From: Caecitellus pseudoparvulus
Lineage: Eukaryota > Protista > Bigyra: Bicosoecida
Direction of reading: 5' to 3'
Assembly (NCBI GenBank): GCA_965644315.1
Contig: CBFFRQ010000090.1
Coordinates: 62,297-126,296 of the forward strand
Length of the DNA: 64,000 nucleotides
In this document: positions 1 to 64,000 of the stretch, one piece after another
Layout: each line of letters opens with the position of its first letter
How positions within the stretch are numbered: position 1 is the stretch's first letter
Position numbers and translations under genes: made by a program
Notes under the pieces: generated by a model
What the model was told of the DNA's origin: nothing
What the model saw: the letters and a program-made list of their open reading frames with translations, nothing else
Databases searched by the model: none

Positions 1-3000
1 TGCTGCTACTGCGGGGGTTGGGACTGCCTTGCTTGGAAGCTGGAGCTGCACCTGGCTCGCCGCAGGGGGTTCACTGGCGCCTGACGTCACGTCAGACGCC
101 TCGTGCACAGAGGTCTCAGGCGCACATTGCTTCGCGTCGCCGGAAGCGCCTGCTTGGTGTGGCGCTGAGTGACTGCGGGTGATGATGGCTTGTAGTGGCG
201 GGCCACCCCGCATTGATGTATCTGGGCTGGTAGGCTGCGTAGGGTCATGCCGACGCTGGCCTTTGGAGGACCGCCCCGAGGCTGACCCTTGCTCTGCACC
301 ACCAATGGGGCCGTGGTGCGACGGCGCAGACCCCGCAGCGCTTGCTGTGCCACTAACGCTGCGCAAGCCAGATGACGTGGGAGGCGGCGGCTGGGCAAAG
401 AAGGTGCCATCTGCCTCAAGCTGCCGCACGGCTTCAACGAGTGCCGGGCCGTCCATGACAGGCATGGACATGTCACAAATCATGCACTGCAGCGGCGTGA
501 GGAGGTTGTGCAGCGTCGCCAAGGCTTCCTCCCCATCCTTCGCCGTTGCAACGGTGCAGCCCAGGCGTTTCAACGCCCGAGCCATTTGCGTGCGCAGGGG
601 CTTGGAGTCATCCACGAGGAGCACATGCATGGACAGCCGGGAGCGGCTGACAAACGAACGCAAGTTGCTATGGCTGCGTCTGGCTGGAGGAATGCTGCCC
701 GATCCCGAGCTCGCACCTCCAGTAGGCACAACTGGCGGAGCACCAGGAGGAGATGCAGCCACCGACACAACAGCACGGGCTGGAAGTCCTGCACTGTGTG
801 GGGCGAGTGCAGCCGATGGCAGCGCGCACGCGCTCAGTACTGCTGCTGCCGCCTCGGGTGACATCAGCACAGGAAAAGCCAGAGTGAAAGCGCAGCCCTG
901 GTCCCGGCCGGGGGAAGCCACAGTCAAGTTGCCGCCCTGGCTCTGCAACAGCTCGCGCATCAACCACAGGCCCAGACCAGTGCCCTGCTGCTGCATGCCT
1001 GACCGCAGGCGGGAGAAAGGGCGAAACAGGCTGTCCATCTCATCTTCGCTCATCCCTCGGCCGTGGTCTGCGAGGGTGATCTTCATAAGGTACAGGGGCG
1101 TGCTGGAATGGGCACCTCGCGGGGAGTGCAGCCAGTGGCTGGTCAGCTGCTCCCTCGCCTCGTGCGGGTGCACCGAGACACTCAAGTCCAACAGCACCTG
1201 CTTGCGCCCATCAGTAGACTCGCAGAGGCCATACTTTAGCGAGTTTGTAAACAAGTTCACGAGGACTTGTTTCAGCGTCGCAGCGGTCACAGAGGAGCGG
1301 CACTCCAGCCCTGCGCCACAAAGTCCGTGCAGGGCTTGGGGGCCAGCCACAGTGGCAACGTCAGCACTGGTGGAAACCTGAATGTGCACGCTCCCGTCAA
1401 ACTGGGGTGACTCAGGGGCGTCGTAGGTCATGGATAGGTGCCCTGTCAGCTCGAAGAAGTCGCGTAGAGCTGCGGACACATCGAGAAGTGCTGGGGCCAG
1501 CCCTCGGCCGGAACCCCCTCCCACCTGCTGCTTTGCTCGTAAATACACGAGCATGTTGTCCAGTACACCACTGAGCATGGTGAGGGGCTGCTCAAGCGCT
1601 GCTACGTCCTCGCTGAGGGACTGCTCCAGGCGTGCGAGGGAAGCCGCAGCGCCGGCTCCTGCCTGGTCCCCCGTCTTGCTGCTGGCGGTGCTCATGGAGG
1701 CTTTGTGGTCGGGAATAACAGCGAGTGCGAGGGGAGACCGCCCATCTCCAGCTTCTATGAGTGCGCTGGATGCGGACACAAAACTAGCGCCGCGCCTGTG
1801 CCCTGGCACCTTTGACGCTCCACCCTCCGCCGACATGCGCTGCAGCCGCCGGAGGGTGGTGTGCTTCATACTGTCCAGTACCAGCAACGCCACGGCAGCA
1901 GGAGACCGGCATTCATGCGACAGCCAGCGCAGCATCCCTGCAGCCTCCTCGTTGGTGTCCTGCAGGCGCGTCTGCCGCAGCTCCAGCAACGTGGACAAGC
2001 GGCCGACGATGGTTACGAGGATGAGGGCAACACATAGCGTGACGAATGTGAGGGAGATCAAAAGGCGTGCAAAGGAGCCGCTGAATATGCTTCTTTCTGA
2101 GCACGTGGTCGCCAATGCCGCACGCACGTCGGCGTTGTACAGGCTAAGGTGTTCGCCTGATGCCCAGCCGCCTGGTGCCTGGTCAATGGCACAGAGCATG
2201 TCCGCGAAAGCCACGGCTACCGCTACAAACGAGACACTTGACGCAATAACAATCGTAGACACAAAGACAGTGACATACTTCCACGCACTGCGCGTCGCAA
2301 CCTGCCTCACTGGCTCTGGCAGAAGCGGTAGATTGAACCACACCTTGAGACTGTGTGCGGGATCTGCCGGCTCAAGGCGCCCACACCTGAACCACGAGCA
2401 GGCTAGTGCTCGAGCACAGGTGGATTGGGGAAACAAAGTTGCGTATGTGAAAGGAGGAATAATGCACAGGGCCACAGGGGCGAGCACCACGCAAGCTCGC
2501 AGGTCCAGCACCGACAGCAGGAAGCCAGGGAGGCAGGCGAAGAGAACGCAAGCCTGAAGGACCAGACCCATTTTGGAGGCGTGGTCGTGCTCCGGGGGGA
2601 CGACATACAGCAACACCCCCCGGCCCATGGTGTCCACGGCACAGGCGCCCCCCGTGCCCATCACCGCCAGCACCATGCCAGGCATGATCACCTCTGCCTG
2701 CGAAGCAAGTGCGCCCACCAAGGCAGCAGCCGCAAGGCCGATGGGGATAAACACGTCGACGAAGAAGTTGTCATGCACTGCCGCTGTGATGAGCCGGGAC
2801 GTGTGCAAATCAAAGCCACCTGACGCCACTCGAGAGACGGTGTCGCGAGCGACGGCCACCTCGGCTTGGTTCAGCACCAAGGCCACTGGGAGGAAGACAG
2901 CGACGTGAGACACCACCCACTGAATCAAAATACTGCACTCCGTCTGGTATCTGTGCTGATGCTGGGCCTGCTGGCCTCCTATGGACGCTGCGGCGGCTTG

Positions 3001-3222
3001 GCTCACGAGGGCGGCCAGGCTGAGCAAAAACCCCGCAGCGAGCATCCACCGCGCTCGGTCCATGTGTGGGCACCTGCAGCATGTGCATGTCTGTGGAAGT
3101 GCGAGCCGATCCTGCGAATCTTGTGTCACAAGTGCCTCCTTCTTAGCTCCCCCTGCTCCTCTGCCAGGGCTACGCAGAGTGGGCCCCCCGACTGGCTTAC
3201 CCTGGGATGCTTTGGGCTGCAT
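1..3222 (-). CDS. Multi-pass membrane hybrid histidine kinase (TM sensor-HisKA-HATPase-REC), paralog 1; 3' end runs off the window
   Basis: Absent from the ORF track because there is no stop in the window. Manual minus-strand translation from ATG 3222 (alternative ATG 3063) gives a hydrophobic N-terminus, H-box MLRWLSHECRSP (ATG at 1935), N-box QVLVNLFTNSLKYG, DHGRGM..LFRPF, GTGLGLWLMRELLQSQGG and receiver VLLVDDSKPLR...CDMSMPVMDG. The + strand ORFs 179-1381 and 1430-2557 are its antisense shadows. Confidence 0.9.
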   Translation of the reverse strand, partial: MQPKASQGKPVGGPTLRSPGRGAGGAKKEALVTQDSQDRLALPQTCTCCRCPHMDRARWMLAAGFLLSLAALVSQAAAASIGGQQAQHQHRYQTECSILIQWVVSHVAVFLPVALVLNQAEVAVARDTVSRVASGGFDLHTSRLITAAVHDNFFVDVFIPIGLAAAALVGALASQAEVIMPGMVLAVMGTGGACAVDTMGRGVLLYVVPPEHDHASKMGLVLQACVLFACLPGFLLSVLDLRACVVLAPVALCIIPPFTYATLFPQSTCARALACSWFRCGRLEPADPAHSLKVWFNLPLLPEPVRQVATRSAWKYVTVFVSTIVIASSVSFVAVAVAFADMLCAIDQAPGGWASGEHLSLYNADVRAALATTCSERSIFSGSFARLLISLTFVTLCVALILVTIVGRLSTLLELRQTRLQDTNEEAAGMLRWLSHECRSPAAVALLVLDSMKHTTLRRLQRMSAEGGASKVPGHRRGASFVSASSALIEAGDGRSPLALAVIPDHKASMSTASSKTGDQAGAGAAASLARLEQSLSEDVAALEQPLTMLSGVLDNMLVYLRAKQQVGGGSGRGLAPALLDVSAALRDFFELTGHLSMTYDAPESPQFDGSVHIQVSTSADVATVAGPQALHGLCGAGLECRSSVTAATLKQVLVNLFTNSLKYGLCESTDGRKQVLLDLSVSVHPHEAREQLTSHWLHSPRGAHSSTPLYLMKITLADHGRGMSEDEMDSLFRPFSRLRSGMQQQGTGLGLWLMRELLQSQGGNLTVASPGRDQGCAFTLAFPVLMSPEAAAAVLSACALPSAALAPHSAGLPARAVVSVAASPPGAPPVVPTGGASSGSGSIPPARRSHSNLRSFVSRSRLSMHVLLVDDSKPLRTQMARALKRLGCTVATAKDGEEALATLHNLLTPLQCMICDMSMPVMDGPALVEAVRQLEADGTFFAQPPPPTSSGLRSVSGTASAAGSAPSHHGPIGGAEQGSASGRSSKGQRRHDPTQPTSPDTSMRGGPPLQAIITRSHSAPHQAGASGDAKQCAPETSVHEASDVTSGASEPPAASQVQLQLPSKAVPTPAVAA

Positions 3223-3817
3223 CCTGTTGCGCACCTGCCTTCAGCTTGAACAGACAGGCTGCAAGAAGGTGAAGCAACTGGGCGGGACGGTTACGTTCCG
3301 TCGAAAATTGGCTCCAAGAGAGAGATCTGCGCATGAGAGGGGCCGGCGGCGAGGTTTGAGAGCGGCAGCTGAACCCCACACGAACCCGGAAACCGCCCAC
3401 TCATGCAGAAGATGCCAGTTTCTGCATGAAACGCAGGCTTGTTGGACTTCGAACTGAGCTAGCCTAGCGAGCGCTTTGTCGAATCGGCGCTAACTGCACT
3501 TCCTGCTCTACTAAAGCTCTCGTGGAGAAAGCTGAACGCAGCAGAGCTCACTGGGCGCGCACCACAAGGCTGCACCATTTCCAGCGGCACAAAACCGACA
3601 ACGCAGCCGCCATGTGCTAGTGCAAATCTGCTTCTGATCCTTGTTAGGTACGTTGGTTTGCGAGTTAGGCCGCTCAGAGCTCCACCACGTGCAGCGCGCG
3701 GTTGCCAGAGTGACCTGCTTCCCCTGCTGCGGAATAAGCTACCCTGTGCTGGTCCGCATCTACAAACACAGAACCTGTCGCATTCAGTTGAGCAGTGGCA
3801 CTGCCATTCATGTGCTC

Positions 3818-6800
3818 ATGACAAAGTGGGAGTGGGACCCTTCCAGGGTCGCGTTCGCAGGTGCCATCCTGATCTTCGCGGTGGTCACAGTCCTCCAAGC
3901 CGCACTCGTGCTCCCAAAGGAAGCGCAGCATACACAAGACCACAGTGACACTGCCATTGTTGTTCTTTGGCTCGTATGTGCCACCGCCACGGACACATGC
4001 GTACGCACTATCAGCTGCGCCGCGGCAAATGAGCAGTCTGTACAAGGCTCGGGACACACCCAGCACCAGCTCACAGCAGCATCAACCGCCCCCAGCGCGC
4101 ACCCTGCTCTGCGCTCCGGACAGCTCCTGCTGACACTGAGCCTCACCACAAGGACGAGTATGACAGGTGTTGCCCTACTGGCGACGCTGTCGCTCCTCAC
4201 AAGCGGCAGGGTGGTGCTCAGCCCCGAAGTGGCCCTTGCAACGACTGTCCTGGCCATTTGGGGAACAGCAAACTCCATTTGCCGAGCAGCCCTCGTGCAC
4301 TTCGATGAAGGCTTGGCGCAGCTGCCAAAGATTGGCGTCAGCACCTTGCTGTGCTTCGCGCCCCCGATGCTGGCAGCGGTGCTGGCCATCCTTGTTGACG
4401 TGCGCGCAACTGGAGCCGCTGCCGCCCTTTCTGCCATCACACTCCCCATCTGCGCCTTGGTTGTGGTACTCGAGGAATTCGTGCGGCGCACGTTCGACCT
4501 CGGGGTCAGAGTCTGCTCCCCTGAGCAGCAGAGCACGTTTTGGTATCGGTGGTTCTGGACGGAGCCCGTCCCGGAGCACATCCGCAAGACAGCGCTCAAA
4601 GCAGCCGCGAGGTACATCATTCCGTTCGGGATTGCCATTGTCCTCACAGTTGCTGCAGCCATGGGGCTGTACATTGTCGTTGTGGAGCAAGAGTGGTGTG
4701 TGCTGACCCATCCAGACATGCTGCAGGCGTCATGGACTCCAGCGTTCACCCCCCTTGCCTTGCGAGTTCGGGCCGAGTGCGGGCACTTCGGCGCATGGCA
4801 GGGCATGAACTTGCGTGGCGTCATGTGCCTTGCCTCGGTAACGAGCAGCATTTCCTTAAGCGTCATCGGCGCGCTAGCTCGGGTGACTACCTTGCTGCAC
4901 ATGGCTGACGAGGAGCTGCGGGGAGGACAGCAGCAATCTGCAGCCATGCTGCGCTGGCTATCTCACGAATGCCGATCCCCGGTGGCTGTGTCCCTGCTCG
5001 TCATGGACAGCATCCGCAGCGAGGCTGAGGGTGATTTCCAAACCCTCAAACAGGCAGCCCCCAGTGCTGCACGGCACGTGGCTCAGCTCCAGCGGCGCTT
5101 GGAGAAGGACCTGGCCGCAGCTGAGCAGCCACTCAACATGCTCAGTGGCATCTTGGACAACATGCTCGTGTACCTGCATCGAATGGCGAGCGCTGCTGCT
5201 GGCAAGCACCACCAGCTCCCCATAGCACGGGAGCTGGACCTGGGTGTCGCCATTGGCGACTTCCTGGACATCACGCCTCAGCTCATCATGTCATACGATG
5301 TAGAAGAGCCGCAAATCACTGGAGGCGTTACGGTGAAGCTGCCGGACGGCAAGTTGCACTCGGTGAAGGACGACGCGCCGCTGCAGTCCTTGGCAAGCAC
5401 ACGCTTGCGCATGTTCTCCCCCGTCAGCGCGTCCACTGTGCGGCAGGTCCTCATGAACCTCTTCACAAACGCTCTGAAGTATGGGACGACTAGCGTTCGT
5501 GAAGGCGGGCACCCAGTCACGCTGGAGGGCTCGGCCTTCATTGATATTTCAGTCAAGCTGGCGGTTTGTGAGCGTGTCTCGCGCGCCGCTTCGGATTGGG
5601 ACTTCGACCTGGGCTCCGGCGAAGACACGCGGCCATTCCTGCTTCCTATGGAGTCCCTTGCCGTTCCAGTCCAGCCGAGTGCCCACAAAGGCGAGGGGCT
5701 GAGCCCCTCCGTGCACCCAGCCCCAAAGCAAGCCACCGCCGTGGGTGTCCAGCCTGAAGTGGCCCCTCGGGAACCTGGCCGCAGCATGCGCATCTCTATC
5801 AGCGTCTCAGACCAAGGTCGAGGCATGAGTGTGGAGGAACTTGATTCGTTGTTCCGGCCCTTCTCACGCCTGCGCTCCGGGCAGCAGCAAAAGGGCACAG
5901 GGCTCGGCCTGTGGCTGATGAAGGAGCTGCTGCAGAGCCAGGGCGGGGACCTCACGGTCATGTCAAAGGGGGTAGGCAGAGGAAGCACCTTTACTCTGTC
6001 CTTTCCAGGGGTGGTCTTGGACAGCCACTTGAACTGGTTTGTGGGGCTGGCGTGCCTGGATCGCAAGCACACACCCACAGCTGGCAGGCCGCAGCAGAGC
6101 CTGCCCTTGACTGGCGGCATTGCAGGCCAGCGATCCATTTCCGAGGGGCAACAACTGCATGTCTTGCTGGTGGACGATTCCAAGCCCCTGCGCCGCCAGA
6201 TGGCGCGGGCTCTGAAGCGGCTGGGATGTGAGGTGCAGACAGCCGTGGACGGCCAAGATGCGCTGGCTGTGCTGCAGGACTGCCATGAACCCTTGCAATG
6301 CGTTATTTGCGACATGTCCATGCCGGTCATGGACGGGCCTGAAGTTACACGCGCCATTCGCAAGCTAGAGGCAGCAGGGAAGTGCTTCACGCAGCTGCCA
6401 CACAGTGGGGAAGCGAGGCAGACATCCGCTTCGGTCACCACTGCTGACTCCCAGGCCCCGGAAAAGCACCATGATGCCGAGAGTCGAGGTCACGCCAGCC
6501 GCAGCCAGCCACGCTCACTGGTCACAGTTGAAGCCTGGGGGGGCCAGGGCAAGGGGGAGGCGGACTCTGCTGCACCTCCACAGCTCTTCTCCAAACTCAG
6601 CATCGTCAGTATTGAAGAAGAAGAGTTGGAAAGTCGTTCTGGGACGTCGGGCTCAGTGAGCCTGGATGCGCCGCCGGCGCGGGCTGCCGGTGCTTCCCAA
6701 AGCGGCCCATCACCGCACCCGACGAGGCATGCGTTGCGGGAGCGTGAGCCTGGAGGGCTGGACCGCTGCCCCAGCTGGGCACAGAACTCTGCCCAGGGCT

Positions 6801-7054
6801 CGAGCTCCGGGACATCCACTGCATCGTGGGATGCACGGCGGCTGCCCATCATCGGCTTGACAGGCAACGCACTGAAAGCAGACCAGGACGCCTTCCTGCA
6901 AGCTGGCGCAGATCGGGTTCTGACCAAGCCTGTGAACGCTGAGGGGGTGCTCTTGACTCTTCAAGAGCTCACGCGGAAACTCCGCCAGCCTGCAAACATT
7001 GCACTGCAAGTGCCACAGTCTGGCACGCAGCGCGGCTCAGCCAGTGGGCGGTAG
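3818..7054 (+). CDS. Multi-pass membrane hybrid histidine kinase, paralog 2
   Basis: ORF 3641-7054 (first in-frame ATG 3818). It has ~8 hydrophobic segments, H-box WLSHECRSP, N-box NLFTNALKY, G1 DQGRGM, F-box LFRPF, G2 GTGLGL, and REC motifs LLVDD, CDMSMPVMDG, IIGLTGNA and LTKP. Confidence 0.93.
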   Translation: MTKWEWDPSRVAFAGAILIFAVVTVLQAALVLPKEAQHTQDHSDTAIVVLWLVCATATDTCVRTISCAAANEQSVQGSGHTQHQLTAASTAPSAHPALRSGQLLLTLSLTTRTSMTGVALLATLSLLTSGRVVLSPEVALATTVLAIWGTANSICRAALVHFDEGLAQLPKIGVSTLLCFAPPMLAAVLAILVDVRATGAAAALSAITLPICALVVVLEEFVRRTFDLGVRVCSPEQQSTFWYRWFWTEPVPEHIRKTALKAAARYIIPFGIAIVLTVAAAMGLYIVVVEQEWCVLTHPDMLQASWTPAFTPLALRVRAECGHFGAWQGMNLRGVMCLASVTSSISLSVIGALARVTTLLHMADEELRGGQQQSAAMLRWLSHECRSPVAVSLLVMDSIRSEAEGDFQTLKQAAPSAARHVAQLQRRLEKDLAAAEQPLNMLSGILDNMLVYLHRMASAAAGKHHQLPIARELDLGVAIGDFLDITPQLIMSYDVEEPQITGGVTVKLPDGKLHSVKDDAPLQSLASTRLRMFSPVSASTVRQVLMNLFTNALKYGTTSVREGGHPVTLEGSAFIDISVKLAVCERVSRAASDWDFDLGSGEDTRPFLLPMESLAVPVQPSAHKGEGLSPSVHPAPKQATAVGVQPEVAPREPGRSMRISISVSDQGRGMSVEELDSLFRPFSRLRSGQQQKGTGLGLWLMKELLQSQGGDLTVMSKGVGRGSTFTLSFPGVVLDSHLNWFVGLACLDRKHTPTAGRPQQSLPLTGGIAGQRSISEGQQLHVLLVDDSKPLRRQMARALKRLGCEVQTAVDGQDALAVLQDCHEPLQCVICDMSMPVMDGPEVTRAIRKLEAAGKCFTQLPHSGEARQTSASVTTADSQAPEKHHDAESRGHASRSQPRSLVTVEAWGGQGKGEADSAAPPQLFSKLSIVSIEEEELESRSGTSGSVSLDAPPARAAGASQSGPSPHPTRHALREREPGGLDRCPSWAQNSAQGSSSGTSTASWDARRLPIIGLTGNALKADQDAFLQAGADRVLTKPVNAEGVLLTLQELTRKLRQPANIALQVPQSGTQRGSASGR

Positions 7055-7226
7055 CCGCCAGCGAAGAAAACACCCCTGCCAGAAATGCACGGCCCACAGA
7101 AATGGTGGCTAAAAGTCAATAACGGAGGCGGTATTCGCCATTGCATTCGCTCCTGCGCTCAGCGCCTGGATCGGGGCTCACAGTTGCCGGGAGAGCTACA
7201 CAAGGCCAGCCGTTGCAGGCTCCACC

Positions 7227-8636
7227 ATGGCCGCGCAGGCTGCTTCGGGCCCTAAAGAGCAACCACTGACCGAAGGCGTGCTTCTTGCTGCATCTCCCAT
7301 TGGCAGGGGCCGAGGCGAGACGCCAGAGTCCATGCTGCGCAGGGTGTCACACCTGAACCTGCAGCAAAAGAAGCTGAAAACGCTCGTGAGTGCGGCGCGG
7401 CGCATTGGCCGGCATGCAAGGAACAGTACTCAGTCAAGTGAGGACAAGGGTGTCACGTTGTATTTTCCTGCGTATACAGGATGGAGTTGGGCAGTGCCCT
7501 AACTTGCGCACTCTGTATGCGTATGAAAACGAGTTGGCTGGCCTGACTGCGGATTTTGCCATGACACCCAGGCTCACGCATCTGTACCTGTCCAAGAATA
7601 TGATTGCATCATTGCAGTTTCTCGAGAAGGCTAGCCATCTTCAGAAACTGTGTGTGGCACTTGTAGCCATTGAACCCGCAGCGCGGGCCGAACAAGTCAG
7701 TGCTTGTCTCACAGATACCTTGACGGCAACCGCTTGGAGGTCGTATCCGGGCTGGAGGCGTGCAAGTCCCTCGTGGAGCTTGATGTCAGCCACCAATGCG
7801 CTGAGCAGCCGCTCTCTTTTGATGATGCATCCCTGCAAGCAATTAGTGTGCGTCGCCTGCAGGCGCTGCGTGCTACCGCAAGCTGCAGAAGCAGGCCCGC
7901 CCGTTCCTTGCAGGGCACATTGACTCACCTGAACGTGGCCGGTAACGAGCTGACCTCCACCGAACCTCTGGCTGTTCTGTGGCGCCTGACGACTTTGGAC
8001 CTCTCCGACAACGCCCTCCCAGCGCTGGAGGCCCTGCACCCCGTGATGCAGGGCTGTGACGGGTTACAGGAGCTCAAAGCCAGCGGTAACCCCTGCACTG
8101 CAGCAGACTCCGCCCCTCGTCGGGCCAAGGTGGCCGATGCCATCATCTTGGCGGCCCCCACCTCCCTCAGTGTGCTGGATGGGCAGGAGATCTCGCGCGA
8201 GCGGCGCCACTTCCTGTACGCCCGTGAAATGAAGCGGCAGGGGCTGCCGATGCCAGGTGCGCGGGCCCACCAGGGAGCAGATGCTGCAGGCAGCAGGCGC
8301 ATCCCTAAGCATGCGCCCACGGCAGGTGGGCAGCACAGTGTGACGCTGGGAGCAGGGGGTGGCTGGAAGGGGCGCCAGAGCGCAGGCAGCTTCGGCAGGC
8401 CTGGCGCCGGACCTCGCCGCCATGCTTCGGCAGCAGCCCTCCCACCTGCCAGCTCTGGGCCCACCTTCACGGCCGGACTGGCAGAAGCTGTGCCTGGTGG
8501 TCGGCCCATGCCCCGTGAGGGCGTGCAGCGCCCTGCTCCCGTGCCACGGGGCCGGGGAGCAGGGCGCCAAGCTCGTAGCCGGCGGGGCAAGCCGGAGTCC
8601 TCAGGCCTGAGCCTGCATGGGGCAGGGGCGTGGTGA
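7227..8636 (+). CDS. PPP1R42: SDS22-type leucine-rich repeat protein, PPP1R42/LRRC67-like; introns 7386-7479, 7650-7714, 7848-7913
   Basis: The spliced product (GETPESMLRRVSHLNLQQKKL..QCPNLRTLYAYEN..LTHLYLSKN..LQKLYLDGN..LDVSHQ..LSFD..GNP..LSVLDGQEISRERRHFL) follows the PPP1R42 motif order, including the LRRcap. All three introns are GT-AG and restore the frame. Confidence 0.8.
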
Positions 8637-8673
8637 CGGCACTGCTGTGTGTACATTGCGTGTGATGGTGGGC

Positions 8674-11418
8674 CTATTCCAGCGCAAGCTGGCGTCTAGG
8701 CCCCGCCACGCCTCCATGGGCGATGCCGCCACCTCTGGCCCAGGCAGCACGGCGTGCTGCTCCCATGGGGGAGAAGGGCCCTGTGGGGGACAGAAGGCTG
8801 GCCACGGTGGGGTGGGAAGGCGGCAGGCCCGCTGCATGCACGACACTGTCCATGACCGCCGCAGAGCCAGAGGTGCGGTTGCGCCGGTGGGTGGCCCGGC
8901 GCGGCAGCGAGCCAGTCTGCCCCGCCAAGGCCACCAAGTCTGTGGCAGGCGTGGCAACGCCAGCAGCTGCGAATGCACTTCCGCCTGTTGCTCCCCGTCG
9001 TGTGCGCTGAACTGGCGTGCACATGGCCTGCCTCTGCCCCTTGGCCTCTTGCAGCCTGCGCAGGATAAGCAGGGGGTGGCCTGGCGGCACTTCCTGCACG
9101 CGCGCGTTTCCCGGGGACGGAAACGCCGCTGCGGGGATGATAGTGTACCGCTCAGGGCCGACATCCATCCCAGAAGGGGATGCCACAGAGCTGGCGGCAG
9201 GCGTGGGCGCTGCCGGAGCCATCATCGGCGTGTGCACGGACGAGGGTGTGGCGCACACAGTCGTGGTCATGACGGTGCCTGGGCTGGCTGGCACTTGGAC
9301 AGGAGAAGGCGTGGATGCCACTGTCGTCGCGTCAGCCAGTGCTGCCTCCATCTCGGCCAGCCGAGCTTCTGCCTCATCCGCACGAGCCCGCTCGAACGCC
9401 AGCGCATCCTCTGCCGCTCGCGTGCCCGCCGCTGCTGCCTGCGCGGCGGCCTTGGCGGCCTGGACATCTGCTTCCAAAGCTGTGATGCGCCCACTGCGCC
9501 AGGCCTTCTGGGCGGCAGCGTCGGCCTGAGCAGCCTCCTCCACCCGCTTCCGCATCGCCTGGATGCCAGCCAGCGCCGTGCGGGCCATGGCCTCTGGACT
9601 TTCCTCCGCATCCACCGGTGGAGCCCCCGTGCTCCAGGGCTGCACTGCCTCCAGCTGACGCTGCAAGATGCCCTCCAGGCCCAGAAGCTGCGCATGCAGA
9701 CCTTGCCGCGCCTTGGCCTCGGTTGCCAGGCGGCAGGCCAGGCGCTGCCCTTGCTCCAGCAGCGCCGCGATGCGTTCCCGACCCTCCTCACGCGCTGCCA
9801 AGGCCAGGGCCAGCTCAGCACTGCTGGCACGCAGCTGTTCTCCAGACTTGCCAAGCCGATGGCGCAGGCGGGTCACCTCCTCCGCAGCCTCGCCCGCCTG
9901 GCGCCGTGCCTCGGTCAGGGCTGCCTCCTGCGCTGCCAACTCTTCTTGGGCGCTGTTCCAGCCAGCGACGCTGTCTGCCAGGTGGATGTGCAGGAGGCGC
10001 ACTTGTTCCGACTCCAGCGCAGCCTGCCGAGCAGTTGCTCGGCGTTGCCGGGCAGCAGGCAGCCCCAGTCGCCCAGCGAGCCCCCCCCAGAAGCCAGTCC
10101 GCTGGGCGGGCTGGGCTGGTGCTGCCGGTGCTTGCAGTTCATGCTCACGTGGGTGAGCTTCCCGAGCCTCCTCGTCATCAGACAGACTGACAGACTCCAG
10201 GGAGGGAGAGGAGGGGCCGGTGCTCGGGGCAGCGGACGCCGCCGCCCCCTCCAGCTCCCCACCAAGGAAACGCTGGACCAGGCCTCGCTCCCGGGCCTCT
10301 GCGGCATCTCGGCCAGCCAGAGCCGCTGCCTCCCGCTCCCGGGCCCGCGCCACCGCCTGCACGAGGCTGGTCACCTCCGCACGCAGGGACTCGTTGTCCT
10401 GGTGCAGGGCCTGGGCTCGGGTGTCAAAGACAGAGGCCGCAGCGCGCCACCGTCCCGCAGATGGGGGCCCTGTTGCACCAACCACTGCTTCCGCCCACAG
10501 GCGCTCCTCGCAGCTGGCCTGTGCAGCAGCTGCGTGCAGCAGATCAGCCTGGGTGCCAGCCACCATGGCCTGCATAGCCACTGCCCCGGCAGCAGCGGCG
10601 CTGGCGACGGGGGAGCCAAAGGGCGCCGCCTGGGCCATGCAGTGCAGACTGGCTGCTTTCTCCGCAAGACTGTGCTCGTGCTGCTGCAGTGCCTCGGCGC
10701 GGGCGTTCGCGGCGCTCCACATGGCGGCTTCGGCAGTGGACCCTTCGACGGCCAGCGTGGACACGGCTGCCAGCGCAGCCATCACAGCGACATCAGCCTC
10801 CCTGAAGGCAGCCTCAGCAATGAGGTTTATGTGCCTTGGGGGCAGCCCAGCGCCCCCCACCTGCTCATGCTCTTGAGCTTGTGTCACAGCGCTCCGAATG
10901 GCCGGAGGGGTTTCGGCACCAGCGCCTTGTGCATCAGTTTGGAAGCTGCACAGACCCACCAAGCCAGTTGCTGAGTCTTCACCGTCATTGCAACCTCCAA
11001 TGTTGCTGCGGTGGATCCGCCCCTGTTGCAGTCGGCTGAAAGGGGGCGTCTCATGCACGAGCGCGCAGTCTGGCGCGACGTCAACTTCCGCAGTGCTCCC
11101 CGGTGACACAACGGTCGGGGCCAAGACGCAGGCGGTGGGAGACTGCACGCTGCAGCACTCGTCATCTGCCTGCATCAGTGTGCAACCTCCGCCTTGCCAG
11201 TCTTCGCTTGGAAAGGTGCCCTTCACACCGCTGCGGCGCGCAGTTGCGTCACCTGTGACAGGCTGCTCTGTCAACGGACGGGGCTGTGCCGGCTTCTCCT
11301 GCCGAGATTGGGTGTTTCGAGCTAGCACCACGCCTCTCTTATGAGAAGCTCTCTCCTGTTGCAACCCATTTTCTTTCAGGGACCGCAGGGCCCTCGGACT
11401 CGGGGCTGGGACGCTCAT
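8674..11418 (-). CDS. Large Ala/Glu-rich coiled-coil protein of unknown function
   Basis: Long ORF (track start 11511 is TTG; first ATG 11418) with a heptad-rich central region (e.g. LAAQEAALTEARRQAGEAAEEVTRLRHRLGKSGEQLRASS) and disordered termini. Confidence 0.6.
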   Translation of the reverse strand: MSVPAPSPRALRSLKENGLQQERASHKRGVVLARNTQSRQEKPAQPRPLTEQPVTGDATARRSGVKGTFPSEDWQGGGCTLMQADDECCSVQSPTACVLAPTVVSPGSTAEVDVAPDCALVHETPPFSRLQQGRIHRSNIGGCNDGEDSATGLVGLCSFQTDAQGAGAETPPAIRSAVTQAQEHEQVGGAGLPPRHINLIAEAAFREADVAVMAALAAVSTLAVEGSTAEAAMWSAANARAEALQQHEHSLAEKAASLHCMAQAAPFGSPVASAAAAGAVAMQAMVAGTQADLLHAAAAQASCEERLWAEAVVGATGPPSAGRWRAAASVFDTRAQALHQDNESLRAEVTSLVQAVARAREREAAALAGRDAAEARERGLVQRFLGGELEGAAASAAPSTGPSSPSLESVSLSDDEEAREAHPREHELQAPAAPAQPAQRTGFWGGLAGRLGLPAARQRRATARQAALESEQVRLLHIHLADSVAGWNSAQEELAAQEAALTEARRQAGEAAEEVTRLRHRLGKSGEQLRASSAELALALAAREEGRERIAALLEQGQRLACRLATEAKARQGLHAQLLGLEGILQRQLEAVQPWSTGAPPVDAEESPEAMARTALAGIQAMRKRVEEAAQADAAAQKAWRSGRITALEADVQAAKAAAQAAAAGTRAAEDALAFERARADEAEARLAEMEAALADATTVASTPSPVQVPASPGTVMTTTVCATPSSVHTPMMAPAAPTPAASSVASPSGMDVGPERYTIIPAAAFPSPGNARVQEVPPGHPLLILRRLQEAKGQRQAMCTPVQRTRRGATGGSAFAAAGVATPATDLVALAGQTGSLPRRATHRRNRTSGSAAVMDSVVHAAGLPPSHPTVASLLSPTGPFSPMGAARRAAWARGGGIAHGGVAGPRRQLALE

Positions 11419-11858
11419 GGCTGGCGCTGGTGCACGTGAGTGGCTCCTCAGCACTCGGTGGCTCCGCTTGAGGGGCACTGCCGGCTGCCAGCTCGTGCCA
11501 GACGAGTTCAAGTGGGTGGAGGTTCAGCTGATTTGTTGTTCTGGGTGAGTGTGTGTGGAGTGCTCCCGTGCCGCCCTCGCGTGCAAGACAGCCTACCAGC
11601 TATGGGTGTGCCCAACTCCCGTGCGAACCCTGAGCACTACCGGCCACCGCTCGGGCCCAGCACTTGCCAAAAGCAGCCCGCAATCAAGTTCATTTTGTCT
11701 TCTACTCCCAGGATTATTCCGAACTTCCCTCCCTCCCGCAATGCTGCAACATTGAGCAGATTCCTGCGACACCTTGCAGAGAGTTCGATTTCCGCGGGCC
11801 ACCACGCCAGCGTGCACCGGCACGGCGCATCCCCTGCAAGCAGCTCCTGCGACACGCC

Positions 11859-12722
11859 ATGCTTTCCCGCGCTGCCAGCGTGACACGGACCCTGGCGTCG
11901 GCCTCCAGCACCGCGACAGCCGCGCCCCTGCACACCCTCGTGCTGATGCGGCATGGCGAGAGCGAGTGGAACCAAGCAAACCTCTTCACTGGCTGGCATG
12001 ACGCAGGCCTGACGGCCAAGGGCGAAGCCGAGGCAACTCAAGCAGGGGAAGCCATGGCAGAGGCGGGGTTCCAGTTCGACATCGCGTACACGAGCGTCCT
12101 GCGCCGCGCCATTACAACTCTGTGGCGAGCCCAGGTTGCCATGGGCACAGAGTGGCTGCCAGTGGTGCGGGACTGGCGCCTGAACGAGCGACATTACGGT
12201 GCCCTCACTGGCTTGAACAAGGCTGAAACCACCGCCAAGTACGGGGAGGAACAGGTGAAGGTGTGGCGCCGGTCGTATGACACGCCCCCTCCCCCCCTCA
12301 CGGAGGACTCAGAGTACTGGCCAGGGCATGACCGCAGGTACGCTGGCGTGCCCAAGAGCAGCCTACCCAAGAGTGAGTCCCTGGCCAACACGCTGGACCG
12401 CGTGCTGCCTGCGTGGAACGACAGCCTGGCGCCGGCCTTGTCTGACGGCAAGCAGGTGTTGGTGGTGGCCCACGGCAACTCCCTGCGAGCGCTGGTGAAG
12501 CACCTGGACAGCGTGTCGGAGAAGAAGATCACGGGGCTGAACATCCCCACGGGTGTGCCCCTCGTGTACAAACTGGATGAGTACACACTGCGCCCCGTGC
12601 CACACGGGGACGAGACGGCACGCGTGCCGCACCTCACGGCCAACTACCTCGGGGACATCGCCGCCATCAAAGCGGCCGTGGCTGGCGTGGAGGCGCAGGC
12701 ATCTGCCAAGCCCGAGGCGTGA
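11859..12722 (+). CDS. gpmA: 2,3-bisphosphoglycerate-dependent phosphoglycerate mutase (dPGM) with predicted mitochondrial presequence
   Basis: Motifs [55 protein letters not shown] and NIPTGVP. N-terminal extension [23 protein letters not shown]. Confidence 0.95.
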
Positions 12723-12771
12723 ATGCATTGGACGGGGCCTGTCGCCTGTGCGACGCCCCCCCCTGGCCCGC

Positions 12772-14293
12772 TCACTTGCCCTTGCCAAATGCGCCGCCCC
12801 ATGCTGGGTCATCCCCCCCCAGAGCTTCAGAGGTCCAGTCCTCATCCACTGGAGTGGTGCTCTCGGCAGCAGTGCCCTCTCCATCCTCCTGCATCAGGGC
12901 CAGGACATCATCCAAACTGTCCTCCAGGCCCACACCTGCGCCGGCAGCGCTAGCACCGGCGGAGGCCGTACCCTCCATGAAACCAGCCATGGCGGCATGG
13001 GCCTCTGAGCGCAGCTGCTCCGCAGGCTTGCCGTAGTACAGCTCCTCCAGCTGCAGGCCCAGGCCGGAGGGTGTGCCGCCGGAGGAGGCAGGGATGTCGT
13101 GCGCGAAAGAGGCGGCTGTCATGTCGTCCAGCTCGCCCTCCTCCGCCGCCTCCGCCGCCGCCACGGCCTGCACCGCCGTCTCTTCCTCCCAATCGGACGG
13201 GTACCCGTCCTCGAAGGCGTCTGGGCCGGGGCCAGCAGCGGCCGCGGCGGTCAACTGGTGCACGTGCATGCGCTTGCGGGTCTCCGAGGCCAGGCGCTTG
13301 GAGGCAGCGTTGGCGAAGAACTCCTCATACTGCCACGGGTACTTCATGGCGAAGGTGTCCTCATTGATCAGTTCGTCAATGCGGTCCTCTGGGATCCAGG
13401 CGGCGGCATCCGCCTCCAGCTTGTCCAGCCACTCGGCCCGACGGGCAGCCACGTTGGCCAGCCACAACTGCTGGGCGCGGGAGGCAGCCTCGCGCTTCAC
13501 TCTGTGAGGGGGCGTTAAGCGCGGACTGTGCAGGGCAGGCGCCCAGCCCGCACCATGCAGGGAACAACGTACCCTCGGAGTTTGGCCTGCTGGGACAGGG
13601 TCTGGCGGTGCAGGGCCGCGCGCAAGGCCTTGTGCTCATCCTTGCGCGCACGGCGCAACGCGGCACGGCGGTTGCTCTCCTCCACGATGGACCTGGTGGA
13701 CGAGGGGGCAACAGGCAGGGTGAAAGGGTGGGCGTGTGAAGTTGGGAAGGTCCAGTACGCACTGCATGGCAGCTGCCTCCCGCTCACGGCGAGCGGCCCA
13801 CTCCTGGGAGTACTGCTTGCGCACAGCAGTCATCTGCGGAAGGTGGGTGAAATGGGTGTGCTTGCCCGTGCAGTGGCAGTACCTTGCGGCCAACCGCCAC
13901 GCACCTCAGCCTTGAACTCCCGGCGCCGAGCAGCAAACTCCGCAGAGCTCGTTGGGACGGGGCGGGGGGCAATCTTCTCCACCAAGTTCACGTCCAGCTC
14001 GCCCATCTTCCGGGCCTCTTCCCTCACGACAGATCGGGGTGGGTGCATGAACAGCTTGTGCTTGATGGTCTGCGCAGGCAGCGCGCGGGGGCCGCCGTGC
14101 ATGCACCTGGCAAGGTGGTGGTCTGCCTCATTTTCCGCGCCGGCGTACTCACAGCACGGTGCCGCCCTGTGCGTGCAAAGCGCAGCTGCTGGAGCTGCGT
14201 AGCTTGGCTGGCCACCAGGGATCGCGTGGACAGCGCTGCAGCACGAGCTGCAGCGGCTCCTCCAGCACAGGAGGCCGCAATGGGTGTCCACAT
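12772..14293 (-). CDS. Mitochondrion-targeted helical protein, probable mitoribosomal mS26-like; introns 14152-14070, 13904-13834, 13762-13693, 13572-13502
   Basis: Five exons joined by GT-AG introns. Presequence MWTPIAAS...QLQQLRFAR is followed by TGRHRATIKHKLFMHPP, a long charged helix (RRREFKAEMTAVRKQY...) and WIPEDRIDELI, resembling the mS26 layout (R-rich start, long helix, [WF]I-x-x-x-x-[LI]-[DE] end). Confidence 0.6.
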
Positions 14294-14692
14294 GGCGCCT
14301 GCTCGAGTGCTGAGCCAGTGAGGCTGAGGGGCTGCTCCAAGCCAGCACACTTTCAGCAGGGCGGAACAAAAGCAAGTGACCAGGTGTCGGCACCTGCTGA
14401 TGATCGTAGTTGGGATTTGCCTGCTCAAGAAGTGTGCCACGCCTCTCCTGTGAATGCCAGGAGGAGTGCAGTGCGGGACTTGAGCTGCCCAATCCGAGGG
14501 CAGCCTCTGCGCGTGCAGGCGGAGCGAGGCCAGGCAAGAAACTGTGCCTTCCACTCCGTGGTCTGCGGCTGTCTCCTCCTTCTCCTCCAGGGCGGAGTCC
14601 GGCTGCGCTCGGCACAGGGCCGCGGTCGCCACCTCGCTGGGGCTGCAAAGCCAGCGTTTCTTGCACCATCAAGCAGCAACTGAAAGCTCAGC

Positions 14693-17600
14693 ATGGCGGC
14701 TGCGTCAGCGGGCGTGGTGGCTCCAGCCCCTGAGACCAAGCCCTTACTGCAGACCTCCCTCCTGGTCGTGCAGGATGTGCCGCGAGCCCTCACCTTCTGC
14801 TCCTTCTTGGTGTGCATGGCTGTGCTTGCGGGACAAGTCGCTGTGGGCACCTACACCTCAGCGCCCATGCAAGCCACGGAGATGGCTGCCGCCTGGCTAG
14901 TTGGCTATGGCCCGCTCCTAGGCAGTCTGGCCTTGGCCTCGTACTTCGCCAGCTCCCGTGTGGAGCCGTACGCAGCCGCGTCAGTGCTGGTGCACGCGCT
15001 GCTCTCGGCCGTCGCAGTGCTGGTGGTCACCATCCTGACTGGGGTCTTCCAGGGGGCAGTCGTCATGTGCCCACCCTTGCGCACGGCTCTGCTGGGCGTC
15101 GTCGTCGTGAGTGGCTGGAACGCCATCGCGCGCACACTGCTGCTTGCCTGGCCGCCCTGCGACGCCGCAAAGCACTGGGGGCTGCACGCCTCGGCGCTGA
15201 CGTGGTGGATGTTCGTGGGCATGTCCCTGGCTCCTCTCCTTGGCTTTTACGCGGATGTGCGCGCCGAAATGGGCCTGGCCGTGCTGAGTATGGCGGCCTG
15301 TGCAGTCTTCGCCGTTTTGGTGATTCGACCTTTGGCCGGCGCCCCTGTCGAACGCGTCCCACACCTGCTGCGCCCCGTCATGGAGCCCTTGACCTTCTCA
15401 CACACTGCCAGTGCTGCCCCAGTGTCCTGCTCCGTGCAGTCCTTCACGGAGATGCACGGGAGCCGCTTTGTGTGGGCGGCCGTTGCTGGCTCTATTCTCG
15501 TGCTGCTGGCGACGCTGGGCTGGAACGTCGCCGACTACTCCTGCGCCCTGGACGTCCTGGACACGAACCGTGAGGAGGGGGCCCGCTCGGCGTGGGCATC
15601 CCACACCAGTGCCGCACTGGAGTCGTGCGAAGACGACGTCGCGCACTTCTTCCCTTGGCGCGTCCTGCTCGCGTTTTGCGGCATGTCTCTCTGGTTCTCC
15701 ACACTCATGGTGGCGGTCGTGAGCTACCTGCTCACTGTCGTGAACCAGACTTCCGACCAGCAAACCCGTGGGCAGGAGGAAACCAGTGCCATGCTGCGTT
15801 GGCTATCCCACGAGTGCCGCTCGCCCATCGGCGTGGCTCTGCTTGCGCTGGAGAATGCCAGTCAGGAAGCCCTGCTTGCCCTGCGCCAGCAGGCCCTGGC
15901 ACAGGCCACTGCCGTCGGCGCCAGGGCAGAGCACCATCTGTCCCGCACCGTGGACAGCAAGCACGGTGTGCTGCCTCACGTGCCCGCCCTGGCGCCGGGC
16001 GGGGTGGGCGGAAGCCCTGGCAAGGCCAAGCACGCAGATGGCACGCTTGACTTGGTGCGTGCAGGGGACAGCCACCGCCACGGCACAGCAGCCAGCGAGC
16101 AGTCTGATGGTGGCAGCGGGGAGGACCTGCTGTGGATTTACCGGGCCCTGGAGGACGACGTGCGCAACGTCAGCCAACCCCTCACCATGCTCAGCGGCGT
16201 GCTAGACAACATGCTCGTGTACCTGCAGAAGCGGGAGCGGGCCAGCCAGCTGGGCCGGTCCTCTCAGCCCCTGCCTGCGCCCCGCCTGAACGTGCACCAC
16301 AGCCTGCAGTCCTTCGAGCAGATGATGCAGCACCTCGTGGAGCTGTACGACGTCCCGCCTCCGCAGCTCAAACGCCAGTTCACGTTCATCCTACCGGGGG
16401 ATGGACCTCCCTGCACCCTGCATGGGGCAGTGGGCATGGAGCTGGTGCTGGAGCATGGGCTGTGGGGATACACCCCAGTCGCGCCCTCCACGCTGAAGCA
16501 GGGCCTGGTGAACCTCTTCACAAACGCCTTGAAGTACGGCGCATCTGGGGCGCCGCCCACCGCCCAGCCGGCGGACCCTGACTCGTCAGATGACTCAGCA
16601 CGCGGGCCCACCCTTGGCACTGCACACATCGCAGTCAAAGTTGCGGTGGAGGTGGCGGGGGACGCACCCTTGCCCCGCAACATGCAGCTGCCCGACGAGT
16701 CCACCTTCCTCAGCACTGCCGCTGGCACCCTGTCCGTGACGGTGACTGACCAGGGCCGCGGCATGGCCGAACAAGACTTGACATCCCTCTTCCAGCCCTT
16801 CACACGCCTGCGCTCCGGGCAGCAGCAAAAGGGCACGGGCATGGGGCTGTGGCTCATGCGGGAGCTGCTCAAGAGCCAGGGCGGCGACCTCACCGCTGCC
16901 TCTGCAGGGCCCGGCTGTGGCTGCTCCTTCACCCTCACCCTCCCTGTGGCCATGCAAGTGGCCCACGTGCGCAGTCTGCTCGCCCTGTCTGACCCGCGTG
17001 CGAGCGTGGATGAATACCAGCCATTTCGGGTGGTGCACCTCGGCGCTGGCGAGCTGCCGGAGGCGCCCCTGGACAAGGAGGACTCGGCCTCCATCCCACA
17101 CCGCGACATCGCAGGCCCAGAAACCAGCGTCATGCAGAGCCTGCTCAGTCGCTCTGATGGTGCTGTGGGGCACATGGGCCGGCACTCGGCAGCCAGTGGC
17201 GGCACGGGGGGCCTGCGCATGCGCTCGCATGGCGGTAGCTCAGGCGGCACGCGGTTCTCCGCCATGCGGGAGGAGTCCCTGGACGTCCTCAGCACCAACG
17301 CCCAGTACGGTCCGTCGCCGGATGTGGTTCAGGCTGGGCAGCACGGCGGCTCGCCTGGCGCTGGGCAGGCCTTTGCTGCCACGGAGCTGTTCGATGCCCT
17401 GCAAGATCGAGCTCTGGGCACGGGTGGCCTGAGCTCCATCTCGGAGGCTTGCGCCTCCCTGCCGCCCGCTGGCTCTCCCCATGCCATGCGGCGCCAAGGC
17501 AGCACGGGGTCGCCCCAGGACCCTGCTGCATCCGGTGCGGGGACGGCTGCTCGGCATGGCGTGCCGCTGACCCCTGGTGCGGCAGCGGCGCTGCAGCGCG

Positions 17601-18457
17601 GCCCTGAGAGCCGGGCGAGATCCAAGCGCCGCAGCGGTGCCATGTCCAACGAAGCAGCAGGCCTGCGCATCCTGCTTGTAGACGACTCCAAGCCCCTGCG
17701 TCGTCAACTGTCAAGGTCCCTGGAACGACTCGGGGCCACCGTGAGCACTGCCGTGGACGGGGCGGACGCGCTGCAGGTCATTGGCACGACCAAAGATCAG
17801 ATCCACGTTATCCTCTGCGATCTGTCCATGCCAGTCATGGACGGTCCGGGCCTGGCCAGTGCCCTGCGCACGGCTGGCGTCCTGCGCAAGCTTAGAGGCA
17901 GTGCGGATGGCACGTCCCAGCCGCCAGCCATGCCGTTTGTGCTTTCCACGGTGAAGGCCGACTTTAAGGTGCCGCAGCCAGGGGCAGAAGGTGGCCCGTC
18001 TGCGGTAGAGACCAGTCCGTCCAGCCAGGCCTCGCGAGCCCTCACGCCCACAGGCTCCACGCGGGATGCTTCTGGGCTGCCGCCGTCTGACATCGGCTCC
18101 ACCACCGAGTTGACTGGCACGGTAGCCTTGAAGGCCACCGCCAGCTCCTCGGGCGGTAGCAGCCAGGCTGGCTCCCTCATCCACCCGGCAGTGGGCCGGG
18201 GCCAGACGTCCATGGACCCTGGGTCAGCCCAGCAACCCTCAGCGCTGGACAGCCAGCCAACCCGCAGCGCAGGCGAGCTGGCGGCGCTCTTCCCAGGCCT
18301 TGCCTTCGTCGGCCTGACGGGCAACGGCGTGCAGGAGGATCTTGTGCGGTTCAGGCAAGCTGGGGCGCACCTCGTCCTCACCAAGCCCTCCTCGGCCAAG
18401 GACATCATTGCAAGCGCAGCGCGAGTGCTGCTTGCATTGCACGCCGAGCTTGGGTAA
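14693..18457 (+). CDS. Multi-pass membrane hybrid histidine kinase, paralog 3
   Basis: 1254-aa ORF with ~8 TM segments, MLRWLSHECRSP, NLFTNALKY, DQGRGM, LFQPF, GTGMGLWLMRELL, and REC motifs ILLVDDSKPLR, CDLSMPVMDG, FVGLTGNG and LTKP. Confidence 0.93.
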   Translation: MAAASAGVVAPAPETKPLLQTSLLVVQDVPRALTFCSFLVCMAVLAGQVAVGTYTSAPMQATEMAAAWLVGYGPLLGSLALASYFASSRVEPYAAASVLVHALLSAVAVLVVTILTGVFQGAVVMCPPLRTALLGVVVVSGWNAIARTLLLAWPPCDAAKHWGLHASALTWWMFVGMSLAPLLGFYADVRAEMGLAVLSMAACAVFAVLVIRPLAGAPVERVPHLLRPVMEPLTFSHTASAAPVSCSVQSFTEMHGSRFVWAAVAGSILVLLATLGWNVADYSCALDVLDTNREEGARSAWASHTSAALESCEDDVAHFFPWRVLLAFCGMSLWFSTLMVAVVSYLLTVVNQTSDQQTRGQEETSAMLRWLSHECRSPIGVALLALENASQEALLALRQQALAQATAVGARAEHHLSRTVDSKHGVLPHVPALAPGGVGGSPGKAKHADGTLDLVRAGDSHRHGTAASEQSDGGSGEDLLWIYRALEDDVRNVSQPLTMLSGVLDNMLVYLQKRERASQLGRSSQPLPAPRLNVHHSLQSFEQMMQHLVELYDVPPPQLKRQFTFILPGDGPPCTLHGAVGMELVLEHGLWGYTPVAPSTLKQGLVNLFTNALKYGASGAPPTAQPADPDSSDDSARGPTLGTAHIAVKVAVEVAGDAPLPRNMQLPDESTFLSTAAGTLSVTVTDQGRGMAEQDLTSLFQPFTRLRSGQQQKGTGMGLWLMRELLKSQGGDLTAASAGPGCGCSFTLTLPVAMQVAHVRSLLALSDPRASVDEYQPFRVVHLGAGELPEAPLDKEDSASIPHRDIAGPETSVMQSLLSRSDGAVGHMGRHSAASGGTGGLRMRSHGGSSGGTRFSAMREESLDVLSTNAQYGPSPDVVQAGQHGGSPGAGQAFAATELFDALQDRALGTGGLSSISEACASLPPAGSPHAMRRQGSTGSPQDPAASGAGTAARHGVPLTPGAAAALQRGPESRARSKRRSGAMSNEAAGLRILLVDDSKPLRRQLSRSLERLGATVSTAVDGADALQVIGTTKDQIHVILCDLSMPVMDGPGLASALRTAGVLRKLRGSADGTSQPPAMPFVLSTVKADFKVPQPGAEGGPSAVETSPSSQASRALTPTGSTRDASGLPPSDIGSTTELTGTVALKATASSSGGSSQAGSLIHPAVGRGQTSMDPGSAQQPSALDSQPTRSAGELAALFPGLAFVGLTGNGVQEDLVRFRQAGAHLVLTKPSSAKDIIASAARVLLALHAELG

Positions 18458-18638
18458 GCTGCGCTGCTGCAGTCTGCCCCCGGCACATTTCTCAGACACG
18501 CCAAATACAATCACTTGTTCACTGGCAAGGTGCTTGTCCCATCGCACTTAGAGTGCGAGGGGAGCAGCAGGCTTCTGCTGCGGGACGTCAGACCTTGGAG
18601 CTTGGACTTGCGGAAACTGCACCGCCACCAGCCCGGCC

Positions 18639-20469
18639 ATGGCGCAGCCGGTCGAGACAGCTGCAGAGAGTGCCTTCGAGAGGTCTGATGCTCAGGAACT
18701 TGCCCAAGCTGTGGAGACGTTCCAGAACCTCCGAGCAGCCAACAAGCGAAGGTGTGTCGGCCGCCGTGTCTGGGATGACCTGCAGCTGAGGCAACAGCCC
18801 CCTCTCCCTTTTGCGCGCTCGCAGGGCGGAGCGATTCGGATCCAAGTACGTCGAGCCGGACATCGCGTCTTGTGGGTTTTCATCAGTGCTCTCGAGGCGT
18901 GTCCTGGCGCACCTGCGCTCCATCGGTGAGCTGCCAGCTGCCGGCGGCAAGCGCCGTGAGGGCAAGAAGCGCCAAAGTCTCGAAGATAATGACCTGGGCG
19001 ACTTTGTGAGGGGCATCGACACTGCTTCGGAGACTGAAGCAGCCCGACGAGCAGCCAGGGCCGCTAAGTTTGGCATCAAGCCGCTCGCACTGGGCTCCAC
19101 TGAGGGTTCTGATCTCAAAGCCCAGACTGAAGCCGACCCTGCAAGCCGCTTGCTGCCGCCGACTCACCTGGATGCCATGCAGGGCGGAGGCGGAGCTGCG
19201 TTGCTGGGCCCAGAGGCAGTGGCCCAGCTGCAGTCTCGCAGGGCCCGTGCCTCCCGGTTCGGCACGGTGGCAAAGGAGGACATGGTGGTGGCGCAGGCGG
19301 CATTCAGAGTGTTGGGATGCACCCTCCTCCTGGGCGGCTGTGCAGTGCCTGAGGGAAGCAGGGTGCCGCAGCCGGCTGACGAAGAGGGTGATGCAGCTGG
19401 TGCTGTTGTCGGCAGCGGCCCGACGGCTCCCGCGGCCGCGAGCGAGGCGGACACGGACGGTCAACTTGCAACGGAGCCCTCCACGGAGGGGACGGAGCTG
19501 CCGACGCCCCAAGGCAGCCCTGAAGCACCGCCTGTTCCCACAGTCATCCCTGAGTCGGGATCTGCCCCCTCACCTGCAGCGCAAGCAAGCCTAGATGTGG
19601 CACAACAGCCAGCTGTGTCCCGCCTGCCCAAACCAGAACCGGGTGAGGAGTCCGGAAGAGGAGGCACCTTTGCAGTGCGCCCCGAGGCCGTTCACTTGCG
19701 TGGGCCTGGGTACCTCCCCCTGTCCACGCGTGACCTTATGTCACACTTCAGAGCCTTCCGGCCAAGCTGGGTGGAGTGGCTGAACGGGGTGGCGGCGAAT
19801 GTGCTGTTTCACAGCCGAGACGACGCCGCACGTGCCATGGCACAGCTGACGTCGCCCATTCCCAAGTGCTCCGGGATCCCCTCCACCCACCCCGCGTGGC
19901 GTGTGTCCACCGCACCCCTCACCAAGAGCAAGACTGACAAGTGGGGCCCTGCTGGGGACACGGTGACGGTGTATGCTCGCTATGCCACCGACCAGGACAC
20001 ACGTGACCGTGCCAAGCGCACGGCAGGTGCACGCACATACGGCACCTGGGGCAGTAAGGCGGCGCAGCGCGTGGCACTGAGCAGCAGCGCCATCAGCTTC
20101 GCCCAGGCCATGGCTGGGGATGAGGCCCCCCTTGAGCCCGGCGCAGACGTGACCATCACTCTGTCCAGGAAAGGGCGCAAGGTCGGGCCCCGGGGCAGGG
20201 GCGCCTCTCGAGCGCGGCGCAACCCCGCCAAGGCGGCAGCGGTGGTCCTGCAGCGCCAGCTGCACGCTGCCTTGCCCTCCAAGCGGCGCGTCGGGGGCTC
20301 AAAGCGCCAGCGAACGCAAGAGGAGGCCCATGGCGCCAGCTCGGGAGAGAAGGCAGCTAAGACTTCCCGTGCCGCTGCCCCTACCTCAGGCGGTGCTGGA
20401 AGTGACTCGGCGACAGCTGCAACGGAGCCAGCCAGTGCCGCATCTGGCTCAGCTGTCGTGCAGGGGTAA
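18639..20469 (+). CDS. NCBP3: NCBP3-like (DUF2414/RRM) nuclear cap-binding protein; intron 18752-18824
   Basis: RPEAVHLRG..LSTRDLMSHF..FRPSWVEWLNGVAANVLF and VYARYATDQD match the NCBP3 RRM pattern. It also has N-terminal RAERFG-type motifs and a basic NLS-like C-terminus (PSKRRVGGSKRQR). Confidence 0.75.
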
Positions 20470-20695
20470 TGCGGGCGCAGCTGCAACTGCACGTGATAGT
20501 TCAATTCAAATACAACACATTTCAGGCGTGCAGATGCATTCCTCTCGGCCTACTCATGCCTTTGTCCACCAAGCACCTCAACAGGCTCTACTCTCCAGCA
20601 GGCAGCGTTTCGCGGGGGAGTTTCACCCTGGTGCACGCCTTGCAAGACTCGCGACGCCCGCCCCCCTCACTAAGCCCAAGAGGAAGCCACTCGTC

Positions 20696-23600
20696 ATGGC
20701 ACAGTCGTGTATTGTCTGGCTTTCGTCTGGGCGCCATCTCTTCCACTCTGGCCATGTCTGTGCGGCAGCACCGGAAGGCGCCTCCTGCCTCGTGCTCACC
20801 TGCCGCGACGTGCCAGTCACCGTGGAAGGCATGCTGCACGGCCGCCTGCATGCAAGCAGCCAAGCCCCTGAAAGCGGTAGCACTGACGCCTCGCGTCCAT
20901 GCAGCATCAGCTGTGTTCGGGCCGCGTGGACCACCACCACGGGCCTGGACGTTGCCCGGGCCACGAGCAAGCCACAGCTGCGGGATGTGGCGGAGGCGCC
21001 TTCCGCGCAAGCCGCCACAGTGGCCCACATCACGCAAGCGTTGAAGGTGTGTTGTAATGACGTCTTTTAAGCAACCATGTGCCCTGTTTCTCCCTGGAAA
21101 CACTGCTGACGATGTCCTGTCGCCCGTCTGGGCTCTGCGGTTGGTCGCAGGCGACCCACCCGTCCTTCGCAGCATCCGCACGACCCTGCCGCCTTCTCTT
21201 TTGCAGGCTGCGGCGACGAGCATCGGCGCAGGCGTCATTCTTACCCCCCATGCTCCCAGTGGCGTGCACCGCTGCTTGCTGGCTGAAGTCAAGGTGGCGC
21301 TGGAAGCGGTTGGGCTGGACCTGCAGCCGCTGCGCGTGCTGGGACTGGACCAATTGGCCGACCCCACCAGCCCACCCCCTGCTGCATCTTGCGCCTCCTT
21401 TGCCGCATTTTCAGCGAGTTTAGATGTTGTGATCCCTGCCCCCTGCCCCCGCCTGCAAGGTGTGAGCCCCTCCAGCGCTGCGCCAGCGGCAGCGTCTGCG
21501 CTGATTTCCGCAGCCTCGAAGCCTGAGTTGCCGGAACCCACGGCAGGCACACCAGCAGGCCAGTACGTCGCCATGGAGGGCGTGCCGCTACCTCTCACGT
21601 GGTGGCCCTTGTGGGCCATGCACCCCCACCTCCTCCACCTCGCACTGCCGTCACTCACTGTCGAAGACTGCGAAAAGCCACAGGCTGGCTTGCTGTGGTG
21701 GCACGGTCACGGCCTACTGCACCACGGGCTGGCCCGGTGCCTGGAGGCTGGTGCCGTGACACCGTCCACGCTGTGGCACGGCGTGTCGTCCCTCCTCGTC
21801 ACCTGTGAGGCGTTGCAATCGGCAGTGGGCACAGGGGGTGCTTCGCCCACTGCCGCAGACGAACAGCAACTGACGGGTGACTCCGCAACTGCTGCAGCCG
21901 GGGTCGCGAGCGCCATGCTGCAGCCACTGTTGGGTTGTGTTGCGCTGGGCAGTGTGGAGGAGAGCTCGCCGGCTGCAGTACGGGAGGCACTAGAGGCTGC
22001 CGGAGTGCCGGGCGACGCTGCCGGGCTGTGGGGCAGCTTGTCTCGCCTGGGCACGTCAGCGGGCACCGCTGCCACGCCCCCTGCCTTCATTGCAAACCCA
22101 CCACAAGCACCCTCAGAGGCTGCACCTACTAGTGGTGGTGGTGCAAGTGCTTCCATTGTGGAGGCGGTTGGAAGCGCCGTCCAAGGTGCCATGACGGATG
22201 CGGCATCGGACCTGACTGCCGCCGCCAAGGCAGCCCTGTACACCGCTGCCACAGCTCAGCGGCAGTGGTGCAGGGCCATGCTGCAAGACCTCACCATGCT
22301 CGAGTGGGCGGGGCATGCCCAGGAGCACTTTCCCCACGTGTGGGAGGGGCCCCTGCGGCCGGAGCTGGCGGGCCTTCCCTGGGCGCCGGGCTTCAGAGGG
22401 GGGGCAGGGGCCGTGGCAGAGGCGGTGCAGCGTGCCGCCACTGCACACACCTGCACCAGTGCCGCGTCACCTGCAGAGGCAGTGCAGGTCGCCCTGGCTC
22501 TGGGCCGCACGGGGTTCCCACTCGCAGATGCCATGACCCGGGCACTGGCCACGGGAGCCGCCCTGCCCCCCGCTGCCGCGCCCCAGGGACTGAACGCAGA
22601 GCTGCCGGGTGCGCCCCCAACCACAAGCATGCCAGAGACCCTGCGAGCGGTGCAGGAGGGGCTGCAGGCTCACCCCCTGGCTCTGCCGCCGCCACTTGTT
22701 TCCCTCTCACACCACGTCAGCGTGCGGTGCCTGACTGGCTTCCTGGCTCAGTACGCCCGGCTTCCATGGGGCATGGCCCTCGCCTCCCTCGCTGCCCTGT
22801 CTCCCGAGCTGGGCTGGCTGCTGTGCGCGCCCTCGAGTGGGCCGGGGCTGCTCCTAGCTGTGCAGTGGGCGGTGGGGTTCGTGCCTGACCCCACCAGCCC
22901 CGCACCACACCCACATGCCGCCATTGTGCCCAGCTCCACCTTTGCAGCTGCCTCACTGGATGCCAGCGGCGCCTTCACGGCAGCCTGGTTGCCACAGGTG
23001 TCCGCTCTTTTCCCGGACGCGGGCGCGGCCACGCCCCCTGGGGTCGTGCCTGCACTGCTCCGCCCGTGGCAGATCCCCGCCGCCGCAACGCAGCTGGCAG
23101 CCTCCCCCTTCGGACAGGCCTTCGGCGCAGGGCAGGCATCGCGCGGAGGGTCAGCCCCCGCCAGTGGGAAGGGCTCAGGTGGCTGGGGCTGGTTTGGCAA
23201 GAAGAGCGGGAGCGCAGAAGCGACGACTGCCGCACCCCCACCCACCTTTCCCCTCGCCCTGCCCACCCCACCGTTCGAAACGTACTGCCTGCCCATGCTA
23301 GATGTTGCACAAGCCCGCAAGGCGCTGATCAAGGCTGTGGGTGGTGTCAGTGACGCTGCTCGGGGTGGGCTCGTGAAGGCGGCGGCTGCCCTCGGCAGGG
23401 ACACCTCCCCCTCCGCGCACGCCCTGGACATTCCCTTGCCTGCCCCAGGCCCCTTGCCTCGCCAAGCCGCCCATGGAGTCCCCGTCGCGCCAGGCCCCGC
23501 GCCCCTGGCAGTGACAGGGCAGAACACAGGCGAGGCGCCGTTCCAACAGGCCATGCAGGAGGGACAGCACCCCGAGCCAGAGGACGGGGACGCCCTGCCG

Positions 23601-24740
23601 CCTGCCTGGCTAGGCACCGCCAGCTCCGTGGGGGGGCAGCCCGTCGCCTCTGCTGCCGTCGCACAGAGCATGCGGGCATCCCTTGCGCTGTGGGGTGGGC
23701 AGGGCGGCTCGTGGGACGTGCCCCCAGCGGGGCTGGGTCGCTGGGCTGGGCCCAGCATGGCGGTGCCCACGCAGCACGCTGCAGCGGCAGGTGGGTCCAC
23801 GCACTCGCCCACTCCTGCACAGGCTCTTGCGCAACTGGAAGCCTCCAAGGCCAAAGCCAAGGCCGCCTGGTTCGGTGGGACCGACGAGGCGGCGGCGGCC
23901 GGGGAAGGGGAGCCCTTTCACGTCGTGTCCCAGCAGGCAGTGGCCGCGTGCTTTCCCTCCCCCGCCGCCGCCACCTCTGCCCACGCCATGCTGCAGAACA
24001 GAGGCTACCTCCCGCTCGTCGGCTGCGACGTGGCGTGGGGCCGCGTGGAGGGGAACCTTCTCCTTACGGAGGAAGATGCGTGGGTGTTGCTGGGCATGGA
24101 CGTGGAAGACCCGACAACTGTGGGCATGTCCCAAGTCCTCGCCAATGCGGACCTGCAACTCAAAGTGTACATGGCAGAGGTTGGCAGCACGGGGCTGAAG
24201 ATGGTGCTGGGGCGCAGCACCATCCCCGACCTGGCAGCGGAAGACGCGGTGGCCGCCATCGCGCGCCTGAGCCAGTACAAGCGGTGGGACCTGACGTGGA
24301 TGCACGTGCGCCGCCTGTGCCGCCTGGACGCCTTCAACGAAGCGCTGTACTTCCTCGCTGACACGCCGCCGCCGCCCATGAACGCCATCGTGGCCCAGCG
24401 TGACTTTGTCATGCTGCGCCACGTCCTGACTGACCCCATTGCTGGCGCACACTGCATCGCTTTTCGCAACGGCGCACACGCCGCCGTGCCAGAGGTCAAG
24501 CCCAACATCAGAGGCTTCACGCTGGGCGTTGTGGGGTTCATCGTCAAGGACCTGGGGCCAGGCAAGGGCTGCTCAGTCACTTTCACCACCGGTGCCAACA
24601 TGAAGGGCAGCATCCCGGCCATGCTCGTGAACTTTGTGGCCAAGCGCACGCCCGTGATGTGGATCACCCGGCTCAAGGAAGCGGTGCAGAGGTTCAAGGC
24701 CGAGCAGGGTGAGGCGGCTGCTGCAGCCGGCAGCGGCTAG
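20696..24740 (+). CDS. Large protein with a C-terminal START (lipid-binding) domain; probable first exon 20696-21046 and intron 21047-21206
   Basis: ORF 21057-24740. The C-terminus contains YKRWD, VAQRDFVMLRH, HAAVPEVKPNIRG, GCSVTF and NMKGSIPAMLVNFV, typical START motifs. The upstream exon is inferred from GTGTGT...TTTTGCAG joining in frame. Confidence 0.75.
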
Positions 24741-24946
24741 CCTCCAGAGCAAATCTGGGGCCCATTGACATGCTCATCCCGGCACACATCCGATTCCCAA
24801 TCAATTCATTCTTCGTGATCATTACTCGCGCTGGCGTCACGGGCAAGCCAGTGGGTGGACAGCTGTGCAACAGCAAGCAGACACGGAAGTCCCTGTCCAC
24901 ACTGCTGCCAAGCACACGGCCCAGAGCGTTTGATCACCCGCGCATC

Positions 24947-27087
24947 ATGGCTGGCGCTGCTGTGCCGGCGAATGGGCTGGTTGAGATTGTTCCTATCCCC
25001 GTCTCCAAGCTGCCCGCTGTCTACGACCCCGTACCTGACGCTGCCGCAAGCACTGTGCTCAGAGTTGGCGGTTGGAGGTTGCACCACGTGCATGGAGCGG
25101 CTGCAGCGCTGGGCAGGTACATGTTTGGAAATGCGCCCAGTGATGAGTCAGAATGCTTGTCTTTACAGCCTTTGCGTTGCGGTGCGTTCAGCGCTGCGAG
25201 CAAGTGTGTGCGGTGGCCAGGCGTTGCACGCGACGCCCAGCGCTGCTTGCAGGCGACATCCTCGTGGCAACGCAATGTAAGGAGCTGTGGTCGTGGACCA
25301 TGGACGCAGGAGATGCGGTCCTGTCACATCTCAAGTCTTGCGCTGGCCTGGAGGTGACACTGTTCGTCGCAAGGTGGGACCTGCGAGCACTGGCCCTGCA
25401 CGGGCACTCTGCGCTGTCACACCTGGCCCCTGGCGCCCCGTGGGCGCTGCAATCGCCCAAGGCACTGGCCGACAAGCCGCTCCTAGTCCCCAATGATGAC
25501 GATGAGGGCGCAACTGTCTCTCTGATCGGCTTCAGTGCCCCGCCTGCCTTCATCCCCCTCTGCCGCTTGGGTGGCGCCGACCAGCCAGACTTCGGCAAGG
25601 GCTTCGTTGTGGTGCACAGTGGCGTGAATGGCCAGACCAGTGCTGCAGCTGGCTCTGAAGATGAGGGTGTGGTCATGAATCGCGTCCTGGCGGCTCAGTC
25701 GCTGCTGGGAAACTGGCGGTACAAGACCCACGTGCGCAGGAAGAGCATTTCGTGCATCCGACTTGCATACGCGGCCAAAGTCTTGGCTGCCGCAGCGCAA
25801 GCCTTGACCAAGTCTGCAGATAGCACCATTTGCACTGCAGTGGAGAGGCGCCTGCCTCGCCTGGTCAGGGCCAACGTGTCGGTGCACTTTGGGACCCGGG
25901 TGCCAGCCAACGCACGTGTGCGCTTGACAGCTCGCATGTGTGCCTTTTGGATGGGGGCCTTGTCAGTTGGAGGCGCCTTGCTCCGACGAGAGCCGCCTTC
26001 TGCGCAGCCCAAAGTGCCTGAACTGCTTGTGGAACTCGGGACTGTTGCGCTTGCGTCACTGCAACCCGTCGCGGCTTGCATACGTGTTGGCCCGGGAGGG
26101 GGCGGCGATGGGACCATGCGGCCTCTAGTGCCAGTGGCGACGCTTGTGCAGCAGTCCCGTGCCCTGGGCATCCCGTGGATTGTGTCGGCCACCGCTCTGA
26201 AGGAGGGGCAGCCGCCCGCAGAAGATGGGGAGCCGGCGTCAGTCGTCACTGTCCACTCGAAGCAACATGGGGCTCAGGTGACCATCCCGGTGCCTGCCCT
26301 GCAGGCACTGGTGGAGGAAGAAGTGAAGGACCTGGAGACCTTCCGACTTGACATGGAGGGCATGCAGGAAGTGCACCGCAGCGCGGAGGGCGACCAGAAC
26401 CCCATGCAGGCTCTGCGGGTACGCCAGGATAGGCTGCACACAGAGATGCTGCCTGCCCTGCGGGAGCGCCTGCAGCCCATGGCAGACTTGGAGCGAGCGG
26501 AAGCGACCCTGCTGCAGGCAACGCAGGCATACTCGCACTTTCTGCGGAATTACTCAGACTTGCGCAGGGGCGTGGACCGAAGTGTCATTTTGGGTGAGGG
26601 CGGGGCTCTGCCTCCTGCCGCTGGAGCGGGTGCGCCAGCCCCACAAGAGCCAGGCCAAGCCGGAGCAGAGGACCCCGGCAGCTTTCATGCGCTAGCACAG
26701 GCGTCCCCACCGCGCTCGACGTGGAGCACAATCCTCTCGTTTGTCGCTGGGCCGGAGCGCACGCCTGAGCCCGTGTCCTCGGCGGATGGCGCCCCGAGTG
26801 CCCAGGCAGCGGCAGCGCCTGTGGTCCCGAGCGCAATCGGTGAGCTCTACATGGGAGATCTCATGTACAGGGAGAAGTTAGAAAGGGTCCAAGTCGATGC
26901 TGAAGCGGCAAACCAGCGGATGAACGCCCTGTACGACAAGGCTCGGGAGGACTCTGCGGGTTGGCTGTGCTCCTCCCACCCCACCTGCATGGACCGCCTG
27001 CCCATTTTGCACGCTATTTTTGTTGTGAGCGTCCTTTTCACGTTGGCCTTTGCTGGCATCCTCGTCTCTCGGGTGTCTCGCACTTGA
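24947..27087 (+). CDS. Uncharacterised protein with coiled-coil and C-terminal transmembrane anchor (probable intron near 25140-25252)
   Basis: ORF 25153-27087 plus an upstream exon from ATG 24947. It has heptad regions and a terminal TM (ILHAIFVVSVLFTLAFAGILV) followed by a short basic tail. Confidence 0.55.
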
Positions 27088-27143
27088 GCGACAAGTTCGC
27101 CGCAAACGCGTGGAGGGTTGCATTGCTCTGGTTGCACAGGCTC

Positions 27144-28156
27144 CTACAAAACAATGGTAACAACAGCGAGGACAACGTTAAGAAGAAGCAGTCCTAAGAT
27201 GGCGCTCAACCATGGTGTGTGGTTCTCCTCGGGGGCTGAAATGCTCACCGGCAAGCCGTTGTGGTCCACGGTCACCACCAGTCCAGGTACGCCCTCTTGA
27301 CGGACGAGGTCAGGCACCTTGAGAGAGGCGTCTGGCTCAGGACGAGGGGGGGGCGCCGCCGCCTCTGCATCTGGCGCAGCCGCCCCTGTTTGAGGCGCAG
27401 TCGCTCCTGGTGTCGCTTCCCCAGCACCCGCACGCATGGCATCCAGACCCCTTTCGACAGCGCTGCCGACGACTGCACCGGCAATGCCGGTCTGGGCTAC
27501 CACCGCCCTAGCAGAGTCCAAGCCGCGCCGTTGTGCCTCCAATTCACTGCCCATGATCTGCTGCATGGCGCACTTGACTGGCTGGCCAGACAGAAACACT
27601 CTCGGCGACAGCAGGCAGCCCAGGTGCAGCGCAGCGTCCTTGTTTAGGGCCACCAGCTGCTTCGTGTTCTGCTTCACCATGCGCTGCTGCTCTTTGAAGG
27701 AAAAAGAAGCTTGCTTTCTCACTTCCTCAAAAGCCTGCGGGCGGGGTGAAAAGCTCGCGCTGCAACTTGCCCCCTCGGCTTGGGCCAACGAGCTGCTCAA
27801 CTCACCCCCTTGATTCGCACAGCCTCTTGCTTGCCGCTGGCGAGCAGTGCTTCGAAGCGGTGCTGCATGCTGCTCATGTAGTCGGCATGGTATGCAGCTG
27901 CGAGTTGCTGCGCCGGGGTGGAGGGGAGGGACAAGTGCGAAGTGGCCCAGCCAAGTGCTGGTCGCTGCAACCGCACCCGGAGAAGCTGCAACAGTTCCTC
28001 ATGCTGCGACACCGCCCGGCTCACGACACTGGTATCAGACAGTGCTCGATCCCACTCTTTGGCTGCTGTCGTGCTCAACTCTCGCAGGGAGTGGCCTGTC
28101 TCGAGGAGGGTCGCCAGCGCATCGGCCTTATCCGGGTCTGCGCGCTGGCCCTCCAT
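27144..28156 (-). CDS. Tail-anchored coiled-coil protein, possibly SNARE-like; intron 27805-27735 (others possible)
   Basis: ORFs 27797-28156 and 27144-27800 join via GTGAGT...CCGCAG. The N-terminus is helical, there is a GSELEAQRRGLDSAR segment, and the protein ends in TM WLSAILGLLLLNVVLAVVTIVL-stop. Confidence 0.5.
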
Positions 28157-28296
28157 GCCGGCGGCGCAAGCCCTGCCAGCACCAAACCGCGATAAAAGAG
28201 GGACAAATCAGGCGCTGAAGTGATAAGCGCTGCATAACAAGCTGTTAGCGTGTGCGTCGGGACAAGAAAATGAATTCCCAACGGGCCTGCACCAGG

Positions 28297-31200
28297 TCAG
28301 CGCTGGCGCTTGCGTCGCCTGGAACGCCGCCCACTGCTCGAGGCCCCCGATGCCATGCTGCGTTTGGCTGCCAGAGCCAGCGTGTTGCTGCCCACGGCCC
28401 GTGACCTCGCAGCCGGGCCGCGGGGGGAAATCGAGGCGGCCAGGTCGAGCTGCAGCAGGGCAGCATCTGCGAACTCGGACCGACTGTGAGACTGGCCCAA
28501 CTGTGCCACTGCCGCCGAGCCACGCCCTTGCGCTGAAAAGGCTTGCTTGTGGCTCCGCAGGGGAGGAGCCCGAGCAGCCTCTTCACGGGACGCCTTCCTG
28601 CTCGTGGCCGGCACGGGAAAAGGCATGTGCGCCGCCGCCTGTCGCAGAGACCTTGCGGAGTGGCTGCCTTCCAGGCGTCCTCGGGCTGAGACAGCTGGCG
28701 CAGCGCGCGTGGCCTGCCCTGGAGGCGTGGTCGGAGCAGGGGCATGCTGCGGCCCCGCCTTGCCGGCACGGATGTGCAGGTGTTCTGTAGAAGCCGTCGG
28801 GCTGGCTTGCGCCAAGGCGCTGCGAGGCAGGGCCACCAGGGGGTCTAGCCCGCCATGCACCTCGGCTGCGTCGCCTCGCACCCCCGCCCCCGCTGGCTGT
28901 GTGGCAGCAGAAGGGCCCAGTAACTGGCTGCCACTGATGGCATCCCGCCGCACGGACACGACGGCGGACGAGCCATCCGCGCTGAACACCACGGCAGGGC
29001 TGTCATGGTAGGAGCGGGTGTCAGCCGAGCCGCGGGGTGATGCCGTGGTGTCCGCAGCCATCATGGTTTGCAGCGTGCCGTGCGACATCATGGAGAATGC
29101 TACGGATGGACCCCTGGCGCCGGGTGTTCGAGTCTGGCGCACGACGTCACGCAGGGACGAGTTGGGGGCAGCCTTGCTCTCCTGGCGTGGGGAGGCGCCT
29201 GCAAACGGCACGGTGGCCACGAGAGCCAGGTCGAGGTGTGGCCCACCTTGTGGCTGGATGGTCTGGCTGCTGCGAGACGGGCTGATGAGGGGGGTCGGCC
29301 GGGGGGAGGCAGGGGACGGCGGCGGCAGACCAGCCCCTTTCCGAGGCCCGTGCGTGGCAGATGGCTCACGGCCCCCGCCGCCAAGTGCAGAGCCTACCCT
29401 CGCAGGAGAGGCAGGTGGGACCACATGCCGTCGCTGAGACAGTGTCGCGTTGGTCGCGGGGGGAGGGCCCTGGGCTGTGAGGGAGAAGCCTTCTGCGAAG
29501 GCTGGCTCCAGCACCGTCTGAAAGTCGTAGGCCTTGGGCGGCAGGGGCGAGCCGCCCCCCGCAGGCACGCCATGCCAGCGGGACGGGACTGAACCCAGGG
29601 GGCCAGGCACGAGCGAGGAGTCACTAGGCACGCCATGCAGCTCCCCTCCTGCGTCCACTTTATGTGTGCGGGGGCTGGCGCCAGTCTGTGGGACAGGCCG
29701 CAGTCCCGGCGTCTCTGACCCTGTGCTCTGGCGAAGTCCTGTCCCCGGCGTGCCTGGGCTGGTGAGCGGGGGACGTGGCTTGCGGGAGGCTGGGCTCACC
29801 AGTTCGGTGGCCGTTCGACGGGTCCGCGATGCTGGGCCGGGGCTGGGCGCAATGATAAGTGACTGCAGCGTCTCCCCGGGCGCATGTGGTACACGGTGCT
29901 GTGTCTGCAGCTGCAGCTCCTCTGCCGAGCTGCCAGCCCAAGGCCCGGGGCCGGGGCGCTGCACTTCACCCAAGGAGTCTGGGCTGTCTGGGCGCACCAG
30001 GAGCTCCCTGCGGGGGGACGTGTGAGTCGGGGACTGGGTTGACACAGCCTCTGCCCCACCAATGCGGGCTGAGAAGCCAAGGATGCCCTCTGGGGCCGAC
30101 GCGCTGCCCTCGCTGGCTGTGGGGCTGGCGGGTGAGCGTGAGCTGCCTCGCAGCACCGCTTGACGGGTTGGGGCAGGGCTCCGGGCCCCTGGAACAGCTA
30201 GGCTGTGGGTAGCAGCCACACGCTGCGCTACGGTGGGCTCGTCTGATGCGAACGCTCCTTGAGCTGGGGCGGCAGCAGCACCCTTCAAGTTAGCCTCGGG
30301 CAGGTGTGCAGCTGATGCTGAGTGGCGCCCAGACGCCTGGTCGTCTGGCATGGGCAGGCTGCCAGTGCTGCTCGAGTTTCCCGAGGGCCCGGATGGGGCC
30401 ATGGGCGTGTCCAGCGGCAAGTCGCCCAACTCCAGCCCCTCCTCCCCAGCCCCGCGCACCACCTTCACAGGGCTCTCCACGCCTTCCGAGGTGTCCCTGG
30501 ATGCAGTGGACATCAGGTTCGTAGGTGACTGCCTGCCTCTTACCTGGCGCTCAACAGTCGTCTGCACGGGGGGAGGCAGGTGCCCATGCAGCTGCTGGCT
30601 CAGGCGCTCTGGCTGCTGGGTGGGTGGCGTTGCGGGGCGGTCGTCAGAAGCGTCACTGGACTGTGGCCTCACGGTCGAGGAAGGCCACCGGCCCACATCT
30701 GTGCCAGAGGCCAGCGACGCCGTCTCCACTCCAGACAGACCAGCAGCAGACTCCACCCGCGTCACGCCAGCGAGAGGCAGCAGGTCAGTGGACGCCGTGC
30801 TGCCCCCACGCTCGTCCGATTTTGACCCCTGCGTTGACTGCCCGCCCTGCAGGTCACGGCTGTGAGCAAAGGAGTGCACACCTACACCGTCAGCACTGGT
30901 CAGGGTGGAGGAGCGTGTGTCAGAAGCCTTGGACTCCTGGGGCGGCGACGCATCCAGCGTGGCCGCCGCACCTCCAGGCCTGCGCATGGCAATGCCTTGG
31001 AACGCACCGCCCACGGCAAAAGCCTCAGGGCTGCCAGCGGTGTCTGGGGTGCGCTTGGGGCTGAAGAGACGCATGGCGGCCGAGACCTTGGTGGCCATGC
31101 GGCTGACGTGGCGGGTAGCACGGGCGTGCTTGCGGCGGCGCACGCGCATGCGCTCCACCGAGTGCTCCACCACGACACCCGCCGCCTCACCAGAGCCAGT

Positions 31201-34200
31201 TGCAGATGCTTCCTCTCCCACGGTGGGACCCGGTGAGCTACCCTCCGCCTCCTCGTCCCCTCGCACCCTCGCCGCCTCCTGTGCTGCTGCAGCTGCCAGG
31301 ACATCAGCTGCACTGAAGCCCCCCAGCCCCCCCAGAGCCATGCCCGGCATGCTGCCGTGGCGTGAGAAGCTGCCTACACGCCCGGCTCCAGCTGCGAAGG
31401 ACTTGACGCTGAGGAGCGCCGCACGGGACATTCGCTTGTTGCGGAACTGCTCCGTCCGCTTTGCCTGCCACTCGGCATCGGACATGGTGCGGGCATGGGC
31501 CCGCTGCCGTGCGATGGCCTCCACGACGCTAGGCGTCTCCTCTGAGCTGGACACATCGCTTGCCGCTCGCAGCTGCTCCATTTCTTGGTGGGTCACGATG
31601 CCAAAGTTGTGACGGGGGCGAGGTGGCGCGCCCTCGCCACTGGATTCTCCCCTGTCCCCGGTGTGCCCACCGCGTCCGTCCTCGTCGCCAGCCGCCGCCC
31701 CTGCTGCTGCTGTGGGCGATGGGCGGTGCGTGCTGAGGCGAGGTGGGCCAAACACGTCGCTGTACCGCCGAGAGGGCTCATCCTGCACGTTGCGTCGGAG
31801 CTTCAGCTGAGGTGCCATGGCCAGCAAGTCTACTCCCTTGTGCATCGGCTTCACCTCCCCCGCGCGACCAGAGCGGGCACTCGCAGCACCGCTGTCCCGC
31901 CCATCGCTGGACGAGGGGCGGGGGGTCGTGGACGCCTCACCCTCCTCCTCTGCACCCCCCTGCTTGTCCGCATTGTGTGCGGTGGATGCTTGCCCCTCCC
32001 CGCTGGACACAGCGTCCGTTTCAGCCTGTTCCGGACTGGTGGCGAGTGGCGAGTCTGCGCCTTGCTCTGAAGCTCCAGCTGCTGGGTGTTCGGCGCCGAT
32101 GGCCCCAACAGCGTCAGAGGATGACCCTGACAGCTTGACTGGCTGCCCACCACTCTCATCAGAGGTCTGCTCCCCGCTCTGCCGTGGGGGGCGCAGGGGG
32201 CTGCTGGAAAGCCGACTGCGCCGCCCGCTCACCGGAAAGGCTTCCAGTTGGCCCCCTCCCCTGGAGCCAGGTCGGGAGGGGCTCTCAGTTTCCCCCCCCT
32301 CCGCCACAGGGGACATGACGTGAAAAGGGGCAGCCAGCGGAAGTGAGTCCCTGCTCGCATCACTGCCAGCCTCAGACAGGGCCAGCTCAGTGTCATCCAC
32401 ACGGTGCAGGTCCAGGGGCTGCGGCGGCACACTGGCAGCCGCACTCTGCCCGGCCTCACTGCCCCCGTCGCCAGCTGCCTCGCCACTGCCTTCAGACGCA
32501 CTCAACGAGTCCCCTGCCACACTGCCTGACTTGTCCTCCTTCGATGCCTCCTCGGCCCTCGCTTTGGCCAGCAGGTCCCGCACCGACCGGGCCTTGCGCT
32601 TGGAACGGATGACCATGGACGGCAGGCGAGCCATGGCGGGGTGGGCATCACCCGCAGGCTCGGTCGCCTGCTCCTGGGGTGCGGCTTGGGCCGAGGGGGC
32701 GCTGTCTTTGTCCTGCTCCGCCCCCGGCACACCCGCGGAGCGCCCTTCACTCTCCTCGTCCTCCCCGTCAAGGTCACCATCATCCACCAGCGCATCCACG
32801 TGGTCGTCCAGCGTGTCCAAAGTACCATCCCGGGCGGAAGACGCCTCCTCCGCAAAGGCCTCCAGGTCCTCCATCGCAAGCTTGGAGCCGCCCCGGTCCA
32901 GGCGACGAGACCCCAGCTTGGCAATGAGTTGGTCAGCCGGAACAGGCGCTGGTGCATCTCGCCCGGCCTCGCTACCCTTAGGCCGCGGGGGCAACGCCCG
33001 ACCCAGTGCCGCCCGAGGGCTGCCCGCCTTGCCAGAGCCCACTCGCTTCAGGCCCAGTTTCATTCGGGAGGCGGCCAAGGTGGAGAAGAAAACGCCGGAA
33101 GTGATGCGTTTCATGCCCCGCCCCTTGCCCTCTGCAGCCTTGGCCAGCTCCAGGCGCAGGGTGGCTTCCTGCGCGTCTGTGAGCCCCAGAGCGGCAATGG
33201 CGCCCTCCACGTCCAAGGAGGGCTTGCGGCTGTGCCCGGACACGCCGCCCCCACTGCCTGTGCTGCGCATGCTGCCTGTGCGTTTCAGACGGGAAATCAG
33301 CTCCTCCGCCTTGACGGTGCCTTCCCGGTTGCCTTCAGCTGCTGTGTGTTTCAGGCGCTCGATGAGGGCGGCACGCATCTCCTCTGGCGTGGCTCCCGCG
33401 GCAGCCGCTGCAGGCGCGCCGGCGTCCCCCTGCAAGATCTCCCACTTCTCCTTGCCTTTCTGGGCGGCACGCATGCTCATGGTGCGCTTCACCTTTTTGT
33501 CGCGAGACAGCGAGGCAATGAGCTCTGACGCCGGCACGGCGCCGCCATGCTGCCGAGCCACTGCGCCGCCCACCCCCCCCGTCGCCTTGCTCCCCCTCCC
33601 GCTACTCTTGTCAGAAGAGGAACCCTTATCCACAGAAGCACTGCCGTCGGACGCGCTGCGGGCGTGAGGCGCCCGGGCACTGCGCGCCTTGCCGGACTTG
33701 GGCATGAGAGCGGCAATGAGCTCTTCCGCGGGCACTGCGCCAGAACTGGGCCGGCGGGGCGACTGCTTCAGCTGCTGCAGAATGGCAGAGCGCGCTTCCC
33801 CCGGCGTGAGCCCGGAGGAGCTGCCCACGGCAGCCTGCTGCGCCCGGGACTTGCCCGGCGTGCGCATGCTGCCGCCTCGCGGCATGGCCTTGCCCCCCCG
33901 CCCCCCCTGCAGTGCGGCCAGCAACTCCGCCGCTGGCACGGTGCCAGTGGAACCCTCCTTGCTGGCGTCCTTGAGGCGCTGCATGAGGGAGGCGTAAGCC
34001 TCCGCGCCCACGGCCGCCTCCACGTCCTCCTCGTTACGGAGAATTTGCATCTCAGGCACCCCCCGCCGCTTGCCCCGCCCCCGCCCCTCCTTCCGCAGCC
34101 GAGCCAGCAAGTCTGCTGCCTTCACTGTGCCACTGCCCTGCTCCGCGTCGGCAGCTCGCCCGGCCGCCATGGCCTTCTGGATGTAGGACCGCCCGTCGCC

Positions 34201-37200
34201 GCCGCCAACGGCGCCCGCATCACCGGTGTTGTACAGAGTCGGCTCCACGCCGCTGCGGCTGCTGCCTGTGCTGCGCATGCTGCCCGTGCGTTTCAGGCGC
34301 TCGAGAAGCTCCTCCGCCTTCACTGCGCCCTCCCGGTCTCCAGCTTCCCTCGCTTGCCGAATGCGCTCCAACGCGACCGCCCGCAGCGTCTCCTTAGAAG
34401 CGCCCTCCTTGCTGGCAGCCAGAGCCAGGGCGGCGGAGCCGACGTCAGAAATGACTCGTGGAACACTGCCTCCAGTGCTGTCGCCCCCCACACTGCCCCC
34501 ATCGTCCAGGCGCATGGACCCCAGCTTGCGGAGCAGTGTATCTGCCCTCACTGCGCCTGAGGCTGCGCGTGTGGCTGTTCGATCTGAAGCCAGCAGCCGG
34601 CCGATGATGGCGCTTCGGTCTTCTGCGGACACTGCAGACTGTGTCTCGTCTTCGTGGGCAGCACCTGGGCGGCCCATGTGTGCTGTGCTGCTTGACTCGG
34701 AGCCGTCGTCTGCGTCCTCCACGCTGAGGGCGCCCTCCACCTCCAGGTCAGCTTTGCCGGCACCTACCGATGCGCTGTCCCCTCCCACGCCACGGCTCTT
34801 GCTCGACCCAGCGTGCATGCTGCTGCTCATCACCGCCTTGGACCCCAGGCGGCGCAGGAGCACATCTGCTTTGATGGTGCCCTCGCCCCCACCCGCACGG
34901 GCTGACGCCTTGAGTCGCTCCAGAATCCCCGCCCGTGCCTCGGCTTCGGGGTCCCTGGCTGTGCCTGAGCCCCCTCCACTTGCAGCAGCAGCTGCAGTCG
35001 AAGCACTCGCACCGCTGGGTCGTGGCACAGGGGGCCGGCCTTCGCTTCGGCGCTTGGGGCGTGGCTTGCCTGCGCCCAGTGACTTCAGCAGGTCTGCCGC
35101 CTTCACAGGTCCGCTCGATTCTCCTCCTTTGCTGCTGCTGCCTGCTGTGTGGCTGGCCACGCGCCGCATGCCCCCACTGCCTCGTCCACCGGCAGCTGCA
35201 GGCGGCTTGCCTGGCCTTGGAGAGCCCTTGCCTCCTTTCCTGCCTTTGTCGCCTTTGAGCTTGGAGATCAGTGCGTCGGCCTTCACTGCACTGCTGCCTG
35301 ACTCACCGCTGTCCACTGATGCCGTCATGCTTGACGAGCCCTCCAACGGCTTGCCCAGCTTGGCGGTGAGCCCCTTGCCCTTGCGGCCACCCCTCCCCTT
35401 GCCACCTCGTTTGTCCGCACCCAGTGACTTCAGCAGGTCCGCCGCTTTCACAGGTCCGCCTTCTTCGCTGCCCTTGCTGCTGCTGCCTGCTGTGTGGCTT
35501 GCCACGCGCCGCATGCCGCCGCCGCCTCCTCCACCAGCAGCAGCTGCAGGCGGCCTGCCGCCGCCCTTCCTGCCTTTGACTGCCTTGAGCTGGGCAATCA
35601 AGTCACTTGCCTTGACGGCGCCCGGTGTGGACGTGTCCTGCACAGCCGGTGTTGAGGCAGAGCCCTTCAGCGGCTTGCCGAGTTTCGCAGTCAAGCCGCC
35701 CGTGCCTTTAGACCGGCCACTGCTGGTGCTGGACGCCTCCTCGTCCACGCCAAGCGACTTCAGGAGGTCTGCAGCTTTAACTGTCCCTGCTGCAGCACTC
35801 TCTTCCGCCCGGGCTGCTGCCATGGCAGCCCGCAGCGCATCCCCGCTATGGGACGCACTGGAGGCCTGAGCAGAGGCAGCCGCCACAGGCTTCGCCGCTG
35901 ACGCTGTCCCACGATGGTCGGTGCGAGCTTTTGTGTGCTCAAAGTCCAGCTCATCTGACGTCACCGTCGCGTCTCGAGCAGGCGGCTTGTCCGTCGGGAG
36001 GAAGTCACGGCCTTGCACCCACGGGTGCAAGAACACCTGCTGGGCGGTCAGACGGGCCTCTGCGTCCCTGTTCAACATGCCCATCATCAAGTGAACCAAG
36101 GCAGTGGGCCACGGCTCCAGTGGCACAGTGTTGAAGGTCACAGGCCGCTGCTTGCTGGCTGCCTTGCGGCGTGCTTGCAGCGCAGCTGCCTCCTGTGCCC
36201 CAGGCCCTGCCCCAGCACCAGCCGCTGGCTCATCAGCTTCCCCCTCGCCATCAGGCTCGCGATCAAAGCTCAGCTGGCCCCCGAGGCCGCTCTCCGCAGC
36301 AGACCGTGCCCCCTTTACTATGCTGGATAACGTATCAGCTCCGCCCTCCTCGTCGAAGTCGGAGTCTGAATCGTACGTAATTTCTACGTCCACTCCCCGT
36401 CGACCCTTGCCGCCAATGTGGGCCACTGTGGGTGCAGCAGAGGCTTTGGGCCGGGGCTGCAGAGACTCAGGGATGCCCACCGGCAAATCAGGGCGTCCAC
36501 CTGGAGTGCGCACATGGGCCCACTCCACCGCACGACCGATGCAGGCTGGGCTGGTGTGCCGGTCCCACTCGGGAGTGTGTTTCAGCACCTGCTGCATCAA
36601 AGCCTGCGCACTCGCGCCCTTGAAGGGATACTTTCCCGTCAGCATTACCCACAGTAACACTCCCATGGACCAGACGTCAACAGGGTACCCTCCATAGTCC
36701 CCGTATGGCGGCTCAATCACCTCAGGAGCCATGTACTCTGGCGACCCAACTCGCTGCTTGAAGCGGCGATGTCTCAAAGTGAGCTCACCTGCTGGCGTGG
36801 TGAGAGGGTTGCCACTGGGAATGTCCACACGAGTTGCCGTGCCGAAGTCCCCCAGCTTCACGCAGCGCCCAGCCAAGTCTGGCGGCAAGGACAGCTCCTC
36901 ACCGTCTGGCCCAACAGGCGGAGAAACGTCGTGCAGCAGCTGGTCATGGCGGTACTTTGTGTCCAGCGCCTGCCCCTCGCGCTCCGCGTTTGCCAGCAGG
37001 ATGTTCTCGGCCTTGACGTTGCGGTGAGCGATGCCACACGCATGCGCGTAGTACACTCCCAGCGCCACTTGCCGAAAAACCACCCGAGCCATGGCCAACG
37101 GCAAGTGGTGCACCTTGCGAAGGAAAGCAAAAAGTGACCCACCCATGCCCAGCTCCATGACAATGTGCACTCCTCTGTGTGACTCGAATGTGTCAATGAG

Positions 37201-37962
37201 CTGCGCCACGTGGCCCAGCCCGTCGGCCAAGCCCGGAAGCGGACGAAGCGGTGCGGTCAAGCACGCCATGGACAGCACCTCGTCTTTGCAGGTGCGCAGC
37301 GCCCCCCGCTCCTTCAAGCGGCCTTTGCTGTACACCTTCATGGCTACTTTGGGTCCTGCAGGCAGGGGTTTGCCTGTGGCGGTTTTGGTTGCGCCAGCAG
37401 AATTCTCGCCCGAAAACCCAGGGAAGCCAGGTCGCTCTCCAGCCGAGCCGACGAGCGGCACAGCCTTCCACACCTTCGTGAACTTGCCCTGGCCCAGAAT
37501 CTGCACAGGAGAAGGTGTGCGCACCCTGTGCACCAGCGCCGGGACTCCACGCTCTCCCCAGCAACAGCAGCCAGTCCAGACGCGTGTAACTCCCTCAGCA
37601 TCGCACGCGACACGGCGTTTCACGCACCCGGTCTGTCGCGAACAGCGCATCAGGGGCACCCTCACGCCTGAACTTGAACGATGCACTGTCCAAGACACAC
37701 CCCTGTGCGTCCCTGACATCTCCGTCCATCCCGCCGCCGGCACTCGGGCTGGCAGCTGCCATGGCTGCTCGCTCCTGCTCTGGCGTCCACTGGCGTGTCG
37801 GCCAAGCTGTCCCGTGCCACACCTGCCGCACGGCTCCCAATTGATCTGCCGGGCAAGCGCGTTGCTGGCGATATCAAGCTGGACAATTTTGGGATTCTGG
37901 TGAAATCGTTGCTCCAATTTCTGCCTTCGTAGATACATTGAAATTGAAGCAACTTGCGCCAT
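28297..37962 (-). CDS. Giant CAMK/SNF1-like Ser/Thr kinase-domain protein (predicted pseudokinase, HRN) with a >2000-aa disordered repeat-containing tail
   Basis: 3251-aa ORF with LGQGKFTKV, VAMK, HIVME, HRNVKAENILL, VKLGDFG, VGSPEYMAPE, DVWSMGV and RLTAQQVFLHPW. Likely start is ATG 37962, with unresolved intron(s) between ~37822 and 37501. Confidence 0.85.
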   Translation of the reverse strand: MAQVASISMYLRRQKLEQRFHQNPKIVQLDIASNALARQINWEPCGRCGTGQLGRHASGRQSRSEQPWQLPARVPAAGWTEMSGTHRGVSWTVHRSSSGVRVPLMRCSRQTGCVKRRVACDAEGVTRVWTGCCCWGERGVPALVHRVRTPSPVQILGQGKFTKVWKAVPLVGSAGERPGFPGFSGENSAGATKTATGKPLPAGPKVAMKVYSKGRLKERGALRTCKDEVLSMACLTAPLRPLPGLADGLGHVAQLIDTFESHRGVHIVMELGMGGSLFAFLRKVHHLPLAMARVVFRQVALGVYYAHACGIAHRNVKAENILLANAEREGQALDTKYRHDQLLHDVSPPVGPDGEELSLPPDLAGRCVKLGDFGTATRVDIPSGNPLTTPAGELTLRHRRFKQRVGSPEYMAPEVIEPPYGDYGGYPVDVWSMGVLLWVMLTGKYPFKGASAQALMQQVLKHTPEWDRHTSPACIGRAVEWAHVRTPGGRPDLPVGIPESLQPRPKASAAPTVAHIGGKGRRGVDVEITYDSDSDFDEEGGADTLSSIVKGARSAAESGLGGQLSFDREPDGEGEADEPAAGAGAGPGAQEAAALQARRKAASKQRPVTFNTVPLEPWPTALVHLMMGMLNRDAEARLTAQQVFLHPWVQGRDFLPTDKPPARDATVTSDELDFEHTKARTDHRGTASAAKPVAAASAQASSASHSGDALRAAMAAARAEESAAAGTVKAADLLKSLGVDEEASSTSSGRSKGTGGLTAKLGKPLKGSASTPAVQDTSTPGAVKASDLIAQLKAVKGRKGGGRPPAAAAGGGGGGGMRRVASHTAGSSSKGSEEGGPVKAADLLKSLGADKRGGKGRGGRKGKGLTAKLGKPLEGSSSMTASVDSGESGSSAVKADALISKLKGDKGRKGGKGSPRPGKPPAAAGGRGSGGMRRVASHTAGSSSKGGESSGPVKAADLLKSLGAGKPRPKRRSEGRPPVPRPSGASASTAAAAASGGGSGTARDPEAEARAGILERLKASARAGGGEGTIKADVLLRRLGSKAVMSSSMHAGSSKSRGVGGDSASVGAGKADLEVEGALSVEDADDGSESSSTAHMGRPGAAHEDETQSAVSAEDRSAIIGRLLASDRTATRAASGAVRADTLLRKLGSMRLDDGGSVGGDSTGGSVPRVISDVGSAALALAASKEGASKETLRAVALERIRQAREAGDREGAVKAEELLERLKRTGSMRSTGSSRSGVEPTLYNTGDAGAVGGGDGRSYIQKAMAAGRAADAEQGSGTVKAADLLARLRKEGRGRGKRRGVPEMQILRNEEDVEAAVGAEAYASLMQRLKDASKEGSTGTVPAAELLAALQGGRGGKAMPRGGSMRTPGKSRAQQAAVGSSSGLTPGEARSAILQQLKQSPRRPSSGAVPAEELIAALMPKSGKARSARAPHARSASDGSASVDKGSSSDKSSGRGSKATGGVGGAVARQHGGAVPASELIASLSRDKKVKRTMSMRAAQKGKEKWEILQGDAGAPAAAAAGATPEEMRAALIERLKHTAAEGNREGTVKAEELISRLKRTGSMRSTGSGGGVSGHSRKPSLDVEGAIAALGLTDAQEATLRLELAKAAEGKGRGMKRITSGVFFSTLAASRMKLGLKRVGSGKAGSPRAALGRALPPRPKGSEAGRDAPAPVPADQLIAKLGSRRLDRGGSKLAMEDLEAFAEEASSARDGTLDTLDDHVDALVDDGDLDGEDEESEGRSAGVPGAEQDKDSAPSAQAAPQEQATEPAGDAHPAMARLPSMVIRSKRKARSVRDLLAKARAEEASKEDKSGSVAGDSLSASEGSGEAAGDGGSEAGQSAAASVPPQPLDLHRVDDTELALSEAGSDASRDSLPLAAPFHVMSPVAEGGETESPSRPGSRGGGQLEAFPVSGRRSRLSSSPLRPPRQSGEQTSDESGGQPVKLSGSSSDAVGAIGAEHPAAGASEQGADSPLATSPEQAETDAVSSGEGQASTAHNADKQGGAEEEGEASTTPRPSSSDGRDSGAASARSGRAGEVKPMHKGVDLLAMAPQLKLRRNVQDEPSRRYSDVFGPPRLSTHRPSPTAAAGAAAGDEDGRGGHTGDRGESSGEGAPPRPRHNFGIVTHQEMEQLRAASDVSSSEETPSVVEAIARQRAHARTMSDAEWQAKRTEQFRNKRMSRAALLSVKSFAAGAGRVGSFSRHGSMPGMALGGLGGFSAADVLAAAAAQEAARVRGDEEAEGSSPGPTVGEEASATGSGEAAGVVVEHSVERMRVRRRKHARATRHVSRMATKVSAAMRLFSPKRTPDTAGSPEAFAVGGAFQGIAMRRPGGAAATLDASPPQESKASDTRSSTLTSADGVGVHSFAHSRDLQGGQSTQGSKSDERGGSTASTDLLPLAGVTRVESAAGLSGVETASLASGTDVGRWPSSTVRPQSSDASDDRPATPPTQQPERLSQQLHGHLPPPVQTTVERQVRGRQSPTNLMSTASRDTSEGVESPVKVVRGAGEEGLELGDLPLDTPMAPSGPSGNSSSTGSLPMPDDQASGRHSASAAHLPEANLKGAAAAPAQGAFASDEPTVAQRVAATHSLAVPGARSPAPTRQAVLRGSSRSPASPTASEGSASAPEGILGFSARIGGAEAVSTQSPTHTSPRRELLVRPDSPDSLGEVQRPGPGPWAGSSAEELQLQTQHRVPHAPGETLQSLIIAPSPGPASRTRRTATELVSPASRKPRPPLTSPGTPGTGLRQSTGSETPGLRPVPQTGASPRTHKVDAGGELHGVPSDSSLVPGPLGSVPSRWHGVPAGGGSPLPPKAYDFQTVLEPAFAEGFSLTAQGPPPATNATLSQRRHVVPPASPARVGSALGGGGREPSATHGPRKGAGLPPPSPASPRPTPLISPSRSSQTIQPQGGPHLDLALVATVPFAGASPRQESKAAPNSSLRDVVRQTRTPGARGPSVAFSMMSHGTLQTMMAADTTASPRGSADTRSYHDSPAVVFSADGSSAVVSVRRDAISGSQLLGPSAATQPAGAGVRGDAAEVHGGLDPLVALPRSALAQASPTASTEHLHIRAGKAGPQHAPAPTTPPGQATRAAPAVSARGRLEGSHSARSLRQAAAHMPFPVPATSRKASREEAARAPPLRSHKQAFSAQGRGSAAVAQLGQSHSRSEFADAALLQLDLAASISPRGPAARSRAVGSNTLALAAKRSMASGASSSGRRSRRRKRQR
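32910..35790 (-). repeat. Intragenic repeat array: ~14 copies of G[ATP]V[KP]A[ADES][DE]L[LI]xxL, with a ~340-bp nucleotide-level duplication
   Basis: Translated copies include GTVKAADLLKSLG, GAVKASDLIAQLK, GPVKAADLLKSLG (x2), GAVKAEELLERLK and GAVPASELIASLS. Near-identical DNA cccagtgacttcagcaggtc..ttcacaggtccgc occurs at ~35075 and ~35420. Confidence 0.85.
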
Positions 37963-38066
37963 GTCCAAAGGAAAGGTAGGCAAAAAGCCTGGCGGCACAA
38001 CCTGCTTGCACAGGCACAAGGGTGTTGTGTATGGACTGGCGTAGTGCTGCATTCAGGACGATCCGG

Positions 38067-41000
38067 TCAAATTGGCTCATACGCGCCAGTGACGGTGCGC
38101 CTTTCGCGCCGGCAGTACACGTATGCCACTCCCATCAATACCAAACCACCAACAACACCACCAGCGATTCCAAAGATCGTTCCCAGATCTGCTGGGGGCT
38201 TTTCAGGCTTGTGGCTGCCGTGGGCAGTGTCATCGTCGTTGCCAGGCATGTCGTCATTGCCAGGCATGTCGTCGTCACCACCAGTGGAGGAGGAGTGCAA
38301 GGGTAGGGGCTCGTACACGACACCCTGGCCCACTACGGGGTTCTGAGCACACAGCGTGTTGGGGGCACACTTGGCCACCACCACTACCCAGTGATGCCCG
38401 CGTACTCGTGAAATGTCGGCCTCTGGGAGCGTTCCAGAGAAGCTGATCTGACCCCGCTCCACCAGCACATAGTCTGCCAGCACACTGTACAGCTGCTCCA
38501 TGACTTGCAGATAGCCACAGTACGACCCCTGCTGCAGCACAGCCAGTTGCTCCGGCGAAATGGCGTCCTTTGCAATCAGAGCGATGCTGAAGGTCAAGCC
38601 CTCGTCGATGGGCAGCATGACAGGCTTCGAGGTGGAGCCCTGACTCACAATCATGGACGGAAACTCCACCTTGGCGAAAAGAGAGGTCTGAGTAACTGTC
38701 GATTCCAGCACTGTGCGGTTTGACACGCCCAAATACCCTGCACCTGCATCCCCCATCATCACTCGTGCGCGGGCGTGCCCCCGTCCAGGCACCCCATGCG
38801 CACCTTCCACCATCGCAGCAACAAGGCCCCTGTGCGAAGCACCCGATGCCTTGTTCGGCATCGCGATCAAGACCTCAGCTGAAGCTGGACCCGCAGCAGC
38901 GTCCACCACGATCACCTCGTCGGGTGTCTGCACACTCCAAGGCGTGCCAACAGACGCACCACACGAACTCGTTGGCCCCGCCACGCACAAAGGTACCTTC
39001 ACCGACCCAGCACACGCCTCAACACGCACACGCACTGTGCCACTGCCCACGCTAGACAAGTACGGATCCGCAAACACCGTCCATGGATCCACCTGCGGCG
39101 TGAGGGAGCTGCCCCGCAAGACACGCGATTCAGCGCCGTTCGGAGCAGGCAAGGCCAGCTGGACAGCTGTCGTGTGCGATTGGTTCTGCTGGAAATGGGC
39201 AGGTGACACTTGCTGTGGGACAGAGGAATGCAGTCGCACCTCCACTCCCACTGGTTCCAGGGCTCGAATCTTGGCAGATGGCTCGTTCAAGGAGAACAGA
39301 AGCACAAACACGTTCACGAAGCAGCTGGCGCCGGGAGTGGAGACGCCCTTGCAGAAGCTATGTGGGAGTGGCGCAATGGGGCCCCATGAGAACATGTCCC
39401 CCACCGCGCTTCCCTGGACCTTGCTGGAACCACCTCCGATGGGTGGAATGGGGAAGCGCAGGTCCGTGCTGCAGGCCTCCTGCTGCGCTCCTGGACCACA
39501 CACGTCGTAGCTGATGGCGATTACGGATGCCCCTGGACCGATGGACACACGACCAGCATCCAGCTCTTCCTCCATCCATAATGCAAGCCCTGGATGCTGC
39601 TCAGCGACCTCTGGCAGCAAGCTGCGCAGGCGCTCCTCCGCATCATTCGCTTCAGACATGCTGCTGCTTGCCGTGTAGGCGCCCACACTGGAGTCCTGGG
39701 GGAAATTCATGCATCCCGACGTGCGGCACTGCATGTTGACGCTGAGGTACTGACTTGTCCGGTTCGCCAGAGGCATGTCCGCTGCCCACGCACTCGCCGG
39801 CACTGGCACGGTCAACCAGGTATGCGGGCCAATGACGCTCCCGTGGTCATGACAGGTGCCGTCGGCGTTGTGGTGCGAGCATACTCGCTCAAACGGCATG
39901 TACGCCTGCACAACTGGATCATGCACACTCGCAGCTGGCACAGTGGCGCTGGAGTACACCAGCAGCGTCAGCGGCTGGGAAGGCGCAACGTCCTGACCAG
40001 CCTCCACTACCAGCACAGTCCACAACCCAGCCTTGTAGTCAGCTGCGTCGCACTTCATGCCCCCAACTGCACATGGCTCGTTGGCACTCACGAAGAGCCC
40101 GTGATACCCATGGAAGCCCAGCTGGTTCTCGTTGGGGGGGAGCAGCCCAACCATGCAGGAGTCCACCTTCACAGGTTTGCCTGGCGGAATCAAACACATG
40201 ACAGGCGAGTACGCCTCCCTTGCGCGGGACACCTGCACAGTCAAGTTTTGACTCGCATCAGGCAGGTAGAACTGCGCCAGTGAAAAGGTGTTGTTCTCCA
40301 AACCTGTGCCGGCGGGCGGCGCGCTCATTGGCAAGGCAGCTGTCCCCAGCACCATCTGCACTGGGTGCACCTGATACCCCGCCATGATCGTGAACGGCGC
40401 CCCCACTCCACTGCCCCCGCTGCCACTGACGTATGCAGCCACCGTCCAGTTGGCGCTGGGGGCACCCTGCATGCATGCGTCCACTGTTGTCACCACCACA
40501 TGCCTCTGGCCGTGTGGCACGAGCAAGTTGCACTTCCCTGTGTTTTTTGGCCCAGGCAGCGTCGTCGGATCGCCGGGCACATACCTGTTGGTCAGGTACA
40601 GGCTCACTGTGACGCCTGGCGTGGAGTCCCCCCAACTCAAGGCGAAGTTGCCCAAGGTTGCCATGGCGTCAGCAGGCACGTCAGGGCGCAGCGAAAAGTA
40701 CTGGGGCGCGCCACCAGCCGCCAGCACAGAGGACAGTGACACACCCGGCAAGAGCTGAGTGATGCTTGGCTCAGAGCCACTGTCGCGCGCCGTGGAAGCT
40801 GACAGGTACACGTCCGCGCCGCCTGGGCATGGTGTTGTCAAGGTAACCAGCCAGCCGACGTCAGCTGCAGCTGGGGGCGGCACCTGCACATGGTCCACGC
40901 CGAAACCGTGCAAGATGCTCCATGTGAACGATGCTGAAGACGGCCAAGTAGCCTTGTTTGCGGGGGCTGCTCCAGCGTCAATGTAGGCGTCAACTTTGCA

Positions 41001-41279
41001 GTTTGCGGAGGATGCGGATAGCAGCGCGCTGAGGAGATCCTGGACGGCGACGCCGTGGGGAGGAGCGATCCACACGTGGACTGGTGCATCTGGGGGGACT
41101 TGCACGAGGGTTTGACCGGAATCAGCGTCGATGGAAGTCCAGGGGTCCGCGAGCTGTCGGTCAGTTTCAACGTGCTGTAGGTCAGCCGCACTTGCGCTTT
41201 GCCGCTGGGCGTTCGACAGGCTCGCCGACACGGCAAGAACAAGCCATGACAGCAAGGTGAACAAGAATGCTTGAGTCAT
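38067..41279 (-). CDS. Type I single-pass membrane protein with a large Cys-containing ectodomain and C-terminal YxxPhi sorting motif
   Basis: Signal peptide MTQAFLFTLLSWLVLAVSASLSNA from ATG 41279, beta-rich ectodomain, acidic linker (DDMPGN)x2, TM IFGIAGGVVGGLVLMGVAYVYC, and tail RRERRTVTGAYEPI. Confidence 0.8.
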   Translation of the reverse strand: MTQAFLFTLLSWLVLAVSASLSNAQRQSASAADLQHVETDRQLADPWTSIDADSGQTLVQVPPDAPVHVWIAPPHGVAVQDLLSALLSASSANCKVDAYIDAGAAPANKATWPSSASFTWSILHGFGVDHVQVPPPAAADVGWLVTLTTPCPGGADVYLSASTARDSGSEPSITQLLPGVSLSSVLAAGGAPQYFSLRPDVPADAMATLGNFALSWGDSTPGVTVSLYLTNRYVPGDPTTLPGPKNTGKCNLLVPHGQRHVVVTTVDACMQGAPSANWTVAAYVSGSGGSGVGAPFTIMAGYQVHPVQMVLGTAALPMSAPPAGTGLENNTFSLAQFYLPDASQNLTVQVSRAREAYSPVMCLIPPGKPVKVDSCMVGLLPPNENQLGFHGYHGLFVSANEPCAVGGMKCDAADYKAGLWTVLVVEAGQDVAPSQPLTLLVYSSATVPAASVHDPVVQAYMPFERVCSHHNADGTCHDHGSVIGPHTWLTVPVPASAWAADMPLANRTSQYLSVNMQCRTSGCMNFPQDSSVGAYTASSSMSEANDAEERLRSLLPEVAEQHPGLALWMEEELDAGRVSIGPGASVIAISYDVCGPGAQQEACSTDLRFPIPPIGGGSSKVQGSAVGDMFSWGPIAPLPHSFCKGVSTPGASCFVNVFVLLFSLNEPSAKIRALEPVGVEVRLHSSVPQQVSPAHFQQNQSHTTAVQLALPAPNGAESRVLRGSSLTPQVDPWTVFADPYLSSVGSGTVRVRVEACAGSVKVPLCVAGPTSSCGASVGTPWSVQTPDEVIVVDAAAGPASAEVLIAMPNKASGASHRGLVAAMVEGAHGVPGRGHARARVMMGDAGAGYLGVSNRTVLESTVTQTSLFAKVEFPSMIVSQGSTSKPVMLPIDEGLTFSIALIAKDAISPEQLAVLQQGSYCGYLQVMEQLYSVLADYVLVERGQISFSGTLPEADISRVRGHHWVVVVAKCAPNTLCAQNPVVGQGVVYEPLPLHSSSTGGDDDMPGNDDMPGNDDDTAHGSHKPEKPPADLGTIFGIAGGVVGGLVLMGVAYVYCRRERRTVTGAYEPI

Positions 41280-41748
41280 TGGTACGATAGTCCTGTTCGG
41301 GGGCTTGCTCAGCTTGCAATACGGGACACCTCGGAACTTGCGGAGTAGTGCAACTTTGTCGGCTGAGAATGAGTGCGCCACTTACGACCAACGCGGCCGA
41401 GATGCCACGGGCGAAGAAATACCGATGAGGATACAGCGCTGTTGTGTGGAAATGTGAGATGTTGTTGAATTTGATTCAGATCTGGCGCACTGCCCTCAGG
41501 TTTGTGTCGCTGCCATGCAGCAAGCGTGAGGGGGGTGCCGCTGCGGAAATCGACCCCCCTTGACAACCAACCCACACCCGCCGTGCGTCAAGAACGCGAC
41601 GATACCTACTCCCCTCGCCATGAAAAAATAAAAATATCAGTAGACAAATCGTAGGCCCCGTCACTGGTCAGCATTTCTCTCGGCTTCCCTTGCACAACGG
41701 CGCACTAGGCTTACGGAATTCCGCTGCACCTCATCCGCATCGCTCACA

Positions 41749-42920
41749 ATGGCCGCTTCCACTGGCACTGCCTCTGCACACACTGTCACTGTCCCAAGTG
41801 ACTTGAAGGATGGTGTTAAGTTGCAGTCTGGGCAGAACATGCCCATCGTCGGCCTCGGGTGCGTCCAGGACCGCTGCCCCAACACGCCGCAATTGATCAT
41901 GCTCACCCCGCCACCACGCTGGACCTGCCCAGGACGTGGATGTCTCCCGCTGGCAAGGTGGAGGAGGCTGTGTACACCGCTCTGAAGGAAGGCTACCGCC
42001 ACATCGACTGTGCGGCAGTGTACGGAAACGAGGCAGAGGTTGGCAGCGGCTTGAAGCGCGCCTTCGACGAAGGCCTCGTCAAGCGCGAGGATGTGTGGAT
42101 CACCTCCAAGCTGTGGATTGACCACTACAAGCCCGAGGACGTGCCCACAGCCATTGACAAGACCCTTGCTGACCTGGGTCTGGATTACGTTGACCTGTAC
42201 CTCGTGCACTGGCCATTCTTCGTGCAGAAGGGTGAGCACGGCCGTCCACCTCTCTGCCCTAGCACCCCTGCACACACTCCTGCCACCCCCACAGGTGCCA
42301 AGATGCCTCTGGATGACGAACAGATCGTGGGGTACGATGCCGCTCTGTACGCGTCTACGTGGGAAGCCATGGAGGCCGTGGCTGCCTCGGGCAAGGCGAA
42401 GAACATCGGCGTCAGCAACATGACGGTGGCCAAGCTGGAGACACTGCTGAAGACGGCCAAGGTTGTCCCTGCAGTGAACCAAGTGGAGCTGCACCCCATC
42501 CACCCTCAGACGGAACTGGTGCAGTGGTGCATGGAGCACGGCATCGCCATGACGGCGTACTCGCCCCTGGGCAACCCTGGCCGCCCCGACTACATCCAGC
42601 CGTCCAAGGGCAAGGAGGCCGCCCCGGTGCCCATGGAGGCGCCCGAGGTGAAGGCCGTTGCTGAGCGCCTGGGGAAGAGCCCTGCCCAGGTCCTCATCCG
42701 CTGGAGCATGCAGCGTGGCGTCATCGTCATCCCCAAGTCCGTCACTCCCTCTCGCATTGCCGCGAACTTTGCCGTCTGGGACTTTGCGCTCACGGACGAG
42801 GACATGCAGGCCCTGGCGACCCTGCGCTCTGACACGCGCCTGGTGGATGCTGGGTTCTTCGCCAAGACTGGGCAGGCCGTGCACGAGATGTGGGACGAGC
42901 CTGCGCCCGCTTCGCAATAG
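41749..42920 (+). CDS. Aldo-keto reductase (AKR1-like); introns 41859-41932 and 42232-42294
   Basis: MPIVGLGTW, GYRHIDCAAVYGNE, ITSKLW, YVDLYLVHWP (complete D-Y-K-H tetrad), IGVSN, NQVELHP, AYSPLG and VIPKS. Confidence 0.95.
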
Positions 42921-42950
42921 GCGAGAGTGCTTCGACGCCTGCCGGCAAAT

Positions 42951-43819
42951 TCACGCTACCCCCAGGCTGGGAGCAGGACTGGTGGTGAACTGCGTCCCCG
43001 GGGGCAGCTTCGCCCATGCCGCGGCTTGCACCTCCCACTCCTGCAGCGCCCTAGCCTCCGCAGCTGCTGCCTCCCGCCAGCGCTCGCGGATGGTCTGCGC
43101 CTCCACGCCGTCTCCTCCCTCGGCTGCCAGCTCCATCAACGCAGGTCCCCGTGCCGCTGCGGCGGCGTCAGCCATGGCGTCAAGCCTGCTTTCAATTTCG
43201 TCCTCGCTCATGCGCGGGAAGTCGTCGATGGTCACATGGACCGCCCCGCCGTCCAGGTGCTCCAGCACGCCCACCTGCACCCCGAGCAACGCGAGGAGAA
43301 CTGCAAGAGCCCCATGCGTGCAGCAAGCGAAGCAACCACGTACGTGATGCAGGGATACGTTCAATTCAGAAGCAAGGTGCGGGCTCGTCAGCTCAATCAC
43401 GAGAAAGGTAGCGCTAACGAAGGAACCCTCCTGTGCAGGAGGCGATAGGCTGCGCTACCATGCGCGCGAATGACAGCACAAGCAACGACTGCCCACCTGG
43501 ACGCTTGCCTGAACAATGCGGTGCAGGTGCAGGCTTGAGTAAATGCCCGTCTCCGACACTCTGCTCAGCTCAGACATCACGATCTGTCGAGGAGGGTCAC
43601 AGCTGCGAGGACTGCGGATTTCGCTGCGGAGTTTGAGGACTGCCAGCACTCACGCACCTCAGCTGCAGCCTTCGCATGAGCTCCGTCTGGCGGTATGCTC
43701 ACCGGAGCAACGAGCGGAGCCTGCGTGGTGCCGACGCTTTGGACGAGCTCAGCACCTACGATGCTGGCCATGCACCACGCAACGCAAGCCAACACTTCAC
43801 AGAAGCGGAGAGTCGCCAT
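42951..43819 (-). CDS. Secreted ~219-aa protein with a cystatin-like N-terminal domain; exons 43819-43658, 43583-43497, 43430-43344, 43274-42951
   Basis: Three phase-0 GT-AG introns (74, 66, 69 nt) join to give a signal peptide plus AAAEIVMSELSRVSETGIYSSLHLHRIVQASVQEGSFVSATFLVIELTSPHL...VTIDDFPRMSEDEIE. Confidence 0.65.
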
Positions 43820-44264
43820 GGCTTGGAGAAACCTCTACACTTGTAGGCAGAGTCAACCTATTGTAGGGTGTGTAATGGTGATCGGTGTGTGAAAAATTGA
43901 ATGAATAGACCTTGTGCCAACCTGCAAGCAAGAGTACTTTTCTGTACAGCTATGGCTGGTTTGGGCAGTCAAGCACCCTTCTTCCTTTCTTCTACGTTCG
44001 CCTACACACCTTGCCAATGTTCAACTTGAACGCCCTACACACTTCATCACACACCGATAGATAGTCGGTGGCGATCTTCCTTTCGTTGCCTGTCTGCACA
44101 GCCGGGTTCAGCGCTTCAAGCCTCGGCTCCGTGAGCCACAGCAACAGCCGACTAGCTTGGAGGCATACTCCGTCTTCCTCCAGCACGGCAGAGGAATCCA
44201 CCCCCACCATTGCAGCAAGGGAAAGTTAGGTAGCTAATTTGGCGTGGAAAGCCATTCATAAGTC

Positions 44265-45695
44265 ATGGTGTCTCCAGCGTTGCTCGCAAAGGCCCTCGGC
44301 GTGTTGCTGGAAACAGACCACGCAACCGAGGCTGCGGAGGCCCTGCGAAGCGTGGCGAAGGATGAAACGAAGGTTCAGCAGCAGGAGTGGAGTATGGAAG
44401 GAATGGATAGGTACTTTCCAACGCCATTCAATCGCTTCATCTTGACAGGGAAGCTCCCGACGCCAGCTGTATTGCTGTCTTCAGCTTGGTCAATTTCCGC
44501 AGGCAGCCAGCCTGCCGCTGCGTGTGCTGGCTCCGCGGAAGAAGGTGCCGAGCAGGAACTGGCTGAAGGGCGAGTGATGTCTCCACATGAACTTCCTGCT
44601 CCTCCCTGTGGGGACGTGCTGCAGAGCTGCATCACGTTTATTGTGGGCTGTGGCCGGTCAGGCACAACACTGGCCGGCAAGTTGGCAGCTTGCCACCCCC
44701 ATGTCGTGTACCTGAATGAGCCGCGGGCACTGTTTTTGCGCGCGGAGTGTTTCAGAGAGTGCGATGTGTGGTCCATTCCTGGGCCAGGATGCGCTGCGTG
44801 GCTGCGAAGTGGGGAGTCCCTCTCGATCCCCCACATGCAGGCAAAGCTTGGCGCACTGCGGCGATTGCTGTGGTGGGAGCTGGTGCTCTCAGCTTTGCCA
44901 GAACTGGATGAAGACTCGGCTGGGCAAGTGCGCAGCGCAGTGGCAGCATGCCAACCTTTGCCTGAGGCTGTGGTGAGAGCAGTGACTTCAGCCAAGCACC
45001 TGGTGGTGAAGCTGCCTGAGCACGCCTTCCACGTGCCCTTGCTGCAAGCAGCACTGGGCAGCGCCTCGCCCCCACGTGTGGTCCACGTCACGAGGCCCCT
45101 AGCAGGTGTGGTGAAGAGTATCTGCTCGTTTGGAGCGCGGGCGTGGCTGGGCGGCCTGCGAGGTGCCGGCGGACACGCAAAGTGGGGCGCCATGCTGCAG
45201 GCAACTACAGCCTTGGCAGACGCGGAGGCAGTGTGCTCTGCTGTGCGCCAAGCCTGTGAGTTGCTATGCGCCTGGTGGGCATCGCTTACAGCCGAGCAGC
45301 AGCACGCTCTGCGCCACTCGCCAGACTGCACGCCAGGGGCACGCCCGGCCATGGCAGAGTTTGAGTGGTGGGCTGCCGTGCTGAGCGTTGTGGGGGAAGC
45401 AGACCACGCTCAGCCACTGGACCTGCGCCGCCTGATCAAGGACACAGACGCAGCGTGGGCTGACCTGTGCCGCACGGCGGGCCTGCCCACCACTGCAGAC
45501 GCCCTGGGCCCCGCTGCCCATGCTTCCATGGCCACAGCCTTGGACTCCTTCCGCTCTCGTCTCAAGGCGCAAAAAGCTCGCACACCGGCGGTGGTCGCTG
45601 CGGCCGAGCAGACGCCGGGGGAGGGCGTGCCCCCCCTTCCCACAGCGGAGTTGGAAGCTGCTGTCGGGCACTTGCTGCCGCCTGGTCTGCTGTGA
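44265..45695 (+). CDS. Sulfotransferase family protein (Sulfotransfer_3-like)
   Basis: 5'-PSB loop FIVGCGRSGTTL, HPHVVYLNEP, VVKLPEH and 3'-PB-like VVHVTRP..VVKS. The true start is uncertain. Confidence 0.8.
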   Translation: MVSPALLAKALGVLLETDHATEAAEALRSVAKDETKVQQQEWSMEGMDRYFPTPFNRFILTGKLPTPAVLLSSAWSISAGSQPAAACAGSAEEGAEQELAEGRVMSPHELPAPPCGDVLQSCITFIVGCGRSGTTLAGKLAACHPHVVYLNEPRALFLRAECFRECDVWSIPGPGCAAWLRSGESLSIPHMQAKLGALRRLLWWELVLSALPELDEDSAGQVRSAVAACQPLPEAVVRAVTSAKHLVVKLPEHAFHVPLLQAALGSASPPRVVHVTRPLAGVVKSICSFGARAWLGGLRGAGGHAKWGAMLQATTALADAEAVCSAVRQACELLCAWWASLTAEQQHALRHSPDCTPGARPAMAEFEWWAAVLSVVGEADHAQPLDLRRLIKDTDAAWADLCRTAGLPTTADALGPAAHASMATALDSFRSRLKAQKARTPAVVAAAEQTPGEGVPPLPTAELEAAVGHLLPPGLL

Positions 45696-45736
45696 TGTGG
45701 CCCGGCTACCAGCGCATCAGTGCATTTTCAGTGGGG

Positions 45737-46276
45737 TCAGGGGAAGGTGTTGGCCACCAAGGCCGCCTTCGTCGCTGCCTTTGCCTTGTCGTCCCCTGCC
45801 TTCTTGATGTAGCGCAATCCACAGTACTTGCACACAGCGGGCAAACGGCCATCGCGAGTGTCCAGCTGAATCCACTCAGCGGGGTGTCCGTTCTCGCCAC
45901 CTCCTGCACCGCGCCGCGCCAGGCTTGCGTGAGTTGGGCAAGCACACGGCAAGGCGGCACCCCACGCCAACGCACCTCCTTCGCAGACGGCCATGTTCCC
46001 ATCAACCTCGATGGGAGGCACATCTGCGATCAACGTCTCTGCGTTGCTCCTGTGCTTGGGCATGTCCTGCACATGGCAGCGGCGAAGCTGTGTGCGCGGC
46101 GATTCAGGCGGCAGTGCAGTGCCGACACGCACCCCGTAGTATTTGTGGTAGTTGCCGACTTGCGGGACTTGGTCACCATGGTAGGCACGAACTTGCACAG
46201 AAGCACAGCATGCTGATACTGCTGGGCGGCTGTGGCTCACAGCACGCCGCACCGCAGTGCGGAGGGCCAGGGACAT
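45737..46276 (-). CDS. NDUFS6: Complex I 13-kDa Zn-finger subunit (NDUFS6); introns 46132-46067 and 45975-45904
   Basis: Presequence MSLALRTAVRRAV, then AETLIADVPPIEV..AVCEGGGGENGHPAEWIQLD..AVCKYCGLRY (CHCC zinc finger). Confidence 0.92.
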   Translation of the reverse strand: MSLALRTAVRRAVSHSRPAVSACCASVQVRAYHGDQVPQVGNYHKYYGVRVGTALPPESPRTQLRRCHVQDMPKHRSNAETLIADVPPIEVDGNMAVCEGGALAWGAALPCACPTHASLARRGAGGGENGHPAEWIQLDTRDGRLPAVCKYCGLRYIKKAGDDKAKAATKAALVANTFP

Positions 46277-46521
46277 GGCTTGTGCGGAAATTGATGGTGT
46301 TGTGGCGATGAGCTTGCCTCGAAGGGCATGCACGTTTGCCGGTCTGTGTGAGACGGGCTGGACGGAGGGGGCTGACGTGGCGGATCGGGATTTGTGCGGA
46401 TGTGTGAGCGGCAGAGGACCGTGGGGTGTCCACAAGGTAGGTTTGGCGAATGACCATATACATTATTGTGCCTGCCAGGCACCATCAAAGTTGCGCGTCT
46501 GCTCCAGCACGACGCAAGGAT

Positions 46522-49500
46522 TCAATCTGCACCAGCCTCCTCCTCTTCCTCTTGCCCCTCTTCGGGGGCTTCTACACACCCACTCCCCTCTCCGTGCTCC
46601 TCCACATACGCCAGGTGCTCCGGCCACCCAGCTGGCTCCTCCCACTGGCTCACCCCCGTCAGGATGTGCACGTAGAAGCCGTCGCCGTCTTCGTCCACGA
46701 TGTAAGTCCACTCGAAGCGCCCCTCCACGGCTGCCCGCACGCCGTTCGCCTGCAGCAGCTCATGGTGCTTGGCCCAGCCCGGGGGCGGCTCCCACTGACT
46801 CTCCGGCACGTCTCGAATGGCTTCATCAGAGCCAGGCACGGCTTCGCCTGCCTCGATCTCCTCTTTGGTCGTTACGACAGCCTTGTTCATGAAAAACTCG
46901 TCACCGTCTTCGTCATTCACGGTTTCCCACGGGTACTCCACAGTGCCAAGGGCATTTTCAGGCGCTTCCCATGTGGAATCGCCGGTGTAGCAGTTCACGT
47001 ACCACACATCTTCACCATCGCTGTGCTGAGTCCACCAGCGCCCCCAGGCATCCACAATGGGTATCTCCTCCTCGCCAAACTCATACTCCCCTCCCAGTGC
47101 CTCGGCGCCCTCTTCCGTTTCGTCGACTTCTGCGACCTCGTCTGCGTCACCTTGTGTGGCCTCTGACGTGTCCGCTTTCTTCGAAGCGGTCTCAGCAGTG
47201 CCGCTGCCATCACCCGAGTCCCCTGAAACAGACCGGTTGCCGCTGGCAGGAAGGGGAGAGAACGATTTATCCGCAACGACAGCCATGGAAGCACGGCTGG
47301 CAGCTGTGCCGCCGACTTTGCCAGGGCCAGCCTGACCGGGCTGACGCGTGGGGCTCGCGGGCTGCTTGGGCAGCTCCAACACACTGTCTGGGAGGGCGTC
47401 AACGTCCACCTCGTGCACCTCCTCTTCAGGAACAGACTCGGCGATAGACACGTCTGTTCCCATGCGCCGTCGCGGGGCCATCGCGTTCGCCATGGTGAAT
47501 GTGTCCCCAACGACACTGCTCTGGGCAGGGGGGAGATTCAGGGAAGGTGGCTTCTTCGGAGGGGTGGTGGTGCTGCCCATACCAGTGGTTGGCGCTGGGG
47601 TCATGGGCACTGCGGGCAAGCTGTCACTTCCAGGCCCAGGCCGTGCAGATGGCGCTGACACCCAATCAGGCACAGACTTCGCCCCCGCTCCCCTCAGGGC
47701 GCCCGACAGAGCCGAGGAGGCCACACCACTTGCTGCAGCATGCACCGCCAGCACCTCCCCTCGAGTCAGGCGGCACTCGGCATCCTTGTCCACACGGGCA
47801 CCGGGGAAATTGGCCCGCATGGAGCCTTTGCCTGGCGCCCCAGTGCTGTACCTGCGCAGGGCTCGGATGCCGGAAGCCTTGTGGAAGGTCTTGCTGGCCA
47901 GGGGGTCGGAGTGGAAGGAAGCTTGGCGGGTCAAGTCGGAAGGGGGCGGCTTTTCGCCTGGATCAGCTGCCCCACCAGAGCCCGCGGCAGCCGCTGGTGT
48001 GTGGGCTTTTGCCATGAGCAGCAGCATGCGGCGACCTTGCCAGCCCCTGTACACCCTGGAAATGGTGGTCACAGCGACATGGGGCCCACAGTGCTGCTGC
48101 AGGGTGCTCACCCACACTGCAGCATCGGCTGGCGTGGCGGCGGCACACCGCAGGCTGGCTCCGCTCGATACCTTCAACACGAACATTCTGCTCCCACAAG
48201 CTCGCCGGTCTGCCTCGCGGTGCAGGTGGGAAATGGTGCGCAGTGCGATGCGCTTAGCGCGAGATGTGGCTTGCGTCGCGTCCCCGCTCCAGAAGAACAG
48301 CGACTCATACTTGACGGACAGCACGAAATGCCTGTGAAGGTGGGGTGCGGGTAGAGAAACATGGGTGTTCACGCAGGGCAGGGTGAGGCGAGGGGGTGGC
48401 GCGGGACGCACTTGATCCACCACTTGTACTTTCCATGGGGAGCTTGGATAGCCAGCGCGCCGTGGATGGCAACGTCGCTGGAGAAATCGAAGTCTGGGAG
48501 TGGTCCCACATGGTTTGTCTTTTGCACTGATGGGGCGCCGAAGGGGTGCTTCTTGTTCCCACCCCCGACTGCCTTAGGGCTTCCCGCTCCCGGCTTAGCG
48601 TCCAAGCCAGCCTGAGCCTTTGCAGCTTGCGCCAGCTCCTCGCCACGGTGGGACACTGCCTGGCCCGCAGGTCGCCGCACATCGACATTGGAATTCATGG
48701 AGGACCGGCGCACGCGTGTGGAAGGCGTGACGCGTGCGGATCCGACCTGAGGTGCCGCAGCTGTCGAGGGTCGGCGGCGCTGCTTGGGTCCGCCTTCCCT
48801 TGGTCGCCGTTGGGGACTCGGCGAGGCTGGTGGGCGCGGCAGGGGGTGTGTGGCCGAATCATCACCGGCACTGGGGAGGCTGAACGAAGCCACACGGGCT
48901 CGATCCAGCACCTGAGGGCTGAGCTTTGTGTCAATGCTCTCGAGAGTTTTCGACCGACGAGGGGACGGGGGGGCGATGGAGGCGCGCTTCCGGGCGGCAG
49001 TGACAGAAGCAGTGCCAAACTCGTCGCTGGACAGCCGTCCCCGCCCCACAGAAGGTGGTAGCTTCCGGGCTGGCCTAGCGGGCGAACCACTATCCTTGGC
49101 AAAGGATAGATCCCGAGCACTGCGACCTCCGGAGCTCTTTGGGCTGTCTAGTGCCCCAGGGCGAGGAGGCAGCGGTGGCGGAGGGCCGCTGCCAAGCTCC
49201 ATCTGTCCTGGTGCTGGTGCGGGCGCAGGTGCTGGTGCTGGAGCTGGAGCTGGAGCTGGTGCTGGAGCTGGAGCTGGTGCTGGAGCTGGCTCAAGTCCTG
49301 GTGCTGGTGCTGGAGCTGGTGCTGGAACCGGAGCTGGAGCTGGAGCTGGTTCAAGTGCTGGCGCTGGAGCTGGCGCTGGAGCTGGTGTTGGTGCTGGTGC
49401 TGGTGCTGGTGCTGGAGCTGGAGCTGGAGCTGGAGCTGGTTCAAGTGCTGGCGCTGGAGCTGGCGCTGGAGCTGGTGTTGGTGCTGGAGCTTGTGTTGGG

Positions 49501-50282
49501 GCTGGTGCCGGAGCTGGAGCTGGTGTTGGCGCTGGAGCTGGAGCTGGAGCAGGTGCTGGTGCTTGCTCGACGGTTGTAGAGGGTTCAGCGCGAGTGTGTG
49601 GGTCAGGTACAGCTCCCGCCTTGCGTGCAACTGGTGCAGAAGGTGGTCGAGGAGGTGGGCCTGGAGCAGGCCGTGCAGCATTGGGGCGAGCAAGGGCTGT
49701 TTTGTCTGTGCGCACGGCAACGGTGACTGCCTGCAGCGCCATGAACATGGCGCCGCGCTGGGCAGCAGGAGCCGCCTCCAGCGGGGTGTTCCCTTCGGCA
49801 TTCACTGCGTCAGTCGGCGCCCCTGCCGCGACGAGCGTCCTGGCAACGGTCACCCTTCCAAGTTTGCAGGCAAGGTGCAAGGGGGTGTTGCCGTCAGTCC
49901 CTGCCGCGTGAAGGCTGTCTGGGTCACTGCCTCGAAGCGTAGCCGCCACGTCACTTTGGTCTCCTGAAATGACTGCTTTATGCAGTGCGGAGTAGCCGAG
50001 CTCCTGTGAAGAAAGGGTTACGCATCGGGATCACAGTGACTACGGTGGAGGCTCACGGGCAAACGACACGGGCGGATTTCGCTGTTGCGGCACAAGATCG
50101 CGTGCGACCTGGCGCTGGAAGCGCACCTTAGCCTTGGCCAGCAAGAGGGCAACGTCAGCCTTGCCGGCTTCTCTGGTCTTCATGAGACCCACGAGATCGT
50201 CTTTTATCGACGGGCGGGTCGAGGGTGGCCCCCCCGGGGGAGGGCCGGGCGGTGGAGGCGCTGCCCCTCGTGAGGTGGCCAT
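46522..50282 (-). CDS. Multidomain scaffold: ankyrin repeats-(PA)n linker-PH-IQ-WW x3; introns 50126-50004 and 48411-48332
   Basis: ANK: GYSALHKAV, GNTPLHLAC, GNTPLE. PH: HGALAIQ..WWIKHFVL..LFFW..AAVWVSTLQ. IQ: ISRVYRGWQGR. WW: WTQHSD..WYVNCYTGDSTWEAP, WETVND..ESQWEPP, WTYIVD..FYVHILTGVSQWEEP. Confidence 0.85.
49208..49563. repeat. Coding hexamer microsatellite (GCTGGT/GCTGGA)n encoding a (Pro-Ala)n linker on the minus strand
   Basis: Direct tandem repeat seen in the sequence, with higher-order units punctuated by TCAAGT (ALE/GLE). Confidence 0.95.
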
Positions 50283-50611
50283 GCCAAGCTTCGTGCTGCC
50301 TCCACGGCAGCTGGGCAAGGCAAGGGGAGCGTGTGTGGGCTGCTGCACGGTAGCAGCCGCACTGTGTGCATTGCACACGTGCTTTGATATGTATTTTTGT
50401 CCCACAGCGGTGTTTGTCTGCAAGGTTGCAGCTGTGCGTGTTGTGCAAAGTACCAGCCTGGAGCATTTTCCGCAGGCCCACGCGCGGTGCCGCAGTTGCA
50501 CGTCACCGTGCAGCTGCCACGGGCTGCTGCCGTGCGCCATGCATACTCCACGGATAGAAACATGCCCCACTGCACTTCCTCGCGAAAAACCGTGCATTGC
50601 ACAGAGTGCGC

Positions 50612-53600
50612 CTAGTCAGCTGGTGCGGCTGCAGCACCTTCCACCACCCGAACTGCAGCAGATACAAGGCTCCTTGCAAGAATGCCGACGATGGCAGGGT
50701 CACAGGGCTCCCATGCCTTGGAGGTGGGAGTGGCGGGCTGGAAGGGGGTGGGGGCTTGTGGGCCCAGCAGCAACCTGGCCCACTGTGCTTGGGCGCTGCC
50801 CAGGTCCTGCTCTGGCATGGGCTGCTCCCGGGGTCGTTTGGAGCCTCCGGTGGCGGGGAGGCCAGTGCGGGCGCCGGCCTGTCGCAGGAAGCCCCGCGAC
50901 ACGTGCACGGCATGCAGGACAGATGTGGGCGAGAGGCCCTCCAGCACCTGCAAGGCTGCCGCCTCCACTCCCGTTGGCTGTCCGCCACCGAGCGCCAAAA
51001 TGGCACGGTGCGTGGCCCACCACCACTTCAGTGCAATGAAGGACGCCCCGATGACGTCTGGGGCACCTAGCCACGTGCGTTGCCACAACATGAGGGGGAG
51101 TGGGTCGGGGCTTATCGCCGCCGCGGCAGCAGCAGCGCTCTCCGCCTCCCCCGCCTCCCCCGCCCGCACTGCTCTCGCCACTGCCTCGGGCATGGCGGCA
51201 GACACTCCCTGCGCCTGGAAGGCCCCGCCCTCCACTCGTTGCATGGGGGCTTGTATGGAGCAGGCGAGGACCGCCCCGTGTGACAGCCACGCGGCGTCAG
51301 CGGCATCTTCTGAGCTCTGGGCTTGTCTATGCGTGGGCAAGGGCGCGCTGGCTACAACTGCTGCCGCGCGAGGGTGCAGGGACTCCAGCATCCAAGCGCC
51401 CAGGCTAGTGTGCTTGCCTGCTACCGGGCAACCGCCGAGGAGCGTGGGGTGGGGCACGGCGGCGGGGGACTGCAGTGCCTGGGCGGCGGTCTCTTCGTCT
51501 CCGTCGCCCGGCGCCTCCGAACCGTCGTCCACAGCTCCGGACTCAGTCTTGGACGAAGTAGTGGTGGCATCACCGTCCTGAGCTGTGTCTTGCTGAGGCA
51601 AGACCAAAGTCATGGGTGGAGGAGGCGTGGGGCTGGGTCCGGACCCCGCCACAGGCTCGTAGCCCACATCAGCGCCAGTGGAGTAGTTGCCCAGTGCATG
51701 GGCACCCGGAAAGTACAGTGCATGCATGTGCTTGTCCAGGCCAGGCGCCTGGACGGCAGGCAGCGTGGAGTGCATGTACAGCCAGAACAGGGGTGAGGTC
51801 CAGGAGCCAGGGGAAGGCGTCATCCACGCGCCGGGCCGCGGACCTTGCGCCGCCGGCGTACCCAGCGCCACTTCCTCCCCAGGCAGCAGCCTGCCCTGCT
51901 CCCCTGGCCCCGCGCCACCGCACAGGGCCACGAGGTGCCCGAGAGACAGCCGCTCAGCGAGTGTGAACACATGCCCACCATTGCGCAGCTGAGCAGGCTT
52001 GTCCAGGTCACCGCCAGGGAGGAAGGCAGGCTCCACAGCTGCGGGGGACTCTGGGCTGGGACTGGGGTCCTTGACTGGGGAGCCCACAGTGGGCAGGTCA
52101 GGCGGCGTCAAGCGTTCACACAAGACACATGGCGCGCCGACACCTTGCGCGAAACGCCCGGGAGCAGCCTCCGCCAGGTGCCCAGAGGCCAGGGGCTGGG
52201 AGGTGACTGGGCCAGGGAGGCTCCCCGACCAGGCAGACGCCGCCACAGTCTTGGCCCCGGAGCATAGCTGGGAGGACGCCTCCGCCATTGAGGCAAAGAA
52301 GCACCCCAGCACGCCCACCAAGCGGGAGGTCGGATCGTCGGCGTCCTCTGGCGCGTCCTCTGGCAAGCGTGCCGTGTGATGGGAGGGATGTGGAAGCAGG
52401 ATGCGGGGCTGCTGGTGCAGCACGCCACTGCGGGCCAGAGCGCTAGACAGCACGAGGCTCTCCACCCGCAGCGCGTGCACGAGCAGGGGTGGCCGAGGAG
52501 GGAAGCGAGGCAGGAGTGGCGCGAGGGTCTCCCGTGCCAGGGTCGACAACAGCGGAGCAGGCAGGGTCGTAGCGGCGCCGGTGATCACGGCGTGGCACAG
52601 CACGGGCGTGGAGCCGTCACTGCCCCACATGCGGGCGGCCGCATCCCCTCGGGTGCCCCCCTTGCCGCCATCCAGCGCACAGCTGCGCTTTGCGAGCGGG
52701 CGGTCGGCTGTGTGGGGTGCTGGCGGGCTGAGGGGAGCCGCGCTGGCTGGCATGGGGAAGATGAAGGCGGTGATGGGCAGGCGCGGCAGCCCGAGGCGTG
52801 TCTGGCTCCTAACCGAGGGACAGGGCTGCACGGAGCTGACAAGGGCAGGGCCCGGCGTCGCCACGGTTGAGCGCAGGGCCACCAGCAGGCGCGAAAGGGT
52901 GGACACCGGCTCGGAAGACCGCCCACACAAGTGGAAGTCCCTGCTGCCAAGGCGCACGCTCACAGTGCAAGCAGTGATGGCGGACAGCACCTGCATGGCC
53001 ACGTTGGGTTCGGGCACAGGGTGTGGGGGTGCTGAGCTGTCAGGGACATGCCCGGGGCGCTGTTGAGCAAGACGGGGGGGTGAGGCGTCTGACATGGTGG
53101 CTAGTCCTGCTGTCAGGTGCACTGTGGACTCATCTGGCGTGCTGCTAGGACCGAGATTCGTGGCAGGGGGGGACAGCGGTTCGCGGGGCGACAAGGAGGG
53201 CGGAATACGCGCGTGGTACAGACACAGCCCCAGCGCCAGCAGTCGAGCGGGGAGAGCAGAGGAAGCCAGCGCTGTCGGCAGGAAGGCGGGCCCGGGGAAG
53301 GCTGCTTTTGACAGCCACTCCCACGCATGACGCGGGGAGATGCCACCTGGAGAGGGCGGACCTGGGCCCAGCAGCGGCGGCCAGACAGCACCGCCTTGCT
53401 GTGTGGGGCCAGCATACTTCGAGGTGGTGTGCAGCGGCCCAAGGGACGACGTTGGCACCGCGCTGGCTGGGCCTAGCACGGCTGGCGCCGCAGGCCGAGC
53501 AGCCCCGGCAGTGGCCAGCGGCTGTGGCACCGCCAGGGGGCACTGCAGCGCCCGTGCTGAAGCGACGGTGGCCGCCCATGTGCTGGAGAGGCGCAGCGAG

Positions 53601-56101
53601 CGGGAGACGGTGTCCAGGTGCTCCAGCATGCTGGTTTCCGGCACGACGTGCTTGTGCACTGCCCTGAGCAGGGCAGCGCCAGCCTCTGCCAAGGACTGGC
53701 TTGGGCGTCCCACGGAGCCCGAGTCGAACAAGCCGTCCATGATGGCAGGGACGTGGGCCAGCGGCAGGGTGCGGTGCATGTGCATGTGGGTGAAAGGCGT
53801 GGCATAGGCAGCACGGGTGCCCAGTGGGCCCAAGGGCGGCATCAACGGCATGATGCCGCGCCGTGGGCCCAGGCGCTGCAGTTCAGAGCGCCACGGCTCG
53901 CCCGGCTGCAGCCACTTGTGCTGCTCACGGGCCAGGGCTGGGCCTGTGCCATCCTTCTCCACCGGGTGGGGAGGTTGGCGCGGCAGGGGTGTGAGGGCCC
54001 GCTCCATGAGGGGAGTGTACCGTGGTGTGACAGACAGACTGGGCATCCAGGCCGGGGGAAGAGGACACCCTAGTGCAGTGGGCGACGCCACCGTGAGTGT
54101 CGGGCCAGCGCCCGCCAGGCTCCGCAGCGCAGCGCCGAGAGGGGAGTCCTGCAAGGCACTCACTGGGTGCAGGGGCTGCGCGGCCGAGCCAGACTCAGAC
54201 AAGCCCGCAGTGGCCGCAGCAGGCACGAGGCAGGGCCACGGCCTGTCCACTGCTGCGGTGGGTGTGAGGCCACGAAGGAGCCCCTCCAGCAGAATCAAGG
54301 GCGTGGGCCGCGCGATGGTGAGGGTGGCGCGCTTGCCGCCCAGTCTCGCAGACTGCAGTGTGTGGGTGAAGGCGTCGATGTCCCACGCCGCCGTGCCGCC
54401 ACCCCACACCCGAGAGCCGTCGACTGCCACGCCCAAGACCAGGTCGTGGGGGCGCAGCAGGCCCTCTCGCCCAGCCGGGCTGCCAGCCTGCACTGCCACG
54501 ATGCGCACGCCTGCCTGGCAGCGCAGAGAGCTGCCGTCCTGTGCAGCAGGCTGCGGCCCCTGCACGGACGGGGTCGCATATGGGGAGCCCAGCGGCAGCC
54601 CCACCACCTCTGGCACATCAGCGGCGGTGAGGATGCCAGTCTTGGAGCGCGGCAGTGAGGCGCTGTCGCGAGAAGCTGTGCCGTCTGAGTCGCTCCCCTC
54701 GTCGCCCGTGGGCGTGTCTGCCCTGCCACGAGCGAGCTGGGCGTCCCACTGCAGCTCTTGGGCGGACACGCCCACTGCCAAGGCATTGTCTGCGTCCCCC
54801 AGGCGGAAGGCAGCAGAGAGGGAATAGAACACGTCAGAGCGACTGACGGGAGCAATACCTTTGTCCAGCTGTTCGATTTCCAAGCCTGCCACAGCAGAGG
54901 CCAAGGCATGGGGCCGCGGCGCGTTCAGCGCGGCATAGCCTTCAGCCGCTGCCGCTGCTGCAGTTCGCGGTGACGCCTCGGCCGGCGGCCTGTGCTGGTG
55001 GTGCGCCCACAGCGTGTCATGGGGTGGCGGTTCCTGCTGCCGTCTGCGTCTGCGCCTGGCGGTCTCCCACCGTGCCTGGGCTGAGGCCAGCCAAGACGGC
55101 CGGCGGGGAGGCACCTTGCGCAGGCATCGGACGGGCGCCGACCCAGGCGCCAGCTGCAAGCCGTACACAGTCTGCGGGGCGAAGGCGGCTTGCGCTGCCT
55201 GCACTGCCTGTGAAGAGGGGGTGCCGTGCCGCCACTGCCCTGCGCCTGCAGCATCGTGGGGGGGGGCTGGCAGCGCCGGCAGCGACACCGTCAGCAAGTC
55301 GTGTGGGACGCTCTGCCCAGCCCAATGGGGCACTGTGTCGGGGTCTCGGCCAGCAACATCCGCCGGAACGAGGCGTGCAGGGGGTGACGTGCCCTGCTCT
55401 GCACTGGAGGCCGCCGGCGTCGGTGGCCGTGTCTGGTTGCAAGCGGCGTGATCAGCGGCCAGCGGCCCCAGCACATTTGCCTCCAACGCAGCGATGCTTG
55501 TGAGCAGCTCCGAGCTGCGTTCCAGGGCGATGGAGGCACGGCGCTCTCGCCTGAGCAACGCAGCTGCCACCAGTGACCGCAGAGATGCCGTATCTGTGCC
55601 AGTCAAGTGGTCGTGGGCGGCCTGCGAGCAAAAGGCGTGTTGTGATGTGCGGAAGTGCTGGTGGTGGAAACCCGGGCTGGCGTGCCCTGGAAAAAAGGAG
55701 GAGCACACAAGCAGCAGCAGAAAGCAGGACAAGACCCCCAGGTTGCGAGTGGGCAAGGTATTTTCCCCGTTTAACGCAAGGCTGCAGCTGGGAAGCATTT
55801 GCATGCGTGCGGAATTGGCACGCACCATCGCCAGGTCCCGAATGAAAGGTGCATCGCAGTCCACAGTGTCCAGCCACCTGGAAACCTCCTCCAAGTCCAA
55901 AGCGAGGACCTCGGACAGGGTCACCAGCAGCGCGTGCAGCGCAGACCCGTGGTCTGCTCGTGTGGAAGGGCTGCTGTGCACGGCAGCTTTGACCTCGCTT
56001 CCACTCGCCAATCGGCCGAGTGCCCCTGGCGCCTTGGCAGTGCACGCAGCGACATGCTGCAGCATCGCATGCAGGCGGGGGGAGCTTGCTGGCAACGCCA
56101 T
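50612..56101 (-). CDS. Very large Pro/Ala-rich protein with one PDZ-like domain, function unknown (5' introns likely)
   Basis: 1858-aa ORF with first plausible ATG 56101. PDZ-like GVRIVAVQAGSPAGREGLLRPHDLVLGV...ATLTIAR at ~54515-54310. Confidence 0.6.
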   Translation of the reverse strand: MALPASSPRLHAMLQHVAACTAKAPGALGRLASGSEVKAAVHSSPSTRADHGSALHALLVTLSEVLALDLEEVSRWLDTVDCDAPFIRDLAMVRANSARMQMLPSCSLALNGENTLPTRNLGVLSCFLLLLVCSSFFPGHASPGFHHQHFRTSQHAFCSQAAHDHLTGTDTASLRSLVAAALLRRERRASIALERSSELLTSIAALEANVLGPLAADHAACNQTRPPTPAASSAEQGTSPPARLVPADVAGRDPDTVPHWAGQSVPHDLLTVSLPALPAPPHDAAGAGQWRHGTPSSQAVQAAQAAFAPQTVYGLQLAPGSAPVRCLRKVPPRRPSWLASAQARWETARRRRRRQQEPPPHDTLWAHHQHRPPAEASPRTAAAAAAEGYAALNAPRPHALASAVAGLEIEQLDKGIAPVSRSDVFYSLSAAFRLGDADNALAVGVSAQELQWDAQLARGRADTPTGDEGSDSDGTASRDSASLPRSKTGILTAADVPEVVGLPLGSPYATPSVQGPQPAAQDGSSLRCQAGVRIVAVQAGSPAGREGLLRPHDLVLGVAVDGSRVWGGGTAAWDIDAFTHTLQSARLGGKRATLTIARPTPLILLEGLLRGLTPTAAVDRPWPCLVPAAATAGLSESGSAAQPLHPVSALQDSPLGAALRSLAGAGPTLTVASPTALGCPLPPAWMPSLSVTPRYTPLMERALTPLPRQPPHPVEKDGTGPALAREQHKWLQPGEPWRSELQRLGPRRGIMPLMPPLGPLGTRAAYATPFTHMHMHRTLPLAHVPAIMDGLFDSGSVGRPSQSLAEAGAALLRAVHKHVVPETSMLEHLDTVSRSLRLSSTWAATVASARALQCPLAVPQPLATAGAARPAAPAVLGPASAVPTSSLGPLHTTSKYAGPTQQGGAVWPPLLGPGPPSPGGISPRHAWEWLSKAAFPGPAFLPTALASSALPARLLALGLCLYHARIPPSLSPREPLSPPATNLGPSSTPDESTVHLTAGLATMSDASPPRLAQQRPGHVPDSSAPPHPVPEPNVAMQVLSAITACTVSVRLGSRDFHLCGRSSEPVSTLSRLLVALRSTVATPGPALVSSVQPCPSVRSQTRLGLPRLPITAFIFPMPASAAPLSPPAPHTADRPLAKRSCALDGGKGGTRGDAAARMWGSDGSTPVLCHAVITGAATTLPAPLLSTLARETLAPLLPRFPPRPPLLVHALRVESLVLSSALARSGVLHQQPRILLPHPSHHTARLPEDAPEDADDPTSRLVGVLGCFFASMAEASSQLCSGAKTVAASAWSGSLPGPVTSQPLASGHLAEAAPGRFAQGVGAPCVLCERLTPPDLPTVGSPVKDPSPSPESPAAVEPAFLPGGDLDKPAQLRNGGHVFTLAERLSLGHLVALCGGAGPGEQGRLLPGEEVALGTPAAQGPRPGAWMTPSPGSWTSPLFWLYMHSTLPAVQAPGLDKHMHALYFPGAHALGNYSTGADVGYEPVAGSGPSPTPPPPMTLVLPQQDTAQDGDATTTSSKTESGAVDDGSEAPGDGDEETAAQALQSPAAVPHPTLLGGCPVAGKHTSLGAWMLESLHPRAAAVVASAPLPTHRQAQSSEDAADAAWLSHGAVLACSIQAPMQRVEGGAFQAQGVSAAMPEAVARAVRAGEAGEAESAAAAAAAISPDPLPLMLWQRTWLGAPDVIGASFIALKWWWATHRAILALGGGQPTGVEAAALQVLEGLSPTSVLHAVHVSRGFLRQAGARTGLPATGGSKRPREQPMPEQDLGSAQAQWARLLLGPQAPTPFQPATPTSKAWEPCDPAIVGILARSLVSAAVRVVEGAAAAPAD

Positions 56102-56398
56102 GACAGTGCACGGCCCACGGCGCGTCGCGTCGTTCCGGCAGCAGGGCGTGTAGGTTGAGTGGGCGGGCACTGCGGCGGCGGGGTTCACGCCAGCCGCAGC
56201 CGACTGCGGTGGTGTTCACTGTTGTGCCTCAGGCAGCACGCCGGGCTCTGGGCAGCACAAGGGGCGTGCCCAGACCCCGTGACAGCACCCGTCACTGGCT
56301 CCAGGCTCGGTGAGCATTGTGAATTGTCCCTGCTCGTCGCTCTGGCGTGCAGAGCAAGTGTCCATGGCGCCTGCACCGCTGCCTGCCCTGCCGGCTCC

Positions 56399-58922
56399 TC
56401 AGGCCAAGTAGTTGTACAGGCCTCGCTCCTCATCGTCGCGTTCCAAGTACTCCCTGTCAATGAGGTTCTCGATGCGCTTCTTGATGTCCACAGGCTTGGG
56501 CACGAAGCGGGAGCGCAGGGCGTGCGTCACCTCGGCGATCAAGTCCGTGTGCTTCAGGGACTGGCGAGTCTTCATGATGCGCACGATGCAGGCATCCAGC
56601 ATGTGCTTGCGGTCTTCCAGCACAGCCTTGGGGATGCCGGTCCCCACTGCGTCGGCGGCCCCCCCCACCCCCTTGGCAGCGATGGTGGGCACCACGACGC
56701 GGCGCATCTTGTGCTTGAACTTGTCGTTCACCTTGAACTTGTCGGACTCGGCGATGTTCGTGCCCTTCTTGCTCTTGAGCAGCACGCGGGCCTTGGACGT
56801 GGTGAGGGACAGCACGTGCCGCAGCGCTTCGAAGCGGGGGATGCCGGTGTTGGCGAGGATGGTGCCAAACGTCAACTCCGCAGATTCGTTGAACTGCATG
56901 AGGATGCACATCATGTACGTCGTCACCACCAAGTCGTGGGGCCTGCTGCCTGCCATCATGCGCACTTCTGCCGTGCCCTTCTCTGTGACCCAGGTCAGGC
57001 GGCGCGCGCCAAAGCGAGAGCCGTAGAAGGCCTGAAAGTGCTCCGCCGCAGGCTCCACGCTGGACGGCAGGCGGCACGGGGGGTACTGAGGGCGCTGCCA
57101 GTGCCCCACAGTGAGCACAGTGGGCGCCAGCAGCACCAGTCCCTCTGGGCGGCCCTGTGCAAAGTACAGGTCCACGAGGTCCTTGCTCTGCTGCAGGTCT
57201 TGGAACATGCCTTCCAGCTTGGCTGCGTACTGGTTCCCGCACTCGATCTTCAGCTTGGCGATCATGCTGCGCTCGCTGTCGTCAGACAGGGAGCGGCCGG
57301 CGAGCAGGCGCTTGGACAGGTGTGTGCGGTAGATGTTCAGGAAGATGTCCTTATCCACCAGGTACCGGAAGAGCGTGATGACCTTGTCCAGGGTCTTGTC
57401 AATGTCAGCTTCCACCCACCCCTTGAAGCCCCGCTTGAACATCTCGTCCAGGTAGGAGGAGAGGAAGGTCGCGCAGCGTGTGTCCATGTTCACGAAGTGT
57501 TCGAAGGCCTCCTTCAGCGCCTTGAAGAAGAAGCGGTGCCCCTGGAAGGCAGTGCGCACGATGCGGCTGTACTTGTCGCGCATGGTGAGCAGAGTCTCGA
57601 CGAAGGCCACTGGGTCCTTGGACTGCTCCTGGTCTGTCACGAGGCGGGAGCCTTCCGCGACCACGTGTGCCTTCAGGGTCTCGCACAGCACCTCCTGCAG
57701 GGTGAAGTGTGTGAAACGGCTGCCGTTGGGGTTTTCCCAAGCCCGCTTCTCCCCCACCCGGGAAAACAGCGTGTACATCCTGCCCAAGTCCTGGTCCGCG
57801 TCATTCTGCAGCATGTACCGCACGCCACTGTCTGCCTCCACCAGCTCCAGTCCGTGGTCGAACAGGAGGCGAGAGCAGACAAGCTTCAACAGCTTCGGGC
57901 GCGTGGAGTGCCACAAGTAGTCGTCCAAGCGCCGCTGCTCCTGGGCAAGGCGCCGCTGGGCGTACTCCAGGTACGCCGCCACCGGCACCTCAGCCATGTA
58001 CCGGGCTGCCTCCTCCTGGTAGAAAGCCTCGCTGTCCCTCAGGAAGGCGCGCTCGAACTCGTTTTCGTACACGACGTGCCCGTTCACGCCCAGCTCCACC
58101 AGCATGCGCACAGCTGAACGCATGAGGGACACATCCACCGCTTCGCCACCACGCTCTGCAGCAACCTCAGCGAGCAGAGTCTCCCGTGTGCGCTGGCCGA
58201 TGTCCGAAGCACGCAGGACAGTCTGCAGGAACTGCTTCCTGCCCATGCTCAGCACTGTCGGCAGCTTCTTTTGCGCCACATACGTGCGGTTCTGAGGGCA
58301 GGGGGCGGTGGCAGGCGTGTCGTGCGGAAATCGGCGTCAGCACCACGCCAGCAGAGGAACCGCTGGCGGACAGGCGCCTTCGAGGCACTGACCATGTACA
58401 TGAGGATGTCGCTGATCATGCGCATGGTGCGGTTATGCTGCTCCCACTTTTCAGTCAGCACTCGGAGGAGAGTTCGGTCTTGGTGCCCTTTGACATCCTC
58501 AGCGACCGTCTTCAGGTGTGCAGCCACGCGGGCCTGCACCCCGTCATACAGCATGGAGCCATGCTTCTGAAGGACAAGGTTGTATCCGAACCTGCAGGTG
58601 GCGCGGGGCGAGCGCAGCAGTGCCCCCAGTGCGGCTGCGGAACCGGAGTGGGCAGCGTTTCACCACGCCACTGCTGCTGCGCGGGCGACGCACCTGTACA
58701 GCTCCTCGAAAGAAAGCTTGCTTTGGTTTCCGCTGTGGATGTGGTCAATGGCCTGCTTCAAGCGCTCCCACATGTCCTTGATCTTGTCGGCATTGCCGCT
58801 GCCGGTCTGTGCATGGCAGTCGGCGCCGTGCGAGGCGTGTGCGCGGCGGCAACGCGCTCGCTCGAGCGGGGAGTCCGCACCGACTTGAACGGCTTCAGTG
58901 TGAACTTCTTCAGCTGGGGCAT
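56399..58922 (-). CDS. CUL3: Cullin-3-like scaffold; introns 58880-58807, 58693-58592, 58392-58292
   Basis: Spliced N-terminus MPQLKKFTLKPFK..LSFEELYRFGYNLVLQKHG..DILMYMNRTYV, cullin domain (DKDIF..Y..HLSKRLL, KLEGMFQD), neddylation motif IVRIMKTR and terminal YNYLA. Confidence 0.9.
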
Positions 58923-59212
58923 GTCTGGTGCTCGTTGAGGCAGGCGGTGAGGAACAACTCAAGGGCACCAAGGCCAGCGTTCAGCTGGCTCGGCAGAGGC
59001 AGTGCCCCGCAGCAGCTCAAACGTGTCGCACAAGCAGCGTGTGACACTGGCCAAGCTTGCACAGGCAGGGCAACGCTGGCACAAGCACAACCACAGGGGC
59101 CCGATAAGACTGCGGTGAGCTGAGGGATCGGCATGAAGTGGATTTGTCCGGGCAGCAACTCTGCCTCTGCTGCAGGTGAGGCTGCGTTGCAACGCAGAAG
59201 GTGGTGGGTGCG

Positions 59213-60328
59213 TCAAACTGCAAACAGGACCAGACTGACCGCCATGACGAGCATGCCAGCCCCTAGAGCTGGGATGGCAATGCGCTCGTCCTGGTCATAT
59301 TTCAGCGCAGTGGGCAGCAGCTCACTGACGCAGATCCACACCATCATGCCGCCAACGATGCCGAACAGCACCACGTACGCAACGGGTGAGAAGGCTGTGC
59401 TCAAGACGAGGTACCCCAGCAGCGCGCCAATGGGCTCGAAGAGGCCTGACAGCAGGGACCACACGAAAGCCTTCCACCGACTGCCCGTCGCGTAGTACAC
59501 GGGGATCGCCACTGCGCAGCCCTCTGGGATGTTGTGGATGGCGATGGCGACAGCGAGCGCCGCGCCGACTGTCGGGTCGGCCAAGGCAGCCACGAAGGTT
59601 GCTAGGCCCTCGGGGAAGTTGTGCAGGCCGATGGCTAGGGCCGTGACGAGGCCAGTGCGCATGAGGTCTTGCTGGCGCCGTGGGGCTTGGCCGGCACCCA
59701 CCTCTTGGCTGGCTTCCGCGACACTTGCAGTGTCCGAGGCAGAGTCTGGTTGCAGCGAGGCCAGCTCGACATGCACACTCCCCGGCGATTCCTGGGAGCC
59801 ACACGAGTGCTCCTCTGCTGAGGCGTGGCTGGGGGGCAGACCCACCTCCACATCCTCCGCGCAGGGTGCCGCCTGCTCGGCAGCAGGTTGGCCCAGGGCA
59901 ACGCCTTCAGCACCTTGGGCCTCGGCAGCTTCCAGTTTTCTTACGTCATCAGGGATGGAGCGTTCAGCCTTGTGCATGGCGCCCGTGGACGCTGCATCAA
60001 GCCAGTGCACCGCCGCATCCAAGCACACGGTGAGCAAGATTCCTCCGAAGAAGCAACCTGTCGCTGCCGCATGCGCAGAGCCTTCCACGAGTCCAGCATC
60101 CAAGAATGCATCCTGTGCCTTGCTCAAGATCTCCTGGAAGGACACGAACAGCATGACTCCAGCCGAAAAGCCAAGAGCAGCTGCCAGCGTGCTGGGACGG
60201 GCAATAGTGACCAGGTCGCCGGGCCAGAAAACGACAGCCGCGCCGAGAACAGTGGAGAGGCCAGCCGCAGCAGTCATGGCGAAGGCAATGCCCACAGCCT
60301 GGGGATCGTCCAGGCTTGAACCCCCCAT
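59213..60328 (-). CDS. ZIP-family (ZupT/GufA-like) divalent metal transporter
   Basis: AGVMLFVSF, ALAIGLHNFPEGLATF, AIAIHNIPEG, EPIGA and GGMMVWICVSELLP; 8 TM segments. Confidence 0.93.
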   Translation of the reverse strand: MGGSSLDDPQAVGIAFAMTAAAGLSTVLGAAVVFWPGDLVTIARPSTLAAALGFSAGVMLFVSFQEILSKAQDAFLDAGLVEGSAHAAATGCFFGGILLTVCLDAAVHWLDAASTGAMHKAERSIPDDVRKLEAAEAQGAEGVALGQPAAEQAAPCAEDVEVGLPPSHASAEEHSCGSQESPGSVHVELASLQPDSASDTASVAEASQEVGAGQAPRRQQDLMRTGLVTALAIGLHNFPEGLATFVAALADPTVGAALAVAIAIHNIPEGCAVAIPVYYATGSRWKAFVWSLLSGLFEPIGALLGYLVLSTAFSPVAYVVLFGIVGGMMVWICVSELLPTALKYDQDERIAIPALGAGMLVMAVSLVLFAV

Positions 60329-60566
60329 GGCTCACACAGAGGGGCGGGACTTTTGCCCGAAGCGTTTCGTTCGAAACTCTTGGCTCTGAGGCGCTTTCTG
60401 CTGTGCCGCCTGAAAACGGCAGAGTGACGGTCAACCGGGCCAAACGCTTGATATGTGAGGAGTTGGTGCAGGCTTTCCGCTCAACAGGAGCGAGGCTGCA
60501 GCTTCAATTGTGTTGGCGTGTGAATTGAAGCGGGCGGGGTGTGCTGACCGCCGCCACTTCCACGTT

Positions 60567-63500
60567 TCATGGCATGGGTGGCGGGGGCTTGAAGTACGCC
60601 TCTTGCAGGGCCCTGCCCATGGGTGGCGCAGAAGAAGCTGTAGCTTGCTGACTCGAAGTGCCCGCTTCTTTCTCTGGGATGCCGTGCACTAGCAGGGAAG
60701 TGTCCCACGTGTCGCCGGCCTTGCCTGGGCGCAGGGTGTGTGGCTGTGGCAGCGGAGGAGCGGTAGGCACTGCCATGGCCACGATGGCCCGCGGGTCCGC
60801 CCCGATGCTCAGCGTCCACAACTCAGCCAAGTTCTGCCCTTCTGTGCCTCCATCCTCCGGCACCTCCAGCGGAGTCTGCGCCAGCCCCTCACAGTCCGCA
60901 GGAGTGGGGAGGATGAGGCAGTCCAGCACCAGCCCCGCAGCGCCCCACAACACGGCAGCAGGCGCAGCAGGCTTACCTGCAGTCGGGTCAGGCAGGCCCG
61001 ACAAGCTGCTGTCTGCTTCCCTACCGGGCACCAAAGCGCCCCGGGTCGGGGGGTGCATAGAGAGTGGGGGGCGCCGCGCCAGTGCAACGCTCGACGGTGT
61101 GCCAGTGCTGAAGGCAGGGTCACAGCGCGTGTCCCCGAAGGCTCCCGCATGCCACGCCTCCTCACCGTACCACTTCCAAGGACAGGGTCCGGAGTCCACA
61201 CTGCGCGGGGCAGGCGTGGGCAGGACCGGGACGCCCACCGCATCCACTGGGCGGGGCAAACGAGGCAGCAGCCACCAGGTGCCACGGGGGGACACCTCTG
61301 CCGTGACACGGACGTCATCCACACCCCACCTGCCCTGCCTCACAGCCAGCTCCTGCTCCATGCCCCCTCCCGCCCAGGACGCCCCGAGCCCCCCCCCAGC
61401 CACCGCTCCGGCCTCATGGGATGAGCCCTGCACAGCCCGCACACCAGCCGAGCCTGCGTCACGCGCCCACTGCGCGGCGTGCTGCAGCAGTGCATCCACA
61501 CTGTGCCATGCGCCTTTCAGTCGCGCCTGCAGGGCCTGCGGCAGGGCGGGAAGGGGGGCTCCATGCCCTGTGTCGGCACCATGCTGGCGAGCAGCGTGCA
61601 GGCTCCAGGAGGGCAGGGACGGAGGTGGCACAGCCTCAGCCTGTGACGCCGGGCTTGGGGGCGTCGAAACCAGCGCCGGCGCCTGACCACCCGACGCAGC
61701 GGCTGCTTGTGCTGGCGGCGGCGCTGGTTCAGCTGCGTAGGGAGGCTGGGCGGCGCCTGAGACCTGTGCAGCCAGGATCAGGGCGGCACGCGCCGCTAGC
61801 GTCACAGACACACCCACTTGCCAGGCAGAGAACAGCGTCGTGTCGGAGGGGAGGTCTGCCCCCCCCCCTCGCGCTGCCAGGACGGTGTGCCGGGATGTGA
61901 GAGCCACACACCCCAGCGCAGGCGCCGGGGGCGGCTCATCAGCGTCACCCGCAGCGCCCACGGACGGCGTGCCATGCAGCGCAGCCATGGCCCACAGCTG
62001 CGCCAGCGCCTGCCAAGCACTGGAGTCTGCGCTGCGGGTGACCTTGCTACCGTGGGAAAGACAGGCACTCGCCAGCCAAGGCGTTTGGGGGGCACTGCGT
62101 ATGGCGCTGCCACTGGACGCCCGCCGTGCATCGGCGAGAGGAGTGGCGCCTGCGGGGCCCCGTCCAGCTTCCAGCAGTGCTGCTGGAGGGCCGCGTTGCG
62201 CGCTCGTCGCCAGACGAAGGCGGGCACAGGGTGTGAGAGTCGTGGGTGTGGCAGGTTCGGGGGGCGGCTCCAGCGCCATGATGTACTCAGGCACCACCAC
62301 CACTTCGAAATCAGCATGTAGGTGCCACTGGGGGTGCAGTGGCGCCCGCGTGCGCCCAGAGGCCGCTGTGACCCGCACCGGCGGCTTGGGTGGTCCACCC
62401 GCCTTGGGGTCCACTGCGAAGGCGTGCAGCGTGCCATGCGCTGACGCGACTAGCAGCAGTGTAGAGTCCTCAGAAAAGGCTAAATGTGCGATGTGCGCAT
62501 GGGTGATGCCGCGTTCGCAGGCGTACAGCTGCCGCGGGGGGGCTGAGGTCGCCGTCTTGGGCAGCTGCCACACCGCCACAGTTTGCCCGTGAGCATCGGC
62601 TGTGGCAAGGAGCCTGCGGCAGGGCGAGATGGCCACTGCCACGATGGGCTCACTGTGGGCTTGGAAGCGCACCAAGCACTCCCCAGTGTCAAGATTCACG
62701 ACTGTGACGGAGCCTGAGGCGGTGGCAGGGGAGGCGGCCGCTCGGTTGGCGCCACCCCCGATGGACACCGCAGGGGCGTCGGCTGTGAAGGCCTTGCTAG
62801 CCGTGGCATCAACCTGCAGGGCGTGCTGTGACTGGGGTGCACTGACAGCTGCGATAAACGGCGCGAGTGCCTCTGCGCCTGCGGCTGCGGCGTGCCACAG
62901 GGAGTAGGCACCGGTGGCCGTGTCTTTGGCCACCTGGCGCAGGGAGAGGGGCGCCACGCTCGCCTGACCAGGGTCAACATGCGCACAGGGAAAGGCGAGG
63001 AGGGGCCCCTGCGCAGCGGTGTCCACGGCGTGGCGCGCCGAGGAGCCCGGCTGCGCCACACCAGCAGCAGGCACGCCGGACACGTGCTGCAGCGTTGCTG
63101 CGTCAAACACGAAGCACGCCGATCGCGTGCGCACAGCAAAGTGTGAGGGGAAGGTGTCAATGAATGGCGCCTGCACGATCGCCTCTACTGGCTCGTGGAA
63201 GGTCAGCTCGTGGAAAATTCTGCAGCAACGGGGGGGGGCTGCCAGTGCACGTGTGAAACGCCAGGTGAGATGTGTGCGAAGCCGCATGACACAGTGGCGG
63301 GCAGCAAGCAAGAGAGAAGGAAGAAAGGGCAATCGAAGGCTGGCATGGTAACAGGCAAGCGCCTTCGAAGGCCCGGCAAAGGGGTGCTTTCGCAAGCCAG
63401 CAATTGTGGCGGTTCAGCCGGCGAAACGCTCACCCCAACACGCACCGTTCTAGCCGTACGGAGAACAACTCAACCTTGCAGGGTGCCCCTGCCACCCGGA

Positions 63501-64000
63501 GTGCGACAACTGGGCCATGGGCATGTTCTGCCTTGAGGTGCAGGGGTGTGGCCTCTGTCAAGGGCGTCGGGGAGTCCCACCACCAAATGGGAGCGAGGGT
63601 TGGCGTGGTTGCGTAGACACGCAGCCCGCCTGAGTGCGCGACAAGGAGCAGTGGGGAGAAGCCTGGTCCCGGAGAAAAGAAACGCCCAGAACCACCAAGT
63701 ACTGGTGTCTCCATGGGGCCCCCGTCTAAGCAGCGCGGCCGTCCTCCGGCTGAAGGGTGGCTCGCCTGCAGCGTGCGGAGCTTGCTCACGCAACTCGTGT
63801 GCAGGCTCGACACAGTGCGCTCCTGCGTCGAGAGTTCGTCGAGGGGCTCAGGGCAACTCTCACGCCAGATCTTGAGGTGCCTTTCAGTGGCGTGTTGGAT
63901 TTGAGGCCTGGGCTGGTTTGCCGCGCGTTTGTGGCTGGTGAGGGGCCCCGGCACACAACAAGCTAGACTGGCTGAGCCGTGGCGGCACATCAGCTAACGC
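60567..64000 (-). CDS. BCAS3/ATG18-related WD40 beta-propeller protein, 5' part spliced and probably truncated by the window edge
   Basis: FQAHSEPIVAVAISPCRRLLATADAHGQ..LYACERGITHAHI..LAFSEDS..SAHGTLHAF matches the BCAS3/ATG18 core. An upstream exon is likely within ORF 63430-63990 (donor near 63445, acceptor near 63220). Confidence 0.75.

Follow-up and report, generated by a model that had tools for sequence, protein, structure and literature searches.

The three long open reading frames HK1, HK2 and HK3 lie in the window, a 64,000-nucleotide stretch of DNA. Most probably (at roughly 70%), they are working genes of a small family of hybrid histidine kinases that act as membrane receptors and are restricted to one lineage; tandem duplication would have expanded the family into an array of six genes, in which the sensor bundle of each kinase would signal via a shared relay. 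Our analysis confirms that this family of protist receptor kinases is real and lineage-restricted, combining an ordinary signalling core with a new sensor.

Gene array and copy number

All four signature strings are present in each of HK1, HK2 and HK3 (Table 1), as expected from the original prediction of three membrane hybrid histidine kinases with common strings. Each gene is a single uninterrupted reading frame, which is consistent with the intronless structure proposed for them. The ATG of HK1 is at window position 3063, and its last 143 codons (429 nt at the 3' end), with the second half of its receiver, extend past the left window edge. All three genes are real, but the count of three fell short: three further paralogues (HKa, HKb, and HKc), which adjoin the window on its upstream side in this contig, had been missed, and the array comprises six ORFs within 30 kb (contig C90, positions 51–81 kb). 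No shared promoter elements were found upstream of the six array genes.

The genome-wide H-box search suggested by the original prediction gave nine copies, six of them in tandem. A degenerate DNA pattern for LSHECRSP occurred 9 times in the 30.6 Mb genome versus 0 times for the reversed-pattern control, corresponding to nine genes with the family H-box; the LSHECRSP motif was not found in the searchable literature. In the phylogenetic tree, the family forms a clade separate from bacterial hybrid kinases (support 100/100), the six array genes together with the HK3 orthologues form one clade (89/88), and HK1 pairs with HK2 (100/98). With the nine copies and a sensor seen in only about 20 protein clusters, this topology bears out the proposed lineage-specific expansion. 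Within the upstream paralogues, HKa and HKb have common blocks of 623, 228, and 381 bp with 98–99.6% identity and unalignable stretches between them, and HKa, HKb, and HKc have a 197-bp block in common at 100% identity. The cores of the upstream paralogues have been homogenised by gene conversion.

Table 1. Positions of the three kinase genes and their landmarks in the window
Feature	Window position	Strand	Description
HK1	<1-3063	minus	hybrid histidine kinase, 1164 aa
HK1 sensor	about 1990-3063	minus	
HK1 phospho-acceptor His383	codon start 1917	minus	
HK1 ATPase boxes	N near 1257, G1 near 1062, G2 near 972	minus	
HK1 receiver	DD near 621, Asp864 near 474	minus	
HK1/HK2 intergenic region	3064-3817	divergent	754 bp, ATG to ATG, head-to-head pair
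HK2	3818-7054	plus	hybrid histidine kinase, 1078 aa
HK2 sensor	3818-4891	plus	about 8 transmembrane helices
HK2 kinase core	4946-6010	plus	H-box, His383 codon at 4964
HK2 core landmarks	X-box helix 5126, N box 5456, G1 5816, G2 5906	plus	
HK2 receiver domain	6161-6991	plus	two halves
HK2 receiver N-half	DD at 6164, Asp832 near 6311	plus	
HK2 receiver insert	about 6374-6853	plus	low-complexity, 160 aa
HK2 receiver C-half	T at 6854, K at 6920	plus	
HK3	14693-18457	plus	hybrid histidine kinase, 1254 aa
HK3 sensor	14693-15736	plus	
HK3 core	His373 codon 15809, N box 16511, G1 16754, G2 16844	plus	
HK3 receiver	DD 17672, Asp1043 near 17819, T 18311, K 18377	plus	143-aa insert

Kinase core and receiver domains

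Judged by its sequence motifs, the signalling core is that of a canonical, ordinary hybrid histidine kinase. The H-box MLRWLSHECRSP is present in HK1, HK2, and HK3, and its SHECRSP segment, an H-E-x-R-x-P type H-box, is invariant in 19/19 family members. The ATPase domain HATPase_c (PF02518) is called by Pfam in all three proteins (E 4e-19 to 5e-15), and the N, G1, F, and G2 boxes (NLFTN, DxGRG, LFxPF, and GTGxGLW) align across all members. HisKA (PF00512) was not called by Pfam in HK1–HK3 at E ≤ 0.01, and is also absent from the precomputed Pfam annotation of the family matches; the DHp domain is divergent and interrupted by an insert of 31–99 aa. Among solved structures in the PDB, the closest to the kinase core are bacterial sensor kinases. 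The receiver Response_reg (PF00072) is likewise called in all three (E 4e-19 to 2e-12), and its key residues DD, D, T, and K are present in LLVDD, CDMSMP, GLTGN, and LTKP. The Pfam match covers only the first 67–70 of the 111 positions because a low-complexity insert of 143–232 aa splits the receiver, a split that might impair phosphotransfer. The DHp, CA, and REC domains contain large inserts of low complexity, which are not the same in different paralogues and whose lengths vary between strains.

On the pattern of substitutions, HK3 is under purifying selection. Compared with a metagenome contig from a 98%-identical sister strain, it has 49 synonymous and 19 non-synonymous changes without any indel, giving a dN/dS of 0.14 for the whole gene; in the sensor, where constraint is strongest, the ratio is 0.04 (1 non-synonymous and 9 synonymous changes). 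This selection, together with the catalytic motifs that are all intact in HK1–HK3, makes it very unlikely that the three genes are decayed, non-signalling relics, even though two other receiver-bearing genes look ATPase-degenerate by eye, without a domain scan. The same low probability applies to an origin as foreign DNA, whether bacterial contamination, a recent bacterial transfer, or a giant-virus fragment of the sort suggested by the virus-derived histidine kinases reported in the brown alga Ectocarpus (PMC6324907). The genes on either side are eukaryotic (LRR, Tho1/NCBP3, START, protein kinases, RabGAP, and a PKD-type channel), the GC content of the kinase genes is the same as that of their surroundings, and no relative was found among 2.9 million viral contigs. 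Among prokaryotes (185,579 species genomes), the 80 best matches span the generic G1-G2 block only and never the H-box. Going by a single marker, HSP90, which is nearest to those of oomycetes and diatoms (73–75% identity), and by a search without a positive control that gave no light-harvesting protein gene, the source organism is probably a heterotrophic stramenopile.

The membrane sensor

The N-termini of HK1–HK3 each contain about eight hydrophobic helices and are indeed strongly diverged, as originally claimed, with sensor identities of 18–23% compared to 60–89% in the H-box, X-box, N-box, and G1-G2 blocks. Partly conserved positions of the HK2 sensor are W51, R156, D194-x-R196, R256, and, on the loop that leads to the last helix, a Cys294/Cys321 pair. 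A sensor-only profile matched 20 proteins among 1.84 billion representatives; those with recognisable domains all have HATPase_c, with or without REC, and the approximately 20 sensor-bearing protein clusters come from protist and metagenome contigs only. None of the 19 family sensors has a Pfam match at E ≤ 1, including to MASE1-11, 5TM-LytS, 7TMR-DISM, and MHYT. Searches of the ESM Atlas with the sensors gave feature scores of 0.76–0.80 at most, and a shape search reached a TM of at most 0.36.

The multi-helix N-terminus could instead be a mere membrane anchor or localisation device, with sensing located elsewhere, for example in the cytoplasmic inserts or partner proteins, and with fast divergence reflecting weak constraint and not a diversification of ligands. 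The sensor identity of 16–23% among paralogues with very few conserved positions would fit such an anchor, as would the size, low complexity, paralogue specificity, and strain-variable length of the DHp, CA, and REC inserts. However, we consider an anchor unlikely, given that the HK3 sensor is the part of its gene under the strongest constraint between strains, and that the helix count, the D-x-R motif (17/19 members), and the extracytoplasmic Cys pair (15/19) are kept in distant family members. The predicted structure also argues against it: helix 332–385 of the AlphaFold model is unbroken and takes in both the final transmembrane segment and His383. Neither a HAMP nor a PAS module separates the last sensor helix from the H-box helix, and the one would run into the other in the usual geometry of transmembrane-signalling kinases.

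The AlphaFold model of the sensor is of moderate confidence (pLDDT 70, pTM 0.67). In an exhaustive structural search, the best 50 chains were all seven-transmembrane proteins, including SID1/SIDT2, channelrhodopsins, GPCRs, microbial rhodopsins, and Rh-PDE, with SIDT2 on top. They aligned over model residues of about 35–369 (202–276 residues aligned, rmsd 3.9–8.5 Å, best about 4–5 Å) with Z scores of 10.2–13.2, in a range (under about 13) that is common for generic helical bundles and covers the 10–13 of the sensor. The best-shaped Foldseek match was the eight-helix membrane domain of Rh-PDE (probability 0.99, TM 0.41/0.49, E 0.2), and no Foldseek E-value with the sensor model fell below 0.1. 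Tentatively, the last seven of the approximately eight predicted sensor helices resemble a seven-transmembrane receptor fold. A CREST/SID1-type hydrolase was considered in view of the top-ranking SIDT2 but set aside, as no conserved His is among the partly conserved sensor positions.

Histidine kinase rhodopsins, in which a rhodopsin domain is fused to HisKA, HATPase, and REC, are a known eukaryotic class of light sensors. HK1–HK3 have the same domain order, and enzyme and microbial rhodopsins are among their best-shaped structural matches. Membership in this class is nevertheless scarcely credible: the last transmembrane helix lacks a Lys in 19/19 aligned members, hence there is no retinal Schiff-base site, and the sensors have no Bac_rhodopsin or other Pfam match at E ≤ 1. 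Moreover, a genome-wide search, run without a positive control, gave no PF01036 match.

A bolder reading of the receptor-like fold is that the family constitutes an undescribed class of eukaryotic receptors, in which a true GPCR-like seven-transmembrane ligand-binding bundle, with one extra helix in front of it, is wired directly to a His-Asp phosphorelay and not to G proteins. On this view, the six tandem genes would form a diversifying chemoreceptor repertoire, with no restraint on the evolution of the sensors and with gene conversion holding the cores compatible with a single HPt. We regard this reading as possible but rather doubtful.

Relay partners in the genome

The original prediction noted that neither an HPt nor a response regulator is encoded in the window, and the contig indeed lacks an HPt match and any receiver outside the kinases. 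The wider search that it proposed located one candidate HPt and one non-kinase receiver, both elsewhere in the genome. The HPt candidate (G000:C19:272469, motif AHALKGTASNLS) is sub-threshold, scoring 21–23.5 bits against a Pfam cut-off of 24.6, with an hhalign probability of 62% (E 7.5e-5). No relevant match was obtained for it with phmmer against the PDB, a word search recovered nothing beyond a fragment of that species with 99% identity, and its single-sequence AlphaFold model (pLDDT 41) was too poor to use. The receiver search was six-frame, so its counts are lower bounds: it gave 25 matches, 24/25 of which are in kinase-like genes, and the sole non-kinase receiver protein (G000:C62:488754) combines REC with IQ, SAM, and ankyrin domains.

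In the proposed mechanism, a signal sensed within, or at, the membrane bundle would move the last helix, and this movement would set the autophosphorylation of the H-box His by HATPase_c. The phosphoryl group would then pass from the His to the Asp of the kinase's own receiver, and from there via the single candidate HPt of the genome to a downstream receiver protein. Since the sensors diverge fast and the cores are conserved, and in the upstream paralogues gene-converted, the paralogues probably respond to different cues and feed a single common relay; we infer that the different sensors may have different ligands.

Comparison with known signalling systems

Little is understood of two-component signalling in protists, and to our knowledge a stimulus has been assigned to hardly any membrane histidine kinase of eukaryotes other than plants and fungi. 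The nine paralogues of the present family make up a compact set that is, from the reading frames, apparently free of introns and that combines a common core with very different sensors, and the one candidate HPt and one non-kinase receiver would, if confirmed, make for a tractable downstream pathway. The array also illustrates how gene conversion keeps signalling modules constant during sensor divergence. Should the sensor prove to be a genuine seven-transmembrane fold that binds a ligand, it would provide a eukaryotic route from a seven-transmembrane receptor to a phosphorelay without retinal or G proteins.

In the fungal phosphorelay, many hybrid kinases converge on one HPt, such as Ypd1, and few response regulators. 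The genome analysed here, with about 25 kinase-like genes versus one HPt candidate and one non-kinase receiver protein, suggests a fungal-like funnel layout. Unlike in the fungal relay, however, the HPt candidate is below the detection threshold, and the sole non-kinase receiver has IQ, SAM, and ankyrin domains instead of a DNA-binding or Ssk1-like output.

Like the enzyme rhodopsins (Salpingoeca Rh-PDE, PDB 7d7q), the family has a bundle of seven or eight helices with the last helix fused to a cytoplasmic enzyme. In contrast to them, no member has the retinal Lys and no sequence similarity to rhodopsins was found in the sensors, so the bundle is not a light sensor of the enzyme-rhodopsin type. 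Sensing may, by analogy, take place in a multi-helix membrane domain coupled without a periplasmic domain, as in the bacterial LytS/BtsS, MASE, and 7TMR-DISM kinases, of which LytS/BtsS is a seven-transmembrane pyruvate sensor (PMC10653868). The sensors differ from these bacterial membrane-embedded types in having no Pfam match to 5TM-LytS, MASE, or 7TMR-DISM, and their protein-language-model similarity to MASE-type clusters (0.76–0.77) is below a meaningful level; in addition, the family members are eukaryotic hybrids with a fused receiver.

The closest counterparts are found among protists, where multi-transmembrane hybrid kinases of unknown function are common, including those of Tetrahymena, Naegleria, Thecamonas, Micromonas, and Guillardia (PMC6324907). 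As these kinases, too, have unknown sensors and the core of the present family is canonical, calling the genes an undescribed system, as the original prediction did, was an overstatement. The two groups have the same order of membrane helices, kinase core, and fused receiver, as well as lineage-specific expansions, unknown stimuli, and a presumed His-Asp-His-Asp relay via an HPt. By description, the present family is set apart by an invariant H-box and X-box of its own, neither of them called by Pfam HisKA, by large DHp, CA, and REC inserts, and by a sensor seen only in its few protein clusters. Present evidence thus places the novelty at the level of the family, within a signalling architecture that is otherwise ordinary.

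A tandem array of membrane hybrid histidine kinases

The histidine kinase family is a real feature of this genome. A six-frame motif scan of the window found exactly three copies each of MLRWLSHECRSP, LLVDDSKPLR and the GTG[LM]GLWLM block, and Pfam assigned both HATPase_c and Response_reg to each of the corresponding genes, HK1 (minus strand), HK2 and HK3 (both plus strand). The three kinases with common signature strings were thus correctly predicted from the sequence alone. The original prediction also described a local cluster of three; the clustering holds, but the number does not, as the long open frames listed in the window plus upstream DNA include six kinase ORFs within positions 51,002-80,750 of contig C90 (CBFFRQ010000090.1), the upstream paralogues being HKa, HKb and HKc. 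The window itself covers C90:62297-126296. The gaps between the four minus-strand kinase genes measure only 287-623 bp, HK1 and HK2 form a head-to-head pair with 754 bp between them, and the HK2-HK3 interval holds three unrelated genes, for an LRR protein, a 945-aa membrane protein and a His_Phos_1 phosphatase. The genome-wide H-box count that the original prediction had proposed returned nine loci in 30.6 Mb (215 contigs): a degenerate DNA pattern for LSHECRSP matched the six C90 genes plus C77:33134, C89:725821 and C19:350253, against none for the reversed-pattern control. Kinase-like loci of every kind number about 25 in the genome.

Table. Coordinates of the kinase array, its neighbours and candidate relay components in the genome (G000)
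Feature	Contig position	Window position	Strand	Basis or remark
HKa	C90:51002-54412		-	long open frame
HKb	C90:54697-58113		-	long open frame
HKc	C90:58344-61265		-	long open frame
HK1	C90:61868-65536	from ATG at 3063, running off the left edge	-	long open frame
HK2	C90:65934-69347	3818-7054 (open frame from 3641, first ATG 3818)	+	long open frame
HK3	C90:76980-80750	14693-18457	+	long open frame
LRR protein		7704-8636	+	Pfam LRR_4, E 2e-10; directly downstream of HK2
945-aa ORF		8677-11511	-	Pfam, weak sub-threshold Bestrophin_2 match, 18.7 bits
His_Phos_1 gene		11664-12722	+	phosphoglycerate-mutase-like histidine phosphatase; between HK2 and HK3
Ankyrin-repeat protein with PKD/TRP-type cation-channel domain	C90:42785-44890		-	about 6 kb upstream of the kinase array
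Candidate HPt ORF	C19:271896-273149			only HPt-like ORF in the genome; sub-threshold Pfam, motif AHALKGTASNLS
Receiver-bearing gene	C43:302953-305865			resembles hybrid kinase with degenerate ATPase parts, read by eye
Receiver-bearing gene	C56:270056-271933			resembles hybrid kinase with degenerate ATPase parts, read by eye
REC + IQ + coiled coil + SAM + ankyrin protein, 1740 aa	C62:488030-493451			domain content

The 945-aa ORF has a 926-aa gene counterpart in a sister strain, where the His_Phos_1 gene is syntenic. SixA, the bacterial phospho-HPt phosphatase, belongs to the His_Phos_1 superfamily. A RabGAP-TBC gene sits between the PKD/TRP-type channel gene and the array.

An intact catalytic core with large inserts

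All catalytic elements are intact across the array, as judged from a six-way alignment and landmark coordinates. HK1 and HK2 carry the phospho-acceptor histidine as His383 and HK3 as His373, and the X-box helix reads QPLxMLSGxLDNMLVYL. Unusually, Pfam makes no HisKA call in HK1-3. The ATPase boxes are NLFTN(A/S)LKYG (N), DxGRGM (G1), LFxPF (F) and GTGxGLWLM (G2), and the receiver retains its DD pair, the phospho-acceptor Asp in C-D-(M/L)-S-M-P, the T in GLTGN and the K in LTKP. Also unusual are inserts of 31-99 aa that part the two DHp helices and others of 47-102 aa between the N and G1 boxes. A low-complexity stretch of 143-232 aa interrupts the receivers of HK1-3 once their first half is complete, the matching insert in HKa-c being only 8-15 aa. 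In HK2 (window 6405-6632) this insert is length-polymorphic, because it differs by an in-frame 126-bp indel from that of a 98%-identical metagenome strain.

A divergent membrane sensor

Hydropathy gives about eight helices in the sensor of every member, and the H-box follows about 25 residues past the last helix with no HAMP or PAS domain between. The sensors had been described as strongly diverged, and 19 of them indeed align at only 16-23% identity. Recurrent positions (HK2 numbering) are W51, R156, D194-x-R196 and R256, together with Cys294 (17 of 19) and Cys321 (15 of 19), both in the loop preceding the last helix. Because the kinase must be cytoplasmic, this loop and the D-x-R motif are expected to face the outer side. 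No Pfam family matched any of the sensors at E <= 1, and Atlas feature scores reached at most 0.80.

The sensor fold may be 7TM-like. In the AlphaFold model from the 19-row alignment (pLDDT 70, pTM 0.67), a single helix, 332-385, holds both the last membrane segment and His383. Foldseek returned no match at E < 0.1 with this model; its best-shaped match (prob 0.99, TM 0.41/0.49) was the 8-helix membrane domain of the rhodopsin phosphodiesterase from Salpingoeca, with GPCRs and rhodopsins ranking next. An exhaustive aligner run over 48,161 chains ranked seven-transmembrane proteins in all of its top 50 places, aligned to approximately residues 35-369 of the model (helices 2-8). Their Z scores of 10.2-13.2 fall in a range that the aligner itself warns is common for helical bundles, and the assignment is therefore tentative. 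A rhodopsin reading would fit the structural neighbours, but it was rejected, since the last-helix lysine occurs in none of the 19 members; PF01036 had no match anywhere in the genome, in a search that lacked a positive control.

Distribution and evolution of the family

The family is lineage-restricted, and its sensor is very narrowly distributed. By HSP90, which is 100% identical to a metagenome protein and has oomycetes and diatoms as its best named relatives at 73-75%, the source organism is probably a heterotrophic stramenopile on this single marker; a search for light-harvesting protein genes, run without a positive control, found none. A word search with the HK2 core found about 18 proteins with the same H-box, all from metagenome or assembly contigs and with only HATPase_c and REC in Pfam; ordinary bacterial hybrid kinases ranked lower, at about 30% identity. 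P0001 is the sister-strain counterpart of HK3 (98% identical), and its metagenome contig is collinear with window 4893-28456. A sensor-only profile matched only 20 proteins at E <= 0.001 among 1.84 billion representatives. Ten new matches were scanned: five carried HATPase_c, three of those also REC, one had unrelated domains and four had none, so no other signalling output was ever seen joined to the sensor. IMG/VR gave no relative, the best 80 matches in the prokaryote genome set align to the generic G1-G2 block only, and the motif LSHECRSP had no match in the searchable literature.

In a maximum-likelihood core tree (496 columns), the family is monophyletic at 100/100 against an outgroup of five bacterial hybrid kinases. 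The six C90 genes and P0002-4, the HK3 orthologues of other organisms, form one clade (89/88), within which HK1 pairs with HK2 (100/98) and HKa, HKb and HKc form a group of their own (100/98). By these groupings the array arose through local duplication, and the split of HK3 from HK1/HK2 is older than the divergence from the organisms bearing P0002-4. HKa and HKb share nucleotide blocks of 623, 228 and 381 bp at 98-99.6% with unalignable stretches between, and a 197-bp block at 100% is common to HKa, HKb and HKc; this mosaic is a pattern of gene conversion. HK1-3 have only short nucleotide blocks in common, at 70-89%. HK3 is kept by selection: relative to its strain orthologue it shows 49 synonymous and 19 non-synonymous differences, with dN/dS of 0.14 for the whole gene and 0.04 for the sensor.

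Candidate relay partners

The genome search for HPt proteins and non-kinase receivers, also proposed originally, yielded one sub-threshold candidate and one protein, respectively. The six-frame search with PF01627 gave a single match (C19:272469, 23.5 bits, with the cut-off at 24.6), in an ORF with the motif AHALKGTASNLSLKKL. With hhalign, it aligned to ten bacterial HPt domains over 36 columns around the motif histidine at 62% probability; PDB search, word search and single-sequence folding contributed no further support. Of 25 receiver matches, 24 lie within kinase-like genes, and the exception, the REC-IQ-SAM-ankyrin protein on C62, is a candidate phosphorelay output. Both counts are lower bounds because six-frame searches miss spliced genes. 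They suggest a layout of many kinases, one candidate HPt and few outputs, in which it resembles the fungal phosphorelay.

Comparison with known kinases

Multi-transmembrane hybrid kinases of unknown function are frequent in protists and include lineage-specific groups, according to a survey of eukaryotic histidine kinases (PMC6324907), and the present family fits this kind. New here are the distinct, very narrowly distributed sensor, with its tentatively 7TM-like model, and the family-specific DHp; the tandem array with its gene conversion is a further feature. The bacterial 7-transmembrane kinases, BtsS among them (PMC10653868), and the histidine kinase rhodopsins are functional analogies to the family rather than its relatives.
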